64,000 nucleotides of DNA from a virus, in the IMG/VR virus record IMGVR_UViG_3300025897_000009; one strand, 5' to 3'. The notes beneath the pieces were generated by a model that saw only the letters and a list, made by a program, of their open reading frames with translations, was not told where the DNA came from and made no database searches. Of the stretch, positions 1 to 64,000 are shown piece after piece. A program made the translations under genes and the position numbers. Numbering within the stretch: the first letter of the stretch is position 1; the number at the start of each line of letters is the position of its first letter.

Positions 1-670
1 CATCCATGATACTTCGAATAAACTCAATCAAAAGTTTTTTACCTTTGATTCCTAGATAAGCATATGCCTCTTTTAACTGTTCACAATCCTCTTTGTTCTC
101 AAGTTCGTCTATCATTAAACTGTAATGTGTTGGGATCAATGAAGTAGACTTAGCATTTAAGTCTAGTGCTTGGCACCATTCATACATATTGAAGTCTGAC
201 TTGAAATCATTATCCAAGAATTGATCAATCTCATACTCAACATCACCCAGCATGTCCATCAGTTTATCTTCCATAAGTTGCTGAACTGATTTCTTTGGTT
301 TACGAGTTGAGACAGTAACTGATACCACTTTTCCTTTAGTTGCTTGCAGTTCGCGAATGGTTGAGTCAAGTCTAGTTTCTAAATCAGAATCTAGTTTCGC
401 ACCAAGCATTTTCTGCCTAACTAAAGATACAAAGGAAGTCATCATAAAACTGTTTGGGACACCTATAAAAGATTTGTAGAAATCTTTATCATAGTTTGCC
501 TTTACATAGTCTCTCATGACTTTGCCTTTCGTCGGAGTATCAAACATCACTCTATACCAATTGAAAATTGGGGCAAGAACTGCGTTCTCATTCGCGATGC
601 TTGCTAACATCGGTTCTGGACCATAGTGTATAGTGTTTAGGTCTTTCGCACTTCGTTTAGATTTTTTCAT
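1..670 (-). CDS. Hypothetical protein, runs off the window edge
   Basis: Manually read open frame MKKSKRSAKDLNTIHYGPEP...GIKGKKLLIEFIRSIMD with no stop before position 1; ATG 6 nt after a promoter -10 box. Confidence 0.75.
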   Translation of the reverse strand, partial: MKKSKRSAKDLNTIHYGPEPMLASIANENAVLAPIFNWYRVMFDTPTKGKVMRDYVKANYDKDFYKSFIGVPNSFMMTSFVSLVRQKMLGAKLDSDLETRLDSTIRELQATKGKVVSVTVSTRKPKKSVQQLMEDKLMDMLGDVEYEIDQFLDNDFKSDFNMYEWCQALDLNAKSTSLIPTHYSLMIDELENKEDCEQLKEAYAYLGIKGKKLLIEFIRSIMD

Positions 671-676
671 TATCAT

Positions 677-706
677 ATTGTAGTAAAAAACAATGGGTGT
701 CGTAAA
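677..706 (-). promoter_or_regulatory. Sigma70-like phage promoter (TTTACG-N18-TACAAT)
   Basis: Member of a motif repeated 13 times in intergenic positions. Confidence 0.75.
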
Positions 707-707
707 G

Positions 708-1097
708 TTATTTCCACCAGTGTGTCATGTAAAGATAGTCTTCATATAGATATGCTTCTTTTTCAAACTCATCTGATGTCATGTGAAAAGAACCTGTAGT
801 TTTGATTTTTTTGGATGAGGGTATTTCACCTCTAAAGAATTGCTTGACATGTACTAATTCATGAGCAAGAGTGACCATCATATCTTCAGTGGTATCTCTA
901 GCAATCTCTATATCAACTGCATTCTTATCACCATATGCGACACCCTTATATGAATAATCGTCTATGACAACTTCGTTCTTGAACTCGATGTAGATTTGAC
1001 CTTTCTTTTTACGAGGCATTAATTCGAACATGATTGATCGTGCATAGTCTTCTACACGATTCTTTTGACGACCATTAGCAACTATAATTTCAATCAT
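708..1097 (-). CDS. Zincin-like metallopeptidase domain protein
   Basis: TLAHELVHVKQ (HExxH) with downstream E..AY. Confidence 0.65.
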   Translation of the reverse strand: MIEIIVANGRQKNRVEDYARSIMFELMPRKKKGQIYIEFKNEVVIDDYSYKGVAYGDKNAVDIEIARDTTEDMMVTLAHELVHVKQFFRGEIPSSKKIKTTGSFHMTSDEFEKEAYLYEDYLYMTHWWK

Positions 1098-1341
1098 CTA
1101 CTTCAGGAAAGTAATTATCTGCCTTTTCATTATATCCATAGAAAGATCCTTCTTTTTCTTCCTTCTTTGGAGATTTGGCAGGACACCAATTACAATCTTC
1201 ACCCATCGCAGTATCAGTCGGTCCACTATCGGGACAATCATGATGCCACCATTCTATTTTATTCACTTGTTCATTTTGAGTCATACATTCACAGTCCAAT
1301 CTTTTCTTACCACACTTGGGGCATTCAATCATTAAGTACAT
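1090..1341 (-). CDS. Cys-rich hypothetical protein
   Basis: CPKC, CEC and CNWC motifs; late promoter directly upstream. Confidence 0.55.
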   Translation of the reverse strand: MYLMIECPKCGKKRLDCECMTQNEQVNKIEWWHHDCPDSGPTDTAMGEDCNWCPAKSPKKEEKEGSFYGYNEKADNYFPEVDD

Positions 1342-1346
1342 AAGAT

Positions 1347-1354
1347 TATTTATA
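1347..1354 (-). promoter_or_regulatory. T4-type late promoter TATAAATA
   Basis: Exact gp55 consensus, 5 nt before the ATG at 1341. Confidence 0.6.
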
Positions 1355-2009
1355 TCTCATAATAAAAGACATGATTTCCAATTTGTCCTTTGTGCTCCAT
1401 GTCTTTACACCACCATGGTTTCACATTTGTAGAATGATAATGAGTTGCCCCATCAGTCAGATCTATGTAAGTATCAGATAACAACATCATCTGTGCTAAC
1501 ATGACTGATTCTGCCCATGTGACATATTCTTTAGGTTCATCAGACTTGCCATCACAATACCAACTAAAGTGACATTGAGCAATCTTAGGAACTTGTTCAT
1601 TCTTCCAGTTTTCTCGATGTATTCCTTGAAAAACTACAGCACAAACATTGTTAGGGAATCTATCAGAAATCACTCGATTCAAAGTGACATTACCCACTGC
1701 GAGTTTGCCTTCAGTTGTTTCACCACGTGCTTCATGATAGATGTTAAGTGCTAAGCAATATGCATCATCGGTAATGTTCATGTATTGTTCTTCAAAACTA
1801 AGGAACATATCGATCTTATCATTAATAATCTGAATTTCAGTAGCATGCATTTCTTGCCTTAAATTAAACTCTTCCAACTCATTTTCTATAGTTTTTAGTT
1901 CTGACGCATTAAACATGCCGATAATTGCTAGCAGTAGTCCAATGCCTATACCCAATTTGGCATACCATGGAACTAGAGGTTTAATTCCTTGTAATTCTTT
2001 TTGTTTCAT
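1350..2009 (-). CDS. SleB/Hydrolase_2 cell wall hydrolase with N-terminal TM and coiled coil
   Basis: CLALNIYHEARGE, VTLNRV, CHFSWYCDGK, GATHYH, IGNHVFY motifs. Confidence 0.9.
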   Translation of the reverse strand: MKQKELQGIKPLVPWYAKLGIGIGLLLAIIGMFNASELKTIENELEEFNLRQEMHATEIQIINDKIDMFLSFEEQYMNITDDAYCLALNIYHEARGETTEGKLAVGNVTLNRVISDRFPNNVCAVVFQGIHRENWKNEQVPKIAQCHFSWYCDGKSDEPKEYVTWAESVMLAQMMLLSDTYIDLTDGATHYHSTNVKPWWCKDMEHKGQIGNHVFYYEI

Positions 2010-2010
2010 G

Positions 2011-2325
2011 CTATCTACCTATATGTTTGACTTCATCTTTAGGGATGACTTGGTATGCACCTTTGTTATAAGCAGGAGCAATCGTCACACCCTCAACCAC
2101 TTTGGGTTCTTCTTTGGGTGTTACTGCTCCTGTCTTACCAGAATCATAAGATGCATATTGTTTTGTAGATCGTTCTTCATTATAACGATCCAACCCACTC
2201 TTTTCAACTGGATCAGATCGTTTGAAATCTGGACGATATGCTGTAGAAGGAAGAAGTTTCTTCTTCTTGCGTTTTTTACCCACCATGGAATATCGCATGG
2301 TATCTGGTCTAAAGATCATAGGCAT
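2011..2325 (-). CDS. Conserved T4-like phage hypothetical protein
   Basis: C-terminal TIAPAYNKGAYQVI motif recognised from T4-like phages. Confidence 0.7.
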   Translation of the reverse strand: MPMIFRPDTMRYSMVGKKRKKKKLLPSTAYRPDFKRSDPVEKSGLDRYNEERSTKQYASYDSGKTGAVTPKEEPKVVEGVTIAPAYNKGAYQVIPKDEVKHIGR

Positions 2326-2328
2326 AGT

Positions 2329-2529
2329 TTAAAATCCAGAAGTCCAATGTACATAAGACTCTGGGCAGTTATCTACCCCACAACAGCAAGTTTCGTCATC
2401 AACTAACACATCACTGTGTGTCATTGAAGATTCTACTTTTACTTCTACCACTGATTCGGTATAACCTGGAGCAGTATCTCTCCACTCTCTGTCTCTTTGG
2501 ACAATATCTTTAAATTCTTGTATCGTCAT
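2329..2529 (-). CDS. Hypothetical protein
   Basis: ORF in operon context, C-terminal CCCG..C..H. Confidence 0.55.
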   Translation of the reverse strand: MTIQEFKDIVQRDREWRDTAPGYTESVVEVKVESSMTHSDVLVDDETCCCGVDNCPESYVHWTSGF

Positions 2530-2670
2530 CTTTATACCCTGTTGTCAATTTGATCAACTAGATCGCGAATTTTATCAAGATCTTTATCTTGCTCCTTTTG
2601 CTTATCAAGAATCTCTTGAAGCATTGCTTTTATTTCTTCCATAATTTACTCCTCTTTTTATAGTGTTTAT

Positions 2671-2700
2671 ATCATACTAAAAAGTAGAGGGTGTCGTAAA
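2671..2700 (-). promoter_or_regulatory. Sigma70-like phage promoter (TTTACG-N18-TATGAT)
   Basis: Identical to the copy at 5514-5543, near-identical to 57121-57150. Confidence 0.8.
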
Positions 2701-2703
2701 GTC

Positions 2704-3309
2704 CTAAAAGTATTCAACCCAACCTGTTGCTATGTACTTCTCACCACTGAGTGGTGGATTCCCTCGATGCAAATGAGTAAAGTATGCAGGAAATACAAGT
2801 GCTGTTCCTGCTTTAGGTTTAAATCGTAAGTGTTGATGTAGGAATTCTGTTTCGCCACCTTCTTCAACATCATTCAGGAATACAGACCATGCTAAGAATC
2901 TATCTCTATCATGAGTCTTGGTACCATTTTGTTCACAATGCCAAATGTGATAACCTTGTCCAGGAAGTGTTCTTTGCACTTTACCCTCAAACACACATCT
3001 AGGATTCTCACCAAGTATCGGATGTTGTTTGACATATGCCTCTACGATTTCATCATTCATGTACTCTAAGAAACCTGCTTGGTTTTGAAAAGTAATCTTA
3101 GACAGTTCTGGACTAGGTTCTGCGAGAGTCATTGATTCGTCATCTTTACCAGTGATCAATGAATCATCATACTCTTGTCGCATTCTTGTCTGACCCCTTT
3201 CTTTGCTGGTTTTGAATGCATCGATCAGTTCTTCGCAATGCTGATCTGTAATTGCATTCTCAAAGACACCGATAAATTCTTTCATCTCAAATGTAGTGTT
3301 TTCCATCAT
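2704..3309 (-). CDS. 2OG-Fe(II) oxygenase (prolyl-4-hydroxylase-like)
   Basis: YHIWHCE, FLNDVEEGGETEF, THLHRGNPP, KYIATGW. Confidence 0.9.
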   Translation of the reverse strand: MMENTTFEMKEFIGVFENAITDQHCEELIDAFKTSKERGQTRMRQEYDDSLITGKDDESMTLAEPSPELSKITFQNQAGFLEYMNDEIVEAYVKQHPILGENPRCVFEGKVQRTLPGQGYHIWHCEQNGTKTHDRDRFLAWSVFLNDVEEGGETEFLHQHLRFKPKAGTALVFPAYFTHLHRGNPPLSGEKYIATGWVEYF

Positions 3310-4028
3310 ATCATGAGTTCCGCAAATTCTTTTAATTTAATTTCTTCTTCTATTGTAAGTTCTACAGGTTGTGATCTTTTAACTCGAATGTAGAATCTTG
3401 TTTCTTTATCTACCTTTATGTTGAGTAAAGGAAATGCATTTGTAACATCATCTTTGATCAAAGAGTGTGGTATTACTGCATGGTTGTCTATCTTTTTTCT
3501 AAGATCAGCATCTCGTTGTCTATAATCCATAACAATCTGTGCACAAGTCTTCATCTTTTCCATTCTTTCTTCTAAGGTCCAAGAATTAAACTCTGTCACT
3601 CTATCACCTAACACTCTTGGGGTTTCCATTTCTTTGTTTCTAGATTTAAATGAAAAGAATTCATGAAAATGTGAACATGCTGAAATGTAAAAAGATTTTA
3701 GGTTCTCATAGGGATCTCTATCTATAAAGATAGGAATGTAATTGTTATTGTGTAAAAAAGTCAACATTCCTGGAACATGTTCTGGTGAAACCATGCCACC
3801 TTCTAATTTAAAAGGAGGGTTGCCTTCTGGTAAGTTATCAAACCAACTAGAGTATCCATGTTTGTATAGTTGTACACCCTCACCACTTGCCCACATAGTT
3901 TCTGGCAAGTTAAGAAACTTTCCTTCTCTTGTTTCCCAGAGTCTCATCAGAGTTTGTGTAAGTGCTACACTAGAAGTTCTGGGATAACTCAGAACACAGT
4001 AGTTAGGCAACTTGATATTGTTCGTCAT
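3306..4028 (-). CDS. Sulfotransferase-like protein
   Basis: N-terminal SYPRTSS (PAPS-loop-like) and RDPYENLKS. Confidence 0.5.
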   Translation of the reverse strand: MTNNIKLPNYCVLSYPRTSSVALTQTLMRLWETREGKFLNLPETMWASGEGVQLYKHGYSSWFDNLPEGNPPFKLEGGMVSPEHVPGMLTFLHNNNYIPIFIDRDPYENLKSFYISACSHFHEFFSFKSRNKEMETPRVLGDRVTEFNSWTLEERMEKMKTCAQIVMDYRQRDADLRKKIDNHAVIPHSLIKDDVTNAFPLLNIKVDKETRFYIRVKRSQPVELTIEEEIKLKEFAELMI

Positions 4029-4143
4029 GCGATGATTCTACTCCAATTGTTACACACTCTTCGCAGAGGTTATTTTCTAGTTTCGTATCATATTTATATC
4101 CACATTCCAAACAATCATTTTGCTCTTCTTTGTTTTTTGTCAT
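4003..4143 (-). CDS. Small Zn-ribbon protein (46 aa, below ORF-track cutoff)
   Basis: Manual translation MTKNKEEQNDCLECGYKYDTKLENNLCEECVTIGVESSHDEQYQVA; fills the gap between neighbours. Confidence 0.6.
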   Translation of the reverse strand: MTKNKEEQNDCLECGYKYDTKLENNLCEECVTIGVESSHDEQYQVA

Positions 4144-4348
4144 GGTAATCTCTCACAATATATACTCGCAACCAAGCGAATACAGTCATCATTAATGTAG
4201 TGTATGTGCCTATCATGAAAGCACTTGTTATGTCCCAATGTTCAATAATAACCCATAAGCAAGCAAGTTGCAAAGGATAATTAATAACAGTCCCAGAGAA
4301 AACAATCCAAGAGGTTTCTCTAGCAACTGACTTCTCTCTCTTATTCAA
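4115..4348 (-). CDS. Small membrane protein
   Basis: Two hydrophobic segments. Confidence 0.6.
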   Translation of the reverse strand: MNKREKSVARETSWIVFSGTVINYPLQLACLWVIIEHWDITSAFMIGTYTTLMMTVFAWLRVYIVRDYHDKKQRRAK

Positions 4349-4881
4349 AAGAGTGATCCTTGGGAAGGATCAAATTCTGGGGATATCATAGACTTGAGTT
4401 TGTCTATGGTTCTTGGTGAATTACCAGAAATATGTAATATTCCTGTTCCACCAACATCGGTAAAAGATTTGATGTTTGACTTTCTGTCATCAATCAACAC
4501 ATAATCTGGTTGGGCAAAACCTCTTTTAGATCCACCCTTTTCTACGCAGTTAACAATCATGTTCGGATCAACCCATTCGTCAATCCATTCTCTTTTGTCT
4601 TTAACCACGATCTCTCTATTGATAGATCCTGTTGCTGTAAGAATCTCAGTTCTAATACCATGACTATCTTTAAGTGATCTGCAGAACTGTACCAATTCAA
4701 ACATATCTTTATAAGGTTTGAGATGTCTAAACAATCTCTCACTAGTCAGTTTCTCTTTCTGAGCATCATAAGTTTCATGACCTTGTTTGTCATTCTCTAT
4801 CACAGTATCTAGTCTTTCTTCAACACCAGATTTGAAGTCTGCTAAGACTCCATCCATATCTAAGTAGATGGTCTTGATCAT
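4345..4881 (-). CDS. HAD-family 5'(3')-deoxyribonucleotidase-like protein
   Basis: YLDMDGVLADF motif I, LIDDR motif IV. Confidence 0.85.
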   Translation of the reverse strand: MIKTIYLDMDGVLADFKSGVEERLDTVIENDKQGHETYDAQKEKLTSERLFRHLKPYKDMFELVQFCRSLKDSHGIRTEILTATGSINREIVVKDKREWIDEWVDPNMIVNCVEKGGSKRGFAQPDYVLIDDRKSNIKSFTDVGGTGILHISGNSPRTIDKLKSMISPEFDPSQGSLF

Positions 4882-5072
4882 AATACCATGATTCCTAAGT
4901 CAAACATTATGACTGCTAGCAAGAAACCTGTTGCAAACAAGTAAATGCCAAAGGCAACTTGTAGCATCTTATTGGTTTTATTGATTTCACTATCAATGTC
5001 TTTCATCTTTTTGATAGTCTTATCAAAGTAGTCTTGATTTAATTTTGTTATTTCAATTTGTTTCATTTTCAC
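4878..5072 (-). CDS. Small membrane protein
   Basis: C-terminal TM helix; AGGAG SD near the start. Confidence 0.6.
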   Translation of the reverse strand: MKMKQIEITKLNQDYFDKTIKKMKDIDSEINKTNKMLQVAFGIYLFATGFLLAVIMFDLGIMVL

Positions 5073-5221
5073 TCCTATGTAAAATTAAAAAAGGGTGTGA
5101 GGTTAACAGTGGCATTTGCCCTAGTCCGAAGACTCCAGAAACCTCACTTTTGATTCTTGATTGATCCCGATCCCATAGCAGTCTAGCAGTTTTCGTTATC
5201 AGTTTCTCAATCATCAAGTTT

Positions 5222-5251
5222 ATCATATTAAAAAAGTACCAGTGTGGTAAA
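5222..5251 (-). promoter_or_regulatory. Sigma70-like phage promoter (TTTACC-N18-TATGAT)
   Basis: Variant of the repeated motif. Confidence 0.65.
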
Positions 5252-5261
5252 CCCCTTTTTA

Positions 5262-5483
5262 TTAAAAGGGTCCATCTGGTAATTCTTCAAATCTTTTGTT
5301 AACGAGTTTTTCAATAACTGCATCTCTGTCAGTCATTGCTACTCTCATATCGAAAGATTCACACAATCCAGGTCTGCTAACACCACCATCTAATTCTCTT
5401 AGAATGTTTCCAGTGTTCATTTCTGAGACCTCGTCGAAGATTCTTTCGAGGGTTGTTTCATTTGCTAAGTTTGACATTTTCAC
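5262..5483 (-). CDS. Hypothetical protein
   Basis: ORF with AGGAG SD downstream of a promoter. Confidence 0.65.
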   Translation of the reverse strand: MKMSNLANETTLERIFDEVSEMNTGNILRELDGGVSRPGLCESFDMRVAMTDRDAVIEKLVNKRFEELPDGPF

Positions 5484-5544
5484 TCCTATATGATTTGTTT
5501 TCCTAGTATTATAATCATACTAAAAAGTAGAGGGTGTCGTAAAG
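5481..5544 (-). repeat. Promoter-leader-SD cassette, copy 1
   Basis: About 64 bp closely matching 26268-26332. Confidence 0.75.
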
Positions 5545-5561
5545 TTTTTTATGAAGTTTTT

Positions 5562-6191
5562 TTAGATGTTCGAAGCGATATGTTCTGCGATGTCTTTGAA
5601 GTTGCTAAAGAATCTAAGAGATAGAAATTTAGCAGGGTGTTGATGATCTTTTTCTACAGAATGGAGTAAAGAGGCATCAAATATAAAGGGTTTGTATTTC
5701 GTTGCTTTTAGTTTGTGAGTCGAACCATTCTTACTTTTGATTGCGAAAGTCCAATCTGAAGATAAGGGCAAGATGAGTGGGTCTGTGTATTCATTCTGAT
5801 GATCAGGAGCATAATCTACATGCCAAAGAACATGATCTCTCCAACCATATTCGCACCAAGCAAAGTCTAGATTCATATCAAAGTGTTTCTTCATGAATGA
5901 CTTAACCACTTCAGAGTCTAGCATATTTACTTTATCAGCATTTGCTTTGTGTAGTTTTGGTGGATGTACAGCAACATTCTGCTCTAAATTGTAATTGATA
6001 TAATTGGTTGAGAAGTAAGCATCCTTCTGGAAGTTAAGTTCTTTGGGTGGTTCAGGAGCAAACTCAGTATAGAATCGAGTCATCGAATTGGTCGCTTCTG
6101 ATATTAAAGAATCTATTTCCGAGTCACTAGGACTGATCAACTTCATCTCGCAGAGGCAGTTTGCTCTGTTTAATAAGTTCTGTATATCCAT
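5562..6191 (-). CDS. Cupin/2OG-Fe(II) oxygenase-like protein
   Basis: WHVD...LHSV (HxD...H) in a beta-rich region. Confidence 0.5.
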   Translation of the reverse strand: MDIQNLLNRANCLCEMKLISPSDSEIDSLISEATNSMTRFYTEFAPEPPKELNFQKDAYFSTNYINYNLEQNVAVHPPKLHKANADKVNMLDSEVVKSFMKKHFDMNLDFAWCEYGWRDHVLWHVDYAPDHQNEYTDPLILPLSSDWTFAIKSKNGSTHKLKATKYKPFIFDASLLHSVEKDHQHPAKFLSLRFFSNFKDIAEHIASNI

Positions 6192-6714
6192 ATTTTGCTA
6201 TGTAGAAAGCATCAATAATATCAGATATCGGATGCTCAACTGTAGTGTCTAGTTGTTTTCGTAAGTCTACACCTGTCTGCTCTGTAAAGCACTCGTACAT
6301 CTTTTCTTTGTTCGCATTACCTTTTCCTGTTGCGAACTTCTTTACTGTAGTTGGTGCCACTACAATAAATGGTATGCCTGATTTGAATAGTTTGTGTTTA
6401 AGTAAACCAGTGTTCTCAGCAATGTGGAACACTCTACCTTTACTGCCAAAACTATAGTCCTCTAGCACGACTAGATCTGGATCGTAACATAGAATTTGTG
6501 ATACAGTCCATGTAGCAATCCAATCAAATCGCTCCTCTTGTGAGTTGTATTCAGGTTTGATGTCACCTTGAATATTCGTCGTGTATGGTGGGTTCTTTTT
6601 ATCTATCAGATAATGAAATTCACAATCTTCATACAGGAATTGCTTTTCAGGGGATCCTTTAAAACCACAGATTGCTGGACAACCCATGGCATAGTCTATA
6701 CCAATTATGTTCAT
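6127..6714 (-). CDS. RuvC-like Holliday junction resolvase
   Basis: IIGIDY, VLEDYS, PTTVKKFATGKGNANKE, DIIDAFYIA; start reset to MNIIGID. Confidence 0.8.
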   Translation of the reverse strand: MNIIGIDYAMGCPAICGFKGSPEKQFLYEDCEFHYLIDKKNPPYTTNIQGDIKPEYNSQEERFDWIATWTVSQILCYDPDLVVLEDYSFGSKGRVFHIAENTGLLKHKLFKSGIPFIVVAPTTVKKFATGKGNANKEKMYECFTEQTGVDLRKQLDTTVEHPISDIIDAFYIAKYGYTELIKQSKLPLRDEVDQS

Positions 6715-6890
6715 TCGTCGTAGAAGTTCTCGTTCTCGTCGATTCCGTCCTCTAAATCTAATTGGCTGCCACAAAATGGGCAAAAATGTAATCTGTAAGG
6801 AAGTTTTAAATTATGTTCAACAGAACAATCAGCATCACACTCCTCACAATGAATGATGTATCTTGTATATGTATCTGTCAATGAAGTCAT
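6711..6890 (-). CDS. Small Zn-ribbon protein (59 aa, missed by ORF track)
   Basis: Manual translation MTSLTDTYTRYIIHCEECDADC...FCPFCGSQL...FYDE; start and stop overlap both neighbours. Confidence 0.75.
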   Translation of the reverse strand: MTSLTDTYTRYIIHCEECDADCSVEHNLKLPYRLHFCPFCGSQLDLEDGIDENENFYDE

Positions 6891-7165
6891 TAAGTTTTTT
6901 GTGCTTTATTTGTAAGAGATAAGAAAGCATCATAACCACCGATCTTCTTACCTTTAAAAATAATCTGTGGAAAAGTTCTTGCCTCTGGAAACTCTTCAAA
7001 GAGTTGTTCTCTAGAGAAGTCTTCATTAAGTTTCTTAACTTCTATAGTGAATCCTTGTGATCTTGCTAGATCTTCTGCTCTTACACAATAAGGGCAGTTG
7101 TCTTTACTATAAATTACAACTTCTGCTTGTTCTTTTACTGTTTCAGTTTTTTTGCTTTTAGGCAT
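6890..7165 (-). CDS. nrdC: Glutaredoxin
   Basis: CPYC active site, TFPQI, IGGY; next to nrdAB. Confidence 0.9.
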   Translation of the reverse strand: MPKSKKTETVKEQAEVVIYSKDNCPYCVRAEDLARSQGFTIEVKKLNEDFSREQLFEEFPEARTFPQIIFKGKKIGGYDAFLSLTNKAQKT

Positions 7166-7388
7166 GTTTGACCTCTACTATTCTTCTGATCGTTGTCACA
7201 TCATTGTAGTCACCAAATGCAGTGTAGTCTCTTACGACCTTTTCTTCAGTTAGATAACCATCAACCACTCTTGTGGTAATAATTTCTCTGCGTAAAACAT
7301 CTTTTGTATCTTCAATACTATTAGGAAATGCCACACTAGTCATTGGTCCTTCTTGAATGTTTACTACCTTGTCATATTCTCTGCTCAT
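7158..7388 (-). CDS. Hypothetical protein
   Basis: Coupled ORF between nrdB and glutaredoxin. Confidence 0.65.
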   Translation of the reverse strand: MSREYDKVVNIQEGPMTSVAFPNSIEDTKDVLRREIITTRVVDGYLTEEKVVRDYTAFGDYNDVTTIRRIVEVKHA

Positions 7389-8482
7389 AATTTAAATCCT
7401 TTAAAAGTTTCATTTGTTACATCTTGTTTAATACCACCCATTACATAAGACTCTATCTCAGTTTCCTGTGGAGCATTTTGTAATCCTCTACTAGATAACC
7501 AATGTTGTGTCCATGGTAATGGATTGTTGTTTTGTGGTATGTTGTATATAGCATCCATACCCAATGCTCTTAATCGCTTGTTAGCAATAAACTCTACATA
7601 TGATCCAAGAAGGGAAGCATTCAGTCCTATCATACTTCCCTTTTGGAACAAAAATTCTGCCCATTCTTTTTCTTGCTGAACTGCTTCTTCATACATTTGA
7701 TACACAGTATCTTGCTGATCTTTGATCACCTTTAACATCACTTTGTCATTCTCAGACTTCTGATAGTTTTTAATAATGTGTTGCGATATTGCTAAATGCT
7801 GTGATTCATCTCTGGCGATCAGTGATATAATCTTTGCTGATCCTTCCATTAATCGCAGTTCTCCAAATCCAAATGTACAGGCAAAAGAAACAAAGAAACG
7901 AATACCTTCTAAAATGTTTATACTTATTAATGCGAGATATAACTTCGTATAGAGTTCTTCTTTATCAATCTTGTGTCCTACTTCGTATCGTCGTGCGGTA
8001 GATATAAAGTCATCGTATGATTTTGTTACAGTTTCTGCTCTTTTAAGTATTGCTTCTTCGTTGAGTATAGTGTCAAATACATCACCTGGATTAGGATATA
8101 AATTCTTTATCATATATGTATACGATCTAGAATGAATGGTTTCCATAAAGTCCCAAGCAATAATACATGCTTCTAATTCTGGAAGAGTGGTGTAAGGTAA
8201 TAGAGCAATCGCTGGTCCACGACCTTGTACACTATCCAGTAGTGTTTGGTATTTAAGATTAGAAGTGAAGATGTGCTTTTGCGCATCATTGAGTTGCTGA
8301 AAATCATTTCTATCTTTTTGTAAAGATACTTCTTCTGGTCTCCAAAAGTATCCTAATTGTGTTTGCGTGAGTTTATCAAAGATTGGATATTTAAATTCAT
8401 CGAATCTCTGAGTATTAAGTGCTTCGCCAAAGAACATCGGTTCTTTTAGGAAGTTGACTTTTTTTCTGTTAAATATACTCAT
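7385..8482 (-). CDS. nrdB: Ribonucleotide reductase class Ia beta subunit
   Basis: FWRPEEV, ETIHSRSY, LEGIRFF, RDESQH, APQETEIESY. Confidence 0.97.
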   Translation of the reverse strand: MSIFNRKKVNFLKEPMFFGEALNTQRFDEFKYPIFDKLTQTQLGYFWRPEEVSLQKDRNDFQQLNDAQKHIFTSNLKYQTLLDSVQGRGPAIALLPYTTLPELEACIIAWDFMETIHSRSYTYMIKNLYPNPGDVFDTILNEEAILKRAETVTKSYDDFISTARRYEVGHKIDKEELYTKLYLALISINILEGIRFFVSFACTFGFGELRLMEGSAKIISLIARDESQHLAISQHIIKNYQKSENDKVMLKVIKDQQDTVYQMYEEAVQQEKEWAEFLFQKGSMIGLNASLLGSYVEFIANKRLRALGMDAIYNIPQNNNPLPWTQHWLSSRGLQNAPQETEIESYVMGGIKQDVTNETFKGFKL

Positions 8483-9347
8483 CTATAATTGGTTCGTTTG
8501 TATAAGGGTCTGTAATGTCTGCACATGCTCGCATTGCTACTTCACCTTTTTCTTGTAACATATCTCCATATATGGTTTTTTCTTTTTCTGCTATAGTGGA
8601 ATAGTTATGATCATCATAAACACTTTCTCTACCATCGTATCTTAATGATTCACACCCTCTATATAGAGGTCCATTGGCATCAACATAGTGTGCAAAGATA
8701 TGTCTTGAGAATTTTCCTACTAACTTATCTCTCCAGTGTATAGCATTACATCCTTGATATGCTAATACATCTCCAGGTTCTAAGAATACTCTTTTGGCAC
8801 CCATCGCAAACCTTTCTTCAAAGTTTTTTTGTTGTACATATTCCCATGCTTCTTGGTAATCAACACCCACATAGTTCTTATCACCGAGTACCCATATTGA
8901 CCATGGTTTCTTATCGTCAGTTTCATATTCTATTGGAAATGTCATTGACACTTCACAACTAGGTCGATCTGTATGGGCAAACAGTCTAGCATCTCGATAG
9001 TAAGTCCTACCAAAACTATATGTTGGTACTAAAGACAATTCTAATGCTTCTTGTAAAGGTTTCTTCAACATGATGAGCATTGACTCACCAAAAGGAACAT
9101 TTGCCATGTTCTCAGATACATACTCGGTTTGTTCTCTACCATGAGGTGTAGGAACTACTGATTTCTCTTCATCCAAACCCATACCCCATTGTTCTGAGTT
9201 TTCAGTTCTTCTCCAACTATGTTTTGCAAACTCAATCATCCCTTCGGGAATAAAGTTTTTTAACACAACATATCGATTAGTTCTAAAAGATAAAGCAGTA
9301 TCAGACATTCCTGAGTGATCTAATACTTTAGATATTGCACGCATCAC
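8469..9347 (-). CDS. 2OG-Fe(II) oxygenase between nrdA and nrdB
   Basis: PTYSFGRTY, HTDRPSCEVS, GD..AYQGC..IHWR. Confidence 0.8.
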   Translation of the reverse strand: MMRAISKVLDHSGMSDTALSFRTNRYVVLKNFIPEGMIEFAKHSWRRTENSEQWGMGLDEEKSVVPTPHGREQTEYVSENMANVPFGESMLIMLKKPLQEALELSLVPTYSFGRTYYRDARLFAHTDRPSCEVSMTFPIEYETDDKKPWSIWVLGDKNYVGVDYQEAWEYVQQKNFEERFAMGAKRVFLEPGDVLAYQGCNAIHWRDKLVGKFSRHIFAHYVDANGPLYRGCESLRYDGRESVYDDHNYSTIAEKEKTIYGDMLQEKGEVAMRACADITDPYTNEPIIDEYI

Positions 9348-11634
9348 ATTCCTCAGGATCCTCTACTTGAAATGGATCCGCAGTTTTATTTAGTGTTTGT
9401 TCTTCTTCAACACTGTCGTCTGTTTTCATATCGTAAGTGTTTTGATAGTAAGATGTTTTCCATCCATACTTATATGTATTGAGTAAGTCGGTCGCCATCA
9501 TTGAGATAGGAACTTCATTGTTCTCATAGTTCTCAGGGTTGTATGACCAATTACCTGAGATCCCTTGATCAAAGAACTTCTGCATTACAGATACAACCTT
9601 GATGTATCCATCATTATCAGGCATGTCCCATAACAAAGTGTAATAAGACATTAACTTTTTATATCCTGGAACTATTTGCTTGAGAGGTCCTTTCTTTGAT
9701 TTTTTAACAGATAAGAAATCTCTTGGGGGTTCGATACCATTGGTTTCGTTAGATACCACTGAAGATGACTCACTAGGCATCTGTGCTGTAAGTGTAGAAT
9801 GTCGTAAACCAAAATCTTTAATATTAGCACGCAATGCTTCCCAATCACATTTGTATTCAGGTTTAACTAATTCATCGACTTCTTTCTTATAGTGATCAAT
9901 AGGCAGTAATCCTTCTGAGTATTTGGTTCTATCGTACCCATCACACGCACCTCTTTCTCTTGCTAGATCATTAGATGCTTTGAGTAGATTGTATTGAAAT
10001 GCTTCTGTAAGTTCGTGTACAACTTTGTGTGCTTCTGGATCAGAATACTTTACTTTATGTCTTGCTAGATAATGTGCTAATCCTATGTATCCTATTCCTA
10101 AACTTCTTCTAGACTTAGTAGATCTTTCTGCTGCGATAACTGGATATTGCTGATAATCGATAACTTCTTCTAGACCTCTTACTGCCAAATCACAAAGATT
10201 AGGCAATTCAGATAGATCGTCTTTAAGTGTGCCCACATTAATAGCAGATAAAATGCATAAAGCAATCTCACCCTGTCCGTCAATGTGGTCTATAGGAACT
10301 GTGGGTAAGGTAATTTCTTGACACAAGTTAGACATGTTGATTTTATCTAAGAATGAACTATGACTGTTAGAATGATCAATGTTCATGATATAGATTCTAC
10401 CAGTCTCTGCTCTTTCTTTGAGCATATCAGTAATCAGTTCTCTAGCACTTACTTTCTTTTTGGGTACTGAAGTTGCTCTTTCGTACTTCTCATACATCTC
10501 GTCAAACTCAGGTGTACCAAAGGCATCGTACAATCCTGGAACATCATGAGGTGAGAATAGAGTTATCTCACCATCACTTAAGAATCTTTCGTAGAAGAGT
10601 TTACTGAGTTGGATGCTGTAGTCGAGTTTTCTGACTCGGTTGTCTTCTGATCCTTTGTTGTTTTTGAGAACGAGGACATCTTCGATTTCAGCATGCCATA
10701 TAGGGAAATGCACTGTTGCTGAACCACCTCGTACTCCATTTTGAGTGCAGCAACGAACTGTTGCTTCAAATTTTTTAAGGAAGGGAATAACTCCTGTATG
10801 TTGAACTTCTCCTCCTCGAATTTTCGAACCGATCCCACGGATCCTACCAGCATTGATACCAATTCCTGCCCTTTGAGCAACATAACGACCCACAGCCATA
10901 TCAGAACTAAAAATAGAACCCAAAGTATCGTCAGTATCAACAAGAACACATGATGCAAACTGTCTAAGAGGAGTTCGCACACCTGCCATAATCGGTGTCG
11001 GAATGTTGATTTTAAATGTTGAAATTGCATCGTAATACCTCTTTATATAACTGAGTCTGGTTTCTTTCGGGTAATTGTGAAAGAGTACACATGCGATGCA
11101 CATGTACATGAACTGTGGTGTTTCAAAAACTATGTTTGTTGATCTATCTTGTACCAGATACTTATCAACCACTTGTCGCAAACCAGCATATGTAAATTCT
11201 AAATCTCTATCATGTTTAATAAAAGAATCTATCTTATCCCATTCTTCATCAGTGTAGTATGTTATTAAATTGCCATCATACACACCTTGCTTATTGTTTC
11301 GGATAATCATGTCTTTAATGGGTGGATAGATGTCTTGATCTTTCCATTTAGTATTAAAGACTTGTTTGCGTATAAGGAATAGAAGTAATCTGGCAGCAAC
11401 ATACTGATAGTTTGGACTTTCTAAAGATATAAGATCGGATGCTGATTTGATCAATATGTTTTGTATATCTGTAGATGTTATACCATCAAAGAATTGTAAC
11501 CCACTATTCATTTCAACCAATGATTCAGACACACCTGTAATACCATTACATGCTGCTGATACCATTTTATGAATCTTATCTAGATTGAGTTCTTCTTTCG
11601 TGCCGTCTCTTTTTACAATAGAAATGTTTTCCAT
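9328..11634 (-). CDS. nrdA: Ribonucleotide reductase class Ia alpha subunit
   Basis: ATP-cone VKRDG, QFASC, SNLCQEI, C-terminal CDAC. Confidence 0.97.
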   Translation of the reverse strand: MENISIVKRDGTKEELNLDKIHKMVSAACNGITGVSESLVEMNSGLQFFDGITSTDIQNILIKSASDLISLESPNYQYVAARLLLFLIRKQVFNTKWKDQDIYPPIKDMIIRNNKQGVYDGNLITYYTDEEWDKIDSFIKHDRDLEFTYAGLRQVVDKYLVQDRSTNIVFETPQFMYMCIACVLFHNYPKETRLSYIKRYYDAISTFKINIPTPIMAGVRTPLRQFASCVLVDTDDTLGSIFSSDMAVGRYVAQRAGIGINAGRIRGIGSKIRGGEVQHTGVIPFLKKFEATVRCCTQNGVRGGSATVHFPIWHAEIEDVLVLKNNKGSEDNRVRKLDYSIQLSKLFYERFLSDGEITLFSPHDVPGLYDAFGTPEFDEMYEKYERATSVPKKKVSARELITDMLKERAETGRIYIMNIDHSNSHSSFLDKINMSNLCQEITLPTVPIDHIDGQGEIALCILSAINVGTLKDDLSELPNLCDLAVRGLEEVIDYQQYPVIAAERSTKSRRSLGIGYIGLAHYLARHKVKYSDPEAHKVVHELTEAFQYNLLKASNDLARERGACDGYDRTKYSEGLLPIDHYKKEVDELVKPEYKCDWEALRANIKDFGLRHSTLTAQMPSESSSVVSNETNGIEPPRDFLSVKKSKKGPLKQIVPGYKKLMSYYTLLWDMPDNDGYIKVVSVMQKFFDQGISGNWSYNPENYENNEVPISMMATDLLNTYKYGWKTSYYQNTYDMKTDDSVEEEQTLNKTADPFQVEDPEECDACNI

Positions 11635-12629
11635 TATGTCCTCTTATATTGTCCTAGTTTCAATTTTGCTGATAATCCTTGATAGACATTATTTTCTATC
11701 GTATCCATTACTGTATCTATACCCAAAGCATTCACCATTTCATTGATGTCTTTGAGTTCTCCTATTCTTTTGTCATCCCAAATAACCACTCGCCATCCAT
11801 CTTCAATGACTTGGGAAATTTTATTTAGAATTTGTATAGATCTTGGTTCGTTGTCGTAAATGAGTATTGCTTGTTCTTTAAGTCCTTCATCTAGTTTACC
11901 AAAATCTGATCCTGCCACTGCTATACTATTGGGCAAGAATAAACTATCTAGTGGTCCTTCTGTGACATAGATAGGTTGAGTCGCGTCAATCTTATTGAGA
12001 TTGAAGATAAGTGGTTCGTTCTCATCAAACTTCATGGTAAGATAACGAAGATTGCTATCACCAATGGCTCGACCTGTGACACCTATAAGTGTGCCATCAA
12101 GAGAGTAGAAAGGCAAGATGATTCTCGCATCATTGCCTAAGATTCTCTCACGATACTTATCGCATATACTACTTAGTTCTTGTGCGTTTCTAATGAACCA
12201 TATGTCTTTCCATGCTTCTTCAGGTATGTTTCTATTGACAAGATACTCCTTTGCCTCTTCTACATTGACTGCCTTTTCGCACACTTTAGACAAAGGATGC
12301 TTGGGTTTGAACTTGGGTTTAAAAGCATGAGAGGGTGGAAGTTTTTGTTTCTTCTTACCACCATATATCTCTTTGATAAATTCTTTATAGAGTATAGAAT
12401 CTTGTTCTTTTAGGAATGCTTTGAATGAAGTGGACATACCACAGTTGTGGCATTTGTATACATAACTGCCTTTGTATAAGAAGTGATATCCTCTTGCTTT
12501 GTGTTCATGCTTTTCACTATCACCACAATATGGGCAACTATGGTTTAATAGATCTTCGGTCTTCCATTTAGCATTGCTGAATCTGGGAGTAACCAGACGC
12601 AAATACTTTTTCTCTAACCATAATGTCAT
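11634..12629 (-). CDS. 61: DNA primase (T4 gp61-like)
   Basis: CPYCGDS...CHNCG zinc finger, TEGPLDS and DNEPR TOPRIM motifs. Confidence 0.95.
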   Translation of the reverse strand: MTLWLEKKYLRLVTPRFSNAKWKTEDLLNHSCPYCGDSEKHEHKARGYHFLYKGSYVYKCHNCGMSTSFKAFLKEQDSILYKEFIKEIYGGKKKQKLPPSHAFKPKFKPKHPLSKVCEKAVNVEEAKEYLVNRNIPEEAWKDIWFIRNAQELSSICDKYRERILGNDARIILPFYSLDGTLIGVTGRAIGDSNLRYLTMKFDENEPLIFNLNKIDATQPIYVTEGPLDSLFLPNSIAVAGSDFGKLDEGLKEQAILIYDNEPRSIQILNKISQVIEDGWRVVIWDDKRIGELKDINEMVNALGIDTVMDTIENNVYQGLSAKLKLGQYKRT

Positions 12630-12635
12630 ACAGAT

Positions 12636-12664
12636 ATTGTACTCTATAATCGGAATGTTGTAAA
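12636..12664 (-). promoter_or_regulatory. Phage promoter (TTTACA-N17-TACAAT)
   Basis: 6 nt before the primase ATG. Confidence 0.75.
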
Positions 12665-12671
12665 GGTGGTT

Positions 12672-13040
12672 TTAGTTTTCTAGATCTTTTTCTAGATCTC
12701 TATAGTATTCAACTATGGAGATTATCTTTAATATGTATGCTTTCATTTCAGCAGTATTATAAGATAAGTTTTTGTAGTCATCTGGGGAAAGAGCATAGTA
12801 TGCTAACTCTGGTGCTAGACCTTGATCAACAAGATCTAAATACTCTCTCATGACATCAGGAGTTAATACTTTCCATTTGATTGGTTGTGTACTCACACCT
12901 GTGGGCATGGGTGGATGATACAAAGGAATGTTCATCGTTGCCCTGTTTACTTGTACTTCAGATATCTGTGGTTGATATCCACCAAGCATTGAACAACCAC
13001 TAATCGTTAGGATTGCTATTATCGTTGCTATCTTCTTCAT
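12672..13040 (-). CDS. Lipoprotein, probable o-spanin
   Basis: Signal peptide with ISGC lipobox, Pro-rich stretch; overlaps upstream TM/coiled-coil gene. Confidence 0.6.
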   Translation of the reverse strand: MKKIATIIAILTISGCSMLGGYQPQISEVQVNRATMNIPLYHPPMPTGVSTQPIKWKVLTPDVMREYLDLVDQGLAPELAYYALSPDDYKNLSYNTAEMKAYILKIISIVEYYRDLEKDLEN

Positions 13041-13428
13041 ATTGTTCTGGGTCAGTTAGGTTTTCAATATCTTTAAAAACACCTGTTGTGCCTTTGTTAA
13101 TAATCTTTTCAATAAGTCCAGGTTTCCCAAGAGTAAGTCTGTCCATATCATGACCTGCATACTTGTCAGCGAGGTCTTTGATCTGCTTATCAGCATCCCT
13201 TGCCTTTTTAGTCAACTCCGAATTTGCCTTCTGCATTTGCTCAAAATTGCCCTTAATTTGTTCCAAATTGGCATTCAAATCTGCGATTTCATTGCGAAAT
13301 TTGGTCTCATTTGCAACTGCCCTACCTATGTCACCCATTAGGGTCTCTATCTTACTGGAAGTGTAGTTGTAGTATAAAAAGAATGCAAGGCAAACCGATG
13401 CCAATGCTCCTATAAGTATTTTAGACAT
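13000..13428 (-). CDS. Probable i-spanin
   Basis: Single N-terminal TM followed by long coiled coil. Confidence 0.6.
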   Translation of the reverse strand: MSKILIGALASVCLAFFLYYNYTSSKIETLMGDIGRAVANETKFRNEIADLNANLEQIKGNFEQMQKANSELTKKARDADKQIKDLADKYAGHDMDRLTLGKPGLIEKIINKGTTGVFKDIENLTDPEQYEEDSNDNSNPND

Positions 13429-13721
13429 ATCTCTTTTATCTCACCTGTTTGGTTGTTTTCTAGAACACATGTGTATCCTCTCTTCAAGTCAAACTCTAAA
13501 AGTTTATGTTCATCATCTATGATACTATCGTATTCTTCTCCAGTAAACTGGGTTCTGGTAAAAAGTTTAAAATCTTTATCATCTAAAGAATGTTTCTTTT
13601 TTTTCTTTTTTCGCCAAGTTGCTATATCGTCACCTGTACCTACTACAGATGCACCTGTTGCGTTCACAGGTGCTTCTTCTTTCATTTTCTGAAACATGGT
13701 CTGTAGTTCTAACCAATTCAT
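13410..13721 (-). CDS. Hypothetical protein
   Basis: EEAPVNATG motif, Lys run. Confidence 0.65.
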   Translation of the reverse strand: MNWLELQTMFQKMKEEAPVNATGASVVGTGDDIATWRKKKKKKHSLDDKDFKLFTRTQFTGEEYDSIIDDEHKLLEFDLKRGYTCVLENNQTGEIKEICLKYL

Positions 13722-14281
13722 TTTACATCATCCCCTGTGATGAAAACAATGTCACCATATTCGTGTAATGCTGCATATACAGATACACCAAACACTTTAC
13801 CTTTCTGTTCTAAAATGCTAACTTGAGTGCGGTGATCATAGATCTTGTCGTTTTGTTCTAATCTTCTACGAATGTAGTATTTGCCACCAAGTACAAGTTC
13901 GTCCAAATAGATACCCTCATTAATTTCTTCTGCTGTAAGGGATCCCTCTTCCTTGATGTGATGATAAACTTTCTCACATAACTCTTCCATCTGATCTCTA
14001 TTGAGATCTTGATCTTCTTTAAGTAATGCGAGTGCTACTGCATAAGATGCTAATCTGGTTTTACCAAATGGCACCTTCTCTATGATTTTTTTAAGATTAA
14101 AGACTAATCTGTGTAAAAATGAATAAGCATTACGATCTTCGGTTGATAATAACTCTCGCTCTTTGATGCGAGTGCCTTTATCATCAATGATTCCTAGTTC
14201 GTATGCTTTTTGTTTTTTGAATGGTGTGGTTAGAAGTCGAAGTATTCTAAAAACTATTAATGTGTCTACTACTCTTGGCAT
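13718..14281 (-). CDS. Conserved T4-like hypothetical protein
   Basis: FRILRLLTTPF, AYELGIID, FLHRLVFNLK motifs. Confidence 0.75.
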   Translation of the reverse strand: MPRVVDTLIVFRILRLLTTPFKKQKAYELGIIDDKGTRIKERELLSTEDRNAYSFLHRLVFNLKKIIEKVPFGKTRLASYAVALALLKEDQDLNRDQMEELCEKVYHHIKEEGSLTAEEINEGIYLDELVLGGKYYIRRRLEQNDKIYDHRTQVSILEQKGKVFGVSVYAALHEYGDIVFITGDDVK

Positions 14282-14658
14282 TATAATTTTCTCAAAAGTT
14301 CTGTGACTGTCATGTCAATTTGGATTTCAGGTTTATAATCTTCCTGTACATATCCAAGATATAATAACATCGTCTTAATTGTTCCCCAATACTTAGTCTT
14401 CTTTAATGGAATTTTGTATTCTAACATTCGATGACCAGCATCAAATCCAAATACATTGAACAGTACGATGAGATGATTTAAGAGCAATCGCTCTTTTAAT
14501 TCACCTTGCTCGTGATAACGATACAACAATCTTTTGAGATATCTAAATCTGCGTAGATCATCGTAGAACTCATCAATGCTTTCGCATTGTGGGTTATCGT
14601 AGTATTTGATTGCGTACAATGTAAAGTTGTCGCTGTTTAACTTGTCAAACAATTCCAT
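14281..14658 (-). CDS. Conserved T4-like hypothetical protein
   Basis: YDNPQC..IDEFYDDLRRFRYLKRL, RLLLNHLIVLFNVFG. Confidence 0.75.
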   Translation of the reverse strand: MELFDKLNSDNFTLYAIKYYDNPQCESIDEFYDDLRRFRYLKRLLYRYHEQGELKERLLLNHLIVLFNVFGFDAGHRMLEYKIPLKKTKYWGTIKTMLLYLGYVQEDYKPEIQIDMTVTELLRKL

Positions 14659-14682
14659 AATGTAAAATATATTTAGTCTGTT

Positions 14683-15126
14683 TTAGACTAATGAACCAAA
14701 TACTTTATATGATCCAGTTTGTTCGTGCCTTTCCCAAGCAATCTTGAGAGATCTTCCAGCACCTCTTTGCCCATCATCAACTGTGATTTCTTCAGGACCC
14801 TCTTCGCCAGTCTTTCCAAAAGTACCACCAAATTGAGTGATTGGCATTGAGACCTCACCACTAGTGGTAAGGTCTTGTTCATTGATTGCCAATAGATCGA
14901 AATCTACACCAATAGTTTGCAACTTTTGGTATAGTTGATGAACAGCAGATTCTACATTTAGAAACTCTCTCTCAGCCATTGAACCTAACCATGAGTTAAC
15001 TCTGTTAACTACTTGATCATCTTCAATGTAATGTGCTCCTGGAGATACTTGTGACATATCTGCAGATGCACCAGCAAAAGCACCTAGTGTTTCGCTTTCG
15101 TTGATAAACTGTCTAAATTTTTTCAT
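14683..15126 (-). CDS. Hypothetical protein with capsid-targeting-like N-terminus
   Basis: Begins MKKFRQFINE. Confidence 0.65.
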   Translation of the reverse strand: MKKFRQFINESETLGAFAGASADMSQVSPGAHYIEDDQVVNRVNSWLGSMAEREFLNVESAVHQLYQKLQTIGVDFDLLAINEQDLTTSGEVSMPITQFGGTFGKTGEEGPEEITVDDGQRGAGRSLKIAWERHEQTGSYKVFGSLV

Positions 15127-15144
15127 ACTGTTCTATCCTATTAA

Positions 15145-15684
15145 TTATGCTACACTGATGTCAGCATATGTTCCTGTACCTGTTGCACCGACTCTGTCAC
15201 CAGTGACGAATGCTTTATCTGATACAGTTGATGTACCATCGTCTACGATAGTACCACTGATTGTTTGTGCACCAATTGATAAATCTTCAGTTTGTGATGG
15301 AACTGTGAATGTGAATTCTGCTTTGTTGCTATCAGTTACAGCACTTGCTGTAGCAGTGACAGAACCTGTAACAGATCCTGTGACAACTAATGTAGCACCA
15401 TTAGTAACATCAACTCTTTCATTCCATGCAACAACAACTGTTCCTGTATCACCTTGATCGTAAGATGCGTCTTTAAAGTAGACAGAAGTAATTGTTGCCT
15501 CTGCTATAGCAGTAGCAAGATTGTTACCACCAGATACAGCAACTAATAATTCTGTTTGAACTCTAGAACCTACAGTTTTATCGATTTTCCAACCAGTCGC
15601 ATCAGCATATGTTCTTGTTTTTTCTTCGGTAGTAAGATATTTTGGTTTATCTTCAGCACCGTCTGTTATACCCCATAATGGCAT
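15145..15684 (-). CDS. Probable virion structural protein
   Basis: MPLWG start; Thr/Val/Gly-rich beta-strand composition. Confidence 0.55.
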   Translation of the reverse strand: MPLWGITDGAEDKPKYLTTEEKTRTYADATGWKIDKTVGSRVQTELLVAVSGGNNLATAIAEATITSVYFKDASYDQGDTGTVVVAWNERVDVTNGATLVVTGSVTGSVTATASAVTDSNKAEFTFTVPSQTEDLSIGAQTISGTIVDDGTSTVSDKAFVTGDRVGATGTGTYADISVA

Positions 15685-15693
15685 GATTTTCTC

Positions 15694-15945
15694 CTAGTCT
15701 CTAAATGCTACACTTGTAGCATGTATACTTGCGGATGCTACCAGAGTATCTGTAGGACTTTTCTCTATTAAGATTGATCCAGATGCTGGTAGAAACGCAG
15801 TTCCTATTGTTGAAGCACCACTGGTTGCTAGAGTAACCTCTACAGCACTAGTGGTGGTGTTAACGACAAAACAAAGTGATGCTGAATCTACATTATCTGC
15901 AGAACCTAAAGCAGTTGCACTTCCTAATATTTTTAATACTTTCAT
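15694..15945 (-). CDS. Small probable virion protein
   Basis: Ala/Ser/Thr-rich beta composition, IEK.PTD motif. Confidence 0.5.
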   Translation of the reverse strand: MKVLKILGSATALGSADNVDSASLCFVVNTTTSAVEVTLATSGASTIGTAFLPASGSILIEKSPTDTLVASASIHATSVAFRD

Positions 15946-16725
15946 TTATCGTCCTAATTTTTTCGCCACACCTAAAATTTTAGATATGGTTTGTTGAAAA
16001 CTTCTTTTGTCCTTTTGTAGCAACTTGAGATACTGTGCTCTCGTTGCTGGTTTAATTTTATTTAGCATCATATGAACAATCTTTGCATCATTTGCTTTGA
16101 ATGGAAACTTCTTAAGGTCATCTGTTGTGACAGTATAAGGTTTGTTCCCATCTGCTGCTTTTTTAATTTGGTTGAAGATGTTTCTATCTGCTTGGTCTTG
16201 CTGTCCACCTTTAGAGTTCTTCTTACTCTTAAAGGCATCCATAGCAGTTTGTCTTACATCATCATCACCTGCTTCAGCATACTTGCCTCCAGCCATTTTA
16301 GAGATCTTATCTAATTTCATATTTAGATCTCTATCATTCTTTGCTTGAGCAACTGCTCTAGCAATCTTCTTATTTCCAGCATTACTTGCCATACCAAAGT
16401 CGCCAAGTGCTGCTTCCATAATTTGCTTAGTTATAACGATGTTCTCTTGAACATTTTTGATATAACCCAGTCTTCTTAACTTTTCTTTAAAGTTTCTCAA
16501 TCTTCCATCCAATTTGCTAAACTCTTCATCAGTTGCCTGAATCACCTTATTAGTTATTTTGTGAAATACATGCCCATGCATTTTCACTGCCTCTTTCTTT
16601 TTTTCAGCAAATTCATCTGCACTTAATGGTTTATCCAACCCATGCATTTTAATTGCTTTCATTGCCTTTACCCAATCAGGGTGATTCTCATCCTTGGCAA
16701 GAGGAATAAGATAATAATGCTTCAT
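15946..16725 (-). CDS. Hypothetical basic protein
   Basis: Long coupled ORF. Confidence 0.7.
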   Translation of the reverse strand: MKHYYLIPLAKDENHPDWVKAMKAIKMHGLDKPLSADEFAEKKKEAVKMHGHVFHKITNKVIQATDEEFSKLDGRLRNFKEKLRRLGYIKNVQENIVITKQIMEAALGDFGMASNAGNKKIARAVAQAKNDRDLNMKLDKISKMAGGKYAEAGDDDVRQTAMDAFKSKKNSKGGQQDQADRNIFNQIKKAADGNKPYTVTTDDLKKFPFKANDAKIVHMMLNKIKPATRAQYLKLLQKDKRSFQQTISKILGVAKKLGR

Positions 16726-16729
16726 AACT

Positions 16730-17308
16730 TTATGCTGGTTTTGCTTTACCGATTTTGCCTTTTACAACTCCTTTCTTCTTAGCAGGAGTAAATAATTGCT
16801 TAGATGCATGCATATGTGCTTCAGATTTTGTTATCTTTAGTTCTTCGATAGGCATTGCTCTTTTGAGTCCCACTCTTTCGAATACAACATCATAATGAGA
16901 TACAGTACCATCTTCTGCTAAAGTATGTTCTGTAGATACACATTCACCTAAACCAAACTCTTCATGAGCAACATGGGTTGCGCAATCATGAGCGATACCA
17001 CCATTTGCTTTTGATGGTTCGTTTGCTTCTTCGACTTCATCTTTATCTTTTTTAGATTTACGATGAGGGATATCGGCACCCTTCTCTTCGTCTTTGACAT
17101 TTTTTGTTATTGCTTTGCGTCTTTTGGTAAGATACTTGTCAGTTGAATCATGGTCACCATCGTTATCGATGTCTTTGTCACCATGACCTACAGGATCCAT
17201 TCCTTCACCATCATCATCTTTATCAGTGACAGGTGCTTTCTTAGATTTCTCTAGCAGTTCTTTAACTGCTTCTTGCATAGGGTCTGTTTTTAAGTCTCGG
17301 TATTCCAT
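16730..17308 (-). CDS. Hypothetical protein, possible head-internal protein
   Basis: DIDNDGD EF-hand-like loop and His/Cys-rich C-terminal domain. Confidence 0.65.
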   Translation of the reverse strand: MEYRDLKTDPMQEAVKELLEKSKKAPVTDKDDDGEGMDPVGHGDKDIDNDGDHDSTDKYLTKRRKAITKNVKDEEKGADIPHRKSKKDKDEVEEANEPSKANGGIAHDCATHVAHEEFGLGECVSTEHTLAEDGTVSHYDVVFERVGLKRAMPIEELKITKSEAHMHASKQLFTPAKKKGVVKGKIGKAKPA

Positions 17309-17316
17309 TGCTCTTC

Positions 17317-17826
17317 CTATTTTACTAGATTTATGTTAAGTCTCTTCGCATGTTTGTTGAAGATATCTCTAACAGTTTTGTTTTTGTTTTCGGGTCTCAT
17401 GAAATCATCTGCTAATTCATCATCAGATAAGTATTTCATTTCTAAATCCCTGATCAATTTAACTCCTTTTGGCGAACCTACTTTGGTGTTGCCTGGAACA
17501 CTCTTCATTAACTTCTGAAACCCTTTGATTGCATTACCTTTAATTCTTGGATTGCTATCAAAGATACCAAATGCCATGGTTCCTTCTGTGACTTCAAATT
17601 GACTAATTCTTTTTTTAAGTTTGAGATAATCTAATGCGAGTTGCTCAGGATTCTCTATTAGTTGCTGGATAGTTTCCTGAAGATCCACTTCTGTTGTGAC
17701 TTCTTCTAATAATGCATCTATTTCAGCAAATGCTTCTTGCTTCTGTGTGTTTTCTTCGAGCACAGGAGCCATTTGCCCTCTGACACTATCGAGTTGGTCT
17801 TTCCAAGATTGTCTATAATTTGCCAT
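17317..17826 (-). CDS. Hypothetical protein
   Basis: ORF downstream of late promoter at 17848-17855. Confidence 0.7.
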   Translation of the reverse strand: MANYRQSWKDQLDSVRGQMAPVLEENTQKQEAFAEIDALLEEVTTEVDLQETIQQLIENPEQLALDYLKLKKRISQFEVTEGTMAFGIFDSNPRIKGNAIKGFQKLMKSVPGNTKVGSPKGVKLIRDLEMKYLSDDELADDFMRPENKNKTVRDIFNKHAKRLNINLVK

Positions 17827-17847
17827 AGTAGTCTCTCGCTTTTATAT

Positions 17848-17855
17848 TATTTATA
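17848..17855 (-). promoter_or_regulatory. T4-type late promoter TATAAATA
   Basis: Exact consensus in intergenic gap. Confidence 0.65.
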
Positions 17856-17859
17856 TGAT

Positions 17860-18288
17860 TTAATGTTCTAGTTTCTCTATCTTTAGCACTAAATCGTTTA
17901 TTCCTGGGAGTACACGATGGTACATTTCTCCTGGAATGTGATATTCATCACCTTCAATTAATTCTACAGGGAACTCACCATTGTATTGTAGTTGCCATCC
18001 CTGTCCTTCTAGCACTGTAATCTTTCTAGTTTCCTGATCACGATGCCATACAAACTCACTCTCGTCTTGTAAATGATCTAGAGTGCGTATGTTTCCCTCG
18101 TCAATATAAGGTTTACCAATAGAAGTTTCCACCACCTGATAATCCCAATTGACCTGCATATCTAGGCAAATTACATGCCCAATATGCAGCACTTGTTTTG
18201 TCTTTTTGCTGAGCACATTTATGCCTTGCTGCGAATGATTTTCTTGCTGCCTTGTCTTTGAGTTTAATTTTAAGACCAGATGTATCAC
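17860..18288 (-). CDS. Small cupin-fold protein (true start probably near 18135)
   Basis: WHRD...GWQLQ...YHRV; annotated N-terminus overlaps the upstream gene. Confidence 0.6.
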   Translation of the reverse strand: MIHLVLKLNSKTRQQENHSQQGINVLSKKTKQVLHIGHVICLDMQVNWDYQVVETSIGKPYIDEGNIRTLDHLQDESEFVWHRDQETRKITVLEGQGWQLQYNGEFPVELIEGDEYHIPGEMYHRVLPGINDLVLKIEKLEH

Positions 18289-18514
18289 CCCATGTCACCT
18301 TTTTAATGTTGCCTGTAGATGGATCTTTTACATACACATAGTATTTCTTCGGACCACCTGCTTTGGGTTTGTTAAGTTCTACATCTTCCCCATCAACCTT
18401 TGCTTCGATCATGGGTCTTTCTAAAGGAACTGCTCTGCCTTCGTATAGAGCATACTCAGGTTTGTCTGTGAAATCATGATCACATTCGCACCGATGTTCC
18501 TTAAAAGTTTTCAC
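18113..18514 (-). CDS. Conserved T4-like hypothetical protein
   Basis: KKYYVYVK, ARKSFAARHKC, AAYWAC motifs; starts MKTFKEH. Confidence 0.75.
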   Translation of the reverse strand: MKTFKEHRCECDHDFTDKPEYALYEGRAVPLERPMIEAKVDGEDVELNKPKAGGPKKYYVYVKDPSTGNIKKVTWGDTSGLKIKLKDKAARKSFAARHKCAQQKDKTSAAYWACNLPRYAGQLGLSGGGNFYW

Positions 18515-18762
18515 TAAACTGCTCCTTTACCATTCCATTGGACGATGCCATTCATCTTCCATTTGTTTTTCTTAGCAACTGAAATAGGCACAATTGCTTT
18601 ATCTTTCATGTTGCCAGATTTAACCCATATAGATTTCTTTGCTTGTTGTGCTTCTTTTTTATCTGGCACACCTTTAACTATTTTCCACATGTCACCATTG
18701 ACTCTAGTCATAACGATAAATGCTTCTTCTAGTTCTTGTTTATGTTCTAAAAATGTTTTCAT
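18514..18762 (-). CDS. Hypothetical protein, capsid-targeting-like N-terminus
   Basis: MKTFLEHKQELEE. Confidence 0.65.
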   Translation of the reverse strand: MKTFLEHKQELEEAFIVMTRVNGDMWKIVKGVPDKKEAQQAKKSIWVKSGNMKDKAIVPISVAKKNKWKMNGIVQWNGKGAV

Positions 18763-19937
18763 TCTTCAAATCCTTTGAAATTAAAAAATGCATTGGACTT
18801 ACCCTGCGCACTCTTTCCACCTGTGTCGGTGAATGTTAAATTACCAGAAAAGAAGGGACTTCCATCTGGTGATAAAAATATAATATTCGCATTATTAGTT
18901 CCTTCGTTATGCTTAACTGTAAGCAAGAAGTCTCCTTTTACATTATCAATCAATTCTTTCATCTTTGCACTAGTCCTTGAACTAATGACTGTTTGTTTCT
19001 TTTCGTCTTTACCTATCGCAGCATAGAAGTCATCACTTCCATCCAACCCAAGTAAGAAAAGCATTCTATTGTTGATCTCTTTCTTATGACTCATATAGTA
19101 TGTATCAAAGATTTCAACTATGAGTTGAATCACTGATCGATGTGATGATTTTGCTACTGCTCTTGCCTCTTCTTTACTCTTACCTTGTTTCATGTAATTA
19201 GGTATGATGTTTTGCAAGTCAGTTAATTGCTGTATCTGTGAACGAGAACCAAAGTCTTTCGCAAATTGTTCTATAAAATCTGGTGTACTGCGTTCTGCTT
19301 TACCTGTATCATAGAACAAAGTTTTTAAGAACGATATGTAAGTTGAATTTGCCAAATTGATGTTGCTGGTCTTATATGACTTTAGAGATGCGTGTATCTC
19401 GTCTACAACTTGTTTCTCATTCTTCTTAGTGACTGTGATCACCAAATCTGCTTTGGTTGTTCCTTTACCACTGTCACCTGTTAATTCTATTTCAAACTCT
19501 AAGAATTTGTAATCTAATGCTGTTTGTACATCAGCAAAGATAGCATCAGCCATTGCTTTACCTGCTGCCATTTGTCTTTTAATATCTTTTTGTTCTGAAG
19601 GATTTAACAGTTTTTTAAGTTTTGCTGTATCACTTTTAAGTTCTGCTTTCAATGCAGGCAATTTAGTTCTTATGCCTAAAGATGCTGGCGAGTTCTCTAT
19701 GTTCTTTGCTAATTCAACTGCTGTCACGATCTCTGAAAAGTATCCCAGCAATGACTTAGCATCTACACCTTCTGACACTGTCTTAGGTAGAGTGACAGGA
19801 ATACGAACTCTTTGACCAAACTGAATCTTAGAGAATACTTTTTTAAAGATAGATTTAACTTTCTTTAGTCCTCGTTGAATCAGACCTCGTATATTGAGTT
19901 CTTCTATTTGAGTAGTGTGTTCTAAAAAACTTTTCAT
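18759..19937 (-). CDS. Possible PD-(D/E)XK-fold protein with capsid-targeting-like N-terminus
   Basis: MKSFLEHTTQIEE; KADLVI...ASLKSY resembles a nuclease active-site pattern. Confidence 0.45.
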   Translation of the reverse strand: MKSFLEHTTQIEELNIRGLIQRGLKKVKSIFKKVFSKIQFGQRVRIPVTLPKTVSEGVDAKSLLGYFSEIVTAVELAKNIENSPASLGIRTKLPALKAELKSDTAKLKKLLNPSEQKDIKRQMAAGKAMADAIFADVQTALDYKFLEFEIELTGDSGKGTTKADLVITVTKKNEKQVVDEIHASLKSYKTSNINLANSTYISFLKTLFYDTGKAERSTPDFIEQFAKDFGSRSQIQQLTDLQNIIPNYMKQGKSKEEARAVAKSSHRSVIQLIVEIFDTYYMSHKKEINNRMLFLLGLDGSDDFYAAIGKDEKKQTVISSRTSAKMKELIDNVKGDFLLTVKHNEGTNNANIIFLSPDGSPFFSGNLTFTDTGGKSAQGKSNAFFNFKGFEE

Positions 19938-19941
19938 TATA

Positions 19942-20166
19942 TTATGATTGTCTTACAAACATGTTTCCAGATGAGTTAAAATAAAAATCTCCGACTCCTA
20001 CACCACCTGATGCAGCAGCAGAGTCATTAGAAAAAGGACCTGGAATGTTAAAGTTTTGTCCCTCTATAATTTGAGTAATTGTAGTGGAGTTATCTATTGT
20101 TTGTTCAATCGTTTTCTTATCTGTTTGATCCAACCTACCTGTAAAGATGTTAAAAGTCCAAGACAT
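19942..20166 (-). CDS. Hypothetical protein
   Basis: Coupled ORF. Confidence 0.6.
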   Translation of the reverse strand: MSWTFNIFTGRLDQTDKKTIEQTIDNSTTITQIIEGQNFNIPGPFSNDSAAASGGVGVGDFYFNSSGNMFVRQS

Positions 20167-20378
20167 TATACTGTCCTCTCAACTGTCAATAGATTGTTAG
20201 ACACATCATAAGTCATCACTATTGTGGCAACGATAGTACCACTAGAACCACCCAATCTGTAATCAACCTGTGTTAGGTTATCACTTACATCATAGGTGTT
20301 TGAGATGTAGTCATATGCTGGTATCCCCATCGGATTGGCGATATAGTTTTCTTCTCCGAATTTTTTTGTTCCTGCCAT
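20166..20378 (-). CDS. Hypothetical protein
   Basis: Internal repeat TYDVS.NL twice. Confidence 0.6.
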   Translation of the reverse strand: MAGTKKFGEENYIANPMGIPAYDYISNTYDVSDNLTQVDYRLGGSSGTIVATIVMTYDVSNNLLTVERTV

Positions 20379-20381
20379 GTT

Positions 20382-22052
20382 TTAAATACTTTTTAGTACT
20401 CCTCTGTTGTTCTTATAAACTGTATATTGGCCACCATCTTTATCAACTTTGTTTGCTTTATTAGCATAGTTGATAGCATCTTTTTGCATATTGGCACCGA
20501 ACACTAACTTCTCTTTTTCCTTTCTCTTTTTGTTTTGATAAGATACAACAAAGTTATTTTTTGAAAATTGTCTAGGATCCATGCTTTCGTTTGCTTGTCC
20601 TGGAGTATCTTTAGAATACACTTGTCTAATTCTGTCAGTACCAAGTTCTAGATAAGAGTCATTACAATTACCATCACCAAGATTGTATTTGGGTTCTTCG
20701 TTCTTTTGCTTTTTCTTTTTAGCAATAGCAATTGCTGCTTGCTGTGCAGGGTTTGCTGCCTCTGACCACCAATCTTTGAATAGTGCGAAAGACTCATTCT
20801 TTTGTCCTTCTCTAAACTTTTTCAGTCTTTGCATTTCTTGCTTTCTTACAGCAGGAAGTAATCTCTTAGAAAGTTTTTTAATAGCACCTTTCTTCTTTTC
20901 AAGTTTCTTGGCAATATTAACTTTTTGTGAAATAGAAAGATCTGCCATGCTTAAACTACCCAGCATTCTTTTTGCTATTCTAGTTCTTGCTGCTCTCATT
21001 GCTTTCATTTGCAACTCATTAGCATTTTTCATTCTTCTCTTTTTTCTTGCTGCGGATCTTGCTCTTTTCTTAGCAGTTCTTCTAGCAATTTGACCTCTCT
21101 TCATTCGTTGCTGAACAGAGAGTGCTTCTTCTATGCTGTTAAAGGGTTCAAAATCTTCGCCCATAGTAAGACCAGATAATTGCTGAACAATTGTTTGTAA
21201 TTGAGGTGTTGGGATTGATGCCAAAACCTCAAGTTGCTTTTTTGAAAGACCTTTGACCCTAGCAAACATCTTTTTGATATCTACTTTTTTTTGTTCTGGT
21301 AGATTATCATCTACAGTACCATAAGTTTCACAAGGTGTATTGCCACAACCACAGTTCTTTTCTTCAGTCTGTGCTCGTTTTTCTCTTTCTGCTCTTTGTC
21401 TAGAAGTTTCTTTGTCTTTAAGCATATCCAGTTTTTTCTTAGAATCTGCTCTTGCCTTTGCTATCTTATCTTTTTGCATTTCTGCAGATTTTCTCATATT
21501 AGCAAGGTTGCGTTCTCTTTCTCTTTTGACTCGTTCTTTATGTGCTTTTTCTTTTGGATCTTCTTCTGCTTCTTCTTCGACTTCAGTCTCTTCTTTTCTA
21601 CCCTTTTGATATTTCTTAATAGAGTCTTTTGCAGACTTCATCATTGCTTTTTGATGTGCCTTTTGTTGAGATTTAGTTTTATCTCTTAATATATCTGCAA
21701 GTCTTTTTTCTGTGACTTCTTCTTCTGCTTCTTCTGGTACACAGTTGGGAACCATCTTGTCCCCTTTCTTTTTCATACCTTCTTTTTTGTATCCATTCCA
21801 GCAATCTTCATTGAACTGAGAGAAAGTCTTTTTATGTTCTACATGATCTCTTAAATCTTTATCTGCTGTGTTGTATGTTTTACCTTTAGTGATGTAAGAA
21901 TTTACTCTAGCAAATGCCCATTGTTGTGGTGTAGTTCCAGGTCTATGCCCTGTTTTCCATGCTGCCATACCTCTATCATACACTTTCTTCAGTGTACCAT
22001 AAGATATTCCAGACTCTTGTGCTTTCTTAACTAATCCTGCTATCTTTGCCAT
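20382..22052 (-). CDS. Large multidomain charged protein, probable head-associated
   Basis: N-terminal KKVYDRGMAAW...QQWAFARVNS domain, CWNGY...VPNCVPE motif, basic helical segments. Confidence 0.7.
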   Translation of the reverse strand: MAKIAGLVKKAQESGISYGTLKKVYDRGMAAWKTGHRPGTTPQQWAFARVNSYITKGKTYNTADKDLRDHVEHKKTFSQFNEDCWNGYKKEGMKKKGDKMVPNCVPEEAEEEVTEKRLADILRDKTKSQQKAHQKAMMKSAKDSIKKYQKGRKEETEVEEEAEEDPKEKAHKERVKRERERNLANMRKSAEMQKDKIAKARADSKKKLDMLKDKETSRQRAEREKRAQTEEKNCGCGNTPCETYGTVDDNLPEQKKVDIKKMFARVKGLSKKQLEVLASIPTPQLQTIVQQLSGLTMGEDFEPFNSIEEALSVQQRMKRGQIARRTAKKRARSAARKKRRMKNANELQMKAMRAARTRIAKRMLGSLSMADLSISQKVNIAKKLEKKKGAIKKLSKRLLPAVRKQEMQRLKKFREGQKNESFALFKDWWSEAANPAQQAAIAIAKKKKQKNEEPKYNLGDGNCNDSYLELGTDRIRQVYSKDTPGQANESMDPRQFSKNNFVVSYQNKKRKEKEKLVFGANMQKDAINYANKANKVDKDGGQYTVYKNNRGVLKSI

Positions 22053-22054
22053 AA

Positions 22055-23338
22055 TTAATCCCTCTGCTCTCTATCTTTTAAACGATCTATAGAATCTCTC
22101 ATTCTAGATCGCATTCTTTGTAATTGATCTTTATTTCGATCTCGTTGTGCTTTGATTCTTGCTCTCTCAGCATCATCTAACTTTTCACCAAACATATCTT
22201 TGTACGTCTTAGTGTATTTAGATGGTTTTGTTTTTGCTTCTTTATCGCCAGGAGCAGGTTTGTAAGCAGATGCGTCATCATCAGATTTCTTTTCATTGCT
22301 TTTAAAATGTTTTGCTCTGGTTTCTTTTTCGTCTTTATCCATTTTGGTAAAGTATTTTGCTGGTTGTTTACCTTTTACATTTGGAACTGCATCTTCTACG
22401 ATTTCACCAAGTCCTTTAGTTGTTAACCAAACTCTCGCACCTTCTAATTTAGTAACTGCTTTGAGTAAGTTTTCTTTGTTATCGATGGCAACAACTTTTC
22501 TATCTTGGATAATAGCATAATGAGGATTCTTAGATCCTACTGCATCTTCACCCACTTTGATGGTTTTAACTTCTTGCACTTCTTCAGACACTTTCTTATA
22601 ACCCATTTGAGTATAAGTTCTCAATTCATAAGAGTTGATATATCTTACTGTTCCTTTCTTATTCATGACTTTGATCTTTTTTCCACCTTCGTAAAGATCT
22701 TTGTACATATAGTCTGGTAAATCCATTTCATTCCCCTCTCTTATGCCCATTTTAGATCGGACACTAAAGTATAATTTTTTGATGTCTGCTTCTTTGGCAG
22801 TACTTGGTACTGCTTTTTTGAATTCCTCGTATTCTCCATCACTGGCGATTTGTCTTGCTTTACTTGCTGACATACCAGATGCACCTTCTGCGTCTGGATC
22901 TCTTTCACCAGCACTGATCACATTAATAGTTTCAAAATCGTATCTACCATGTCTTGCTGTTTTGCCATTGTACATGTTTAGTAGTTTTTTAAACTCGTTG
23001 ACCCTATCACTCCCCACAATCATAGAGATATCAGTGTATCCCTGATCATTTAATTGAACAAGAATATCAAATACATTTCTAACTGGTTTGGTTGGGAATT
23101 TAACTTTACGTCCAAAGAACTTCTTAAGATACATCATCTTAATCTTGTAATCTAAAGGGTTCTTTTTGGGGTCTTGTGACTTGGATGAATAGACTAGAGG
23201 GTCTGCTCCAAGTGTTTTTGATTTGGCTGATATTTTTTGTATGAGTTTCTCGTGCCCACTCGTAGGAGGGTTAAACCTACCAAAAGTGAATACTGCACTC
23301 TTGGATTTTGCTTCAGTAATATCGCCAATAGTCTTCAT
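22055..23338 (-). CDS. Cytidylyltransferase-like (HxGH) nucleotidyltransferase
   Basis: FTFGRFNPPTSGHEKL, VGSDR, GERDPD, MSASK. Confidence 0.85.
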   Translation of the reverse strand: MKTIGDITEAKSKSAVFTFGRFNPPTSGHEKLIQKISAKSKTLGADPLVYSSKSQDPKKNPLDYKIKMMYLKKFFGRKVKFPTKPVRNVFDILVQLNDQGYTDISMIVGSDRVNEFKKLLNMYNGKTARHGRYDFETINVISAGERDPDAEGASGMSASKARQIASDGEYEEFKKAVPSTAKEADIKKLYFSVRSKMGIREGNEMDLPDYMYKDLYEGGKKIKVMNKKGTVRYINSYELRTYTQMGYKKVSEEVQEVKTIKVGEDAVGSKNPHYAIIQDRKVVAIDNKENLLKAVTKLEGARVWLTTKGLGEIVEDAVPNVKGKQPAKYFTKMDKDEKETRAKHFKSNEKKSDDDASAYKPAPGDKEAKTKPSKYTKTYKDMFGEKLDDAERARIKAQRDRNKDQLQRMRSRMRDSIDRLKDREQRD

Positions 23339-23346
23339 GGTAAGAC

Positions 23347-23354
23347 TATTTATA
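23347..23354 (-). promoter_or_regulatory. T4-type late promoter TATAAATA
   Basis: Exact consensus, 8 nt before ATG. Confidence 0.65.
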
Positions 23355-23366
23355 ACTTTTTGGTTC

Positions 23367-24296
23367 TTACTCTTCTTTGATATCTTCGAAGTGATCTGGA
23401 TGTTCCTCCATACTTGTCAACAAGTGGAATAATGGACTGTCTGATCGACGTCCAACAAACTTATTTTCATTGACTTTTATATGGATCATTTCCTCTATTA
23501 AAATACTTTCCATCTCTTCGATAAATCTAGGAGTTATTGCCTCTGCTAAAGCATCGTACATTGCTCCTTTGGAAGGGTTTTGCTTGTAATCTATGTGCTC
23601 ATTGATCTCATCGATAATGCCTTCTCTTTTCAGATTCTTTACATTATCAATAATAACATCAGAACTATTCTCTTCTCGAGAAGTATCGAAAGGTAAAAGG
23701 TGATCAACTGTATCATAAATAGACTTTTCTTTGTAGAATTCTCTACACAGTATCCAACAATGAGATGCGAATTGCCCACTCTTATTAGGTAAGATAATTC
23801 TATCTAAGTTTCCTTGCCAAAAATGATGTATTAAAGATGAAAACATATTTGCCATTTTAGGTATCTTATCATTGTAATCTATCGTTTCATCACAGGCATA
23901 GTTTTGTAGCATGGTCACAGATGAATGATCTAGTTCTGTAAACAACCCACTAATAAATCTAGATACAGGATGTCGTACAGTCATGTAAGAAGTATATCCT
24001 TCTAAATTAAGGCAATATGTTAATGGTTTGATAAACTTTTTTTCATCATTATCTGCTTCCATCCATGTCTCTGGTTTATCTCCCCAGATCAACCTGTAGA
24101 AATCACAAGTGCTGTAATCATCGGTTAGATGATCATCTGGATTTATTATGTGTTCTTTTTTTGTGATTAATGTATATCCATTATCTAAGAGCAGGTGTTT
24201 GATTGTTGAGTGTCCTGACTTTACAGGTGTGTACATGACTATCTTTTTGTCATGGTTAACATAGGTTGGAATTTCTTCCCATATCACGTGTTTCAT
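23367..24296 (-). CDS. Sulfotransferase-family-like protein
   Basis: PVKSGHST and VRHPVSRFISG match the two PAPS-binding motifs. Confidence 0.65.
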   Translation of the reverse strand: MKHVIWEEIPTYVNHDKKIVMYTPVKSGHSTIKHLLLDNGYTLITKKEHIINPDDHLTDDYSTCDFYRLIWGDKPETWMEADNDEKKFIKPLTYCLNLEGYTSYMTVRHPVSRFISGLFTELDHSSVTMLQNYACDETIDYNDKIPKMANMFSSLIHHFWQGNLDRIILPNKSGQFASHCWILCREFYKEKSIYDTVDHLLPFDTSREENSSDVIIDNVKNLKREGIIDEINEHIDYKQNPSKGAMYDALAEAITPRFIEEMESILIEEMIHIKVNENKFVGRRSDSPLFHLLTSMEEHPDHFEDIKEE

Positions 24297-24299
24297 AAT

Positions 24300-25505
24300 T
24301 TACTTGTCCCAGTTCTTCTGAACTGTAAAATTGTTAAATGAAAATTCTAATCTATCTACAAGTTTTACTGCCGATCCTTTTCGATCAATAGCAACATAAC
24401 CTTCTGGTTCTGTGACTCTAAATCCTTTATCGGTTTTAGTAAATGTGCCGATAGACTTTAGTTTGTTAAGATGTTTGATTATAGCACTCTTGCCATCCAC
24501 TAAATGTTTTTGGAAAGTTGCTATGGCATCTATTGTAGTTCGTAATCCTTTGAGTTCTCTTACCAACTGCTGTCCGATCTCTTCTTTGATCTTTCTATTC
24601 TTTTCAGTTTTAAGTTTTGCGACTACTTTTTCTGCCCAATACTTCTCTACATAATTTATATATTCCTGCGCAGATGGATTGAATCTTTGTTCTCTAATAA
24701 TAGAGTTAATGTAAGTCTTATAAGATGCACCAATCTGTCCTTTTGATGCATAGGTAGATTGAAGTTGTAGAAACTTCTTGACATCATTGCCTTTCATTTT
24801 CTTAAATGCTTTACCAGCATTGCTAAGAGCATTACGAACTTGTAAGGATAGTTTGGCAGGCATGGTTGAATTACCACTCACATCTCTATAAGTAGCATCT
24901 TGTGCCCATACATATTTTGATTTTTTGAACTTGCTGATTGACACACCAAAGGATGCTGACATATCTTGTAATGTTTTACCTTTGTATTCAGTATGCCAAA
25001 CAATACCTATCTTAGATGCTTTGATGATATTACCAATATCAGAATCGACTGGTACAGAATATGTGATGGCATTTGGAGTGAAAATATAAGATTTTACACC
25101 ATCCATACCCTGTACACTTACATCGTCGGTGAACAATAAGTCACCTTGGAAGATGCCAGACTTTGGCATCGTGTCTTTAAGATACATGAAAGCAGTTTCA
25201 AACTTCTTCTTGAGACCATCGCTCAGTTCGTTTGCTGATCTAATCTCTGGTACACTTCTATAGAATAAAGGTGTAGCATTGAACAGACTCTTCTTTGCTA
25301 TAAAGAATTCATTTGTTTCTGGATGATAACCTGCAAAGATTGCTGGTGCACCATCCCACTTAACTGTCATGTTGTAGGATCCTTTGGCATTACCATTCAG
25401 CATTTTATGTAGTTCGATTAAGAACAAAATGCTACCTCTGGCTCCTACAAAACCAGAGTTTAAGATTTCATCTTCTAAATGTTCGAGATGTAGATTCTTC
25501 GCCAT
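24300..25505 (-). CDS. Conserved T4-like protein with ligase-type KxDG motif
   Basis: NLHLEHLED, VKWDGAP, QGDLLF, PEGYV, VKLVDR. Confidence 0.7.
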   Translation of the reverse strand: MAKNLHLEHLEDEILNSGFVGARGSILFLIELHKMLNGNAKGSYNMTVKWDGAPAIFAGYHPETNEFFIAKKSLFNATPLFYRSVPEIRSANELSDGLKKKFETAFMYLKDTMPKSGIFQGDLLFTDDVSVQGMDGVKSYIFTPNAITYSVPVDSDIGNIIKASKIGIVWHTEYKGKTLQDMSASFGVSISKFKKSKYVWAQDATYRDVSGNSTMPAKLSLQVRNALSNAGKAFKKMKGNDVKKFLQLQSTYASKGQIGASYKTYINSIIREQRFNPSAQEYINYVEKYWAEKVVAKLKTEKNRKIKEEIGQQLVRELKGLRTTIDAIATFQKHLVDGKSAIIKHLNKLKSIGTFTKTDKGFRVTEPEGYVAIDRKGSAVKLVDRLEFSFNNFTVQKNWDK

Positions 25506-25510
25506 AAGAC

Positions 25511-25518
25511 TATTTATT
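25511..25518 (-). promoter_or_regulatory. Late-type promoter AATAAATA
   Basis: One mismatch to consensus, 5 nt before ATG. Confidence 0.55.
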
Positions 25519-25687
25519 TCTTAATGGTTTTAGTTGAGATGGTTTTTTCGATTTTGCCAATCTTTACCATCAGTTCGTCTGCCTCGTCTTGTTTGCCTTC
25601 TTTTTTATAAACAATTAGTTGCTTCTTAAGAGCAACTTTCTCTTGTAAAAGATCTATTAATTTAGTTGGTTTCAATATTCTGTTCAT
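25514..25687 (-). CDS. Small hypothetical protein (57 aa)
   Basis: Manual translation MNRILKPTKLIDLLQEKVALKKQL...; fills gap. Confidence 0.6.
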   Translation of the reverse strand: MNRILKPTKLIDLLQEKVALKKQLIVYKKEGKQDEADELMVKIGKIEKTISTKTIKK

Positions 25688-25929
25688 GATTCATAAGCAA
25701 TCTCCAGTCCATATTGGATTGCTTTCCTGCATTTCTCAGCATTATTTATATCTGTAGCAGCAGTTGTTTTTAGGTCTCTGTATAAAACTCGATACAGATG
25801 TTCTACCACTTCTGTGTTTGTAGTAAGAGATCCATTAAGGATCGCATCTTGGAATCTACCTTGGTTTTGATAATACAGTTGATGCCCCCATTGAATGAGA
25901 GCATCGTGATTTGAGTTTAGATCGTACAT
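25684..25929 (-). CDS. Hypothetical protein
   Basis: Coupled ORF. Confidence 0.6.
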   Translation of the reverse strand: MYDLNSNHDALIQWGHQLYYQNQGRFQDAILNGSLTTNTEVVEHLYRVLYRDLKTTAATDINNAEKCRKAIQYGLEIAYES

Positions 25930-26270
25930 TATCCGAAAGATACGATTCCGAAACCTTCTTCTAACACAATCAATGTGTGCCCATTAGGTTCTCTGATTAA
26001 GTCACCTACAGAAACAGATGATCCGATAGCAACTTCTTCTATGTCTTCAGCATAGAAATCCCTCATGTTTCCCTTACGAAAAACTTCTTCAGAATAATCT
26101 GCTTCGATAAAAAATTTTGTGTAGAACTTTTCTAAGTTCTTGTAAGCAATTTTACATGCTGTGTTGAAATGATTGGATTCTTCGAGCATGATTGCTTTTC
26201 TCATACCCATTTCCCAGTCAGAACCTCTTTCTTCCCGATTTACTTGTAACACTTCGTATCTCATATTCAC
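25929..26270 (-). CDS. Hypothetical protein
   Basis: Directly after promoter cassette; S.SVGDLI motif. Confidence 0.65.
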   Translation of the reverse strand: MNMRYEVLQVNREERGSDWEMGMRKAIMLEESNHFNTACKIAYKNLEKFYTKFFIEADYSEEVFRKGNMRDFYAEDIEEVAIGSSVSVGDLIREPNGHTLIVLEEGFGIVSFG

Positions 26271-26332
26271 TCCTAAATGATTTGATTTCCTAGTATCAAT
26301 AATTGTACTAAAAATTAGGGGGTGTCGTAAAG
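26268..26332 (-). repeat. Promoter-leader-SD cassette, copy 2
   Basis: Matches 5481-5544; includes TTTACG-N18-TACAAT. Confidence 0.75.
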
Positions 26333-27028
26333 TGGTTTCTGTCTTAAAAGTTCTTTATATTTGTATGTTTCTGGAGTTAACTTAGCAAGCAAATCAAGCA
26401 TGCCTAGATCGTTGAATACTCTTTCTGTGATATCGAGTATTTGTTTTTTGGTTTGGTTACTGATTCCTTCTGGAGGAGTTGTGTCATGATCTGTCAAAAA
26501 TTTCTTAAGATTAGGTAATAAGATAATCTGATCAATATGATCAACCAAATTAAATGCTGTATCATGATTCAATACTGGATAAAAGATAGACATAAATGTA
26601 CCATTACGATGTATGGTTTTTGTTAAGAATCGATTCATGACTTTATCTGGACCACCTGCTAATTCTATCCATGCTCTTAAAATATTTTCGTATTCTTCAG
26701 CAGTTTGTGTTTCATCAACTACAAAATTAGAAAGTCCTGTTCTCATCTCGTAACAAAAAGCAGAGATAAAGGATTCATCTACAGGTCTCCAAGTCATGTA
26801 CTTTTTATAGTCTTTATATCTAGGACTCATTGCTTGAATCGCATCTTCTATGGGTTCGTATCCCAGATTCTCAATGTTGGTTTTGTGGAAGATCCATCGT
26901 CCATTGTTTTTCAATGTATCTGTAAGTAGAGAAGTTCCATGTTTAAAATGAGAAATCAAAATCTTCTTTTCAAAATGATTGAAATAAGTATCAATCATCA
27001 TGTCTCTTAACTCTAAGACTCTACGCAT
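26315..27028 (-). CDS. Sulfotransferase-like protein (start uncertain, 27028 or 27001)
   Basis: FKHGTS and WRPVDESFISA resemble PAPS motifs. Confidence 0.45.
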   Translation of the reverse strand: MRRVLELRDMMIDTYFNHFEKKILISHFKHGTSLLTDTLKNNGRWIFHKTNIENLGYEPIEDAIQAMSPRYKDYKKYMTWRPVDESFISAFCYEMRTGLSNFVVDETQTAEEYENILRAWIELAGGPDKVMNRFLTKTIHRNGTFMSIFYPVLNHDTAFNLVDHIDQIILLPNLKKFLTDHDTTPPEGISNQTKKQILDITERVFNDLGMLDLLAKLTPETYKYKELLRQKPLYDTP

Positions 27029-28409
27029 CGTAGTTGAACTCCTGGAATTTTTGTACCAAGTTTTTGCCTGCTTTAGTATTATCAAACACAGGTCCATTAT
27101 CAATCAACTCTTCTTGTGCGTTTTGTTCACAGTCATAAAGTTTCATTCTACTTCTATCCACACCCATTACAAATCTTTTGTTCATGGTTGGATCATTGTA
27201 TCGATTCTTTAACTGTTTCACTAGCATTTGATCTAATGCTTCTAGTTCTTCACTACTAATTAATGCAAACATAAAGTCAGCAGTCGCAGGTAAACCAAAA
27301 GATTCTGAAGTATCTGTTAAATCAATATCTGTATTACTATATCCAGATCTTGTAGTTTGAGTAGCACTTAACACAGGCACATCATACTCTACTGCTAATC
27401 CTCGCAGTTCTTCAGCAATACTCTTCACCAAAGTGTAAGAGTTAACATTAGATCCTGGACGCACTCTGAATGAAGTACAAATGTTTAGATAATCAATAAC
27501 AATCAAGTCAGGTTTATAATCTTTCTTTAGATTTAACTCTTGTAGCAGATGTCTAAAGTGTCCCACATGAGCACCTGCTGTAGGATACTCTTTAATGATC
27601 AGTTTGCCTTTAGTCTTTTCTCTTAACCTTTCGATCTTCTTATCATACATATCCTTTGGTAAGTCAGTCAACTCTCTCATAGGTATGTTGAGTAGATTCG
27701 CATCGATTCTTTCAGCAATTCTTTCTTCTGCCATCTCCATTGTGATGTACAAAACATTCTTGCCCATCATTAAACAGTTCGCAGCAACATGACCCATGAA
27801 TAAAGTTTTACCCACACCTGTTCCTGCTAGTGCTATGTTTAATGTTTTATTAGGCAGACCACCTTTAGTGATCTTGTTAAAGTAATCTAAATCAAAAGGA
27901 AGTTTCTCTTCCTCAGTATGATAGAAGTCATATCTCCTATCGCTGTCAATCAAAAAGTCATGACCAATGTTAGTGTCAAAAGATACAGACAATGCTTCTT
28001 TGAGTAAGTCTGGTATTTCACCTTGCGATCTTTTACCTTTCTCATCTAAGATTTCAATACTGTCCATAACAGCATTGTAGATAGCACGATCTTTACACCA
28101 TTTCTCAGTTTGTTCAATTAACCAATCAAGAGGTGTATCATCTTTGTCTTTGTAAAGTTTGTCAAGAATGACTTTGGTCAACTTGTAGTCTGCATCATTC
28201 ATGGATGCACTATCAAGTTCTATGCCCAATGCTTCTACTGTAGGAATGGTATTGTACTTGGTGAAGTACTCTCTGATTTGCTCATAGACATACCTTTCGT
28301 CTCTTTCTGCGAAGTATTCATCTTGAATGAATGGCAGTGTTTTCCTAGCAAAGACATCTTCTTTGACTAAGTTTTTCAGTATTACAAACTCTAATCTTTT
28401 ATCTGACAT
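27021..28409 (-). CDS. 41: Replicative DNA helicase (T4 gp41-like)
   Basis: AGTGVGKT Walker A, TMEMAEE, IDYLNI, SATQTTR, KQLKNRY. Confidence 0.97.
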   Translation of the reverse strand: MSDKRLEFVILKNLVKEDVFARKTLPFIQDEYFAERDERYVYEQIREYFTKYNTIPTVEALGIELDSASMNDADYKLTKVILDKLYKDKDDTPLDWLIEQTEKWCKDRAIYNAVMDSIEILDEKGKRSQGEIPDLLKEALSVSFDTNIGHDFLIDSDRRYDFYHTEEEKLPFDLDYFNKITKGGLPNKTLNIALAGTGVGKTLFMGHVAANCLMMGKNVLYITMEMAEERIAERIDANLLNIPMRELTDLPKDMYDKKIERLREKTKGKLIIKEYPTAGAHVGHFRHLLQELNLKKDYKPDLIVIDYLNICTSFRVRPGSNVNSYTLVKSIAEELRGLAVEYDVPVLSATQTTRSGYSNTDIDLTDTSESFGLPATADFMFALISSEELEALDQMLVKQLKNRYNDPTMNKRFVMGVDRSRMKLYDCEQNAQEELIDNGPVFDNTKAGKNLVQKFQEFNYDA

Positions 28410-28571
28410 TTACTTTTTATTGGCGACTGTTTTCTTTCTTATTGTATATGCTTCATTCGTGTACTTGGTACGAGGATCATCAGCGATGTATCTGCCCTTG
28501 CCATCTCTAGCACGGATTCTCTCATAACCAGACATGAAGAAGTTTTTAAGACTTGTCAGTATATTCTTCAT
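28410..28571 (-). CDS. Small hypothetical protein (53 aa)
   Basis: Manual translation containing [15 protein letters not shown]...NEA. Confidence 0.65.
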
Positions 28572-29619
28572 CAGTTATTTCTCCTGTTTCTTTATCAAAA
28601 TCAACAGATCCTCCATACTTAAACTCTTTGCCAGCAGCATCTTCTAGTTGCTCCATGATCTCTGGAGTATAGTATTTCTCAGGATTGTTATTTATAGTTT
28701 TACCAAATTGTGTAGTACCATCTGGCAGTTCGATTCTGGTGGACTTATTTTTAAAGACACCATACTTTAATCCTAATTCAAGCAGACCATAATATCTATC
28801 TAGTCCACTGTCATACATCAGTTTGGTATCTACTATTTTGTTTTCAATAGTCAACCTCGACTTAGCATTCTTACAGTGGATGATATTACCAACAACATCT
28901 TTACCATCTTTCTCTTTTCTTTTAGATAAGAAAATGATAGAAGATGCAGCATACTTAAGACCTGATCCACCACCCATCTCTTTCGTTGGGAACATTGAAC
29001 CAATACTGTCATAAGTATGGTTTGTCACTATCATAGGAACTTTTGCTCGACCTAGTTTCAAAGTAAGAACTCTGAATGCACCTTTTAGAATCTGTGCTCT
29101 GGTCATATCTCTTGTTTCTTTACCCTCAGCAGTATCTTCAATCTCTTTGGTTGTAGATAACATGCCAAGTGAATCTAAGACGAACATCATCTTAGGTCTT
29201 TTATCTTCGGGTGTTTCTAGATAACGATCAATGACTTTGATCGTTTGAGTTCGGAACTCTTGTGCTGTTACGACTGGAACGATAACGATACGATCGGGAT
29301 CAATACCTCGTTCTTCAATCATTTGTGTAGTAATCGCTGACTCTGATTCAAAGTACATTACTGCTGCATCAGGATTATCTTCTAAGAATCTTTTACATAT
29401 TCCTAGAGCAAAAAAGGTTTTACCTGTGGCTGATTCACCAGCGATTGCTGTTATTTTATTTTCGGGAAGTCCACCATACAGTGAACCTGAAAGTAAGGCA
29501 TTAAAGATGTAAGAACCAGTGTCGACAAATCCATCGACGTCTCCTGCTTCTATACCTTCTGATACGATATTGGCATACTCATTCCCTGATGCCTTCACTA
29601 GATCTTTTAGAAAACTCAT
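28546..29619 (-). CDS. uvsX: UvsX RecA-like recombinase
   Basis: [26 protein letters not shown]. Confidence 0.95.
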
Positions 29620-29773
29620 TATTCACTTCTCCATTACAAATTTTATCATCATACTTTATATGTTCTTTCATCATTGCCTTTATATCGCTCAACTGATGCT
29701 CCATGTATAACAGGATAGCAATCGTTGCGGAGCAAAAAACAAAAAAGATTACGTCCATTAAGTTATGATCCAT
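29579..29773 (-). CDS. Small membrane protein
   Basis: N-terminal TM. Confidence 0.5.
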
Positions 29774-29781
29774 AATTTATT

Positions 29782-30216
29782 CTACTCTATTATTCCCTTT
29801 TCGTAAAGGTACTTTCGGTTAAATAGATGTAATTCTTTTATGTCATCCTTTGATTGCCCATGATATGGCACTGCCATTTTGTTTTCAATCAAAGAATCAC
29901 AGACTGATTCCCATGACTCATTCACATTGTTGTGAACATGGAAGTCTCCGATAATTCTACCAAACTTTCCTTTTGACTCATATTTCTTTGTTACAAGTTT
30001 ATGTGTGCTGCCAACAGGTAGTTTTTCCAGTAGAAACTTCTTGGATAAAAGTCCAAATTTCTTTTCTTCTAAATCTCTAGTTCTTGACTCAGGTGTATCA
30101 ATGCCTTCTAAACGAACTCGTTCATCTTTTAGAACGATGTTGAAACCTAAATCTATATCGATGTCGACTGTATCGCCATCGACCACTTTCAATATTGTAC
30201 ATTTATATTCATACAT
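29782..30216 (-). CDS. Thermonuclease (SNase-like)
   Basis: VVDGDTV, VRLEGIDTPE, KFGRII. Confidence 0.9.
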   Translation of the reverse strand: MYEYKCTILKVVDGDTVDIDIDLGFNIVLKDERVRLEGIDTPESRTRDLEEKKFGLLSKKFLLEKLPVGSTHKLVTKKYESKGKFGRIIGDFHVHNNVNESWESVCDSLIENKMAVPYHGQSKDDIKELHLFNRKYLYEKGIIE

Positions 30217-30227
30217 AGTTTCAATAT

Positions 30228-32726
30228 TTAGGCAAAAAAACTGTCTAAACTAGCAGTTGGTTCTGTATTCCAGTCTATCGTATATAAAATTGCCTGTAGA
30301 GGTTCTAGAAAACTCTTTTTGAACTGTAAGTCATAATCTACATACTTGTGTAGATCAAACTCTTTTGGTAAGAAACCAATGAAAGCAATTACATTTTCAT
30401 TGATAGTGTTAGGAAGTTTTAGATAACAGAACTTGATCTTCTCACCATTCTTGATCAAACTGTATCTCATCTCTAATCCTTTTTTGTTTAGATAATGATT
30501 GTATAACAAAGAACCTCTTACATGAATCGGTGTACTCTTTGTGTAGATGTTAGCATTATCTTTATACTGTAGTAATCCTTTAACACTACGAGGGAATGCT
30601 ACTTCTTCAGGTGGTAGTTGAGTAAACATTATCCTGCTCTCCTCTACAAAGTTATGTATTGCTGTTTCGTCACCTTGCATGACCACCTTTAATCCTTCTT
30701 CTAACCTTTTGCGTACCCAAAGAGGAGTAGATGATTTTGCAGTTTCAATACCCATCATCTTCAACTTAGGTTGAGCAAGTCGAACTCCTTCGTCATCAAG
30801 TACATTTAGAATGTATCTTTTCTTAGCAGTCCATATACCTTTGTCTGCTATTACTTCTCTTGCCATTTGCATCTTTTGATCATAAGCATTTACATAGTCA
30901 GCAAGTTCTTGATAAGACTGATCAATAAAAGGTTCAATCTTTTCCTTAGCAATCTGATCTAAAAATTGTAATGGGTTCTTAGGATTCACTTTCTGTATCA
31001 ATTCATCAAACCTTACATACACTGAATCAGTATCCATTGCGATAACATAATCGGCATCAGTCTTGAGTAAATTGTTCAACCATTCGTTAATCTTCTTTTC
31101 AATCCATTGTATAGATAACTGCCCTGCTGTAGTAATGCCTTCTGCGATTCTGAGATTAAAGAAAGCAAAGTATTGGTTAGCAAGTGCACCATATGCTGAG
31201 TTAAGAGAAATCTTACGCACCATTTGGTTATTATGACAAATGGTAATTAATGATTGTAGTTCTTGTTTCTTTTTAGGATCAGTTTCAGTTTGAAGTTTCT
31301 TTGATGCTTCAATCATTCTACCTTTCCACAACTTCCTTTCATCATAGAACTGTTCCATTAACTCTGGTAAGAATCCTTGTTTCTTCTTACTAAACACTGC
31401 ACCATTAGGCACAACTGTCACATCTTTGCGTTTGATATATGTAGAATCATATTGCCCATTAAGTAGTTTCTTAACAGTGACATCTTCATGATCTTTTGTT
31501 AAGGTTTCTGGTGACATATTGTACTGCATAATCAAATGAGGATACAGTGAGTTTAAGTCAAAGGAAAGTACCCAATCGTGCCCACCAACTTGTGGTTCTT
31601 TTACATATGCACCTATAATTGGACCCTTCTTATCGTTGCCTGTTTTTAAAGCAGGTGGTGGAGTTTGTATGTTCCTATCTCTCAAGAAGTTGTAAATAAT
31701 AGTTTCCCAGTATCTTACTTGACCAAAGGTATCACCATAATTACACTTCGCAGTATAAGTCATAGCAAAGATTAAATCAATCAATCCTAGTTTCTTATCT
31801 AATCTTTCTACCAAGTCAACATCTTTGATGTTGTACTCTAAGAACTTAATGTAGTCTTGTTTGTATAGTAAGTGTAGAGATGACTGTTCATAGTCCAATT
31901 TACCCTCACCAAGTTCTACTTGGGCAATGTTATCTAAACGATAAGACTCTTGGTTCTTGTAAGTAAATTTGCGATAGATCTGTAAATAATCTAAAATAGT
32001 AATACCATGAAGTTTCCAAGATTGCTGTAGATTTGTACCACCCATAAAGTTCCATTCTCTGGTGTCTGACATACCCCATGGTGATAGTTTCTTATGTTCT
32101 CCATCACCAAACAGTTTGTCAATTCTATTACAAAGATAAGTGATGTCAAAGGTTTCTACATTCCAACCTGTGATACAATCTGGAGATAGTTCTCTCCAAA
32201 CTTTGATGAATTTTAAAAGTAATTCCTTCTCAGATTGACAAGGATGATAGATTATGTTTTGTTGATGATCCCATTCACCAAACCCAAACACATGGGCAGG
32301 TTGATCAAATTGTTTAAGGGTGATGGCATTGACTCTTTCATTTGCCAATGTGGGTTCGGGGAATCCTTCTTCACACTCACACTCAATGTCAAGAGTACAA
32401 ACTCGAATGAGTTTGGGGTCGTACTCTATTTCACCTTGAAAGTTCTCTGCGATATAGGTATATGCCCAACGATCAAAACCATGAACCTCAAAAGAATCAA
32501 TACCAGAATACTTCTCACGAAATCTTCTTGCTCCACTCATCCCATTTAGTTTAACAGGTTCGAGGTTTCTTCCGTCTAAGGTTTTATATGGCGAGTCGGG
32601 TTTATTAGAGAGAACATACAGAGTTGGTCTGTATGGCAAGGTTGCCTTTGCTTGCTTGCCATCTTTATAACCTCTTACAAGTATCTTGTCTCTAGTTGGG
32701 TGTACATGCGTATAAAAATCCATCAA
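30228..32726 (-). CDS. 43: Family B DNA polymerase (T4 gp43-like)
   Basis: DIE ExoI, SFDLNSLYPH, KISLNSAYG, DTDS. Confidence 0.98.
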   Translation of the reverse strand: MMDFYTHVHPTRDKILVRGYKDGKQAKATLPYRPTLYVLSNKPDSPYKTLDGRNLEPVKLNGMSGARRFREKYSGIDSFEVHGFDRWAYTYIAENFQGEIEYDPKLIRVCTLDIECECEEGFPEPTLANERVNAITLKQFDQPAHVFGFGEWDHQQNIIYHPCQSEKELLLKFIKVWRELSPDCITGWNVETFDITYLCNRIDKLFGDGEHKKLSPWGMSDTREWNFMGGTNLQQSWKLHGITILDYLQIYRKFTYKNQESYRLDNIAQVELGEGKLDYEQSSLHLLYKQDYIKFLEYNIKDVDLVERLDKKLGLIDLIFAMTYTAKCNYGDTFGQVRYWETIIYNFLRDRNIQTPPPALKTGNDKKGPIIGAYVKEPQVGGHDWVLSFDLNSLYPHLIMQYNMSPETLTKDHEDVTVKKLLNGQYDSTYIKRKDVTVVPNGAVFSKKKQGFLPELMEQFYDERKLWKGRMIEASKKLQTETDPKKKQELQSLITICHNNQMVRKISLNSAYGALANQYFAFFNLRIAEGITTAGQLSIQWIEKKINEWLNNLLKTDADYVIAMDTDSVYVRFDELIQKVNPKNPLQFLDQIAKEKIEPFIDQSYQELADYVNAYDQKMQMAREVIADKGIWTAKKRYILNVLDDEGVRLAQPKLKMMGIETAKSSTPLWVRKRLEEGLKVVMQGDETAIHNFVEESRIMFTQLPPEEVAFPRSVKGLLQYKDNANIYTKSTPIHVRGSLLYNHYLNKKGLEMRYSLIKNGEKIKFCYLKLPNTINENVIAFIGFLPKEFDLHKYVDYDLQFKKSFLEPLQAILYTIDWNTEPTASLDSFFA

Positions 32727-32731
32727 GACTT

Positions 32732-32760
32732 ATTGTACCTCAAAAGCACAATGTTGTAAA
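32732..32760 (-). promoter_or_regulatory. Phage promoter (TTTACA-N17-TACAAT)
   Basis: Immediately upstream of gene 43. Confidence 0.75.
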
Positions 32761-32771
32761 GTGGGTTCTGA

Positions 32772-32978
32772 CTAGAAACGATTAATTTCTTCAAGTAAAT
32801 CTCTGTAATGTGCCATCTTAGTCAGTTCTGCTTCAATCGTTTCCATAACATCTGGATGTTCTGCAACACCAACTGAATTGTGTAAGATGTTCAATACATT
32901 TACTTTGTGTTTGTTTATTAATGCCTCGTAATGCATTTGACCTGCTTCGAGGATGGAGTCTCTCATAGTTTTAGACAT
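32772..32978 (-). CDS. Conserved small hypothetical protein
   Basis: VGVAEHPD motif. Confidence 0.7.
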   Translation of the reverse strand: MSKTMRDSILEAGQMHYEALINKHKVNVLNILHNSVGVAEHPDVMETIEAELTKMAHYRDLLEEINRF

Positions 32979-32993
32979 AATGTAGTTCTCTCT

Positions 32994-33530
32994 TTAAGGG
33001 TTTTGTCGATCGTTTTCGTCGAAGTCTAAGAATCCTGTTGCTGCGAAATACTCATCGCCAGATTCTATTGCTTTGCCAACATTAACAACTCTATCTCTGA
33101 GTCTTGTTGATCTTGGTCCAACTTGGGTTGCCCATTTTGAATCCATCATTTGTACTGCCATTTCAGCATAGTCACCAGCATCAAGTGCTGCTAACATTTT
33201 TTTGAATCCTGCTAATCTAGTCATACCCATATTAAACATCATGTTAAGCAATACATGTTGGATCTCTCCAGGGAATGCAAGGAACTTATCCTCACCCCAC
33301 ATGTGTAAGCATTCTTTAAAATGTTTATCAATGTCTAAAAATAATAATTCGTTAACTCTTTCATCTGATATAGTATCACCGACTTCTAGTTTTTCTAATC
33401 CTGCGTCTCCTTCTGGATTAATGAGGTGTCCTACCCCAACTGTCTTTAGTCCTAAAGAGTCTAGATACACATCATTTTTGACTCCTTCGTCAAATTTGAT
33501 TTGTTCTATAAATTTATGGTCTCTTCTCAT
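32994..33530 (-). CDS. Lysozyme (GH24, T4 e-like)
   Basis: DEG...Y.DSLGLKTVGVGHL, NMMFNMG, DSKWATQVG; start reset to MRRDHK. Confidence 0.9.
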   Translation of the reverse strand: MRRDHKFIEQIKFDEGVKNDVYLDSLGLKTVGVGHLINPEGDAGLEKLEVGDTISDERVNELLFLDIDKHFKECLHMWGEDKFLAFPGEIQHVLLNMMFNMGMTRLAGFKKMLAALDAGDYAEMAVQMMDSKWATQVGPRSTRLRDRVVNVGKAIESGDEYFAATGFLDFDENDRQNP

Positions 33531-34180
33531 TTCAATAGTTCTCCTGAAAAATATTTTTTTAACATGTCTGTGAATGACAGCCATGGTTCGTATAATAGTA
33601 CAACTTCGCATCCTTTATCCTCTCTCATTGTTTTTACTCCATGGGGGAGCATAAAGTTGCAGATATGTGCTGTATCATTATTTATAGTAATCGTTCTCTC
33701 ATATGATCTTAAGTTCTTAAGAGGAATGATTCCTAAGTGTTCTCCATATACATCCCATTGAGGAATCGATACTTCATAATGTAGATCCAAAGGATAGTCT
33801 GGATCTGTAGCATAAGTAATACCTGATGCTCTCATGGGCATATCTAAGTGTAATAGATATGGGGTATTGGGTTTCATTCTCAAGTATGCCAATACAGGTC
33901 TCTTGAGATTAAAGTTTTCAAGTACCCATGGATGGTCAACGATTCTACTGTGTAGTATCTCTGCACAATCCCCATCTGGTATTTGATCTCGCAGATCTTG
34001 TACCACATGTGAGGGTAGTGTACCCATCTTTGGTTCTTCGATAGGATGTGCCATCCCACCTATTGTTAGAGGATCATTACGATGCTCTATACCAAACTCT
34101 TCTATTAATTGTTGCTGTGTACTAAAGATGACATCTTGGTAGACATCTTCATTCGTTATCTTCGTCTTTTTGATTGACAT
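33527..34180 (-). CDS. Cupin/oxygenase-like hypothetical protein
   Basis: LHLD...PHGV (HxD...H). Confidence 0.4.
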   Translation of the reverse strand: MSIKKTKITNEDVYQDVIFSTQQQLIEEFGIEHRNDPLTIGGMAHPIEEPKMGTLPSHVVQDLRDQIPDGDCAEILHSRIVDHPWVLENFNLKRPVLAYLRMKPNTPYLLHLDMPMRASGITYATDPDYPLDLHYEVSIPQWDVYGEHLGIIPLKNLRSYERTITINNDTAHICNFMLPHGVKTMREDKGCEVVLLYEPWLSFTDMLKKYFSGELLK

Positions 34181-34544
34181 CTATTTTATCTATAACTTCT
34201 TTTTGTTCTTGTCGTACTTGATTCATAATCAGTTCTACTAGAATATCACCCATCAATGCTTGCAACTGCATGTCTGTATACAGGTCTTCAACTCTATCTT
34301 CATAAACTTCCCCACCCCATCGAATATTTCTTTCGAACTGTAGTTCTTTTTCACCTTCTACGAACGACACTCTACCATACTGAAATATAAGTCCTTTGTA
34401 TTCAGATATATTTATTCTTACACCTGCATCATTCTCTTTAGGGTTTTCAACTATGGTATAGACACCATCATCAAACAAAGGATTATCTCCATCCTGGAAC
34501 ATCATCCTTTCACTAGAAAGCATTACATCTCTGGTTTCACTCAT
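34149..34544 (-). CDS. Hypothetical protein
   Basis: Coupled ORF. Confidence 0.65.
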   Translation of the reverse strand: MSETRDVMLSSERMMFQDGDNPLFDDGVYTIVENPKENDAGVRINISEYKGLIFQYGRVSFVEGEKELQFERNIRWGGEVYEDRVEDLYTDMQLQALMGDILVELIMNQVRQEQKEVIDKIDVNQKDEDNE

Positions 34545-34831
34545 GATACAATACCAGCAGATGCTACTTTAATTGAACTCGTAGCATCTTCATATGCTTC
34601 AGCAACTTTCTTATTTGTGGGTGTCATGAACACGATAGTTTGAAATTGAACTTCTGTAGGATTTTCATTTCCTGTTACAGCAATACCTTTTGCGAAACCC
34701 ATTTGTCCATCTTGATTTTGAAGAATCATTCTAGGATCTTTCATCACAACATGGGTGTCACCATACTCTGTGAGTTTTCCTACATATTCTCCACTTATTG
34801 TCACCACTGTGACGATATCACCTACTTGCAT
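34541..34831 (-). CDS. Small beta-barrel (Sm/SH3-like) hypothetical protein
   Basis: GDIVTV..SGEYVGKL pattern. Confidence 0.5.
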   Translation of the reverse strand: MQVGDIVTVVTISGEYVGKLTEYGDTHVVMKDPRMILQNQDGQMGFAKGIAVTGNENPTEVQFQTIVFMTPTNKKVAEAYEDATSSIKVASAGIVS

Positions 34832-35666
34832 AATATTCTCCTAGTTTGTCATCGTCAAAACTAGATCTCCAGTTTACTCGATGTTTGTGGTTATCGTTTA
34901 AGATAACTCTGTGATTTGTCATGAGTTGATTCCATATTAGAATGTCACCTTTCTCATACCTGTGCTTATAAGCAAACATCGGATTGTTTGCTTCCATCTC
35001 TATGTGATTCATCAGTTGTATAACTTTTGGATCTTGTTGCTGATTAATCATCGTTGGGTTAAAGCAATAATGCATTTTACCAAAGAACGATTGAACTAAT
35101 GGATGATCATGACTTAACTTCTCATAATCTTCAGTAGTTGGGTTCTTAATAGTATGTATATTCGTATTGAAGTGGGTGTACTGCACATCCTTTGCTTCTT
35201 CTTTATGTTGACTGTACTTATAAGTTGCTGCCAAGTTTCTAAACTCAGTCATCGGATGAGGTGTTCCCTCGACCGATTGATTCATGATAATACTGAATCT
35301 TGTTGGTTTGGGCATACAAGTCATATCTTGATGCCATTCACCGATGTACTTTCCATTTGCTTTGAATAAGTCATCTTTGTTATCCATTGCATAGATATCC
35401 ATAGGAGTCATATGCATTTTGGGTTCATACTTGCTCAGAGGCACATGTAATTCATCTGCACCCATAGTTCCTAAACTATTAATGAACTTGAATGCCCATT
35501 CCCTATCACCTGTTCTTACTTTTTTAGAACGAATAATTACCAATGGTGATCTGAGTAGATTATCCCAAATATCTTCAGGTTCTATAGTATCTACAAGAGT
35601 AAAATTATTCGGGAAGGATATGTTTAACATTATCGCTGTAATATTCCTTGATAAGATTATCGTCAA
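34818..35666 (-). CDS. TauD/TfdA-family dioxygenase
   Basis: WHQD, GDILIWNQ..TNHR, terminal R. Confidence 0.8.
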   Translation of the reverse strand: MTIILSRNITAIMLNISFPNNFTLVDTIEPEDIWDNLLRSPLVIIRSKKVRTGDREWAFKFINSLGTMGADELHVPLSKYEPKMHMTPMDIYAMDNKDDLFKANGKYIGEWHQDMTCMPKPTRFSIIMNQSVEGTPHPMTEFRNLAATYKYSQHKEEAKDVQYTHFNTNIHTIKNPTTEDYEKLSHDHPLVQSFFGKMHYCFNPTMINQQQDPKVIQLMNHIEMEANNPMFAYKHRYEKGDILIWNQLMTNHRVILNDNHKHRVNWRSSFDDDKLGEYYASR

Positions 35667-36447
35667 AGTTAGAACGATACATAATTCTTTTGCCAGTGTA
35701 AGTTTCTGGTATGATTGCTCTATGTAAAGTTGCTGTATGATTCCATATTACAATATCACCATTCTTCCAATGATGAGTGTGTTTGAGTGTGTTTCTGTTT
35801 TCATACACTTCTTTAAACACACTAGTCGAAAACTCTGCCCAATTTTTACACTCTTGATTTAGAGGTGGGTTATAACTGAAATGCTTTCTACCAAACCATT
35901 CTTGTACCACAGGGTGATAATATGCTCCTTCATATGCTTCGGTATGTAATATATTGTCTATGTCTTGACCTGATGGATCAAAGACTTTATGTAATAATTG
36001 CATTTTCAAATTTTGATGCTCGCTGATTCGATAAGCATCAAACAAATCTATAAATTCGGTTGGGGGTGCATCATAAGTGTCTACTGCTTTAGCATATAGC
36101 AAACAGAACTTAACAGGTTTCTCTGTTGCTGTATAATCTTGGTGCCAATGCTTAGTGTATTGATTCTGTGCTCTGTCCCAATCACTTTGAGAATCAAATT
36201 CTGTAACAAATTCATGGGTGTTGGGTGGGTTTCCAAACTTACTTCCGATCTCTTCTTTCCATTGATCTAGATCGTTCATGTCTACACCATCTAAGCAAGT
36301 TCTCCAACAAGGTTGACCCAACTGCCTAGTTAGGTCTGCGATATCAGACATCTCAAGTTCTTTACCGAGACTGAGATGTACTATAGGTGAGAAGATAAGT
36401 GCTTCTTTAATCTTATCTATATCTAAATTGAATAATCTTGTAAACAT
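35605..36447 (-). CDS. TauD/TfdA-family dioxygenase (paralog)
   Basis: WHQD, PTEF, W..GDIVIWN..TLHRA, R.MYR. Confidence 0.85.
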   Translation of the reverse strand: MFTRLFNLDIDKIKEALIFSPIVHLSLGKELEMSDIADLTRQLGQPCWRTCLDGVDMNDLDQWKEEIGSKFGNPPNTHEFVTEFDSQSDWDRAQNQYTKHWHQDYTATEKPVKFCLLYAKAVDTYDAPPTEFIDLFDAYRISEHQNLKMQLLHKVFDPSGQDIDNILHTEAYEGAYYHPVVQEWFGRKHFSYNPPLNQECKNWAEFSTSVFKEVYENRNTLKHTHHWKNGDIVIWNHTATLHRAIIPETYTGKRIMYRSNFDDNLIKEYYSDNVKHILPE

Positions 36448-36644
36448 TAAAAATAAAAATCCTCAATTGCTAGATAGATGAAGTATGAGAATGCTAATGC
36501 AAACCCTACAACAAAAATGCTACCTATATGAACAGCAAGAACAAACATTGAAACTAATAAAGCATTAAAGAAATCTACTGTTCGTTGATATATTGTATTT
36601 AGCATAGTGACTCTCGTGCCCTTTCCTTCCATTCCATTAACCAA
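36447..36644 (-). CDS. Small membrane protein
   Basis: Hydrophobic segment; likely start at MLNTIY. Confidence 0.45.
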   Translation of the reverse strand: MVNGMEGKGTRVTMLNTIYQRTVDFFNALLVSMFVLAVHIGSIFVVGFALAFSYFIYLAIEDFYF

Positions 36645-37171
36645 TTATCGAACTCTTCATCATCACTCCAGTCATAATCTGCTGGTGTGACTTCAATCAC
36701 TGCTCCTCGAATGCTTTGTATTTCTTCCCAAGTCATTTCGTCATAGTCCATGGTGGTGGTTTCACCTGCCCATTCTGTGACCATAACTCCTGTGAAGTTA
36801 TAGAACTCATCGTCATATTGATTGATCAGTTTTATTTCAGGATCCCATTGAGATAGATACTCTGTTAGTTTTTCTACGAAAGCATCGGCAATAGACCATG
36901 CTGAATACATACAGAAGTAATCATCTTCTGCCTCTGTGATATGACACCACTTGGCACCTACATTATCACAGTACCAATCCCATGAATGTTCTTCCTCAAG
37001 TTTTGGTATTCCTATAAGAGGAGCATAGTCCTCTGGACTTGCATCTTGTAAGAAGTCATTAGGATATTCTTTTTCAAGTTTATCATGTACCAATTGCTTG
37101 ATTCTTTGCCACTCTTCGAGTGCTGACTCATTTGCCTCAATATCTACATACTGATAAACATGATTTGCCAT
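36599..37171 (-). CDS. Hypothetical protein (DUF1281/YubB-like)
   Basis: MANH, WDWYCDNVGAKW and SAWS motifs. Confidence 0.55.
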   Translation of the reverse strand: MANHVYQYVDIEANESALEEWQRIKQLVHDKLEKEYPNDFLQDASPEDYAPLIGIPKLEEEHSWDWYCDNVGAKWCHITEAEDDYFCMYSAWSIADAFVEKLTEYLSQWDPEIKLINQYDDEFYNFTGVMVTEWAGETTTMDYDEMTWEEIQSIRGAVIEVTPADYDWSDDEEFDNWLMEWKERARESLC

Positions 37172-37689
37172 TAGGACTTAGTTCCTTCTATGTAATTGAA
37201 TACTGTGTCAGGATCTGATACAACATAGGAGTCATCATTAGCATTGTCTCTTTGATTAGGTTCTATGAAAGATTTTTCAACAACCATATCATTAATGACC
37301 ATAGCATATCTCCAAGATCTCATACCAAAACCAATGTTTGACTTATCAACTAAAGCACCCATCAATCGAGTAAATTCTCCAGTTCCATCAGGTAATGCTT
37401 TTACATTCTCAACACCTTGTGATTGAAACCATGCGTTCATTACGAACGAATCGTTTACTGATAAGCAGTAGATTTCATCTACACCATTTTCTAAGAACTT
37501 GCTATACTGTTCTTCGTATCCAGGCAACTGCTTAGTTGAACATGTGGGGGTAAATGCTCCAGGAAGTGAGAATAAAACGACTCTCTTTCCACCAAACATT
37601 TCTACTGTTTCTTTAGTTACAAATTCACCTAGTTCTCTGAATGTAAACTTGACATTCGGAACAAAATTTTTCAATTCAAATTCTGACAT
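37171..37689 (-). CDS. Peroxiredoxin (Prx5/redoxin type)
   Basis: LPGAFTPTCS, SVNDSFVM, GMRSWRY. Confidence 0.93.
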   Translation of the reverse strand: MSEFELKNFVPNVKFTFRELGEFVTKETVEMFGGKRVVLFSLPGAFTPTCSTKQLPGYEEQYSKFLENGVDEIYCLSVNDSFVMNAWFQSQGVENVKALPDGTGEFTRLMGALVDKSNIGFGMRSWRYAMVINDMVVEKSFIEPNQRDNANDDSYVVSDPDTVFNYIEGTKS

Positions 37690-37850
37690 TATTTATCTCC
37701 CATAACGATAGATGGATCTTTTGCAGAGAATAACTCTTTTAAGAATCTCATCACTTTAGTTTGTCTATCGAATACAAAGTTTCTAAACTCTTCCATGTAT
37801 TCAACTTGTACGATAAATCCATTTTGGACTTTTTCTACTTCTATTTTCAT
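37689..37850 (-). CDS. Small hypothetical protein (53 aa)
   Basis: Manual translation MKIEVEKVQNGFIV...; GAGG SD upstream. Confidence 0.65.
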   Translation of the reverse strand: MKIEVEKVQNGFIVQVEYMEEFRNFVFDRQTKVMRFLKELFSAKDPSIVMGDK

Positions 37851-37871
37851 AATATATATTTCCTCAAATTA

Positions 37872-37948
37872 TGGCGATCCAGAAGGGACTCGAACCCTCA
37901 ACTTCTGCCGTGACAGGGCAGTGCTCTAACCAATTGAACTACTGGACC
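37872..37948 (-). tRNA. tRNA-Asp (GTC)
   Basis: Cloverleaf, CTGTCAC anticodon loop, GTTCGAGT T-loop, encoded CCA. Confidence 0.95.
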
Positions 37949-37952
37949 AAAG

Positions 37953-38028
37953 TGGTGGAGTGAGAGGGACTCGAACCCTCGACCTCTTCCGTGCAAGGGA
38001 AGCATTCTCCCAACTGAACTACCACCCC
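37953..38028 (-). tRNA. tRNA-Ala (TGC)
   Basis: GGGG 5' end with G3:U70, CTTGCAC anticodon loop, encoded CCA. Confidence 0.95.
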
Positions 38029-38032
38029 ACAT

Positions 38033-38108
<76 letters not shown>

Positions 38109-38223
38109 ATTCATTTGTCTATTTTGTATTTGCGCCATTTCCATAACAATAAACGAACCCTCCACCGATAGTAGAAGGTTCGTAGTTTGCTAATTCTTTC
38201 ACGCAAATTCATAATACAAGTAT

Positions 38224-38252
38224 ATTGTACTATTAAAGTTGTGTGTCGTAAA
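38224..38252 (-). promoter_or_regulatory. Phage promoter (TTTACG-N17-TACAAT) upstream of tRNA cluster
   Basis: Repeated motif. Confidence 0.75.
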
Positions 38253-38259
38253 GGTAGTT

Positions 38260-38712
38260 TTATTCAGAAAGTAAACTTTTTTTAGATGTTTTGCTTACTT
38301 TTCCACCAATATCGAAGATTTTTGGTTTCTTTTCTTCTGGAATAATGCGTTCTAGATCAATGAGTAAGATACCATTGGCCAAGTCAACATTAACTACTTC
38401 CACATCTTCAGCAAGGGCAAAAGATCTTTTAAAGAAACGAGAAGAGATTCCTTTGTGTAGGAATGACTCTTCGTCATCTTTATCTTTGTTTCCTTCAATG
38501 AACAGAGTGTGTTCTTTGAGTTCTACTTTAAGATCATCCTTACCAAAACCAGCGACTGCTATTTCAATAGTGAAATGCTCATCATCTGTTTTGCGGATGT
38601 TGTAGGGTGGATATGATGTAGAGGAATTTGCTTGAGACGCAATCTCTAATCTGTTGAATAAGGAATCTAGACCGATTCCATACATAAGGTTTGATGTATT
38701 AAATGTTACCAT
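38260..38712 (-). CDS. Small heat shock protein (Hsp20/IbpA-like)
   Basis: YPPYNI, IEIAVAGF, LHKGIS.R.F, NGIL, PEEKKP; start reset to MVTFN with AGGAG SD. Confidence 0.95.
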   Translation of the reverse strand: MVTFNTSNLMYGIGLDSLFNRLEIASQANSSTSYPPYNIRKTDDEHFTIEIAVAGFGKDDLKVELKEHTLFIEGNKDKDDEESFLHKGISSRFFKRSFALAEDVEVVNVDLANGILLIDLERIIPEEKKPKIFDIGGKVSKTSKKSLLSE

Positions 38713-38958
38713 CGTTTTTCTCCTTTTTAGCGAGTTGTAATTTGGCACCCATAATGGCATGCCTCCAAGTTGAGAATCTACTGATCCTCAAATATTATTT
38801 AGTCAATTTGTCACGTGAAACTTCTAATTGTTTCAACTTTATTTTCCAAATTTCCTTAAATTCTGGATCTTTTGCTTTTAGGATAGCATTCTGTAATGCT
38901 TCCTTTCTGTTAAGATAGTTGTACTCTCGTACAGCAGCAACCATGACTGTATTTGTAA

Positions 38959-39117
38959 TCATCGTCCTTGACCTCTATATCTGCCCTGTGCTCTTTTCTT
39001 ATGCTTATTCAAAGTAGATGTTGCTTGTCGCACTTGTCTACCTCTGCCTGGAGTTCCTTGACTTGTTTTCTTACGAGTCACAGGAGTATGTTTGGTCAAT
39101 CTAAATTTTGCTGCCAT
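38959..39117 (-). CDS. Small basic conserved phage protein
   Basis: KKTSQG...NKHKKR...YRGQGR; start reset to MAAKF. Confidence 0.65.
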   Translation of the reverse strand: MAAKFRLTKHTPVTRKKTSQGTPGRGRQVRQATSTLNKHKKRAQGRYRGQGR

Positions 39118-39125
39118 AATAATTC

Positions 39126-41171
39126 CTATTTTGTAGTTGCTTCCCAGATGCCTTCCCAATCGCTTGGGTTTAATTGTTTCATCTTTTTACATCTTGATAC
39201 CATTATTTTACTATAATCTTCAAGTGGTGAAAAGGTGATTTTAGAATATATGTTGATGGATTTATCCCACTCTCCTTTTACATAAGCATCCCAAGCATCT
39301 TCTATATCCCTAACAGTATGTTTGTACACAGGAATATCAAATACAGTGTAGATGTTAACAGGTTCTTTCTTACCCTTAACAATCAATTTGTCAAGCAGAA
39401 TCCAAGTTAGACGATCATCATCTATGCCTTGCTTGGTGTTTTCTGATACAACCAATTCTACACCATAACTTTTTGATTGTCCTTCTAATCTTGCTCCCAA
39501 GTTTACAGGATCTCCAAGTACTGAGTAATCAAATCTTTGATCAGAACCCATGTTTCCTACAACTGCCTCTCCTGTGTTAATCCCTATACCTATGTTGATG
39601 GGTAGTAATCCTTCTTCAGTAAGTTCTTCATTCAAATCTTTCAAATCAGTTAGCATGTAAAGTGCAGAGTACACTGCTTTATGTTCTTGGTTCTCTATAT
39701 CTAAGGGTGCATTCCAAACTGCCATAATGCAATCACCCATGTATTTGTCGATCATACCATCTTTCTGTATAATGATATCCGTCATGGGTGTAAGGAATCT
39801 ATTGATCAAATGAGTAAGTCCTTGCGGATCTGTTTTGTATTGTTCACTGATAGGAGTGAATCCTCTAATGTCACAGAACAAGTAAGTCATTTGTTTGGTC
39901 TCACCACCCAACTGTAGCATCTCAGGATTCTTTTGTAGTTGTTTAACTAACTTAGGTGATAAATATGTACTGAACTGTTTTGAAATCTGTTGTCTTAATC
40001 TAAACTGACGATAGAAGTTATTAAATGATGCTTGAGTAAATATAACCCATAACGACAAGAGAGGAAAACTTGCGTCGATCAAAACTTTATAAGAATCATA
40101 ACTATAAACAGATAAGACATAACTCCCGAGAGTCAAAGAAGCAACCAAAGGTATTTGAACAACCAGAGGACTTCGATATACTATCAATACCAACAATAGA
40201 CCAAGCACCAGACTGGAAATTATTTCTGCGAGCAGTACTAGCGATGGACGACTAATTACAGTCCCATCTAGCATTGTTTGTAATATGTTTGCTTGAATCT
40301 CGTGAGGGAGTTTTGCTCCATATGGAGTATTCACTTGAGGTACGATGCCTTCTGCGGATACACCCATGATCACTGCTTTGCCTGATAGATCGGGCAGGGT
40401 ATCTTTACCCAATTCATAACTGTCAAAGTGATACTTGTAATCTATGTACACTCTTCCATTGCTGTCTGTTATGATCTTATCGTAAGGTGGTATTCTGAAT
40501 GCTTCTATTCCTAATTCATTTACAAAGACCTGATAAGAGGGTTCTCCTGTGAGGTTTCTTAACATCTCTAAAGCAAAAGAAGGATAGATCTTATCGTTTA
40601 CATTAATTGATACAGGAACTTGTCTTACTTTACCATCTACATCATTGGGTGCCACAGCAACACCTACACCAAAGGCATTGTCTTCGAATATTTCTAGATT
40701 GGTGACTATCCCTGGATAGTTATAAAGATAAGGTAGAGCATCTCCACCTATGGTACCTGTTCCTACATGAGGTGCCTTACTATCTAAACCTTTGATTGAA
40801 GGCATTTGTGATAGAACAACCCCACCATAAGGAAAGACTGATGATAAGAACTCATCATCGGTTGGGTTTGATGGATTTGCGAAAGTCGTATTGATTCCTA
40901 GTACAAAACCACCAGAATTAAATGTCTCAATTACATAGTTTCCGAGAACACTTCTATTAATAGGATAACCTGTATTTTGTAATGTGGTTTCACCTATCTC
41001 TAGTAGAACTATCTGATCACTATGCACTGGTTCAGTTGACATTATGTAATCAAACCAATTGAGTCGCAAAGTTTCTACTGGGACTGGATCAGATACTCTT
41101 AAAGCAGTCAATCCACCCAAAACTAATAAGCACATCCACCAAGATGTTAAAATCTTAGCAAATTTGTTCAT
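39126..41171 (-). CDS. CHASE2-domain class III adenylate/guanylate cyclase
   Basis: N-terminal TM, extracytoplasmic CHASE2-like region (DVDGKVRQVP, PSFALE, HEIQAN), 3 TMs, catalytic FCDIRGFT, DKYMGDCIMA, GDPVNLGARLEG. Confidence 0.92.
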   Translation of the reverse strand: MNKFAKILTSWWMCLLVLGGLTALRVSDPVPVETLRLNWFDYIMSTEPVHSDQIVLLEIGETTLQNTGYPINRSVLGNYVIETFNSGGFVLGINTTFANPSNPTDDEFLSSVFPYGGVVLSQMPSIKGLDSKAPHVGTGTIGGDALPYLYNYPGIVTNLEIFEDNAFGVGVAVAPNDVDGKVRQVPVSINVNDKIYPSFALEMLRNLTGEPSYQVFVNELGIEAFRIPPYDKIITDSNGRVYIDYKYHFDSYELGKDTLPDLSGKAVIMGVSAEGIVPQVNTPYGAKLPHEIQANILQTMLDGTVISRPSLVLLAEIISSLVLGLLLVLIVYRSPLVVQIPLVASLTLGSYVLSVYSYDSYKVLIDASFPLLSLWVIFTQASFNNFYRQFRLRQQISKQFSTYLSPKLVKQLQKNPEMLQLGGETKQMTYLFCDIRGFTPISEQYKTDPQGLTHLINRFLTPMTDIIIQKDGMIDKYMGDCIMAVWNAPLDIENQEHKAVYSALYMLTDLKDLNEELTEEGLLPINIGIGINTGEAVVGNMGSDQRFDYSVLGDPVNLGARLEGQSKSYGVELVVSENTKQGIDDDRLTWILLDKLIVKGKKEPVNIYTVFDIPVYKHTVRDIEDAWDAYVKGEWDKSINIYSKITFSPLEDYSKIMVSRCKKMKQLNPSDWEGIWEATTK

Positions 41172-41176
41172 AAGGT

Positions 41177-41184
41177 TATTTATT
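41177..41184 (-). promoter_or_regulatory. Late-type promoter AATAAATA
   Basis: 5 nt before the cyclase ATG. Confidence 0.55.
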
Positions 41185-41212
41185 AGATTCTAAAATTGAC
41201 TATATACTTATA

Positions 41213-41276
41213 TTACGATTCTGAAACTTTTAAGTTACGAATCTGAAACGAATTATGATACTACGAATATACAAAC
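41213..41276. repeat. Direct repeats TTACGAWTCTGAAAC (2 copies plus 1 degenerate)
   Basis: 41213-41227 and 41235-41249 differ at one base; CTACGAATATACAAAC at 41261-41276. Confidence 0.7.
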
Positions 41277-41326
41277 GATTTGACAAATTAATGAAAGTCT
41301 CCAGAATACAAAAAGTCTGGAAAATC

Positions 41327-41809
41327 TCACTCAAATAATTTATACTTAAACTCTAGTGACACTTCATGCCTTTCTGTATTGAAAAGGTATTCATTGTGCA
41401 CGACTACACTCCATTGCATCGTATTAATGAATCTAAGGTACTTGATTCTAAACTCATCATCCATGTAATCTATAGAATTTTTTATATACCAACCTGCAAA
41501 AATCTTCGTTAAGAGTACTCTCTGTCGATCAGGATTAGTTTTAAATAGAGGATTGCCCTCTTTAAGATTACAAGTAAACTCTTCAATGCATTTCTTTAAT
41601 CTTTTAGTTTGATGATGATCTATTGCGGATGCAATAAGATATTTCTTATATAGTCTCTTACTTGTTCTGGACCATGAGGTCTGATCAACTCTATAGTTGT
41701 CTATATAATTTTTCTTCACAGGCAAAGGCAAAGAGATTAATATCTCCTCAACCTGTGCGTGTAAAAAGAGTGGCAATGCTAGAACTAAGGTAAACAAAGT
41801 TCTAGTCAT
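41327..41809 (-). CDS. Exported hypothetical protein
   Basis: Signal peptide ending LHA-Q; EGNPL motif. Confidence 0.6.
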   Translation of the reverse strand: MTRTLFTLVLALPLFLHAQVEEILISLPLPVKKNYIDNYRVDQTSWSRTSKRLYKKYLIASAIDHHQTKRLKKCIEEFTCNLKEGNPLFKTNPDRQRVLLTKIFAGWYIKNSIDYMDDEFRIKYLRFINTMQWSVVVHNEYLFNTERHEVSLEFKYKLFE

Positions 41810-41884
41810 CGCAATACTCTGGGTTGTTAGAACAATAGAATTTAACTGCGTTCAGCATAAACATCATTTCGTCTTGCGTTAAAT

Positions 41885-41963
41885 CTCCATCACCCTTGAC
41901 ATTCCTAGCATCCTTTTTAGGGGATGCAGGAGTTTGTCTTTGGGGTGGAGTTCTTACTTTCCC
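41885..41963 (-). other. Candidate programmed -1 ribosomal frameshift signal
   Basis: In-phase G GGA AAG at 41963-41957, 6-nt spacer, extended hairpin 41950-41885. Confidence 0.7.
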
Positions 41964-42238
41964 TCTTTGGATTCTGGTTTAGACTGTAGTTCGTCTGTCT
42001 GTTTGTCGACTTCCTCAACTACTGTTTCGACTACACCACCAACTGCTGTTGATGCTGTGGAAACGATGCTTGCTGCATCTTCTAATACTGCTTGTCCAAC
42101 ACCACCGACAGTGCCGACAGTCGCATCGATAACACCTGTAGAAAGTTCTTTACCACCTTCTATAACTGCACCAACTGATGCGCATGATTGAACAAATAGT
42201 CCAAGAATCAATATGCTTATTGTATACAATTTAAACAT
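41954..42238 (-). CDS. Lipoprotein with Gly/Val/Ala/Thr-rich amphipathic region; candidate -1 frameshift extension to 41802
   Basis: GGAG SD before MFKLYT, VQSC lipobox; ends GAG GGA AAG TAA. Confidence 0.75.
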   Translation of the reverse strand: MFKLYTISILILGLFVQSCASVGAVIEGGKELSTGVIDATVGTVGGVGQAVLEDAASIVSTASTAVGGVVETVVEEVDKQTDELQSKPESKEGK

Positions 42239-42328
42239 AATATCTCCTTTTGAGTTTTTCAACTCTAGTTAACTCGTAATGTGCTCTCTAAGAGAGTACA
42301 ATACTCCTTTTTCCTCTTTCCTATGTAT

Positions 42329-43123
42329 TTAGTTGCCTTGTGTCACTGATATCGAACATCCACCAACTGTTTGACAATCTTGCGTAAGAGAATAAGTTTG
42401 TGCTGTGGATCCTTGTTGAAGCATGTATAAGTCTGTATCATATGTTCCATTTATTGTAACTGTGGCAGTATGTGTCGCACTTCCCTGTTGTATCATATCA
42501 ACATCATTGTAACTATTATTGATTGTTAAACTGAGTGTTTTGTCTTGGTTGCTTTCTTGTCTTGTGTACACATCGTTATAATCACCATAGATATAGGTGA
42601 TGTTTGAATGTTCGTGTCCTGAGTTATTTGCTCGTTGACTTCCCAAAAACTTATTGTTAGAACCATGAATATCTAATCGTGTAAAATGCCCACCATATTC
42701 ATAATCATCAATTGCTAACAATGTGCCTGAACTTGTTACATGATATCCTTGATAGAAGTCTACATCATTACTATTGCCTGCGATATGAAATTCAAATCTA
42801 TCACTCCCACAGGATGATCCTTGATTACATGTTTGTACAATTTTTAGATTATTGTAATCGCCATCTAAATCTCCACCCCAACTTAAACCTGAACCCCATA
42901 ATGTAGTGTAACCAACATATGCACTATTGCCTTGTTGTGTTATGTCAACTACATTATTGGCACCACCCACACTAAAATCTACTTTGCTGTTGTATCCTGT
43001 TTGGTTTATGGTGAGATCAAAGTTGTTACCCACTTGATTCATATAGATTTCATTATCTTGTGCTATTAGTAATGAAGCATAAGATGCTAAAATCATCCAA
43101 CCAATAATAAGCAATTTGTCCAT
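42329..43123 (-). CDS. Curlin-like beta-solenoid repeat protein
   Basis: Signal peptide; repeats of type N.I...Q.G..N (NEIYMNQVGNN, NVVDITQQGN, NDVDMIQQG, ISVTQGN). Confidence 0.75.
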   Translation of the reverse strand: MDKLLIIGWMILASYASLLIAQDNEIYMNQVGNNFDLTINQTGYNSKVDFSVGGANNVVDITQQGNSAYVGYTTLWGSGLSWGGDLDGDYNNLKIVQTCNQGSSCGSDRFEFHIAGNSNDVDFYQGYHVTSSGTLLAIDDYEYGGHFTRLDIHGSNNKFLGSQRANNSGHEHSNITYIYGDYNDVYTRQESNQDKTLSLTINNSYNDVDMIQQGSATHTATVTINGTYDTDLYMLQQGSTAQTYSLTQDCQTVGGCSISVTQGN

Positions 43124-44259
43124 TATCCTTCCTGTTTTATAATTATGTTAATAGAACCACCTTCGTTCACTGTAATCTCACTGGTAGCACCTGAGTTGTT
43201 GGTGGCATTGATAGTAGCATTTGCTTCCATACTCATTTTTATCGATAACACACCACCAGCATCTCTAAAGAATGTCACTGTACCTGAACCCTGATCGATA
43301 AAAGTATTGAAGTTGGTGACTTTGTCAAATCCTGGAGCAATTGTCCCTTTGATAAAAGAACCATCTCCCGATTTGTTTTGAGAGCCACCACCTTTCTGTC
43401 TTTGTATTTCAATATTTTCTAATACTTCTAATACATCTTGAAGTAAATCAACATCAAGTAAGTCAATATCTAATTCAGTAAACTCTAAACTGTCTTCTGT
43501 TAATTCTGGATCTTCTTCTAATAAGTTTTCTTCTAGTAGATCTATATCTAATATTCCACCATCTGAAGAATCACTCGAAGACATCTCTTCTTGCTGTTTT
43601 GTTATTTCTTTTGGTGGCGAAACTATAAACATGTTATCAATTAGATTCATGTCTATATCTAAAGTTGTTGGTGGAGTTGGACTCGTTTCTATATTCGGAG
43701 TCATTGTTGCTTGATATGCCTCGTTAAGAGTCACACTACCACCAGCAGTCGTCACCAATATCTCACCAGATGCGTTTCCGTTTTCATCTGGTAATAGTAT
43801 GATGAGAGATCTTCCTATCTCATCTACTGTTGTTGTAAAGTCTGTTCCCCTAATTGCTATATTTGCAGATGGGGTAGTAATATTTATATTTTGTTTGGGC
43901 ACCAACCCAATCTTTCCTGTAGCAAATCTTGCTGTGCCTGATGCGAATCGCATAGACATTTTGCTTTTACTAGGATTTGGATCGTAGACAACTTCGTCTA
44001 TGATCACTTTGCTGTGTTCTGTAAGTTTAAGAGTGGTATCGTCTATGAAGGTAACTTCTAATCTACCCTTCCCTGTACGCACATCATCATTGGAGAGTAT
44101 ATCAAATTCCAACTCTGGATCATATTGCTCTGCTGTTCGCAAAACCTTAGATCCAGAGCCAGACATGTCTGTAATATCCCCAATCGGTGAGGCATACGCA
44201 CTCCCAACTAGCAGTGTGCTAGTCAGCAGTATCTTGTTGAGTGATTGCAATAACTGCAT
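43123..44259 (-). CDS. FecR-domain periplasmic protein
   Basis: Signal peptide, DDVRTG, F.DDT.LKL...S, TPSANIAIRGTDF; acidic linker. Confidence 0.85.
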   Translation of the reverse strand: MQLLQSLNKILLTSTLLVGSAYASPIGDITDMSGSGSKVLRTAEQYDPELEFDILSNDDVRTGKGRLEVTFIDDTTLKLTEHSKVIIDEVVYDPNPSKSKMSMRFASGTARFATGKIGLVPKQNINITTPSANIAIRGTDFTTTVDEIGRSLIILLPDENGNASGEILVTTAGGSVTLNEAYQATMTPNIETSPTPPTTLDIDMNLIDNMFIVSPPKEITKQQEEMSSSDSSDGGILDIDLLEENLLEEDPELTEDSLEFTELDIDLLDVDLLQDVLEVLENIEIQRQKGGGSQNKSGDGSFIKGTIAPGFDKVTNFNTFIDQGSGTVTFFRDAGGVLSIKMSMEANATINATNNSGATSEITVNEGGSINIIIKQEG

Positions 44260-44938
44260 TATCTGATGTCACGTCTAAATCAATGTGCCCATAACAAGAA
44301 GTAACTCCTGTTGGACATGTCCCTGATTTTTGTATAATATCTAAATCACCACTGCCACCATCAAAGTCAACTGTTTGATATTGATAAGCACCATCTGTTT
44401 GACTTGACACGATGTCATTATCTGAACCATCAACTTCCCAATCCCATGTAGCATCGTCAACTTCTACATCTATATCAAATGTATTAGTAGATCCTGTTAA
44501 GACTAGGTCAAAATCAAATCTTTCTGCTGAGGTCACATAACCCCAGTCTAAGTCCCAAGTGTTTGAATCTCCTGTAGCACTCAGATCAAAATCTGAACTG
44601 TCTGTACTTCCAAGATATCCTATATTCCAGTCTAAAACATTTGAGTCACCAGTGAACAAAGTTGTGAAACTTGAACTATCTGATTTAAGTGGACCATAAA
44701 GAATATTACTATTACCTATTTGGTCTATATCAATATTTAAACTAGAACCTGTTATAACCATATCGGCAGCAGTTGAACTAAAGTCATTGCCTCCGATTTT
44801 ATTTCCATAACCTGTTTGTTGAATGTTCAGGTTAAGAGTATCACCAACTTGCTCTATGAAGATTTGGTTGTCAGATGTACTTTGCGCATAAGTTCCTACT
44901 GACACGAGTAGTATTACTAAAGATGTTAAAAATTTCAC
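44219..44938 (-). CDS. Curlin-like beta-solenoid repeat protein
   Basis: Signal peptide; DNQIFIEQVGD, IQQTGYGN, IDQIGNSN, repeated TGDSN. Confidence 0.75.
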   Translation of the reverse strand: MKFLTSLVILLVSVGTYAQSTSDNQIFIEQVGDTLNLNIQQTGYGNKIGGNDFSSTAADMVITGSSLNIDIDQIGNSNILYGPLKSDSSSFTTLFTGDSNVLDWNIGYLGSTDSSDFDLSATGDSNTWDLDWGYVTSAERFDFDLVLTGSTNTFDIDVEVDDATWDWEVDGSDNDIVSSQTDGAYQYQTVDFDGGSGDLDIIQKSGTCPTGVTSCYGHIDLDVTSDNAVIAITQQDTAD

Positions 44939-45840
44939 CTTTTTTCTCCTGTTTCGTTATCGGCATCCACTTGAGGGAGTCTCCTCCAATAACCTCGTTC
45001 TTCCCCTTGTAATATAATACTAAAGACTGCCTCCTCAATGGCAGTTCGTACAGCATAGGTCACACTCTCATTCTCAGAGATTCCATCTTCTATTTCGACT
45101 AATTTAGTGTCGGTATCTACGAATCGAAAAACATCGAATCCTTGAGCAACACTTAAAACAGTTTTGTATGACTGGACATTCATAAGAACTTCTCCAGTTG
45201 ACACACTAACTGCTCGCAGAGATATTATAACTGCATCTCTACGATATTGTTGGCTGGCACCGACACCTAAGTATCTGGCACCATTACCACCTGTTTCTAT
45301 GTTCGTATCATATCCGATGATTCCTCCCTCGAATATCATACCAGCAAATAACATTGGTTGAATGACTTCTTTATCATCATTCATATCTAAGTAAGTTTGG
45401 CGAGTTGATTTAACAATCTGTCTTTCTCTTACTAAGTGATCTAATCCTGTTCTTTCTACAACTCTAAACCATTTGCCATCACCTGCTGCTTTGAGTGCAT
45501 CAATCAATAAAGATTCTGCACCTTGTGTCACAGCAGTTGAAAAGTCAGCAATGTTTTGTTTAGACTTTCTTTGCCCTGTTAGATCATTAAACTTATAAAC
45601 TGCGACCACTGGTTGCTGATAGGGTGGTCTTAATAGTTTTAATTTTTTATGTGTAGGCAACTCAACATTTGTTGGACCTTCTACACAAGGGATAAATTGC
45701 TCATAGGTAGAACCATAGATATCTTTCACTTGGAACTTACCATCTGCCTCTACGCAATCTAATACTCTAGGATTGGGCATTGATGCACAACCTGATAGAA
45801 TAAGAATAACTGCTAGGAGGACTTTAACCACCGATGCCAC
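44935..45840 (-). CDS. csgG: Curli secretion channel CsgG/HfaB-family lipoprotein
   Basis: LSGC lipobox, VAVYKF.DLTGQ, FSTAVTQG, WFRVVER.GL..L..ERQI, EGGIIGYD. Confidence 0.93.
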   Translation of the reverse strand: MASVVKVLLAVILILSGCASMPNPRVLDCVEADGKFQVKDIYGSTYEQFIPCVEGPTNVELPTHKKLKLLRPPYQQPVVAVYKFNDLTGQRKSKQNIADFSTAVTQGAESLLIDALKAAGDGKWFRVVERTGLDHLVRERQIVKSTRQTYLDMNDDKEVIQPMLFAGMIFEGGIIGYDTNIETGGNGARYLGVGASQQYRRDAVIISLRAVSVSTGEVLMNVQSYKTVLSVAQGFDVFRFVDTDTKLVEIEDGISENESVTYAVRTAIEEAVFSIILQGEERGYWRRLPQVDADNETGEKR

Positions 45841-46336
45841 CTATAGTTCCTGCACCCACTGGTATAGTAATTGTAGTGGTAGATCCTTCAGAATCGACGA
45901 TAGTCAATATGATGACTTCATCTCCTGCTACACATCCTGTCATGTCACCCATACAGATTCCTGTTTCATATGTGACAGTGTTGCCTTCTATAAGGAATGT
46001 ACCAAAAGTAGACCCCTCTCCACTAAAGAGTGCCTCTACTAAGTCTTTACTGATTTGTGAGTAGATTCTAGATTCTAAGTTTCTCATAAACTTAGCAAGA
46101 GTTGAATTTTCCGCATCTCTTTCTGCTTGTCTTATCGCAGCATCTATATCTTCTTGTATCTTATCTCTTCTTGCTTTCTCTTGGTTATCAATCGTTAGAT
46201 AATGTGAAGATGTACCAACTCCACTAAATGATGGATTTTTAAATTGTTGTACTAATTGATCTGCTGTGAGTCCTACCATAAAGAATGGTATTACTAGAGC
46301 AATCAGTTTATTTACTAGATTTATTTTTCGATGCAT
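45824..46336 (-). CDS. csgF: Curli assembly protein CsgF-like
   Basis: Signal peptide then L..QFKNPSFSG (CsgF N-terminal motif); C-terminal TTITIP; adjacent to csgG. Confidence 0.85.
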   Translation of the reverse strand: MHRKINLVNKLIALVIPFFMVGLTADQLVQQFKNPSFSGVGTSSHYLTIDNQEKARRDKIQEDIDAAIRQAERDAENSTLAKFMRNLESRIYSQISKDLVEALFSGEGSTFGTFLIEGNTVTYETGICMGDMTGCVAGDEVIILTIVDSEGSTTTITIPVGAGTIGGIGG

Positions 46337-46607
46337 TCTGTTTTCCTTCTTCGAGTATTTTTTGTCTTTCACGATATTCAAGTACAACATTGACTTTTTG
46401 TTGTAATCGTATCAGATCTTGATCAAGCATTCTTGTTTGATCTATCACTCGAATTAGTGCAAAGTGCATCTTTTCGATTTGGGGTTCTATCTCTTCCGAG
46501 ATAAAATTCCACACAAAGTATACAAAGTATCCCAAACCTGCCATCATGACAGCAGGGAAACCATATTGACCTATAAGGTCAACGAGTAATGAAGTTTGTT
46601 CTTCCAT
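46308..46607 (-). CDS. Small membrane protein (TM plus coiled coil)
   Basis: QYGFP...GYFVYFVW then coiled coil. Confidence 0.65.
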   Translation of the reverse strand: MEEQTSLLVDLIGQYGFPAVMMAGLGYFVYFVWNFISEEIEPQIEKMHFALIRVIDQTRMLDQDLIRLQQKVNVVLEYRERQKILEEGKQNASKNKSSK

Positions 46608-46772
46608 TTAATCTGGCAACTCCAGTTTCTTTAATACTTCTGCGATTGCCATTACTTCTTCGACATTAACTGCCTGTTCTGGTATCGTTGCTGGTGTAAC
46701 AACAACCTCTTCCTCTACGACTTCTTCATTGCAGAGTGCAAAGTATAATAATCCTATAACTAAAAATTCCAT
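46608..46772 (-). CDS. Small acidic exported/membrane protein (54 aa)
   Basis: Manual translation MEFLVIGLLYFALCNEEVVEEE...; AGGAG SD; fills gap exactly. Confidence 0.65.
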   Translation of the reverse strand: MEFLVIGLLYFALCNEEVVEEEVVVTPATIPEQAVNVEEVMAIAEVLKKLELPD

Positions 46773-47068
46773 TAATCTCTCCTAGCATCAACTTTGCCGT
46801 CTTCGACAAAATTTTCTGCTCTTGCAACTCTATCGATATCTGGTCTCAAGTCCAAGGCACTACTGACTAATAAATCAATCTTTGTCATTTCGTTTGCCAT
46901 AGTTCTTGCTCTATTTTCTAAGGACTCACAAAACATAGTGAGGGTTGCGATCGAATCAACAATCCCCTGCATAATCTGTTTCATGACTAAGAAGATAAAG
47001 AACCCCATTACCAATGCCATGGCAATTGGGACTCCTAGATCACCTACTAATATGAAAAAACTTTCCAT
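46772..47068 (-). CDS. Small membrane protein (TM plus coiled coil)
   Basis: DLGVPIA...GFFIFLV; C-terminal DARRD. Confidence 0.65.
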   Translation of the reverse strand: MESFFILVGDLGVPIAMALVMGFFIFLVMKQIMQGIVDSIATLTMFCESLENRARTMANEMTKIDLLVSSALDLRPDIDRVARAENFVEDGKVDARRD

Positions 47069-47390
47069 TCTCTATTCCATTTATTGTAAAGGATTCACCA
47101 CAACCACAGGTTGCCTCTGTATGAGGGTTCACAAAGTCGAACCGACTGTTCAGACCTTCTGTGATATAATCTAAAGTCATCCCTTCTAAGTGAGGAGCAG
47201 ATAATTTGTCGATGGCAACTTTGAATTTACCATAATCTATAATCTGATCACTCTCTTCTATTTGGTAAAGAAAATCAAATACATACTTCCAACCATTACA
47301 ACCTGCAGGTTGAAGTCCTAATCTGACTCCTTCTTTACCTTTTGTCTTGTCTAACAAAACTTCGATTGCCTTGTCAGTAATTTCAATCAT
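47040..47390 (-). CDS. iscA: Iron-sulfur cluster assembly accessory protein (IscA/HesB)
   Basis: GCNG, LDY, NP...TCGCGESF. Confidence 0.92.
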   Translation of the reverse strand: MIEITDKAIEVLLDKTKGKEGVRLGLQPAGCNGWKYVFDFLYQIEESDQIIDYGKFKVAIDKLSAPHLEGMTLDYITEGLNSRFDFVNPHTEATCGCGESFTINGIENGKFFHISR

Positions 47391-47395
47391 ACTTC

Positions 47396-47403
47396 TATTT
47401 ATA
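47396..47403 (-). promoter_or_regulatory. T4-type late promoter TATAAATA
   Basis: Exact consensus 5 nt before iscA ATG, just downstream of a terminator. Confidence 0.7.
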
Positions 47404-47423
47404 CCTACTCTTTATTCGAGTAC

Positions 47424-47451
47424 AAAAAAAGGGAGCATAAATGCTCCCTTT
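47424..47451 (-). terminator. Rho-independent terminator
   Basis: GGGAGCAT/ATGCTCCC inverted repeat followed by a T7 run on the minus strand. Confidence 0.85.
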
Positions 47452-47469
47452 CTCGAGATTGCTTAGAAA

Positions 47470-47754
47470 TTAATCTACGAGATCTTTGAATGCTTCAAGG
47501 ATCTTTGCTTTTGTATCTCTAGCACCAACTACTAATTTCTCTTTCTTTGCGAGTTTTAGTAATTCTGCTTTGGTTTTCTTTTTGAGATCAGCCAATTTGA
47601 ACTTAGCAGTTGCAACTGCAACTTTCGCATCATCTAAATCAACATCACCATCTTTGTCTAGATCAAAAGTAGACGTACCTGTGGATGATTTGCTATACAA
47701 ATGCATGCCACCAGCCAATACTACTATTGCTAGAATAAAAATCAAAAATTCCAT
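47470..47754 (-). CDS. Membrane-anchored protein with EF-hand-like loop and HeH/Rho_N-like tail
   Basis: N-terminal TM, DLDKDGDVD, LKKKTKAELLKLA...TKAKIL. Confidence 0.55.
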   Translation of the reverse strand: MEFLIFILAIVVLAGGMHLYSKSSTGTSTFDLDKDGDVDLDDAKVAVATAKFKLADLKKKTKAELLKLAKKEKLVVGARDTKAKILEAFKDLVD

Positions 47755-47778
47755 TTTGGTTTCTCCTAAGGTTAGTTA

Positions 47779-47970
47779 TTATCCAAGTAAAGGATTCTTC
47801 TCTTTTGCCTTACCAAAGTTAAGAGCGAACAAGTCGATAACTTTGTATAGTTTAGCAAATAAGACGTCGTCCTTCGGTGTAGGTGTCATTGCAGCAACTG
47901 CTGAACACACTGTTACAATTACAGGCAACTGTTGTACAATTGCCCAGATTGTTCCGATTAGATCTAACAT
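47779..47970 (-). CDS. Small membrane protein
   Basis: Hydrophobic helix, TPTPKDD motif. Confidence 0.6.
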   Translation of the reverse strand: MLDLIGTIWAIVQQLPVIVTVCSAVAAMTPTPKDDVLFAKLYKVIDLFALNFGKAKEKNPLLG

Positions 47971-47972
47971 AT

Positions 47973-48401
47973 TTAGTCTCCTGTTGACTCAACATCAACT
48001 TTATTGCCGATGTTGTACTTCGGCACTAGACTCCATAATGTCTTCTCTTTGAATGGTATGATTTTGATTTGCGATAGTGGTGCTATTGGTTCTTCTATTT
48101 TAGAGAGGTCCACAATGCTAATCAATCCCCATTCTGCTAATAATTTTGAGATAGAGTTTCTTCTACCTATATCATTCTCACTAATGTCTGTGTCTTTTCC
48201 ATCTAGTTTGAACAGTTCTTTAAAGTGTACTATAAAATACTGTCCTCTTTTATGTAATATATGACAGGATTGAAATAGTGTTTTGTCCTTCCTAGAAGCA
48301 ACACCAATCCGTGTCAAGGTTTCTTTTACTTTTAAAAAATCATCTGATTGTTTCAGTTTGATCTCTAGTAAGTCGGAAACCTCATTCTTTAGTTCTTCCA
48401 T
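47973..48401 (-). CDS. regA: RegA translational repressor
   Basis: FLKVKETLTRIG, QSCHILHK, HFKELF.LDG. Confidence 0.96.
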   Translation of the reverse strand: MEELKNEVSDLLEIKLKQSDDFLKVKETLTRIGVASRKDKTLFQSCHILHKRGQYFIVHFKELFKLDGKDTDISENDIGRRNSISKLLAEWGLISIVDLSKIEEPIAPLSQIKIIPFKEKTLWSLVPKYNIGNKVDVESTGD

Positions 48402-48777
48402 GGTTTATCCCACCTTTGTCCATTGTTTGATTCATTTTCAATATTGAATCGTCATCAAGGAGGGATAGATACTCTTCTGCTTTTTTGGAAGACACACCAT
48501 AATACTCTTTAACGACATTCAAATCTTTTAATTCGATAGATTTTTCCCATTTGGAAAATCTTTTTCGCTGTCTAAGAGTATTTATTAAAAATTGAAACTG
48601 AAGACGATGATCCAGGTGGTATCGACTGTTCATTTCATTTGCGAATAACACAGCATCTTGGTGATATGATAATGCTTTGTTAGTTAGAAAAGGGTTGTAT
48701 GCTTTCTCTGCAATGCTATCAGGCATCACATCTTGCTTGGTATAACTGACTGCTGTTACGAAATCAAATGGGTTCAT
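48382..48777 (-). CDS. 62: Clamp loader small subunit (gp62)
   Basis: YNPFLTNKALS, ANEMN, RKRFSKW; upstream of regA. Confidence 0.92.
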   Translation of the reverse strand: MNPFDFVTAVSYTKQDVMPDSIAEKAYNPFLTNKALSYHQDAVLFANEMNSRYHLDHRLQFQFLINTLRQRKRFSKWEKSIELKDLNVVKEYYGVSSKKAEEYLSLLDDDSILKMNQTMDKGGINHGRTKE

Positions 48778-49058
48778 GATGGATCAAATCCTGCTGTGAT
48801 GTCTGCTATCACTTGATTCATTTTAATTCCGACTCTTTCGAGATAAGATTTCTTTGATTCATTATTGCCTTCGGGAAGAATGGTTTGTACTTCTTTTGTT
48901 GATAGATTCTCTCTAATAATTTTGCCATCATTGTAGACCACATCAAAGTATTTGACATCATCTTGTGGATATGCGTGAATCAGTTTGACTTTAGATGCCC
49001 ATTCTTCAATCTCGATCTGTTTTCGTCTCTGTTCTACTTTATCTGAATGCTGTCCCAT
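48774..49058 (-). CDS. Hypothetical protein
   Basis: Start reset to MGQHSD, coupled to the upstream stop. Confidence 0.6.
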   Translation of the reverse strand: MGQHSDKVEQRRKQIEIEEWASKVKLIHAYPQDDVKYFDVVYNDGKIIRENLSTKEVQTILPEGNNESKKSYLERVGIKMNQVIADITAGFDPS

Positions 49059-49780
49059 TATTTCTCGACCATTAATTTTCCATACTCTTCCAGTATATAG
49101 TTCGCACAAGCACGTGGTGATAGTAAACCTGATCCCCACATATTGACTTCTCTGTCAACAGAATCATCAACTTTCCATTGTTCTAAACTTGTTCCTTCAA
49201 GAACACGATTCGTGATGGTTGGGTCCGCAACTCCTATTGCGTCAGGTGGTATTGGATCCAACCATACGAACTTTCTCTCGGGATTTTCATACTGAGCACG
49301 AGCAACTAGTATTTGCTGTGCTGCTTTGCATGAAGAGATAGCAAATCGAGCAACTCTTTTGTCACTCTCTCTTGCATTTGGTAAATTCAAATTGGCAGGT
49401 ACTGTACCTGATCCAAGATGAACTACTTTTGTATTGACCCATTGTAGATAAACTTTCTGAAACAGTTCTAGATATCCTACAACATTTGCTCTTAGCATTT
49501 CTTCAAAATCAAAAAGACTTTGTTCACCGATGGGGTTTCCTAGTCGACCTAGATCCATTGGTGAGGATGCCTTGTTCCATTTCACTGCACAGTTAAATGC
49601 TACATCGGGTTCTGGTTCTAAAGATAGTCGTTGGATTGAAACAGGATCAGTCAGATCTAATTCAAGCAAATCCTCTGTTGGAGTAGAGGAAGTCCCTTGG
49701 ACATAATGTCCTAAGGATAGCAACTCATCATAAAGTGCCTTTCCGATACCTGTTCTCGCACCAACGACTAGAAATCTCAT
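49058..49780 (-). CDS. Short-chain dehydrogenase/Rossmann-fold protein
   Basis: VVGARTGIG, LDLTD, NCA; SCKAA lacks the canonical YxxxK Tyr. Confidence 0.7.
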   Translation of the reverse strand: MRFLVVGARTGIGKALYDELLSLGHYVQGTSSTPTEDLLELDLTDPVSIQRLSLEPEPDVAFNCAVKWNKASSPMDLGRLGNPIGEQSLFDFEEMLRANVVGYLELFQKVYLQWVNTKVVHLGSGTVPANLNLPNARESDKRVARFAISSCKAAQQILVARAQYENPERKFVWLDPIPPDAIGVADPTITNRVLEGTSLEQWKVDDSVDREVNMWGSGLLSPRACANYILEEYGKLMVEK

Positions 49781-50715
49781 TTAAATGCACACTCCGACAT
49801 AATCTCAGTTAAGCAGGCAACCAAGTTAATCTCGGCATCTGCTACGAATGCATTCTTATATTGATAGTCAGCAATCAACAATACTGCTGCTGGTATTGAT
49901 TCTGCTTTTAGTTTACTCTCTAAAGAGTTAAAGATCTTTCTATATAGTAAGATAGGGTCTTGATCAGCATTTTGGGCAATCCATTTACGCATCTCACCCC
50001 ACTTACGATTTTCCATGGCACTCATTAATTGAGCGATCTTTTCTTCTGCCATGTTGGTTAAAATACCTGAATCTATAACTCCAGAACTAGAGTATCTCTG
50101 TAGTTCGTTGAGTATCCTGCGGAAGTCTGGGAAGTGTTTGTTGACCAACTCTGCTACCACCTCCTTAGAGTAGTCGATTTCCTCAGTCTCTAATATGTGG
50201 CACACTCTTTTAAAGAATGCACCAGCAATAGCAGGTTTGTCGTCGTTTGCTACTTTAAAATCTATCACTGTACATCTAGAATGTAGAGGTTCAATAATCC
50301 TGTTCTTGTAATTACAAGTAAAGATAAATCTACAGTTAGAACTGAACTCTTCGATAAATCCTCGAAGAGCAGGTTGTACAGATTCAGGTGACATATAATC
50401 TGCCTCGTCAAGTATTACGATCTTAGAGTTTCCACCCAAAGATACTGTAGAGGCAAAGTTCTTAATCTTTGTTCGTAAGGTATCGATCAATCTTCCTTCA
50501 TCGGAACCATTGATCACTATGTAGTCTGCACCAATTTCATTACAAAGTGCTTTGGCGATGGTAGTTTTACCTGTACCAGCAGTTCCACATAAAAGCAGAT
50601 TGCTGATTTCACCTTTAGCAACAAAGTCTTTAAAGGTAGACTTAATGCTTTCTGGTAGCACTACATCTTCAATATTGCTTGGTCGGTATTTTTCGACCCA
50701 AATAAATTCATTCAT
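49777..50715 (-). CDS. 44: Clamp loader large subunit (gp44)
   Basis: WVEKYRP, GTGKTT, DEADY, SRC, FPDFRR. Confidence 0.97.
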   Translation of the reverse strand: MNEFIWVEKYRPSNIEDVVLPESIKSTFKDFVAKGEISNLLLCGTAGTGKTTIAKALCNEIGADYIVINGSDEGRLIDTLRTKIKNFASTVSLGGNSKIVILDEADYMSPESVQPALRGFIEEFSSNCRFIFTCNYKNRIIEPLHSRCTVIDFKVANDDKPAIAGAFFKRVCHILETEEIDYSKEVVAELVNKHFPDFRRILNELQRYSSSGVIDSGILTNMAEEKIAQLMSAMENRKWGEMRKWIAQNADQDPILLYRKIFNSLESKLKAESIPAAVLLIADYQYKNAFVADAEINLVACLTEIMSECAFK

Positions 50716-50833
50716 AAAACTTCTCCCGAGTTAAGATGAAACAATCCCCACCAATTGTTTCCGTGATGCCTGCCCAGAGGACGGATAAGAGGAGGACATC
50801 TCCCGAATCAAACTGTTAAAGTCTGATTCTTTT

Positions 50834-51496
50834 TTAAGCATTATATTTGGAATCTGGTTCCAATGCTATAAAGTATTCTACATCGAGTGTTGAATGTTTA
50901 AAATGTGAGATGTTTTTACTAGATACAAACACATTGTAATCTCCATTCAACAGTTTAAGATTCTCGATCTTAAAATTCATCTTGTATTTAGTACCATCAC
51001 CATCGGCAACGATTCTGCTAAACACATTAGAGGTGGTGTTCTTTTTATCTCTTACAGATAACCTTACCACTGCCCCATCTGATTCTAGAATCAAATCACT
51101 GACACCTAATACTGCTGATGCTTTTCCAACAGCATCTCTAACTTGCTGTGTTAGAGTAAAGGTAATCTCAGGTTCTGGAAAGTTAATATCCTTCTGAGGT
51201 GAGATAACAGTATTCTCTGCAGCAAAAAAGTAAACCATGCTAGAGTTAGCATCTGATATTACCACTGAAGAGTCACCAAACTCATATTCCGCATCTTCGA
51301 ATAAAGATGTCGCACCTAAAAATTCTGAGAGGTCATAAATGGCGAAGTCGTTATAACTTTCAGAAACTGTTGCTTTTGCCATGATGTTTTTCATCGCAGA
51401 TATAGTTCTGAATGTTTTGCCTTCTTTTACAACTATCCCAGAGTTGATTGTAGAAAAGTTCTTAAGAACCTCTCTTGTATTTTCACTTATCTTCAT
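50834..51496 (-). CDS. 45: Sliding clamp (gp45)
   Basis: LKNFSTIN, FAIYDL.EFL, YFIALE; start reset to MKISEN. Confidence 0.95.
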   Translation of the reverse strand: MKISENTREVLKNFSTINSGIVVKEGKTFRTISAMKNIMAKATVSESYNDFAIYDLSEFLGATSLFEDAEYEFGDSSVVISDANSSMVYFFAAENTVISPQKDINFPEPEITFTLTQQVRDAVGKASAVLGVSDLILESDGAVVRLSVRDKKNTTSNVFSRIVADGDGTKYKMNFKIENLKLLNGDYNVFVSSKNISHFKHSTLDVEYFIALEPDSKYNA

Positions 51497-51809
51497 TATT
51501 ACCTCCCAGTAAATCATGATTATGTACTGCCATAATGGCATAATGTAAGACTTTGAATAGATCTTTTCTATTCTTGCCACCTTTCTTTCCATATCTTTGG
51601 GCATATTTCATTATGTTGCCCATACAGAAACCTTCTCCGTGACCAGAGTCAATAATGAACTCGGTCGCTTGAAACTTGTTGAGTGAGTAATGTTCATCGT
51701 AAGTCTTGTTGACATATCCCAATAACTCCGCAATGATCTTATCTTCACTGTATTTGTACTTAGATTTATCGGGCAAAAACCCATCATCTCTTTTCTTAAA
51801 CAATCCCAT
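51483..51809 (-). CDS. DUF3310-like conserved phage protein
   Basis: GFCMGNIMKYAQRYGKK, DL.KVLHY. Confidence 0.75.
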   Translation of the reverse strand: MGLFKKRDDGFLPDKSKYKYSEDKIIAELLGYVNKTYDEHYSLNKFQATEFIIDSGHGEGFCMGNIMKYAQRYGKKGGKNRKDLFKVLHYAIMAVHNHDLLGGNNEDK

Positions 51810-51813
51810 AATA

Positions 51814-52722
51814 CTATATTATAAGTCCAGTCGCATATTCTGTAAAGGTGGTTTTGTAATTAAATACATCATCAATTAACCACTTAAAGAATGCTGTGTT
51901 GAAGTTGTTGCGTTCTACTCTATTGATATACATAAGAGGAATGCTCACAAACAATCCTTCTACCTTATCGGTAGGAATACTCATCCAATGATTGTTACGC
52001 AGTCTTGGTGCCTTTGCCTCGAACTGATCAATGGTATACTCTTTCATGTCACTCCACCTAACTCTAAAAGCATAGATGACTTGACCAGTGACAGGATCTC
52101 TACCTGACATACAAATGAAAGGATCGTCTTTGTCATACTTCTTAATCCTATCAGATGAAGGAGTCTTTTCTGTTTCTTGACCCCATGAACAACTACCACA
52201 AAAATAACCAGAACTCTTTCTAGTTGCTGTTTCTGATTTTTGTTCTACAGGTATGCCATCAGCATCGATAGAATCATGACCATGAATGTGCTCATCATCC
52301 TTCCATTCAAAATAAACTGCTAATGGTTTTTCTAATGCTTTGCCACCTGAACCATACTCAGAGAATGTTCTAGCAAAAGAGCAATGCATAGGATTGCTTG
52401 GGTCAAAGGTAGATTCAAATAAGAACTCAGATTCTGCAACAACTGCTAGATTCTGAATCTTATCTAACCATTCATCATCCCTATCAGCAGGATGAACATT
52501 AGACTTAGTTGATGAAGAGTTAACAACCTTATCAAAAAGAGTCTTAATCTTTGGTGTAGATCGCATAGTCTCACGACCCTTGTAATCCATAAACATATCA
52601 AACTCGGGTTCAACTTCAGCAACAAATGTTCTACATGCATCTATCTTTGTATCAAAGGTAGTTCCTGAATCGACTTTAGAGTCGATCCAGGATTCTAGAA
52701 CTGGATAGTTAATCTTGTTCAT
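51814..52722 (-). CDS. Hypothetical protein, possible PD-(D/E)XK nuclease
   Basis: ALE...GHDSID...VEQKS pattern. Confidence 0.45.
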   Translation of the reverse strand: MNKINYPVLESWIDSKVDSGTTFDTKIDACRTFVAEVEPEFDMFMDYKGRETMRSTPKIKTLFDKVVNSSSTKSNVHPADRDDEWLDKIQNLAVVAESEFLFESTFDPSNPMHCSFARTFSEYGSGGKALEKPLAVYFEWKDDEHIHGHDSIDADGIPVEQKSETATRKSSGYFCGSCSWGQETEKTPSSDRIKKYDKDDPFICMSGRDPVTGQVIYAFRVRWSDMKEYTIDQFEAKAPRLRNNHWMSIPTDKVEGLFVSIPLMYINRVERNNFNTAFFKWLIDDVFNYKTTFTEYATGLII

Positions 52723-53869
52723 CTTCGAAAGATTCCTCAGTAGATACTTCAGCATCAGTAACAATGCCCTCGTCTACTTTAGTGTAGAGGTCAAGGAATG
52801 ATTCCTTAGTCTCGGCATCAAATCTGTTAAGACAAACTTCAATTGCTTTCATTCTATTTTGACCAAACATATTGAAAGCACGAGCAATGTGAACTAATCT
52901 ACGAGTACTGATCACTTCGTCGATCGCACCATCGTTATAAGTTCTACGAATAACATCTGCCCAATCGGCAAGTTTTTCTACGAAGTCAGTATCGGCAACT
53001 TCTGAATTAAGAATTCTTTTCTCAATAGCGATACTAGGATACTGCTGTTCAAATGTAACAGCAAATCTTTCTAGCATTGCTTCATTCATAATTTGAGTAC
53101 CAACGAATTTACCATCGTCATTGCCTTGACCTTTAGTGTTAGCAGTAGCAATGATGTTAAATCCTGGAGCAGGGAATACAAACTCACCAGTCTTTTTGAT
53201 AAGATATCCTTTGCCCTCTAGGATGGATTGTAAACACATTAGTTTGTTACCACCTAAGTCAACTTCGTCAAGTAATAGAACTGCACCTTTTCTCATTGCT
53301 TTGAGAACTGGTCCTTCTCTATACTCTAGATTGCCATCAACCAAAGTGTGACCACCGATAAGATCATCCTCATCAGTCTCTACAGTAATGTTCACTCGGA
53401 ACATCTCTCTCTTTAGTTTAGCACAAATCTGCTCAACCATAAGTGTTTTACCATTACCAGATAAACCTGTAATGAAGACTGGGAAGAACATTTCTGATTC
53501 TATCACTTTCTTCACATCAGTAAAGTTTCCGAATGGTACAAAGTTGCTCATTTTAGCAGGAACGAGTTTTACCTCGTCATCCAACACATTAGTCACAGCA
53601 GGGACTGCGACTGGTGTTGGAACTACTTTGAGAGCAGGTTGAGTTCCTGGACTCAGCAAAGTAGTGAAGTTGTAAGATTTGCCCTGTTTAAACTCGTGGC
53701 GACCACAAGATATCCATCCAGGCATATTGTCGACACAATCTAATCCGAGAATCTCTTCTCTTGTAAATTGTGTTTGAGCAGGATACTTAGATTGTATTTC
53801 ACCTAAGAACTCCTCTCTGGCAGGTGTCATATTGAACACTTTGCCATTTGGGTAATAAAGATCCGTCAT
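52709..53869 (-). CDS. MoxR/CobS-like AAA+ ATPase
   Basis: GLSGNGKT, LLLDEVD, ATANTKG, NEAMLERF, ISTRRL. Confidence 0.92.
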   Translation of the reverse strand: MTDLYYPNGKVFNMTPAREEFLGEIQSKYPAQTQFTREEILGLDCVDNMPGWISCGRHEFKQGKSYNFTTLLSPGTQPALKVVPTPVAVPAVTNVLDDEVKLVPAKMSNFVPFGNFTDVKKVIESEMFFPVFITGLSGNGKTLMVEQICAKLKREMFRVNITVETDEDDLIGGHTLVDGNLEYREGPVLKAMRKGAVLLLDEVDLGGNKLMCLQSILEGKGYLIKKTGEFVFPAPGFNIIATANTKGQGNDDGKFVGTQIMNEAMLERFAVTFEQQYPSIAIEKRILNSEVADTDFVEKLADWADVIRRTYNDGAIDEVISTRRLVHIARAFNMFGQNRMKAIEVCLNRFDAETKESFLDLYTKVDEGIVTDAEVSTEESFEDEQD

Positions 53870-53902
53870 AGTTTACTCCTCTTATTAATTAACTATTCAT
53901 AT

Positions 53903-53932
53903 ATCATATAAAAAAGTACAGGGTGTCGTAAA
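53903..53932 (-). promoter_or_regulatory. Phage promoter (TTTACG-N18-TATGAT)
   Basis: Repeated motif. Confidence 0.8.
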
Positions 53933-53933
53933 G

Positions 53934-54581
53934 TCACTTTGTATACTTTTGTGTATGTCTTCTAAATTCAAAATCTTTGTAGCACTCTGGATCAATAAAC
54001 TGATCAGGAATTAATCTGATCTCACCCAGACAATATTCCTTTGGGCACTCCATCATAAAGTTAAAAAGGGAAAACATGTATGCTCTATCAATCATCGGAA
54101 TGTGCAATCTGTTGAACATTTCTTCAATTTGATTGGTTTCAACTGCACCCAAACTGAGTAAGCAATGTCTTTGTACACACTCAACTCTATCTTCTGGTGC
54201 AGATAACCCATACTTGTTAATTTCTGATCGGATAAGATCTGCTAGTTTTTGCTTGTTGTAAATGTAATCATATCCTTCTGGATTAGCAATGATGTCTGTA
54301 AGTTGAGAACCAACATGGATCCAATCTTTAGGCATCACATCATCAGTATCATAGATCACCTCATTCACTATGTCATATTGCATACTTGCTGGTGCATTGT
54401 TGAAGACGATGTCAGAGTCAGCACAAAGTTCTATCGCATGCTTGTACTCTTTATTGTCATTCAAGTCAATGCCTTGTTCTCTAGACACAAGATGAATGTC
54501 TACTGAGGGCACTTCGTTAAGAATAAGATAGTCGTGGAAAAGTTTCCCGACTCCTTTAGATGCTCCCAGTATTGTTATCAT
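53934..54581 (-). CDS. SDR-like Rossmann-fold protein
   Basis: ILGASKGVG, FNNA, YIYNK. Confidence 0.65.
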   Translation of the reverse strand: MITILGASKGVGKLFHDYLILNEVPSVDIHLVSREQGIDLNDNKEYKHAIELCADSDIVFNNAPASMQYDIVNEVIYDTDDVMPKDWIHVGSQLTDIIANPEGYDYIYNKQKLADLIRSEINKYGLSAPEDRVECVQRHCLLSLGAVETNQIEEMFNRLHIPMIDRAYMFSLFNFMMECPKEYCLGEIRLIPDQFIDPECYKDFEFRRHTQKYTK

Positions 54582-54583
54582 AA

Positions 54584-54805
54584 TTACTTAATAGACCTTA
54601 GAAGATGACCTCTCTTGTCATCATTCCACTTGCCACCATTGTTAACCCAAACTCTGAATGCCTTACATTCTACTTCTTCTGTCTTACACTTCTTTGTATA
54701 AGAACAAGTATCGCAAGGAGCAGGTCCGACATTGTATATAGCATCTGCCAGAGATACACTTGGTATCTCATCCTGCCAATTTGGTTCTATCGTTAAAGTT
54801 CTCAT
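54584..54805 (-). CDS. Small Cys-rich hypothetical protein
   Basis: PCDTC...C...C.AF. Confidence 0.6.
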   Translation of the reverse strand: MRTLTIEPNWQDEIPSVSLADAIYNVGPAPCDTCSYTKKCKTEEVECKAFRVWVNNGGKWNDDKRGHLLRSIK

Positions 54806-57114
54806 AATTGTAATCCCTCGATTAATTGATTCACTACGAATCTAGATTTTAATTTTGCACCAGCATTTCTGGCAAAAGCAGTTTTGATTTTACCTTTCTG
54901 TGCACCCACCAACTCATCACTCAATTGATCATCACCCTTTGCTTTGATCTCTTTAATGAAAAGAAACTTGTCCATATGTGTACCTTTCAGGTGACCACCA
55001 CCAGACTTCAATACACCTTTCCAAACCTTATCCTCGTCATTCTCTTTTCTAATAGACTTGACATTGTGACCAAATCCATAGAAATATGACTCAAACTCTC
55101 TTTTGGTTTTCACGAGGAAGTATCCTGTAATAGAAGCACCAGTCTCATTCTTAACATACTCACATAGCAAGTTGTAAGATTTGAACTGGTCACCAGTGAT
55201 AGCAATGTCATACTTTCTGTTTGAGTATGGGTCAGTGTAAAAAGTTTTATCCATACCCCATCTACCAGATGATGCAACACCATCGCTATAAATTCTTTCA
55301 GAATAACCATCGGTGATCACAATCAGATTCTGATAATCTGTTCTGTATTGTAATCTTTGCTCTCTTAATAGTTTTCTAGCAGTCAACATAAGTAAGTTGA
55401 GAGGTGTCCCACCCATTCTTAAGCAAGTTGGATAGTTATAGATATTCAAACTAGATGCTAATCCATAAACTGACATTCTAGATCTGTCACCTGTATAGTC
55501 AGGATTGCAATAATCTCTCTCTGCTTGCTTGGCATCATCATAAGGTGCCCAACCAACTAACTTAGATCTCGCATTTCTAGTGTCCCAATAGATTCCTTTC
55601 GCATTCTCTTTGAATACCATCATGGCAACAACATCAAGTGCTTTTCTATAGTCACGAACTTTCATATTGTTGTTAAACAACTCGGTCAAAGTAGCATCCT
55701 CAGTTCCTCTAATCATAGAGAGTTCTTTCTCATCATCATCAACATCATGCCAGTTAGAACCATGCTTAGTGAAAAGGAAAATTCTGTGAGCGATGTTAAC
55801 TTTTCTACAGAACTCGGCAAGGATAAATGCTTGCTCTAAAATGCTTTCAGCATTATCATCCATAGAACCAGACCAGTCAATATAAACTATGACACCATGG
55901 TTTTTGCCTTCTGGTACTACAGTTGCTCTTTTAAACATATCTTCAACGATTTGATATTTTGCTAGTTTTAGAGTATCAATAGCACCTGTCTTAGCACTCT
56001 TTGCTTTAGCATGTAAAGAAGCATTCTTCTTCATCTCAAACTCTTTAACCATCATCGCAACAATCTTTTTGTTCTTTCTTTCTAATCGCTTTCTGGTAAA
56101 CTCAACACCAGACTTAAAGGTATCAGTTGTAGACTCGTTAGCATAAAAGTCATCTACAATTGATGAAACTGTTTTCCAGTCAACCATCACTTCTTTAGGA
56201 TCAGCATTGCCATCGAGGTAAGAACTATTAAGTTCTATGGGTTCACTAGCAAACACATCATAGAATTTTCCTTCGTTATCGTGGGCATTCTCTTCAGTCA
56301 TTGCTCTTCTAGCATCAGACTCTTCCTGTTCAGGAGTTTCAAGTTTCTCACTAGATTCTGAACCACCCTCTGGGTCTTCAGTAGAATCTTGCTGTTCATC
56401 ACCAGAGTTAGATTCAGTTTCTGATTCGTCATCAGTGCCCTCATCATTATCACCAGAAGTATTGTTTTCTTCACTCTCTTCTTGCTCTTCATCAGATTCG
56501 CCATCAGAAGGAATATCATCGAACTGCTCATCGTCTTCTTTATCTTCATTTGCTTCAGAGTAAGCATAGATCTCTTCAGACAAAGCAACCACTTCTTCCC
56601 AAGTTTCAGTATCAAGTGATCTCTGTAATAATGCTTTCTCTTCGTCAGTAAATTTAATTCCTAATCCCCAACCAACTTTAGTGGTTAGATTAATTCTGTC
56701 TATAAGTGATAAAGCATTCAACTCATCCTGATCCATATTAGCAATACCAAAGAAGTCTAATGCCATCAGTTCTTTATAAGCACGGATGAAAGACTTCTTA
56801 AGTCCTGGATATTTTTTCTTAATAAGTTTTTCGATTCTAACATCTTCTATCACATTAAGATACCCTTTCATTGTAGGGTTCTTATGAACAGCAGAGTGTA
56901 ATCCTTCAGCAGGTGTATTCCTAGCATGACCAACTTCGTGACCAATAAACAAGTCAAGAAGATCATCTGATAGTGAATCTTTAAAGATAGGGATAACGAG
57001 TTCCCTATTCTTTACATCAAACATAGCAGTAGGAACCTGCTTATGTGTAATAGTTAAATTTTCCTCAGCGAGTAGTTTCGCTAAGTTGTCTTTGTGTGTA
57101 TTGCCTCTTACCAT
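54802..57114 (-). CDS. Metallopeptidase-vWA protein (CobT-like partner of the AAA ATPase)
   Basis: HEVGH, NVIEDVRIE, acidic linker, DWSGSM MIDAS, GGTPL, ITDG. Confidence 0.85.
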   Translation of the reverse strand: MVRGNTHKDNLAKLLAEENLTITHKQVPTAMFDVKNRELVIPIFKDSLSDDLLDLFIGHEVGHARNTPAEGLHSAVHKNPTMKGYLNVIEDVRIEKLIKKKYPGLKKSFIRAYKELMALDFFGIANMDQDELNALSLIDRINLTTKVGWGLGIKFTDEEKALLQRSLDTETWEEVVALSEEIYAYSEANEDKEDDEQFDDIPSDGESDEEQEESEENNTSGDNDEGTDDESETESNSGDEQQDSTEDPEGGSESSEKLETPEQEESDARRAMTEENAHDNEGKFYDVFASEPIELNSSYLDGNADPKEVMVDWKTVSSIVDDFYANESTTDTFKSGVEFTRKRLERKNKKIVAMMVKEFEMKKNASLHAKAKSAKTGAIDTLKLAKYQIVEDMFKRATVVPEGKNHGVIVYIDWSGSMDDNAESILEQAFILAEFCRKVNIAHRIFLFTKHGSNWHDVDDDEKELSMIRGTEDATLTELFNNNMKVRDYRKALDVVAMMVFKENAKGIYWDTRNARSKLVGWAPYDDAKQAERDYCNPDYTGDRSRMSVYGLASSLNIYNYPTCLRMGGTPLNLLMLTARKLLREQRLQYRTDYQNLIVITDGYSERIYSDGVASSGRWGMDKTFYTDPYSNRKYDIAITGDQFKSYNLLCEYVKNETGASITGYFLVKTKREFESYFYGFGHNVKSIRKENDEDKVWKGVLKSGGGHLKGTHMDKFLFIKEIKAKGDDQLSDELVGAQKGKIKTAFARNAGAKLKSRFVVNQLIEGLQL

Positions 57115-57120
57115 TATCAT

Positions 57121-57150
57121 ATAATACTAAAAAGTAGAGGGTGTCGTAAA
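57121..57150 (-). promoter_or_regulatory. Phage promoter (TTTACG-N18-TATTAT)
   Basis: Repeated motif. Confidence 0.8.
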
Positions 57151-57154
57151 CCCC

Positions 57155-57466
57155 TCATGAAGAGTTTTTGATAAGTGCTTGTGCTTTGCCTAAGATCCAA
57201 GGATCTCTATGGGGTAAATTATACCCAGATGTACCATCCCAGTTTTTGAAATGCTCATCATATTGATCAGAATAGGCATCGGGATTTGCTTTGATTAGAT
57301 CGGCAAGTTCGTTTGCCCAATCTTGCCATTTATGATCAGTGATTAACTCATGATCTAATTCATAATAACAACAACTATGAATTAGCATTTGTAATCTTCT
57401 GCGTTTGATTAATTCGCCAACCTTAATTGTAGGGTTGGGAAACTCGGTGTATTTTCGTTTTTTCAT
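57155..57466 (-). CDS. Stand-alone NAD-dependent DNA ligase subdomain Ia-like protein
   Basis: H...YYELD...ITD..W....EL..L pattern. Confidence 0.55.
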   Translation of the reverse strand: MKKRKYTEFPNPTIKVGELIKRRRLQMLIHSCCYYELDHELITDHKWQDWANELADLIKANPDAYSDQYDEHFKNWDGTSGYNLPHRDPWILGKAQALIKNSS

Positions 57467-57472
57467 TCTAGT

Positions 57473-57502
57473 ATGATACTAAAATGTAGAGGGTGTCGTA
57501 AA
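57473..57502 (-). promoter_or_regulatory. Phage promoter (TTTACG-N18-TATCAT)
   Basis: Repeated motif. Confidence 0.8.
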
Positions 57503-57505
57503 GTC

Positions 57506-58138
57506 CTACAGTATATCTATTGTCATGGTATGCACATTGCGTGTGTACCAAAATGGTAAAGTGTATCGTTCTGCTCTTCTGACTTTAGTTACTCCATGAT
57601 AAAATTCCATTCCTTGAAACATAACCAACTTGCCTGCTTGGGGTTCTATTTCAAATCCCATGGGTAATTCAGGACAGGGTTCAAAATATGTTTTGCCCCC
57701 ATCATAGTTATCGTTCAAGTATAGAATAGATGCCCATGCTGTTTCTGGATAAATATCTTCTCCTGTTTCAGGGTCTGCCATCTTATCGATATGAGGATTC
57801 TGATCCATCCCAACCTGCCATCTCATGATCTCTGCTTGTTCAGGATAAATTTGATCTTGGTATGCACCATATATCTGTGCGATAGTGATGAATTGCACTT
57901 TACGCATCAAGTTTCGTATGTGATGGGTTCTGATGCTCTCAAAGGCAATACGTCTACCATTGTAATGCTCGGCAGCATCATTATAGGTGACCATGTGTTG
58001 GTGGGTTTTGTGAAAGTGTATTAGATGCCTACATTCAGAATCTGACAGAACATTAGGCAGTTCTAATATTTTGAAGTCTCTCAATGAGTCTTGACTGCTC
58101 TCTTTTTCGTTTTGTTCTTCGTTTAATTGCTCGTTCAA
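57506..58138 (-). CDS. 2OG-Fe(II) oxygenase
   Basis: PHID, LYLNDNYDGG, YHGV, RYT; start uncertain. Confidence 0.88.
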   Translation of the reverse strand: MNEQLNEEQNEKESSQDSLRDFKILELPNVLSDSECRHLIHFHKTHQHMVTYNDAAEHYNGRRIAFESIRTHHIRNLMRKVQFITIAQIYGAYQDQIYPEQAEIMRWQVGMDQNPHIDKMADPETGEDIYPETAWASILYLNDNYDGGKTYFEPCPELPMGFEIEPQAGKLVMFQGMEFYHGVTKVRRAERYTLPFWYTRNVHTMTIDIL

Positions 58139-58592
58139 GTTTCAACCTCGATGCATGTTCTATGAATAATATACCATCTAAATGATCTAGTTCGTGTTGG
58201 AAACATCTGGCAGTAATACCACCATATTTTGCTTCTTGCTTTTTGCCATGCTCATCATGGTACTCTACTTCTATTGATGCTGGTCTACTTATACTTACAA
58301 AGAGTCCTGGGAAAGATAAACACCCTTCTTCCATCATCACTCTTTCTTGTGACCATGCTCTAATAGTTGGATTGATACATATGACAGCATCTTTCTCATC
58401 TTCTGTTCTCATAACAAATGCTCGAGCAGATATGCCGACTTGATTAGCAGACAATCCTAATCCTTGTCCCTTGTACATTGTTTCTACAAGTTTGGTTTTG
58501 AGTTCTGTAGGATCTACAGGTGCATTGTCAAAATCAAAAGTTGATGTTGGTTGTCTTAATACCTTAGATGATTCTTCTACTAATTCGTACAT
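58053..58592 (-). CDS. def: Peptide deformylase
   Basis: GLGLSANQVG, EGCLS, QHELDHLDG. Confidence 0.96.
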   Translation of the reverse strand: MYELVEESSKVLRQPTSTFDFDNAPVDPTELKTKLVETMYKGQGLGLSANQVGISARAFVMRTEDEKDAVICINPTIRAWSQERVMMEEGCLSFPGLFVSISRPASIEVEYHDEHGKKQEAKYGGITARCFQHELDHLDGILFIEHASRLKLERAIKRRTKRKREQSRLIERLQNIRTA

Positions 58593-58595
58593 ATC

Positions 58596-59885
58596 TTATC
58601 CAAAAAATGATTCTAATGTGTTTCGTTCGTTATCAGCAGGGAAACCATGATAGACTAAGTAATCATCCCACTCTTGTTCATCCCACATTGATGGTGAGAT
58701 ACCATTCCATAATGGTCTCCAGTGTTCATGCTCTTTATTGTTCTTTCTTTCATAAACATACTGCTTTCTGAGTTGCTCATATTCAAAAGAACCTGCCTCT
58801 AGCATCTTCTCTCTGAAATAACAAACGATTGACATTCTTTCAAATCCATCGTCACCGATGATCTCAGTGTTTCCATGAATGCCCTCATGATTATTTATAA
58901 GCAACAAATCTCCAGGACGAATGTTGATTGCCACTCTAAATTCTGGTAGCACTAGATATCCACCTTTGAAATCCTTTCCATTAGTAAGACAACATAAATT
59001 AGAGAAACCTGAACTCAAATCGCCAGCATCTCTATGGGCAGCAGTTCTAAATGTTTTGTTCACAGTCGCAGTGGTAAACACTGTATCTGAGATTAAGAAC
59101 TTAGGATCTAGTCTGTCAGCATGTGATCTTTGTGATGCATATCTTTCTGGTAATAGATCTTGAAAATAGTTATCAAGTTTGTTTAAAAATGGAAATGCCA
59201 TCTTAAACTTCTCAGGGTTATGCTCTGTAAATGATGTGGGTCTGCAATAAGGTATTCTTGGATATCTATCAAAGAAACCTGCGATACCACTATACACTGC
59301 TTGAGCATACGATGTTTCTGAGATGTATTCACTTGCTATCTTTGTAGCATATGCATTAGCATCTTCAGGACTCATGGCTCTGAGTTTAGCAAGTATTTGA
59401 TCAAAGAATCCTTCATATTCAAAATCTGGATCATCTTTGATTTTGTTTCTCAACCAAACCATACCTCGAGTGGGTACAGAATCATCATCTTTCCACTTCT
59501 CAAGTATTTGATCAACAGGATCTTCATCAAACAATGAACTACCACCTGACATGAAGTGGTCGAGTAATTCTAGTTGACAATCTGTCACCCAGTCTCTATT
59601 ACCCTCTTTTTCACCTCTTGGTCCAGCAGCAAGACCTCTGTTGTGTGTTTGACCTGCTGCCTCAATCAGACCATTATAGCAGTCTTCCATCTCTGTAGCA
59701 GTGAACACATTCTTTCTAAATTTGAACATGATGTTTGCTTCTGATCTTTCATCAGTTAGAGTTGGTGGAGCATAAAAATCTGTATCTGATTCGACTACTA
59801 AGTCAAAGTGTGATTCATCCAGGAACTTACCTAATAGATGCTCACAATCGTGTTTACTTTTTGCTTGTATTACTTCTACTGTCAT
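58596..59885 (-). CDS. TET/JBP-family 2OG-Fe(II) dioxygenase
   Basis: SGIAGFFDR, FTT.TVN, RTAAHRDAGD (HxD), GGYLVLPE, IHGNT, RMSIVCYFR. Confidence 0.8.
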   Translation of the reverse strand: MTVEVIQAKSKHDCEHLLGKFLDESHFDLVVESDTDFYAPPTLTDERSEANIMFKFRKNVFTATEMEDCYNGLIEAAGQTHNRGLAAGPRGEKEGNRDWVTDCQLELLDHFMSGGSSLFDEDPVDQILEKWKDDDSVPTRGMVWLRNKIKDDPDFEYEGFFDQILAKLRAMSPEDANAYATKIASEYISETSYAQAVYSGIAGFFDRYPRIPYCRPTSFTEHNPEKFKMAFPFLNKLDNYFQDLLPERYASQRSHADRLDPKFLISDTVFTTATVNKTFRTAAHRDAGDLSSGFSNLCCLTNGKDFKGGYLVLPEFRVAINIRPGDLLLINNHEGIHGNTEIIGDDGFERMSIVCYFREKMLEAGSFEYEQLRKQYVYERKNNKEHEHWRPLWNGISPSMWDEQEWDDYLVYHGFPADNERNTLESFFG

Positions 59886-59891
59886 ACCTAT

Positions 59892-59920
59892 ATTGTATCC
59901 GATAATTGTGGTGTTGTAAA
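59892..59920 (-). promoter_or_regulatory. Phage promoter (TTTACA-N17-TACAAT)
   Basis: 6 nt before the TET/JBP ATG. Confidence 0.75.
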
Positions 59921-59927
59921 GTGGGTT

Positions 59928-60752
59928 TTAAAAAAAACTGTCCAAAGCATTTGCTGTTTCAACTTTAGAAGATTCATATACTGCTTTCCATTTAACTCGA
60001 ACTTCAGTTCTAGTTGTGGCACCTTGTTCAGCAACCCAAGAAGGATTGTCCTTTTCATACTGTGTCACATAATTAGGAAAGTGTTTCATTAATTGTATTT
60101 GACTTTGTTCTTGTACTGTGTTATCGCGAGACACTGAGTTACCACCACTGGTGCCATGCTTGTGATCAAATACCCAATCATGAAGCATTAGATTCTTGTG
60201 TCCTTTTTCAAACATTGCTAATAGAACATAGAAGTCTTCAAGTATCTTTGCTTGTGGGTTCTCATCTTCTAAGACAGTAAAACTTACCCCAGCATCTTGT
60301 ATCATTTTAGAGTTGATACCATAACAGGAGTAAGATCTAATAATCTCAGATCTAGATTCTTTATGTAATGTGTTAGATGATTTTGGCGATGGTCCAACCC
60401 AGAAGTAATTGTCGAGTTCTTTTTCAATTTCGATAAACATTTGGGCATATTCTGCAGCAGTTTCGAGTTTAACATGTTTAATTTTGTCACCCTCATATAC
60501 TCGTTTCATAAAGATACACTGATCGTCGATGATCATCACCTTTTCACCTAGTTCCATACAAGACTGTCTGACTCCAGGAATGAATAACTCTGCATCCCAC
60601 TCATGAACATTCATTGTTGGGTTATGCTGTTTTAAAATAGAACCTCTACCACTATGAGTTGCTACAACAACTCTTTCTTGTATCTCTTTAGGCAAATTGT
60701 TATATGCCTTTTGATTCTCTTCTCTTTTATAAGTTGGAATTACAATAATCAT
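59928..60752 (-). CDS. GT-A fold glycosyltransferase (TET-associated GT-like)
   Basis: IVIPTYKR, IIDDQ, LED, GGNS..R, terminal W; adjacent to TET/JBP. Confidence 0.75.
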   Translation of the reverse strand: MIIVIPTYKREENQKAYNNLPKEIQERVVVATHSGRGSILKQHNPTMNVHEWDAELFIPGVRQSCMELGEKVMIIDDQCIFMKRVYEGDKIKHVKLETAAEYAQMFIEIEKELDNYFWVGPSPKSSNTLHKESRSEIIRSYSCYGINSKMIQDAGVSFTVLEDENPQAKILEDFYVLLAMFEKGHKNLMLHDWVFDHKHGTSGGNSVSRDNTVQEQSQIQLMKHFPNYVTQYEKDNPSWVAEQGATTRTEVRVKWKAVYESSKVETANALDSFF

Positions 60753-61198
60753 AATTCGTATTCTCCTACATAGTCAGAGCATATGGCATGACATACTCTA
60801 CTAAATTCTTGTGACACATACTCAGGCATCACCTGTATACTTCTGCTCGTCAATTCTTTTCCTGGTTGAGTCCACATATACCCACTACTTGTGAGTGTTG
60901 TATCATCACTTTGATGAAAGAAAGTGTTAGACACTTCTGAATCCAATAACATCTTAAATGTTCTTATATCTTTCGCATGCACCCATGTGTGATCATTTAC
61001 AAGTATATCATCTGGGCAAACCTCTTGAGGATCATCATGTCCTAGATAAAATGCTCCATTGTTATTCCCTGCATCTATGTATCTAATATCGATTTCAACA
61101 TCATATCCTCTGCCCAGTGCTTCTAGAATGTAAGAGATAGTGTTTTCTCGTTCTATCTGCTTACCATCAATGTTTCCTCTATGGGCAATAAGTATCAT
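60749..61198 (-). CDS. Glycerophosphodiester phosphodiesterase-like protein
   Basis: IAHRG, ENT, VEIDI, LGHD, ICSDY. Confidence 0.8.
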   Translation of the reverse strand: MILIAHRGNIDGKQIERENTISYILEALGRGYDVEIDIRYIDAGNNNGAFYLGHDDPQEVCPDDILVNDHTWVHAKDIRTFKMLLDSEVSNTFFHQSDDTTLTSSGYMWTQPGKELTSRSIQVMPEYVSQEFSRVCHAICSDYVGEYEL

Positions 61199-61545
61199 CT
61201 TTCTATTTCGTATTTATCTCCGATTACACATGGAGTTTTTACACACATAATAGTACAATCTTCTTTAAAGTTTGGATCAACTACAAAGTCGGGATGTATA
61301 ATAAACACATCTCCTTTAACATATTCAACACCATCTATTTCAACAACACCATCAAACACATAGTTGTATTCAGTTGCCTCTTTATGATAATGCTTTTCCC
61401 AGACTTGACCTGCTGGATGCATCTTAACTGATACTTCAAAGTCATTGGTCTTGAGTAGTGAGGGTTCGAAGTTTCCTATAAACCAACCACCTGTAAAATC
61501 TTCAATGCGAAACTTTTCTATAGTTCCTCTTTTATCTTCTGTCAT
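61195..61545 (-). CDS. Cupin-fold protein
   Basis: GWFIGNFEP, HYHK..TE. Confidence 0.7.
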   Translation of the reverse strand: MTEDKRGTIEKFRIEDFTGGWFIGNFEPSLLKTNDFEVSVKMHPAGQVWEKHYHKEATEYNYVFDGVVEIDGVEYVKGDVFIIHPDFVVDPNFKEDCTIMCVKTPCVIGDKYEIER

Positions 61546-62015
61546 CCTCTTATACCCTCTGTTTGTTTTCTCATGTACATATAATTTACCCATGCTACAA
61601 ATCTATCTTTGTTATCTTTGTACCAATAGAATACTTTGCCTAGATACCTATCCATTGATCTTTCAGGTGTATAGTCTGACGATAGGGAAAGAATGTCAAA
61701 CATTTGACAGTTAGATTCTTCCTCCCAATATGTTTCACCTGTTTGATCCATTTCTGGAGAGTCTTTCCAAAATTCTGCTGCTGCTATTTTTTCACCAGTG
61801 TCATGTAATGTGAACATAGTATCTTCTTCTGTGTAATGATAATGTTCTCTAACACACCTAACTAATTCTTCTTGGTATGATCTTTCTTCTATGCGTGATT
61901 CCCAACCATCATATAGAGTCATAACTTGACTCACAATTAGTATTGGTACAGCAAACCTTGTAGTAAACTTATCCCAGAAATTTCTTAGCATTCTAACAGT
62001 TCTTTTGCTTTCCAA
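61542..62015 (-). CDS. Hypothetical protein with N-terminal TM
   Basis: Coupled ORF. Confidence 0.55.
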   Translation of the reverse strand: MESKRTVRMLRNFWDKFTTRFAVPILIVSQVMTLYDGWESRIEERSYQEELVRCVREHYHYTEEDTMFTLHDTGEKIAAAEFWKDSPEMDQTGETYWEEESNCQMFDILSLSSDYTPERSMDRYLGKVFYWYKDNKDRFVAWVNYMYMRKQTEGIRG

Positions 62016-63067
62016 CCTTGATCAGTAATGACATTTACATTACCTGCTCTTGGAGCACTTGTTTCTGAAATGATATCATTCACAACAATTCTTTTACCTT
62101 GTGAGACACCAAGTATCAAGTGGTCGTATGGTATACCCAATCTGTCTAACAGTCTTTGAGTAAACTCCCTAGATGATTCTTTACGAGCAGAAACTAGCAC
62201 GATGGTATGACCTTGAGAATCTAATTCATCCATTGATTCTATTACTCCAGGACATGCTTCATTTTGACCCTCATATAGATTAGAATATCTGTGACCATGC
62301 ATTAAAACTGTACCATCTAAGTCAATAAAGAATGTTCTTGGTTTCGCCATACGATACTCTGCCAAGTATCCTTTAAATATGTAGAAGTCTTCAGGAGTGC
62401 CCAACGACCAATACTTACCTTTGATGCCTACAGATTTGATGTTCTTGCCTTCTTTAATCAGATATGAGTATGTTTCTGATAGATAAGATTCTCTATCTTT
62501 AGGACAGTTATCGATTAGTTGCTGTGCTGAGGATAGGAAGTCTGCTCCCTTTGCCCACCAATGTAAACCCACCAGTGCCTCGTTAGAGATAGGATTCTTT
62601 TCTACTATCTCAAAGATCTTACCATTGTTATCTGATCTACAAAAAGAGTTCTTGGGATCTATAGATTTGTAAGTAAGAACTGAACCCACTACACCTTTAG
62701 ATCTAGATCGAGTAAAGAAATCTTCAGTGTCCCAATCTAAGTATTGATCACAGTTTGTTACAATCAGTTCGTCTTTAGGGTCTATCAACTCAGACGCAAG
62801 AAGTGCTGTTTCAGTAGCACCACCTGTAAGTCGATTAATCCATATGATCTCTGCTTCGGGAACAACTTGTTCAATCTCTTTCTTATACCCTTTACCAAGA
62901 TCTCTGGCAACTAATACGATCTTCCAAGATTCATCTAAGTTAAGTGAATCGATAGAATGTCTTATAAGTTTTTCACCATCAATCTCAATAAGAGGTTTGT
63001 GTACATTGAATCCTGCTTTAGTAAATCTAGAGCCAAGACCTGCCATTGGTATAACTAATGTTTTCAT
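61985..63067 (-). CDS. Sugar nucleotidyltransferase fused to HAD phosphatase
   Basis: IPMAGLGSRF...KPLI, NCDQ, EK, LGTPED; C-terminal IDLDGTV, SAR. Confidence 0.85.
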   Translation of the reverse strand: MKTLVIPMAGLGSRFTKAGFNVHKPLIEIDGEKLIRHSIDSLNLDESWKIVLVARDLGKGYKKEIEQVVPEAEIIWINRLTGGATETALLASELIDPKDELIVTNCDQYLDWDTEDFFTRSRSKGVVGSVLTYKSIDPKNSFCRSDNNGKIFEIVEKNPISNEALVGLHWWAKGADFLSSAQQLIDNCPKDRESYLSETYSYLIKEGKNIKSVGIKGKYWSLGTPEDFYIFKGYLAEYRMAKPRTFFIDLDGTVLMHGHRYSNLYEGQNEACPGVIESMDELDSQGHTIVLVSARKESSREFTQRLLDRLGIPYDHLILGVSQGKRIVVNDIISETSAPRAGNVNVITDQGWKAKELLEC

Positions 63068-63073
63068 AGTTCT

Positions 63074-63103
63074 ATTGTATCGTTAATTGTATTGTGTTGT
63101 AAA
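63074..63103 (-). promoter_or_regulatory. Phage promoter (TTTACA-N18-TACAAT)
   Basis: 6 nt before the nucleotidyltransferase ATG. Confidence 0.7.
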
Positions 63104-63110
63104 GTGGGTT

Positions 63111-64000
63111 TTAAGAAATAGTAGAGAAATTTTTATCTTTTTTAAATCGTATAACATTATCAAACTTCTCATATAGAATCTCACCTTTATGTGAAATGAC
63201 AAAGGTGTTTTGATTCTCTGTCAAGTTTCTTATGATATTTAGAAACTCTTCAGTACCTGCCTCGTCTAATGATGAATCCATGATCTCATCTAAGACTAAG
63301 ATGTTTGTGTTAACACTGTTTCTTAACTTAGCAATAGATCTCCAAGTAAAGAGTAGTGCCAAGTCAATACGCATCTTCTCACCCTCAGAAAAGTTAGCAT
63401 ACTTGAACTCATCTCTAAATCTGGATTTGATTGTTTCTTTAAACTCTTCATCTAAATGAAAGTCTACAAAGAACTCCATGCTTGCCAAGTATTTGTTTAT
63501 GAGTTTGTTCATGATAGGTAAGAACTGTCGAATGACTCGTGTTCTGATACCTGAATCTGTCAATACTTTCATTGCTGTATCATAATAGAACTCTGTATCA
63601 GTAAGATCTTCTCTGTTCTTTTCGTAAGATTGAAGTTTCTGCTCACTCTCTTTTAACTTTTCTTCATAGTTAGTAGAGTCTTCACTTTCTTTTTGTAGTG
63701 CAGCAATCTCTTGTTCTATCTTTTTAACATACTTTTGATTTGAGATAACTTCAGATTGTAGAACAGCAATTTCATTTTGAATTGTTTGTATCTCACTTTG
63801 AATAACACTGATCTCTTCTAGTCTGTCATTGTAATCTTTTACCTTTAGATCTAGATCCCACAACCCTTGCTCAAGTTCCGAGATCTTATCAGTTCTTTCT
63901 TTGTTGTGTTCTTTTTTATGGTTTTCATCAATGCCTTGTTTACAAGTTGGGCAGTTGTCATTGTTTTCTAAAAACTCCATCTCTTTGCGTATCTTTTTAC
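63111..64000 (-). CDS. 46: Recombination endonuclease ATPase subunit (gp46, Rad50/SbcC-like), 5' part outside window
   Basis: CPTC zinc hook, coiled coil, FSEGEKMRIDLA, LDE, ISH. Confidence 0.95.
   Translation of the reverse strand, partial: KKIRKEMEFLENNDNCPTCKQGIDENHKKEHNKERTDKISELEQGLWDLDLKVKDYNDRLEEISVIQSEIQTIQNEIAVLQSEVISNQKYVKKIEQEIAALQKESEDSTNYEEKLKESEQKLQSYEKNREDLTDTEFYYDTAMKVLTDSGIRTRVIRQFLPIMNKLINKYLASMEFFVDFHLDEEFKETIKSRFRDEFKYANFSEGEKMRIDLALLFTWRSIAKLRNSVNTNILVLDEIMDSSLDEAGTEEFLNIIRNLTENQNTFVISHKGEILYEKFDNVIRFKKDKNFSTIS

What the first reader, a model, noticed from the sequence alone, without database searches (positions are those of the whole stretch)
1..64000. Window-wide avoidance of AGCT and RGCSB words
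Seen by visual scan, not counted: no AGCT or CCGG noticed, while GATC, CTAG and TGCA are common. AGCC, AGCG, GGCG and GGCC appear almost only when followed by A (or, for reverse complements, preceded by T), e.g. AGCCA near 14973, 17766, 43383; TGGCT near 6763, 23223; TGGCCA near 20428, 38375. One exception noted: GCGCC near 38132. Inference: the footprint of a GpC-centred cytosine methylation/hypermodification or of host restriction. This would fit the TET cluster, since characterised phage TETs act on GpC-methylated DNA, and it predicts the target motif.
Basis: partly seen in the sequence, partly recalled or inferred. Interest (0 to 1): 0.75.

Follow-up and report, generated by a model that had tools for sequence, protein, structure and literature searches.

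The report
Strict GpC/CpG word avoidance in phage
This T4-like aquatic phage tolerates the DNA steps GC and CG only when a T sits just upstream on one strand, a strict and actively maintained rule that looks like escape from DNA-cutting enzymes and was not caused by GpC methylation feeding its TET gene cluster, as first proposed.

Summary
In 64 kb, AGCT = 0 (159 expected from codon shuffles) and CCGG = 0. GGCC occurs twice, both as TGGCCA.

The underlying rule covers both GpC and CpG. All 1,829 GpC and 982 of 1,000 CpG have T, or T plus one G/C, directly 5' on at least one strand. About 342 GpC violations were expected in coding DNA. The rule holds in intergenic DNA, in tRNA genes and in relatives only 80% identical. 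There, about 108 forbidden words should have arisen by drift and none did, so selection is ongoing.

The pattern is composite:
- **RGCY/AGCT avoidance** occurs more weakly in TET-less marine T4-like phages (P-SSM2, Syn9, HTVC008M).
- **CpG-word avoidance** is shared with neighbouring lineages.

No C5-cytosine methyltransferase was found in the window or in relatives, including one complete genome. The GpC-methylation reading is therefore not supported. Escape from short-site nucleases is the best explanation.

One open lead remains. The strict flank form appears only in TET-bearing lineages in my sample, so a T-directed hypermodification shield is possible. An earlier scan note on another T4-like phage reached the same verdict on RGCY.

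The parts
1..64000 (.). Window-wide rule: a GpC or CpG is tolerated only with T (or T + one G/C) directly 5' on at least one strand. AGCT, RGCY, CCGG, ACGT, GCGC, CGCG and all other V-GC-B / V-CG-B words are absent or rare.
   Evidence: 1829/1829 GpC and 982/1000 CpG comply; 0 vs 342 expected strict GpC violators in coding DNA.
20428..20433 (.). One of only two GGCC sites, in the tolerated form TGGCCA
38376..38381 (.). Second GGCC site, also TGGCCA
38132..38136 (.). GCGCC, the single RGCSB-class word in the window. It is followed by A, so it still obeys the flank rule. It lies in the spacer beside the tRNA cluster.
37872..38108 (-). tRNA-Asp, tRNA-Ala and tRNA-Thr genes; their G+C-rich stems also obey the rule
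   Evidence: residual words at 37873 and 38097 listed
58596..59885 (-).
   Evidence: PF12851 E=7e-23; 57 homologous loci
59928..60752 (-). TET-associated glycosyltransferase-like protein (just under the Pfam cut-off)
   Evidence: PF20691 27.3 bits against a cut-off of 27.5, E=4e-6. Not conserved next to the 90%-identical TETs of L001 and L002.
61985..63067 (-). Nucleotidyltransferase-HAD phosphatase fusion (probable sugar-nucleotide supply)
   Evidence: PF00483 and PF03767

Best explanation
The window belongs to a T4-like aquatic myovirus whose whole genome is under strong, continuing selection against short DNA words centred on GpC and CpG. Shown: every GpC and 98% of CpG carry T, or T plus one G/C, directly 5' on at least one strand, and all other contexts are missing. 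Shown: the phage complies through neighbour-dependent synonymous codon choice. For example, Ala is GCT after a T-ending codon but GCA in 342 of 355 cases after an A-ending codon. Shown: the rule is preserved through 16% sequence divergence. Shown: the pattern is a composite of an RGCY/AGCT avoidance common to marine T4-like phages with or without TET and a CpG-word avoidance shared with neighbouring lineages, both driven to the extreme here. Inferred: the selective agent is double-strand DNA cleavage by nucleases with very short GC/CG-centred targets (RGCY-type, CCGG-, ACGT- and GCGC-type, or one promiscuous enzyme that is blocked by a 5' thymine). These nucleases could be encoded by hosts or by competing phages. 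Inferred: GpC cytosine methylation feeding the TET cluster is not the cause.
For: Size of the depletion against a codon-aware null and in intergenic DNA. Symmetry between reverse-complement word pairs, although 87 of 96 genes lie on one strand, which points to duplex DNA rather than mRNA. One flank matrix fits both GC and CG. There are 0 AGCT and 0 strict violators in G001 (98.8% identical, extends 13 kb beyond the window) and in G002 (80-84% identical, 49 kb). Context-dependent Ala, Ser and Gly codon choice. TET-less complete genomes P-SSM2, Syn9 and HTVC008M have RGCY at O/E 0.12-0.39 and AGCA/TGCT at 1.5-2.3, plus CCGG, GCGC and CGCG near 0. RGCY is the most frequently modified motif in marine myovirus MAGs (PMC8919816), so RGCY is under pressure in this phage guild. 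Other TET-bearing lineages show different, ordinary-looking lists of avoided motifs: GGCC, CCGG, GTWAC, ACSGT, GAGGC, or clean RGCY, or GGCC alone in DLP6, or none in Cr30. No C5-MT was found anywhere it was looked for.
Against: No nuclease or host has been identified. All 12 V..B words with a GC/CG centre are depleted and none of the 8 T../..A words is. A random set of restriction enzymes would not give that partition, so either one unusual enzyme or a shielding effect of the flanking T is needed. In my admittedly biased sample the strict 'zero-block' occurs only in TET-bearing lineages and clusters on the TET tree. The few tolerated RGCY and ACGT words need a T that is itself followed by G/C (TGGCT-S 19/19 and 17/18; ACGT-S 21/26 and 19/20). 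That hints at something acting on T-S steps.
Confidence: 0.58

Rival explanations
1. Thymine-hypermodification shield. The TET homologue is a T-dioxygenase that makes 5hmU at 5'-T-S steps, and this is then glycosylated by the neighbouring transferase. A bulky T directly 5' of a G/C run blocks nucleases from the major groove. Only GC/CG words without such a T are then exposed, and those have been purged. This is the best explanation plus a causal role for TET.
For: The rescuing feature is always a T followed by G/C on one strand. Tolerated RGCY and ACGT words need T-S on the 3' side as well. Characterised phage 5mYOX enzymes oxidise T after replication with NTC or NTG preference, usually have no C5-MT neighbour and often have a GT neighbour (PMC13229309). 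That matches the gene content here. The zero-block index B<0.12 is found only in TET-bearing lineages.
Against: AGCT is absent even as S-AGCT-S, where both T's would be modifiable. TET-bearing Cr30, DLP6, C48C1 and the 19-row 'none' clade lack the flank rule. In the other TET-bearing block lineages GGCC is not rescued by T..A flanks (TGGCC 0/48 and 0/36). Known T-hypermodified phages ViI, PhiW-14 and SPO1 show no such matrix. Known enzymes prefer either TG or TC, whereas both would be needed here. The glycosyltransferase set is not conserved among close relatives that share the rule.
Confidence: 0.24
2. A GpC[C/T/G]-specific C5-methyltransferase plus TET hypermodifies cytosine, and words modifiable on both strands (V-GC-B) are purged, for instance because a modification-dependent nuclease needs symmetric marks or because opposed lesions break the DNA. 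Words modifiable on one strand only (AGCA/TGCT) accumulate.
For: V-GC-B is exactly 'GCB on both strands' and RGCY is 'GCY on both strands', the two specificities reported for TET-associated C5-MTs (PMC8256090). AGCA/TGCT is enriched 2.5-fold.
Against: No C5-MT in the window, the clade fragments, a complete genome or an 89%-complete genome with homologous TET. CpG words obey the same rule, and those MTs do not target CpG. TET-less phages share the RGCY depletion. T-S-GC-S-T words are absent although they would be modifiable on one strand only.
Confidence: 0.07
3. Self-avoidance of a phage-borne frequent cutter. The phage, or phages of its guild, degrade host or competitor DNA with a very short-site nuclease, as chloroviruses do with R.CviJI (RGCY). 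The phage stays immune by lacking the sites.
For: RGCY depletion is shared by T4-like phages of Prochlorococcus, Synechococcus and Pelagibacter, hosts which (my own knowledge, not tested here) are unlikely to share one restriction system. RGCY methylation is common in marine myovirus MAGs. T4-like phages without modified cytosine need another way to tell self from host DNA (my own knowledge, an inference).
Against: No candidate nuclease with such a specificity was identified. The SNase-like ORF at 29782-30216 has no known sequence specificity. The relaxed CviJI pattern as I recall it (spares YGCR) does not match the words spared here (TGCN/NGCA).
Confidence: 0.08
4. Mutational bias: context-specific deamination or repair, without selection against the words.
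For: The transition products AGTT/AACT are mildly enriched (O/E 1.26).
Against: Counts of zero against hundreds expected, and zero new forbidden words among 2,300 substitutions. The main compensating words are AGCA/TGCT and GGCA/TGCC, which a C-to-T transition cannot produce from the depleted words. TGCT and AGCA each contain the half-contexts GCT and AGC that a strand-wise mutator would also destroy.
Confidence: 0.03

Closest known systems
Restriction-site (short palindrome) avoidance in phage genomes
   Same: Strong under-representation of 4-bp palindromes (AGCT, GGCC, CCGG, ACGT, GCGC, CGCG) on both strands, in coding and non-coding DNA, maintained by purifying selection.
   Different: Non-palindromic words are equally affected. 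The avoided set is not a list but a rule (any GC/CG step lacking a 5' T or T-S on both strands). Depletion is absolute over at least 125 kb of clade DNA. No cognate enzyme is known.
RGCY avoidance and RGCY methylation in marine and freshwater T4-like phages
   Same: AGCT, AGCC/GGCT and GGCC are depleted with AGCA/TGCT excess, as in P-SSM2, Syn9, HTVC008M and the L026 group. This is independent of a cytosine methylase.
   Different: Here the depletion is 0-0.09 instead of 0.1-0.4. It extends to AGCG, CGCC and CGCG and to all V-CG-B words, and only T (not C) at -1 rescues a site.
Phage C5-MT / TET / glycosyltransferase GpC hypermodification clusters (Burke et al. 2021, PMC8256090)
   Same: A TET/JBP dioxygenase with a TAGT-like glycosyltransferase and sugar-nucleotide enzymes. 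The depleted word class equals 'GCB on both strands'.
   Different: No C5-MT was found in the window, in clade fragments or in the relatives searched. The TET is a conserved gene of a T4-like lineage with changing tailoring genes. The CpG rule is unexplained by this system.
Phage T-dioxygenase (5mYOX clade C) pathways (O'Toole et al. 2026, PMC13229309)
   Same: TET/JBP domain, no C5-MT, GT neighbour, no ParB seen. The published NTC/NTG preference resembles the T-S flank that rescues GC/CG words.
   Different: Clade membership and 5hmU formation are untested. No published link exists between such enzymes and genome-wide word avoidance.
Chlorovirus CviJI (RGCY) restriction-modification
   Same: The same four core words.
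   Different: A eukaryotic-virus system that protects itself by m5C methylation rather than by avoidance. The spared words differ, and no homologue was identified here.

Membership tests
Restriction-type oligonucleotide avoidance | Word counts far below a null that preserves protein sequence and codon usage | tested here: met
   AGCT 0 vs 159, VGCB 85 vs 519, VCGB 101 vs 427, strict GpC 0 vs 342.
Restriction-type oligonucleotide avoidance | Acts on duplex DNA: symmetric for reverse complements and present in non-coding DNA | tested here: met
   AGCC 12 / GGCT 7, AGCG 14 / CGCT 21; 0 of 146 intergenic GpC violate the rule (about 46 expected).
Restriction-type oligonucleotide avoidance | Maintained by purifying selection rather than inherited by chance | tested here: met
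   about 108 forbidden words expected among 2,300 differences from G002; 0 seen in either genome.
Restriction-type oligonucleotide avoidance | A cognate nuclease in the host (or a competitor) with matching specificity | not testable with these tools
C5-MT/TET/GT GpC hypermodification (Burke 2021) | TET/JBP dioxygenase | tested here: met
   PF12851 E=7e-23.
C5-MT/TET/GT GpC hypermodification (Burke 2021) | Functionally associated C5-cytosine methyltransferase | tested here: not met
   No PF00145 in the window proteins scanned or C5-MT motif set in any called ORF, in G001-G006, or in G007-G011 including a complete genome. The rest of this phage's own genome could not be searched.
C5-MT/TET/GT GpC hypermodification (Burke 2021) | 5hmC-derived bases at GpC in virion DNA | not testable with these tools
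   Needs LC-MS/MS or modification-aware sequencing.
Phage T-dioxygenase pathway (5mYOX clade C, ParB-independent) | TET/JBP enzyme without neighbouring C5-MT or ParB, with a glycosyltransferase neighbour | tested here: met
   no C5-MT or ParB among the roughly 60 window proteins scanned with Pfam; TAGT-like GT adjacent (27.3 bits, cut-off 27.5).
Phage T-dioxygenase pathway (5mYOX clade C, ParB-independent) | Groups with 5mYOX89/97 in phylogeny; oxidises T to 5hmU | not testable with these tools
   Reference sequences are not at hand. The PDB search gave only marginal hits to a fungal Tet (E=0.12).
CviJI-type RGCY restriction | Only RGCY words affected; RGCR and YGCY spared | tested here: not met
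   AGCG 0.17, CGCC 0.28, CGCG 0.08 are also depleted. The clean RGCY form is seen instead in the L026 group.

The most novel reading that the evidence does not exclude
The flank rule is a sequence-level read-out of a thymine-directed hypermodification. The TET homologue oxidises T at 5'-T-S steps and the product is glycosylated. That bulky T shields the adjoining G/C run from very short-site nucleases, so the phage has purged only those GpC/CpG words that cannot be shielded. The genome would then reveal both the target context of a phage T-dioxygenase pathway and the specificity of the nuclease pressure it answers.
Probability: 0.24. Interest if true: 0.85.

Novelty: new variant of a known kind. 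Interest (0 to 1): 0.6.

Why it matters
Short-word avoidance is the fossil record of the nucleases a phage has met. Here that record is unusually sharp: not one of 1,829 GpC steps breaks a single flank rule, and the rule has survived thousands of substitutions. This points to a powerful, still unidentified DNA-cleaving pressure on aquatic T4-like phages, centred on RGCY and CpG words. RGCY is also the motif that marine myoviruses most often methylate. The result gives precise, testable words for finding that nuclease. It also corrects an attractive but unsupported shortcut (TET implies GpC methylation implies motif depletion). Finally, it leaves a concrete hypothesis about thymine hypermodification that one LC-MS/MS run or one modification-aware sequencing run on virion DNA could settle.

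Tried and rejected
- **Codon usage or amino-acid composition:** rejected by synonymous codon shuffles and by the intergenic result.
- **mRNA-level selection:** rejected, because reverse-complement pairs are equally depleted although nearly all genes are on one strand.
- **Assembly or library artefact:** rejected, because the same rule holds in contigs from at least six independent metagenomes and the encoded proteins are intact.
- **Pure mutational bias:** rejected.
- **VGCB as RGCY avoidance plus a CpG rule only:** this explains most words, but not why TCGCC is followed by A in 32 of 33 cases.
- **Relaxed CviJI specificity:** the spared words do not match.
- **T-hypermodification as a general cause of the matrix:** ViI, PhiW-14 and SPO1 show nothing similar.
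- **The 'block' of the G011-like and L038 lineages as the same single rule:** their k-mer lists look like separate motifs (GGCC, CCGG, GTWAC, ACSGT, GAGGC) with no T..A rescue of GGCC.
- **An exact 39-mer search of viral contigs** found nothing.
- **The window's own assembly** is not held, so the rest of this phage's genome could not be searched for a methyltransferase.
- **PDB sequence search with the TET** gave only marginal hits.


Full report
**What the window is.** The window has 36.5% G+C, and 87 of 96 called ORFs lie on the minus strand. It carries a T4-type replication module:
- ribonucleotide reductase NrdA/NrdB
- primase
- gp41 helicase
- UvsX
- gp43 polymerase
- clamp and clamp loader
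- RegA
- gp46

. It shows only weak nucleotide matches, all to Synechococcus T4-like phages. It is therefore an aquatic T4-like myovirus. The TET/JBP dioxygenase lies at 58596-59885. Next to it are a TAGT-like glycosyltransferase and a nucleotidyltransferase-HAD fusion, directly downstream of gp46.

- AGCT and CCGG are absent. GGCC occurs twice, both times as TGGCCA. GATC, CTAG and TGCA are common.
- On both strands AGCC, AGCG, GGCG and GGCC are followed by A in 19/19, 35/35, 33/34 and 4/4 cases.
- With 200 synonymous codon shuffles, AGCT is 0 against 159+-10, V-GC-B is 85 against 519, and V-CG-B is 101 against 427.

**The real rule is broader and simpler.**
- Among NGCN words only TGCN and NGCA are common. 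All nine V-GC-B words sit at O/E 0.00-0.28. The NCGN table shows the same partition.
- All 95 surviving V-GC-B words on the plus strand have T two bases upstream or A two bases downstream.
- I sorted every GpC and CpG by its 5' flank (T, T-S, S-S, A-S, A) and its 3' flank and compared with codon shuffles. Both dinucleotides give the same matrix. T at -1 or A at +1 is always tolerated. T-S..S-A is tolerated. T-S..T and A..S-A are half tolerated. Everything else is zero.
- In plain terms, 1,829 of 1,829 GpC and 982 of 1,000 CpG have T, or T plus one G/C, directly 5' on at least one strand.
- The 18 CpG exceptions are almost all ACGT or CCGT followed by G/C.
- G/C runs made only of G or only of C show no such preference.
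- The rule holds in intergenic DNA (0 of 146 GpC, about 46 expected) and in three tRNA genes.

**How the genome complies.**
- Alanine after a T-ending codon is mostly GCT (286 of 530). After an A-ending codon it is GCA in 342 of 355 cases and never GCT.
- AGC, GGC and CGC codons are followed almost only by A.
- G|C codon junctions are free only after xTG.
- The missing words reappear mainly as AGCA/TGCT and GGCA/TGCC.

**The rule is selected, not just inherited.**
- G001 is 98.8% identical and reaches 13 kb beyond the window. G002 is 80-84% identical over 49 kb. Both have no AGCT and no strict GpC violator.
- The window and G002 differ at 2,300 of 14,115 aligned positions.
- 4.7% of all possible single substitutions would create a forbidden GpC word, so about 108 were expected under drift. 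None exists in either genome.
- This finding, the zero counts, and the fact that TGCT and AGCA contain the same half-contexts as AGCT together rule out a strand-wise mutational process.

**Relation to TET and to methylation.**

Fifty-seven viral contigs carry a homologue of this TET. Their word statistics differ by lineage:
- Close relatives (86-90% identity) and L036/L051 share the full pattern.
- A large 30% G+C group and the L038 group avoid GGCC, CCGG, GTWAC, ACSGT, GAGGC and (L038 only) ACGT and GCGC, but not AGCT.
- A 19-row clade shows a clean RGCY depletion with CpG words normal.
- Among cultured phages carrying a 46-54% identical TET, Cr30 shows nothing and DLP6 lacks only GGCC.

Conversely, the complete genomes of P-SSM2, Syn9 and HTVC008M have no TET/JBP gene. 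They still show RGCY at O/E 0.12-0.39, AGCA/TGCT at 1.5-2.3, and CCGG, GCGC or CGCG near zero. AGCT/RGCY avoidance is therefore a property of marine T4-like phages that does not need TET. RGCY is also the commonest modified motif in marine myovirus MAGs (PMC8919816). That shows the motif matters in this guild.

No C5-cytosine methyltransferase was found:
- in the window proteins that were scanned
- in clade fragments
- in five large contigs with homologous TET, one complete and one 89% complete

According to PMC13229309 only about 6% of phage TET-family loci have a C5-MT, and most are inferred to oxidise thymine.

**What remains open.**

Two things keep a TET link alive.
1. V-GC-B is exactly the class in which both strands read GpC[C/T/G], and RGCY the class in which both read GpC[C/T]. 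These are the two published specificities of TET-associated C5-MTs. Without a methyltransferase, and with CpG obeying the same rule, I rate this as a coincidence of symmetry (7%).
2. The strict 'zero-block' index is below 0.12 only in TET-bearing lineages and clusters on the TET tree. The few tolerated RGCY and ACGT words require a T that is itself followed by G/C. Characterised phage T-dioxygenases prefer NTC or NTG. A bulky modified T at T-S steps that shields the adjoining G/C run would explain why only a T flank rescues a site.

Against that second lead:
- AGCT is absent even where both of its T's would be modifiable.
- Several TET-bearing lineages lack the rule.
- The other block lineages do not rescue GGCC with T..A flanks.
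- ViI, PhiW-14 and SPO1 show no such matrix.
- My sample was chosen by TET similarity, so it is biased.

I give the shield model 24%.

**Verdict.** The finding is real, strong and more general than reported. The best-supported reading is selection-maintained escape from very short-site, GC/CG-centred DNA cleavage. It is inherited in weaker form across marine T4-like phages and is extreme in this clade. The proposed GpC-methylation/TET cause is not supported. A thymine-modification shield is a plausible and testable addition.

Noticed in passing
L189-L193 (G011, complete 145-kb TET-bearing genome) and L038/L040/L041: These lineages avoid GTWAC (0 vs 164 and 0 vs 75 expected), GAGGC/GCCTC (1/46, 0/39), ACSGT (0/53, 0/22), GGCC and CCGG. 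GTWAC is listed as a methylated motif of marine prokaryotes in PMC8919816.
   Followed up: partly
L155-L159 (Pelagibacter phage HTVC008M, 100 kb sampled): TCGA occurs at O/E 0.01 and CCGA/TCGG at 0.04, while CCGG is near normal. This is a TCGR-type avoidance, opposite to the window, where TCGA is favoured.
   Followed up: no
L139 (Stenotrophomonas phage DLP6, 41 kb, 55% G+C): GGCC is completely absent while all other NGCN words are normal.
   Followed up: no
G012:C1:114717-115082 and G013:C1:97977-98372: The nearest gp46 relatives outside the clade (53% identity) lack a close TET homologue next to gp46. They carry a second, divergent Tet_JBP ORF (361-362 aa, E about 1e-12 to 1e-13) elsewhere. 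They show CpG-word avoidance and a 4-fold TGCA excess.
   Followed up: partly
window 59928-63067 compared with L001, L002, L003, L139: The tailoring genes beside TET (TAGT-like GT, 149-aa and 157-aa proteins, cupin, NTP-transferase/HAD) are found only in the window and in L058. Relatives with a 90% identical TET lack them nearby. L003 and DLP6 have a 37-38% identical TAGT.
   Followed up: partly
window 2704-3309, 34818-36447, 57506-58138: Four further 2OG-Fe(II)/TauD-type oxygenase genes besides the TET; one lies directly downstream of it.
   Followed up: no
window 29782-30216 (-): Staphylococcal-nuclease-like ORF (PF00565, E=4e-8) between uvsX and the DNA polymerase gene. It is the only obvious non-repair nuclease in the window.
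   Followed up: no
window 43123-45840 (-): CsgG (PF03783, E=3e-50) and a FecR-domain protein inside the phage replication region. Another reader has already noted this curli-like module.
   Followed up: no
window, whole: TGCA and TCGA, the two T..A-flanked palindromes, are mildly depleted against codon shuffles (O/E 0.59 and 0.71), although they are the 'allowed' forms.
   Followed up: no

Follow-up and report, generated by a model that had tools for sequence, protein, structure and literature searches.

A curli gene block with a FecR-fold protein and a CHASE2 adenylate cyclase in a marine T4-like phage

Curli genes in pelagiphages were first seen in HTVC008M (Zaragoza-Solas 2020, PMC7029224) and have also been reported in phage Melnitz (Buchholz 2022, PMC9004378). 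Wittmers et al. 2022 (PMC9599517) described the entire pelagiphage viral T8SS (curli) region, including FecR and an adenylate cyclase, and its detection in metatranscripts. Curli genes are lacking in the host (PMC9599517, PMC9004378). In the account of Wittmers et al., FecR is treated as an iron regulator, the small membrane proteins are called ‘histidine kinases’ and the CHASE2 domain goes unnamed, since the word CHASE is absent from the main text. Podophage versions of the region always contain FecR and only frequently the cyclase (PMC9599517); because the cyclase is the less constant of the two, FecR may work without it. FecR/CHASE2 clusters have also been published from bacteria, as the BiofilmReg operon of Burkholderia (PMC5192318) and as a CHASE2-cyclase/PDE/FecR/TPR cluster of Campylobacterota (PMC9239204).

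Here we analysed 64,000 nucleotides of the IMG/VR virus record IMGVR_UViG_3300025897_000009 (the whole stretch is referred to as the window). This marine T4-like (SAR11-type) phage bears an intact curli block, with an outer-membrane pore, two fibre-type proteins, a FecR-fold protein and a cyclase. In the order of the minus strand, the features are:

47424..47448, minus strand: intrinsic terminator hairpin read from the sequence (7-bp GC-rich stem, 4-nt loop, run of seven T)
47396..47403, minus strand: TATAAATA, a T4-type late-promoter motif read from the sequence; the iscA ATG lies 5 nt downstream
47040..47390, minus strand: IscA/HesB-like A-type Fe-S carrier (PF01521, Fe-S_biosyn, E 1.3e-16)
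46772..47068, minus strand: TM1, 98 aa, a single membrane helix at the N terminus followed by a coiled-coil tail (phrog_18771, E 7e-23)
46608..46772, minus strand: 54-aa open reading frame between TM1 and TM2, of uncertain coding status
46308..46607, minus strand: TM2, 99 aa, with a YGFP motif, membrane helix and coiled coil (phrog_18771, E 1.4e-24)
45824..46336, minus strand: CsgF homologue (PF10614, E 6.9e-12), with a signal peptide followed by the conserved FKNPSFSG
44935..45840, minus strand: CsgG outer-membrane lipoprotein pore (PF03783, E 2.9e-50), lipobox LSGC
44219..44938, minus strand: curlin 1, a beta-solenoid protein of the curlin family; it has a signal peptide and, close to its C terminus, a conserved pair of Cys residues
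43123..44259, minus strand: exported FecR-fold protein (PF04773, E 1.9e-11)
42329..43123, minus strand: curlin 2, the second beta-solenoid protein of the curlin family; it has a signal peptide and contains two CxxxxxC pairs
41954..42262, minus strand: 102-aa putative lipoprotein (signal peptide with VQSC), belonging to a variable insert that separates curlin 2 from the cyclase
41327..41809, minus strand: 160-aa exported protein, part of the variable insert
41172..41326, minus strand: 155-nt spacer upstream of the cyclase; its sigma-70-like site (TTGTCA, 17 nt, TAGTAT) is a consensus match only, such sites being no commoner in the region than in shuffles
39126..41171, minus strand: membrane CHASE2 class III adenylate cyclase (PF05226, E 3.8e-25; PF00211, Guanylate_cyc, E 1.6e-18)

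The original prediction of a single-strand block behind a terminator and a late promoter was borne out: the Fe-S_biosyn, CsgF, CsgG, FecR, CHASE2 and Guanylate_cyc profiles all matched, and every named domain lies on the minus strand where it had been placed. The co-linear small membrane proteins, CsgF, CsgG, curlin, FecR, curlin and cyclase are annotated in identical order in Pelagibacter phage HTVC008M and Methylophilales phage Melnitz, the proteins of which are 33–49% identical to those described here. The block is therefore the pelagimyophage ‘viral type VIII secretion (curli) region’, an already published ‘viral curli’ gene block, and its supposed novelty does not hold, as PMC9599517 had included FecR and the cyclase. 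Among IMG/VR relatives the block is near-invariant, with TM1/TM2 and CsgF in all 71 related loci, and FecR and the cyclase together in 34 of the 35 informative (myophage) loci; its description as one conserved unit in phages thus stands.

The hairpin ahead of the block, which is absent from the output of the consensus scan, terminates the upstream 94-aa gene. The late-promoter motif has ten matches in the window, all of them on the coding strand, and NATAAATA occupies the equivalent position ahead of the module's leading gene in many relatives; the block is probably transcribed late. To judge from the sequence of the spacer, the cyclase may have a promoter of its own.

CsgG is 44–56% identical to the copies of HTVC008M, Melnitz and a further related locus (L007). 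The CsgF reading frame has alternative starts at 46390 and 46336, of which the second ATG, 46336, is the likely one. In CsgF, F32, P35 and F37 are invariant, and F-x-N-P-x-F is unchanged across an alignment of 11 homologues; we take this segment to correspond to the CsgG-binding motif of E. coli. By sequence, the CsgG-family lipoprotein pore and a CsgF with its conserved N-terminal segment make up a minimal curli export machine. As originally noted, csgE, csgC and csgD are lacking: none of their products had a Pfam match in the block, and CsgE was not found in five related phage records. All three are likewise missing from alphaproteobacterial curli loci (PMC9599517).

The two solenoid proteins had been called curlin-like, and this holds for their families: Curlin_rpt was matched by 14 of 30 relatives of curlin 1 (best E 1e-5) and by 17 of 28 relatives of curlin 2 (best E 5.8e-10), although the two copies in the window had no match at Pfam thresholds. 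For both family profiles, the two best PDB sequence matches are CsgA 8enq and curlin 8c50 (E 4.9e-4 and 8.2e-4, respectively, for curlin 2). The model of curlin 1 (pLDDT 83.5) is a beta-solenoid with Z 16.9 to curli CsgA 8c50_A, and Q-x-G-x-x-N repeats are retained in the solenoid proteins. Given also the Sec signal peptides, the simplest reading would be that both proteins are exported, and the assertion that the block serves something other than amyloid export was not upheld, with the CsgF motif kept and both solenoids in curlin-repeat families.

The prediction of a FecR domain in an exported protein was confirmed. A signal peptide is followed by the FecR domain (residues ~23–200), an acidic disordered linker (~206–300) and, in the model, a C-terminal domain of six beta-strands (~300–378). 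The model has Z 14.8 to the C-terminal domain of PupR (6ovm_R) and Z 13.1 to 4m0h, which identifies a true FecR/PupR fold. The protein has no membrane helix besides its signal peptide and no cytoplasmic anti-sigma domain, and the block’s proteins include no ECF sigma or TonB-dependent transducer partner. In known systems, this fold binds the periplasmic domain of an outer-membrane protein. An HMM of the C-terminal domain matches curli-linked copies only, and no similarity of the domain could be detected, whether to CsgE or to anything else. The gene sits between the two curlin genes, and a curlin gene and the variable insert part it from the cyclase.

Hydrophobic segments place the CHASE2 domain (residues 22–325) of the cyclase in the periplasm, flanked on one side by a membrane helix at the N terminus and on the other by clustered membrane helices (~305–395) that precede the cytoplasmic cyclase domain. 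Both metal Asp residues are present (FCDIRGFT, DKYMGD), the transition-state Asn and Arg lie in PVNLGARLE and the substrate Lys is in DKYMGD. Ser occupies the second specificity position, which is Asp or Thr in other class III cyclases. Alignment to Cya2 (2w01, 6fht) and CyaB (3r5g) supports the metal-binding Asp and the DKYMGD Lys named in the original prediction. With every catalytic residue present, the enzyme looks competent and not dead, and its predicted product is cAMP.

Of the three small membrane or exported proteins initially listed near the start of the block, two stood. TM1 (hydrophobic segment at residues 11–29) and TM2 are paralogues that align together as members of phrog_18771, and no similarity to histidine kinases was found in either. 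The third, the 54-aa frame, has no Pfam match, tblastn found no counterpart of it in the related loci, and TM1 directly abuts TM2 in relatives. Neither iscA nor the two small exported proteins, which had been counted as block members, are conserved parts. Of 71 related loci, no more than 21 have an iscA gene, which takes two differing positions in or beside the block and is an accessory passenger outside its core. Homologues of the 102-aa lipoprotein occur in ~14 of 80 related loci, with none found in HTVC008M or Melnitz; the 160-aa protein has no Pfam or PHROG match, a 34% identical copy in one related locus (L003) and a sporadic presence elsewhere. Both are lineage-specific.

The occurrence of FecR and the cyclase apart from csgFG had been named as grounds for refuting the proposed signalling circuit. 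In the related phages they do not occur apart from it; in bacteria they do, as a FecR and CHASE2-cyclase pair was present in 16 of 75 loci and CsgG in none of the 16. The two genes are directly adjacent in many bacterial lineages, and we found betaproteobacterial CRP/FecR/CHASE2-cyclase/TPR loci. A CRP-family gene adjoins 11 of the 16 pairs, a TPR protein is a usual neighbour and large RTX-type secreted proteins (RTX/DUF4214/cadherin) are often nearby. In bacteria the pair forms a cAMP unit of its own, to which CsgG does not belong. FecR and CHASE2 are not known from biochemistry to interact in any organism. The CRP HMM made for this analysis, which matched 11 of the 16 bacterial loci, had no match in the window and none in 86 phage loci, and PF00027 was not found in HTVC008M, Melnitz or three IMG/VR contigs; without a cNMP-binding protein in the phages, the cyclase output therefore has no known target. 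In two Caulobacteraceae MAG species, the whole block lies on a cellular contig and was probably acquired horizontally. TM1/TM2, universal in phage versions, are absent from the bacterial copy.

We give an even chance to the reading that the block is a curlin export machine plus an envelope-to-cAMP sensor formed by FecR and the CHASE2 cyclase. Both curlins would leave through CsgG and CsgF and reach the surface of infected cells, and the sensor pair, presumably taken from the bacterial CRP/FecR/CHASE2-cyclase/TPR unit, would use cAMP to inform the cytoplasm of the state of the pore, fibre or envelope. In FecR, the acidic linker and the C-terminal domain that only curli-linked copies have would be the likely adaptation tying the protein to the secretion machine, and the cAMP receiver would be a host protein or something unrecognised. 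Counting against this reading are the missing clumping in Melnitz-infected cultures (PMC9004378), window curlins that fall short of Pfam thresholds, the lack of a known cAMP target, the curlin gene and insert that part FecR from a cyclase with a possible promoter of its own, and the podophage versions with a less constant cyclase (PMC9599517). The trans-envelope circuit first proposed survives in part: the phage gene unit, the cyclase residues, the exported FecR fold and the recurrent bacterial pair favour it, but no phage-encoded cAMP receptor was found. A wider version, which we consider possible but rather unlikely, makes FecR and the CHASE2-cyclase a general sensor of surface-fibre or adhesin status that phages grafted onto curli, with the C-terminal domain of FecR as the dedicated link. 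Phage fibres would be displayed on infected SAR11/OM43 cells, and contact or aggregation would lead to cAMP, through which a non-canonical receiver would time late events. The bacterial version would then be wired to CRP and large secreted adhesins, and candidates for the phage receiver would include a host factor and TM1/TM2, the small membrane proteins that all phage versions have.

An antenna in place of fibre export, in which CsgG/CsgF and the solenoids hand an external cue on to FecR and then CHASE2 and the resulting cyclic nucleotide sets lysis timing, superinfection exclusion or aggregation, would suit a FecR fold of the kind that contacts outer-membrane transducers in cell-surface signalling. 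It also fits the strict synteny, the missing CsgE gate, the confinement of the FecR C-domain to curli-linked copies and the lack of clumping in Melnitz-infected cultures (PMC9004378). We find it unlikely, however, given curlin-repeat families with their repeats kept, a conserved CsgF motif, bacterial FecR/CHASE2 units that manage without CsgG and no nucleotide receptor in the phage loci examined. The absence of CsgE and the extra FecR domain could also mean that FecR is mainly a secretion accessory, standing in for CsgE as gate or adaptor of CsgG, with the cyclase as a separately acting host-manipulation gene that travels along. The position of FecR between two curlin genes, the insert and promoter-like spacer before the cyclase, and the podophage versions in which only FecR is constant (PMC9599517) agree with this; the near-constant pairing of FecR and cyclase in myophage loci, their adjacency in many bacterial lineages and a C-domain unlike CsgE make it improbable.

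Two published proposals fare less well. Buchholz et al. 2022 (PMC9004378) argued for a lysis-timing device, in which CsgG/CsgF are repurposed as a gated secretin- or pinholin-like channel that would set off lysis on opening, with TM1/TM2 as holin/antiholin-like partners, and the late-promoter motif and the presence of TM1/TM2 in all phage versions but not in the bacterial copy are in keeping with it. Yet an outer-membrane pore is unable to depolarise the inner membrane, the Atlas leads for TM2 (YvrJ, 0.88; Holin_BhlA, 0.84) fall below the tool’s lead threshold of 0.9 with no Pfam or PDB support for a holin, and two curlins, FecR and the cyclase are left unexplained; we consider it very unlikely. 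An ungated CsgG that admits cofactors, siderophores or larger nutrients to the periplasm, with an iron-related FecR (PMC7029224, PMC9599517), would accord with the missing gate and the occasional IscA-like gene. It seems to us scarcely probable, as the FecR domain is a protein–protein signalling fold and not an iron binder, a FecA/FecI partner is absent, and the curlins, CsgF and cyclase have no role in it.

Compared with known systems, the phage protein shares the periplasmic FecR fold of FecIRA/PupIRB but lacks the anti-sigma domain, membrane helix, ECF sigma factor and TonB-dependent transducer. With the curli system of E. coli (CsgBAC/CsgDEFG) the block has in common a CsgG lipoprotein pore, CsgF and secreted curlin-repeat subunits; it differs in having no CsgE, CsgC or CsgD, in curlins with Cys pairs and divergent later repeats, and in the addition of FecR, a cyclase and two small membrane proteins. 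As in the bacterial FecR/CHASE2 pairs, an exported FecR-domain protein is encoded with a CHASE2 membrane sensor, with the same class III cyclase as output in most cases found here; however, a cNMP-binding receptor, of the CRP family or another, and a TPR protein are encoded beside the bacterial units, which have no CsgG, whereas the phage has neither receptor nor TPR, and its FecR has another C-terminal domain. The pelagiphage viral T8SS region has the same genes in the same order, to which this lineage adds a leading IscA-like gene, two small exported proteins and the 155-nt spacer before the cyclase.

The window is a portion of a pelagimyophage-type (T4-like) genome, with a GC content of about 36% and almost all genes on the minus strand. 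The region of interest is flanked by genes for the gp43 polymerase, the gp44 clamp-loader subunit, the gp45 sliding clamp, RegA, Hsp20 and a peroxiredoxin, and comprises the following features.

Layout of the block, in order along the minus strand
47448-47424, minus strand: terminator hairpin with a T7 run, from direct sequence reading
47403-47396, minus strand: TATAAATA, 5 nt upstream of the first ATG
47040-47390, minus strand: IscA-like Fe-S carrier gene (PF01521)
after the IscA-like gene, minus strand: TM1, a 98-aa small membrane/coiled-coil protein (phrog_18771)
46608-46772, minus strand: 54-aa ORF filling the gap between TM1 and TM2
minus strand: TM2, 99 aa, a paralogue of TM1 (phrog_18771)
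after TM2, minus strand: CsgF (PF10614)
after CsgF, minus strand: CsgG (PF03783, with a lipobox)
44219-44938, minus strand: curlin-like protein 1, 239 aa, after CsgG
between the two curlin-like proteins, minus strand: FecR-domain protein, 378 aa
42329-43123, minus strand: curlin-like protein 2, 264 aa, after the FecR-domain protein
after curlin-like protein 2, minus strand: putative lipoprotein (102 aa), then an exported protein (160 aa)
41172-41326, minus strand: non-coding spacer of 155 nt, directly before the cyclase
last in the block, minus strand: CHASE2 and Guanylate_cyc protein, 681 aa

All of the main domains named in the original prediction were matched (PF01521, PF10614, PF03783, FecR, CHASE2 and Guanylate_cyc), and its annotation of the block was correct in most respects. 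Signal peptides start CsgF, CsgG, both curlins, FecR and the 102-aa and 160-aa proteins. In none of the related loci does the 54-aa ORF have a counterpart; there the TM1 and TM2 genes abut. A Lys/Arg-rich ORF of 52 aa with no Pfam match (38962-39117, minus strand) begins 9 nt past the cyclase stop codon.

Late transcription of the block is supported by the many relatives that have NATAAATA at the same position ahead of the module's first gene. Only 5 nt separate the end of TATAAATA from the start codon (47391-47403), a spacing that also recurs in many relatives and implies that the late mRNA would be leaderless or have a very short leader. Several TTCGT repeats and a sigma-70-like site lie in the spacer before the cyclase; transcription of the cyclase may be independent of the late operon.

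The block has already been published, and its detection in our genome scan is a re-discovery. Annotations of Pelagibacter phage HTVC008M and Methylophilales phage Melnitz show the same gene order, csgF and csgG were reported in pelagimyophages by Zaragoza-Solas et al. 2020 (PMC7029224), and the whole cassette ('HK', CsgF, CsgG, CsgA/B, FecR, a second CsgA/B and adenylate cyclase) was described in podo- and myo-pelagiphages by Wittmers et al. 2022 (PMC9599517). The latter study also gives its ocean-wide abundance and transcripts, with the block making up some 0.1% of the viral proteins assembled at all 65 GOV2.0 stations; it interprets FecR as an iron regulator, and 'CHASE' is absent from its text. 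In our own searches the FecR family alone yielded more than 6,300 relatives, in line with an abundant block.

We took the best 80 of 571 IMG/VR csgG loci. Because these are the nearest relatives, their counts cover the myophage type only. Within this set, CsgF and the TM1/TM2 pair occur in all 71 loci with enough upstream DNA, and FecR and the CHASE2 cyclase are both present in 34 of the 35 that extend 7.5 kb or more downstream. The interval from curlin 2 to the cyclase contains 0 to 7 variable ORFs, and the IscA-like gene, found in 21 of 71 related phage loci (L085-L164 set), occupies either of two sites, one ahead of TM1 and the other between curlin 2 and the cyclase. The nearest virus record in the collection (G001) lacks the cyclase, and megablast against the phage collection returned no match. 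The label of TM1/TM2 as 'histidine kinases' (PMC9599517) was rejected: there was no Pfam match at E ≤ 0.1, and the profile against the PDB gave only coiled-coil noise. Protein-atlas leads to YvrJ and BhlA-type holins both fell under the threshold of the tool.

Neither solenoid protein of the window matched Pfam when queried singly. Among orthologues gathered from related phage contigs, Curlin_rpt was matched by 14 of 30 members of family 1 (best E 1e-5) and 17 of 28 members of family 2 (best E 5.8e-10). The two best PDB sequence matches of both family profiles were E. coli CsgA (8enq; E 0.0095 for family 1 and 4.9e-4 for family 2) and a Pontibacter curlin (8c50; E 0.056 and 8.2e-4). AlphaFold models protein 1 with confidence (pLDDT 83.5) as a beta-solenoid, for which SufD-like beta-helices tied with the curli subunit 8c50_A as top structural matches (Z 16.9, 18% identity); Foldseek returned weak, generic beta-helix matches only. 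The fold is by itself generic, and it is the sequence evidence that places both predicted solenoids among the curlins. Both families have conserved Cys pairs near the C terminus (C-x6-C in protein 1, two C-x5-C in protein 2), which E. coli CsgA is not known to have. Directly after its signal peptide, CsgF carries an invariant F-x-N-P-x-F motif, which corresponds to the segment that E. coli CsgF places inside the barrel of CsgG.

The modelled FecR domain matches the cell-surface signalling domain of PupR (Z 14.8, rmsd 2.8, 137 residues). It is followed by a linker that is disordered in the model (27 acidic versus 5 basic residues) and by a confidently modelled C-terminal domain of six strands, which has no Pfam match, only spurious designed ankyrin repeats as PDB sequence matches, and best fold matches of only Z ~3.5. 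An HMM of the C-terminal domain run against all 80 bacterial loci (see below) matched only the two curli-linked copies; this dedication to curli-linked FecR suggests that the domain is physically tied to the secretion machine. Two other assignments of this domain were rejected. A curlin repeat at the C terminus (...IIIKQEG, compare ...SVTQGN in curlin) scored a probability of 4.9% in profile-profile comparison (A4, the FecR family alignment, against A3, that of curlin 1), and for a LapA/MpIBP-type plug VIA puts the Foldseek match, 5ix9, on residues 23-122 instead. Those residues, the first half of the FecR domain (approximately 44193-43894), resemble the RIN periplasmic retention ('plug') domain of the Marinomonas RTX adhesin 5ix9 (Z 6.8, rmsd 2.2, 72/76 residues, 24% identity).

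Alignment of the cyclase domain to Cya2 and CyaB bore out the predicted metal-binding Asp residues, both present, and the Lys of DKYMGD; the Asn and Arg of PVNLGARLE are also kept, and the second specificity position is Ser. Hydrophobic segments are consistent with CHASE2 in the periplasm and the cyclase domain in the cytoplasm. HTVC008M, Melnitz and three long IMG/VR contigs yielded no cNMP-binding domain, and a CRP HMM run against all six reading frames matched neither the window nor any of 86 phage loci.

A FecR profile scan of one genome per prokaryote species yielded 80 loci. Three are phage-like contigs in MAG bins: L005 and L009, which additionally carry TM1/TM2 and other phage genes, and L008, a 5.9-kb fragment classed as phage-like solely because its cyclase groups with that of L009. 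Two loci from Caulobacteraceae MAG species (L006 and L007, on contigs of 32 and 82 kb) encode csgF, csgG, two curlins, FecR and the CHASE2 cyclase; TM1/TM2, universal in phage versions of the block, are missing from this bacterial copy. In L007 the block (5782-13091; GC 0.47-0.52) is preceded by a calcineurin-like phosphoesterase gene and flanked by genes for methylmalonyl-CoA mutase, acyl-CoA dehydrogenase and amidohydrolase (GC 0.55-0.60); a cellular genome thus holds FecR and the cyclase within a curli locus. Among 201 genomes of the same order the block occurs in that one genome only, and in a quick cyclase tree, provisional as to its root, its copy falls within the module clade together with phage-like contigs from fresh water (99* and 100*). 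The Caulobacteraceae block was probably acquired horizontally, from a phage. The nearest alphaproteobacterial FecR homologues (about 214 aa) are orphans amid housekeeping genes; neither CHASE2 nor CsgG lies close by, and these homologues give no clue to function.

The predicted tie of FecR and cyclase to csgFG holds in the related phages, whereas in the remaining 75 loci an iterated HMM placed a CHASE2-cyclase gene beside FecR in 16 and CsgG in none. A CRP-family gene lies within a few kb in 11 of these 16 (Pfam confirms six), TPR proteins are common neighbours, and several loci run on into large RTX/DUF4214 or cadherin/Big_9 secreted proteins. Oxalobacteraceae-type loci (L083:9069-20426, also L059, L073 and L081) have a divergent CRP-family regulator, FecR, the CHASE2 cyclase and a TPR protein, then a secreted protein exceeding 1,700 aa that has RTX, DUF4214, cadherin and Big_9 domains; the arrangement is a candidate for a cAMP circuit linked to an adhesin. 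This gene context, with CRP and TPR neighbours and no CsgG, indicates that FecR and the CHASE2 cyclase form a putative self-standing unit of cAMP signalling in bacteria, one that often adjoins surface-protein genes, and the phage block appears to be this pair joined to a curli machine.

Because all export parts are present and apparently intact, export of the two curlins by the block is the default reading, and the FecR/CHASE2 pair is most likely an envelope sensor that would produce cAMP. The original prediction of a sensor rather than an amyloid exporter is possible, at lower odds. So too are a CsgE-like role for FecR, an uptake channel and the lysis-timing pore proposed by Buchholz et al. 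2022 (PMC9004378).

The block is predicted to give SAR11 and OM43, which lack curli genes, a new surface structure and a source of cAMP while infected; if the fibres are real, they would matter in the open ocean for aggregation, the formation of particles and encounters between phage and host. The bacterial FecR/CHASE2-cyclase loci found here match published clusters of Campylobacterota (PMC9239204) and Burkholderia (PMC5192318), and if the pair is a true sensor it would offer the first lead to a ligand or partner for CHASE2, the signal of which is called unknown in the Burkholderia study.

Follow-up and report, generated by a model that had tools for sequence, protein, structure and literature searches.

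The gene for a small lipoprotein in a marine T4-like virus of the pelagimyophage type is very probably extended by programmed -1 ribosomal frameshifting, which would add a conserved C-terminal tail to a fraction of its product; to this reading we assign a probability of roughly 0.85. The DNA analysed, hereafter the window, is a stretch of 64,000 nucleotides from IMG/VR virus record IMGVR_UViG_3300025897_000009, and the features discussed are collected in Table 1. A slippery heptamer, a downstream stem-loop and a -1 frame encoding the tail follow one another at the 3′ end of the lipoprotein gene, and among relatives these signals are conserved and vary together with the tail.

Table 1. Positions of the lipoprotein gene, the proposed recoding signals and the adjoining gene in the window.
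Feature	Positions	Strand	Remarks
Lipoprotein ORF, 0 frame	41954..42238	minus	ATG 42238 to TAA 41956-41954; 94-aa precursor
Slippery heptamer G GGA AAG	41957..41963	minus	In phase X XXY YYZ; 0-frame stop directly after
Spacer TAAGAA	41951..41956	minus	6 nt; contains 0-frame stop TAA
Extended stem-loop, predicted frameshift stimulator	41885..41950	minus	Overlies variable tail linker codons
-1-frame extension	41802..41957	minus	51 sense codons and TAG (41804-41802)
Conserved tail domain	41805..41885	minus	Amphipathic helix, then Y-C-x3-P-x2-C loop (Cys-x6-Cys); from alignment
Next gene, exported protein	41327..41809	minus	ATG at 41809; 160 aa; signal peptide

The lipoprotein gene and its genomic neighbourhood

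The lipoprotein gene is preceded by a Shine-Dalgarno (SD) sequence, GGAG, at 42247-42244, and its product begins with a signal peptide consisting of a hydrophobic N-terminus and the lipobox V-Q-S-C, which ends at Cys19. Across the family the lipobox follows the pattern [LVI]-x-[SGA]-C and Cys19 is invariant in 26 of 26 aligned homologues; residues A20 and G28-G29-K30 and the motif D-x-Q-T-D-E-L-Q are likewise invariant in the family alignment. The protein thus has the features of a bacterial-type lipoprotein, a substrate of Lgt and LspA, and is predicted to be lipidated. The AlphaFold2 model is a single long helix of low confidence (pLDDT 55).

Searches against Pfam and PHROG returned no match for the lipoprotein, the tail or the product of the next gene. 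A scan of one genome per GTDB species found no bacterial homologue of the lipoprotein, and no GenBank phage record matched any of three different family members when the low-complexity filter was on. The ESM Atlas clusters containing the lipoprotein are 100% viral and have no assigned function, with one weak match to DUF6726 (score 0.87). Since the Atlas clusters are composed of viruses throughout and the GTDB species scan returned nothing, the family appears to be exclusively viral. It is abundant in marine viromes, where more than 360 metagenome loci were matched.

In the window, the gene belongs to a block encoded on one strand. The block opens with csgF and csgG, goes on with a curlin-like repeat protein and a second curlin-like protein on either side of a FecR-domain protein, and closes with the lipoprotein, the exported protein and a CHASE2 class III cyclase. 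In Pfam searches the CsgF, CsgG, FecR, CHASE2 and Guanylate_cyc domains of this block were confirmed. No relatives of the 160-aa exported protein were found in viral contigs. A curli cluster has already been published for pelagimyophages and for the OM43 phage Melnitz, and the words frameshift, lipoprotein and cyclase are absent from both of the papers concerned (PMC7029224, PMC9004378). An earlier note on this DNA, made from its letters without database searches, had placed the lipoprotein inside a curli-cyclase module. This description holds for the window and fails as a rule for the family: in one tail-bearing clade the lipoprotein gene sits among replication genes, between those for a DNA polymerase and an IscU-like protein, without curli or cyclase genes. 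Members of the family that lack the tail are found upstream of csgF or have a gene for a small membrane protein next downstream. As the lipoprotein with its tail occurs without curli or cyclase genes, it forms a unit of its own.

The slip site and the -1 frame in the window

The lipoprotein codons end GAG GGA AAG TAA, so that an X XXY YYZ heptamer lies in phase within the overlap of the 0 and -1 frames, as in a canonical frameshift cassette. The in-phase G GGA AAG had been placed at 41963-41957 by the earlier note, and every one of these positions was confirmed in the sequence. A stop lies in the -1 frame four codons 5′ of the heptamer; beyond the heptamer this frame is open, as had been claimed, for 51 codons, and its final stop overlaps the start of the next gene in GATGACTAG, in which the ATG of that gene precedes the tail stop by 5 nt. 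The extension reads V-R-T-P-P ... Y-C-S-N-N-P-E-Y-C-D-D and contains the Cys-x6-Cys pair that the note had pointed out, here as part of the Y-C-x3-P-x2-C loop, and the third frame carries many stops. The predicted long form would comprise 145 aa, the 94 encoded by the 0 frame plus 51 added in the -1 frame. In E. coli, G_GGA_AAG and A_AAA_AAG both rank among the highly shift-prone heptamers (PMC5009743).

Within the window, an in-phase heptamer occurs in the last four codons of 4 of the 115 mechanically defined ORFs of at least 80 aa. An open -1 frame of at least 51 codons follows the stop of 36% of those 115 ORFs, mostly because the next gene sits there, and is found at 7% of random window positions. 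The hairpin is the sole feature in the window that is statistically unusual by itself. From the window alone chance is ruled out only partly, and the case rests on the comparison with relatives, which lifts the finding above chance.

Tail and heptamer among homologous loci

A scan of IMG/VR provided 80 loci and the search of metagenome contigs a further 80, taken from 362 confirmed there; removal of identical junctions left 116 distinct loci. The tail is present in 58 of the 116, always in the -1 frame directly past the lipoprotein stop, and a profile HMM of the tail gives a single match, always in this frame, in 58/58 tail-bearing loci. No tail-like sequence was found in any frame of the available locus DNA in the remaining 58. 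The heptamer follows the same division. A perfect in-phase GGGAAAG or AAAAAAG is present in 57 of the 58 tail-bearing loci, which bears out the conservation that had been proposed as a check on homologues, and in none of the 58 tail-less loci in the corresponding zone. In all but one of the 57 it stands zero to one codon ahead of the 0-frame stop, in the layouts G GGA AAG and stop, A AAA AAG with one codon and stop, or A AAA AAG and stop; in locus L118 the 0-frame stop comes about 20 codons past the heptamer. The sole exception to the perfect heptamer is locus L024, where an imperfect G GAA AAG TAA TGG keeps the shift-prone A AAG and creates a TAATG stop-start overlap, so that reinitiation could serve as an alternative in this locus. 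Homologues without the heptamer, or with stops in the -1 frame, had been named in advance as evidence that would count against a frameshift; apart from the imperfect heptamer of L024, neither was seen among the 58 tail-bearing loci.

In a tree of the lipoprotein, trimmed of its variable C-terminal end, the tail state changes three times, and the heptamer changes alongside it each time. Loci L001-L004 are nested within the tail-bearing clade of L010 and L012 with 99% SH-aLRT support and have lost both elements: CCA AAA AAG GAC TAA has become CCT AAA CAG GAC TGA, and the tail is gone from the -1 frame. The GGGAAAG type appears at three separate places in the tree, among AAAAAAG clades and with several switches of type; the site has thus been rewritten repeatedly with its slipperiness and phase kept. 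The association of tail and heptamer is consistent, without statistical proof of co-evolution, as just two to three independent pairs are available and a sign test does not reach significance.

The heptamer also bears on whether the shift would be made by the ribosome or by RNA polymerase, which could slip on a run of A and add a base in some of the transcripts. Runs of A are prone to slippage, and many of the relatives have six to seven consecutive A at the site; transcriptional realignment, however, is cited for An with n > 7, and the relatives' runs are shorter than this A8 or longer (PMC3711429). GGGAAAG, with just three G and three A and no scope for polymerase slippage, is used in the window and in three separate clades, and a homopolymer of some 8-9 A or T upward, of the kind that would act independently of phase, is absent. 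The X XXY YYZ phase is kept in 57 of 57 loci and matters to the ribosome only, and a hairpin spaced 5-6 nt from the heptamer is a ribosomal stimulator. We therefore consider polymerase slippage highly improbable and a ribosomal shift the probable event.

The hairpin downstream of the heptamer

RNA folding confirmed the extended hairpin that had been proposed at 41950-41885, 6 nt past the heptamer, with a minimum free energy of -31.5 kcal/mol for 101 nt (z = -4.09) that was equalled by none of 200 dinucleotide shuffles; a fold of the 75 nt past the heptamer gave z = -6.4. Its position agrees with that of the stimulatory structure 5-9 nt past the heptamer in a canonical cassette. Among 44 distinct tail-bearing loci, 30 have a predicted helix starting 5-6 nt past the heptamer, compared with 1 of 43 tail-less loci at the equivalent position (6 of 43 when starts at 5-8 nt are counted). 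The median z of the fold is -2.7 in the 44 tail-bearing loci, 31 of which fall below -2, versus -0.7 in the 43 tail-less loci; in the L044-type clade no hairpin is significant (z near 0).

The stems are not homologous in sequence between clades, that of the window being CTCCACCC.../...GGGTGATGGAG and those of other clades GCCTGTTCTCC/GGAGAACAAGGC, GCCATTC/GAATGGC, CCCCTG/CAGGGG and CTTCATC/GATGAAG. In the best-sampled clade, which is of the AAAAAAG type, an 11-bp helix is paired in 92.7% of alignment cells, as against 83% after shuffling and 43-57% when the two arms are slid. Three of its pairs have changed on both sides, among A-U, G-C, U-A and G-U, giving a covariation score that 0 of 500 shuffles reached, so that the predicted hairpin covariation is borne out in this one clade. 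The lipoprotein of L172, the nearest distinct relative of the window, is 70% identical, and its locus shares with the window G GGA AAG TAA, the GATGACTAG overlap, the basal stem of the hairpin and a spacer of 6 nt. Beneath the 5′ arm the linker differs, reading S-S-S-P in L172 and T-P-P in the window. The hairpin overlies a variable part of the tail, predicted to be a disordered linker, and the conserved domain starts just past it.

Coding in the -1 frame

Substitutions were compared across 44 unique segments of the tail, each 63 nt long and anchored at its Tyr-Cys codons. Third positions of the -1-frame codons hold 48% of the pairwise differences, and the synonymous share of differing codons is 0.32 in the -1 frame versus 0.13 and 0.06 in the other two; those two are interrupted by stops in 44 of 44 and 43 of 44 segments. 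The substitutions therefore show a coding pattern in the -1 frame only, the outcome anticipated when this comparison was suggested in the earlier note. The residues Y, C, P and C are invariant, although the tails are just 18-50% identical to that of the window. AlphaFold models the tail as a disordered linker of about 28 residues, a helix at residues 30-46 with pLDDT 92-94, and a short C-terminal turn with the second Cys.

These results weigh against regarding the region as a structured non-coding spacer, in which the hairpin would act in processing, stability or attenuation and the open -1 frame would be incidental. The hairpin is very stable by itself and a -1 frame of this length is not rare past genes in the window, both of which suit such a spacer. 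The coding signature, however, is confined to the -1 frame with the other frames closed, the four residues Y, C, P and C are kept across very different DNA, the conserved part lies past the hairpin and not within it, and the stretch of the window from the lipoprotein stop to the next gene has no predicted intrinsic terminator or T-run. A non-coding role for the whole region accordingly seems to us extremely improbable, slightly more so than polymerase slippage, and a translated tail is preferred.

Translation of the tail from a start of its own, as a small separate gene, would require initiation at the ATG ATG of M-M-F-M in the window or reinitiation past the lipoprotein stop, and would yield a free peptide of 21-50 aa. 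The window does have two ATGs ahead of the conserved helix, from which a 21-aa peptide would be possible on the evidence of the window alone; in L024 the TAATG overlap is joined by an ATG as the fourth codon of the -1 frame, and short ORFs of this kind have been predicted by gene callers. Across the family, though, ATG, GTG and TTG are all absent ahead of the conserved helix in 43 of 52 distinct tails, and just 2 of 52 have an ATG with an SD-like motif. The two ATGs of the window stand 9-10 codons ahead of the conserved Tyr, have no SD and fall inside a conserved segment in which relatives have Ile, Leu, Lys or Val, and starting there would remove conserved upstream residues (D-x-x-x ahead of the helix). 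A free peptide would be without a signal peptide, yet it has an invariant Cys pair in a motif otherwise seen only in two exported-looking proteins (P0129 and P0130, below), and a separate gene leaves both the strictly in-phase heptamer and its loss together with the tail unexplained. Many loci moreover have a -1-frame stop immediately 5′ of the heptamer, so that ribosomes have no way into the frame 5′ of the slip site. Independent initiation at M-M-F-M, which the earlier note had named as a possible refutation, is thus not supported for the family, and we judge a separate gene very unlikely. The -1 ORF is conserved, coding and without a start of its own, as in a canonical frameshift cassette.

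The surroundings of the tail ORF agree with its being translated. In the clade located among replication genes, a G+C-rich terminator-like hairpin with a T-run follows the tail ORF and in part overlaps its last codons, and not the 0-frame stop, and in curli-context clades a gene for a protein of 145-176 aa with a signal-peptide-like N-terminus often starts 2-5 nt past the tail stop. From the placement of the terminator-like hairpin and of the next gene at the tail end, the tail ORF occupies the position of a translated cistron.

In-frame forms and relatives of the tail

In none of 153 lipoprotein homologues is the tail fused in frame; a few of these proteins are longer, but their extra length is an over-extension at the N-terminus. 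A word-indexed search of longer proteins with the tail profile returned nothing. When 1.84 billion cluster representatives were searched exhaustively with this profile in HMMER, ten matches were obtained, seven of which are short fragments of the same -1 ORFs. The sole fused match, P0126, comes from a Pilon-polished long-read contig in which the FecR and cyclase genes are fragmented and the tail holds a second frame error, and was rejected as an artefact. The other two, P0129 and P0130, each begin with a signal-peptide-like N-terminus and repeat [YF]-C-x2-N-P-x2-C-E in tandem three to four times. The presence of the tail motif in these exported-looking proteins fits an extracytoplasmic tail exported by means of the lipoprotein signal peptide.

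That P0126 reads through in frame could be taken to mean that a normally continuous ORF has been broken by a frameshift mutation or a sequencing error. This protein is, however, from an error-ridden contig, and the window junction is letter-identical across 10 independent metagenome assemblies and hence not an assembly or sequencing error. The two-frame layout is kept in 58 distinct loci, and among the proteins searched no natural in-frame fused form was found. A broken ORF is the least probable of the explanations considered, to the point of being negligible, and a shift between two intact frames is retained.

Two resemblances of the tail to known proteins were discarded. A PDB sequence search with the tail profile aligned 12 residues to HdeB with a non-significant E of 0.41, and a sub-threshold Pfam match to CP12 (E 0.16) belongs to P0129 and not to the tail. 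The Cys spacing of CP12 also differs from that of the tail.

Proposed mechanism

Most ribosomes would terminate at the TAA and release the 94-aa lipoprotein precursor, the mature form of which is predicted to be a long helix anchored by the lipidated Cys19. A fraction of the ribosomes, with tRNA-Gly on GGA and tRNA-Lys on AAG, would slip back one base on G GGA AAG, promoted by the hairpin 6 nt downstream and possibly also by the adjacent stop codon. A host tRNA-Lys that reads AAG well would lower slippage. The shifted ribosomes would read the 51 further codons to give the 145-aa form, in which a flexible linker is followed by an end domain made up of the helix and the Cys-x6-Cys loop. We infer not only the slippage itself but also the localisation of the product and a disulfide: the end domain would reach the periplasm only because it is fused to the signal peptide of the lipoprotein, and there its two cysteines could form a disulfide. 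Recoding would fix the ratio of short to long form, and translation of the next exported protein may be coupled to the shifted ribosomes in this phage.

What such a pair of isoforms does is a matter of speculation, and a stalk-and-knob envelope protein with a fixed short:long ratio or a receptor-masking lipoprotein could be envisaged. A more far-reaching proposal, which we regard as doubtful, is that the cassette represents a new functional class of phage recoding, in which the lipoprotein of a T4-like marine phage forms an oligomerising helical stalk with a sub-stoichiometric, disulfide-stapled end domain, the amount of which is set by the frequency of slippage. The end domain might dock a periplasmic partner such as the co-translated exported protein or the FecR/CHASE2-cyclase module, and so tune an envelope signalling or exclusion device rather than take part in virion assembly.

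Comparison with known systems

Among tailed phages, most known cases of programmed -1 frameshifting concern tail-assembly chaperones, with a few in capsid genes. No published recoding was found for the lipoprotein family described here, for any phage lipoprotein or for a T4-like phage, and neither 'lipoprotein' nor 'T4-like' occurs in a review of recoding (PMC5009743). Gene callers annotate just the short form, and the conserved domain is consequently missing from all annotations. The family offers a compact natural cassette for study, in which either of two heptamers can serve, the spacer is fixed at 6 nt and the hairpins are diverse. It also provides a way into the curli/FecR/cyclase module of pelagimyophage-type phages, for which there is as yet no explanation.

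In phage T7, a -1 shift near the end of gene 10A produces 10B, a minor isoform extended at the C-terminus. That product is a capsid protein, and both the slippery site and the gene family differ from those of the lipoprotein. The small outer-membrane lipoproteins Llp of phage T5 and Cor also carry signal peptides and act in the host envelope, and Llp needs a disulfide. We know of no frameshift in either, and since no sequence similarity of the lipoprotein family to Llp or Cor was detected, the likeness is one of functional analogy only.

The sister clades that use A AAA AAG with a stem-loop about 6 nt downstream resemble E. coli dnaX and IS911/IS3-type elements. The dnaX spacer is of comparable length. 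In dnaX (tau/gamma), the signal of which is described in PMC3711429, the shift truncates the protein, whereas here it would extend the lipoprotein, and an SD-like stimulator upstream at the dnaX distance was not evident in an unsystematic look. The product is moreover an envelope lipoprotein and not a replicase subunit or, as in IS3, a transposase.

A parallel in signal and outcome is offered by lambda G/GT and its counterparts in other tailed phages; the lambda slippery site had been recognised in the earlier note as the same GGGAAAG heptamer, as is indeed the case (PMC5009743). In both systems G GGA AAG lies near the end of the short ORF and a -1-encoded C-terminal domain is added; in lambda one mRNA yields both forms, short and long, in a fixed proportion, as is proposed here (PMC5009743). 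The lipoprotein does not belong to the gpG/gpGT tail assembly chaperone family, having no Pfam or PHROG match and having as neighbours curlin-like, FecR, exported-protein and CHASE2-cyclase genes or, in another clade, replication genes. It is an unrelated protein with a signal peptide in a T4-like genome, is not encoded between tail-tube and tape-measure genes, and, in contrast to lambda, its heptamer is met at once by a stop codon and then by a strong hairpin. The mechanism, programmed -1 ribosomal frameshifting, is canonical, and the gene family is new to it.

End of the tail frame and the following gene

In the window, the gene that follows the lipoprotein gene encodes a 160-aa exported protein. 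Its ATG, for which no clear SD sequence was seen, overlaps the end of the 51-codon -1-frame tail, and translation of this protein may depend on ribosomes that complete the -1 frame. At the homologous loci L044, L048-L053 and L066-L078, a hairpin rich in G+C and the T-run behind it lie over the last codons and stop of the tail ORF, an arrangement resembling an intrinsic terminator. In these phages the neighbours of the lipoprotein gene are replication genes, encoding a DNA polymerase, an IscU-like protein, a nuclease, UvsX and a helicase.

Features of the window
Feature	Position	Strand	Detail
ORF with in-phase T TTT TTT in last 3-4 codons	30228-32726	-	-1 frame open 149 codons
Three-tRNA-gene cluster	37872-38108	-	Asp-GTC, Ala-TGC, Thr-TGT
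Hsp20-like gene	38260-38760		After tRNA cluster
ATG of 160-aa exported protein, overlapping tail ORF end	41802-41809	-	GATGACTAG
ORF with in-phase T TTT TTT in last 3-4 codons	59928-60752	-	-1 frame open 25 codons

The longer of the two open -1 frames that follow T TTT TTT heptamers is probably merely the next gene. The window contains no tRNA-Lys or tRNA-Gly gene.

Proteins related to the tail

Two database proteins matching the tail profile, P0129 and P0130, each carry three to four tandem copies of [YFW]-C-x2-N-P-x2-C-E, a motif shared with the phage tail, behind signal-peptide-like N-termini. Neither matches a Pfam family above threshold, and the motif looks like an undescribed Cys-loop repeat. 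An in-frame lipoprotein-tail fusion in L081, a Pilon-polished, 252-kb long-read contig of a related phage, was rejected as an artefact, since homopolymer indels disrupt the FecR, cyclase and lipoprotein genes of this contig; the apparent fusion serves as a caution for database searches.

Lipoprotein loci lacking the tail

Some phages (L013-L016, L034 and L054) have their tail-less lipoprotein gene upstream of csgF instead of in the interval that separates the cyclase from the second curlin-like gene. Directly 3' of the lipoprotein stop in the large tail-less clade (L098, L101, L106-L109, L116 and L121-L134, among others) is a conserved ORF of ~30-45 aa, joined to the lipoprotein gene by a TAATG stop-start overlap and containing a single hydrophobic span (I-M-E-V-V-I-P-L-A-I...K-R-F-x-P). 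The TAATG-linked ORF is a putative different way to give the lipoprotein a small envelope protein as its partner.
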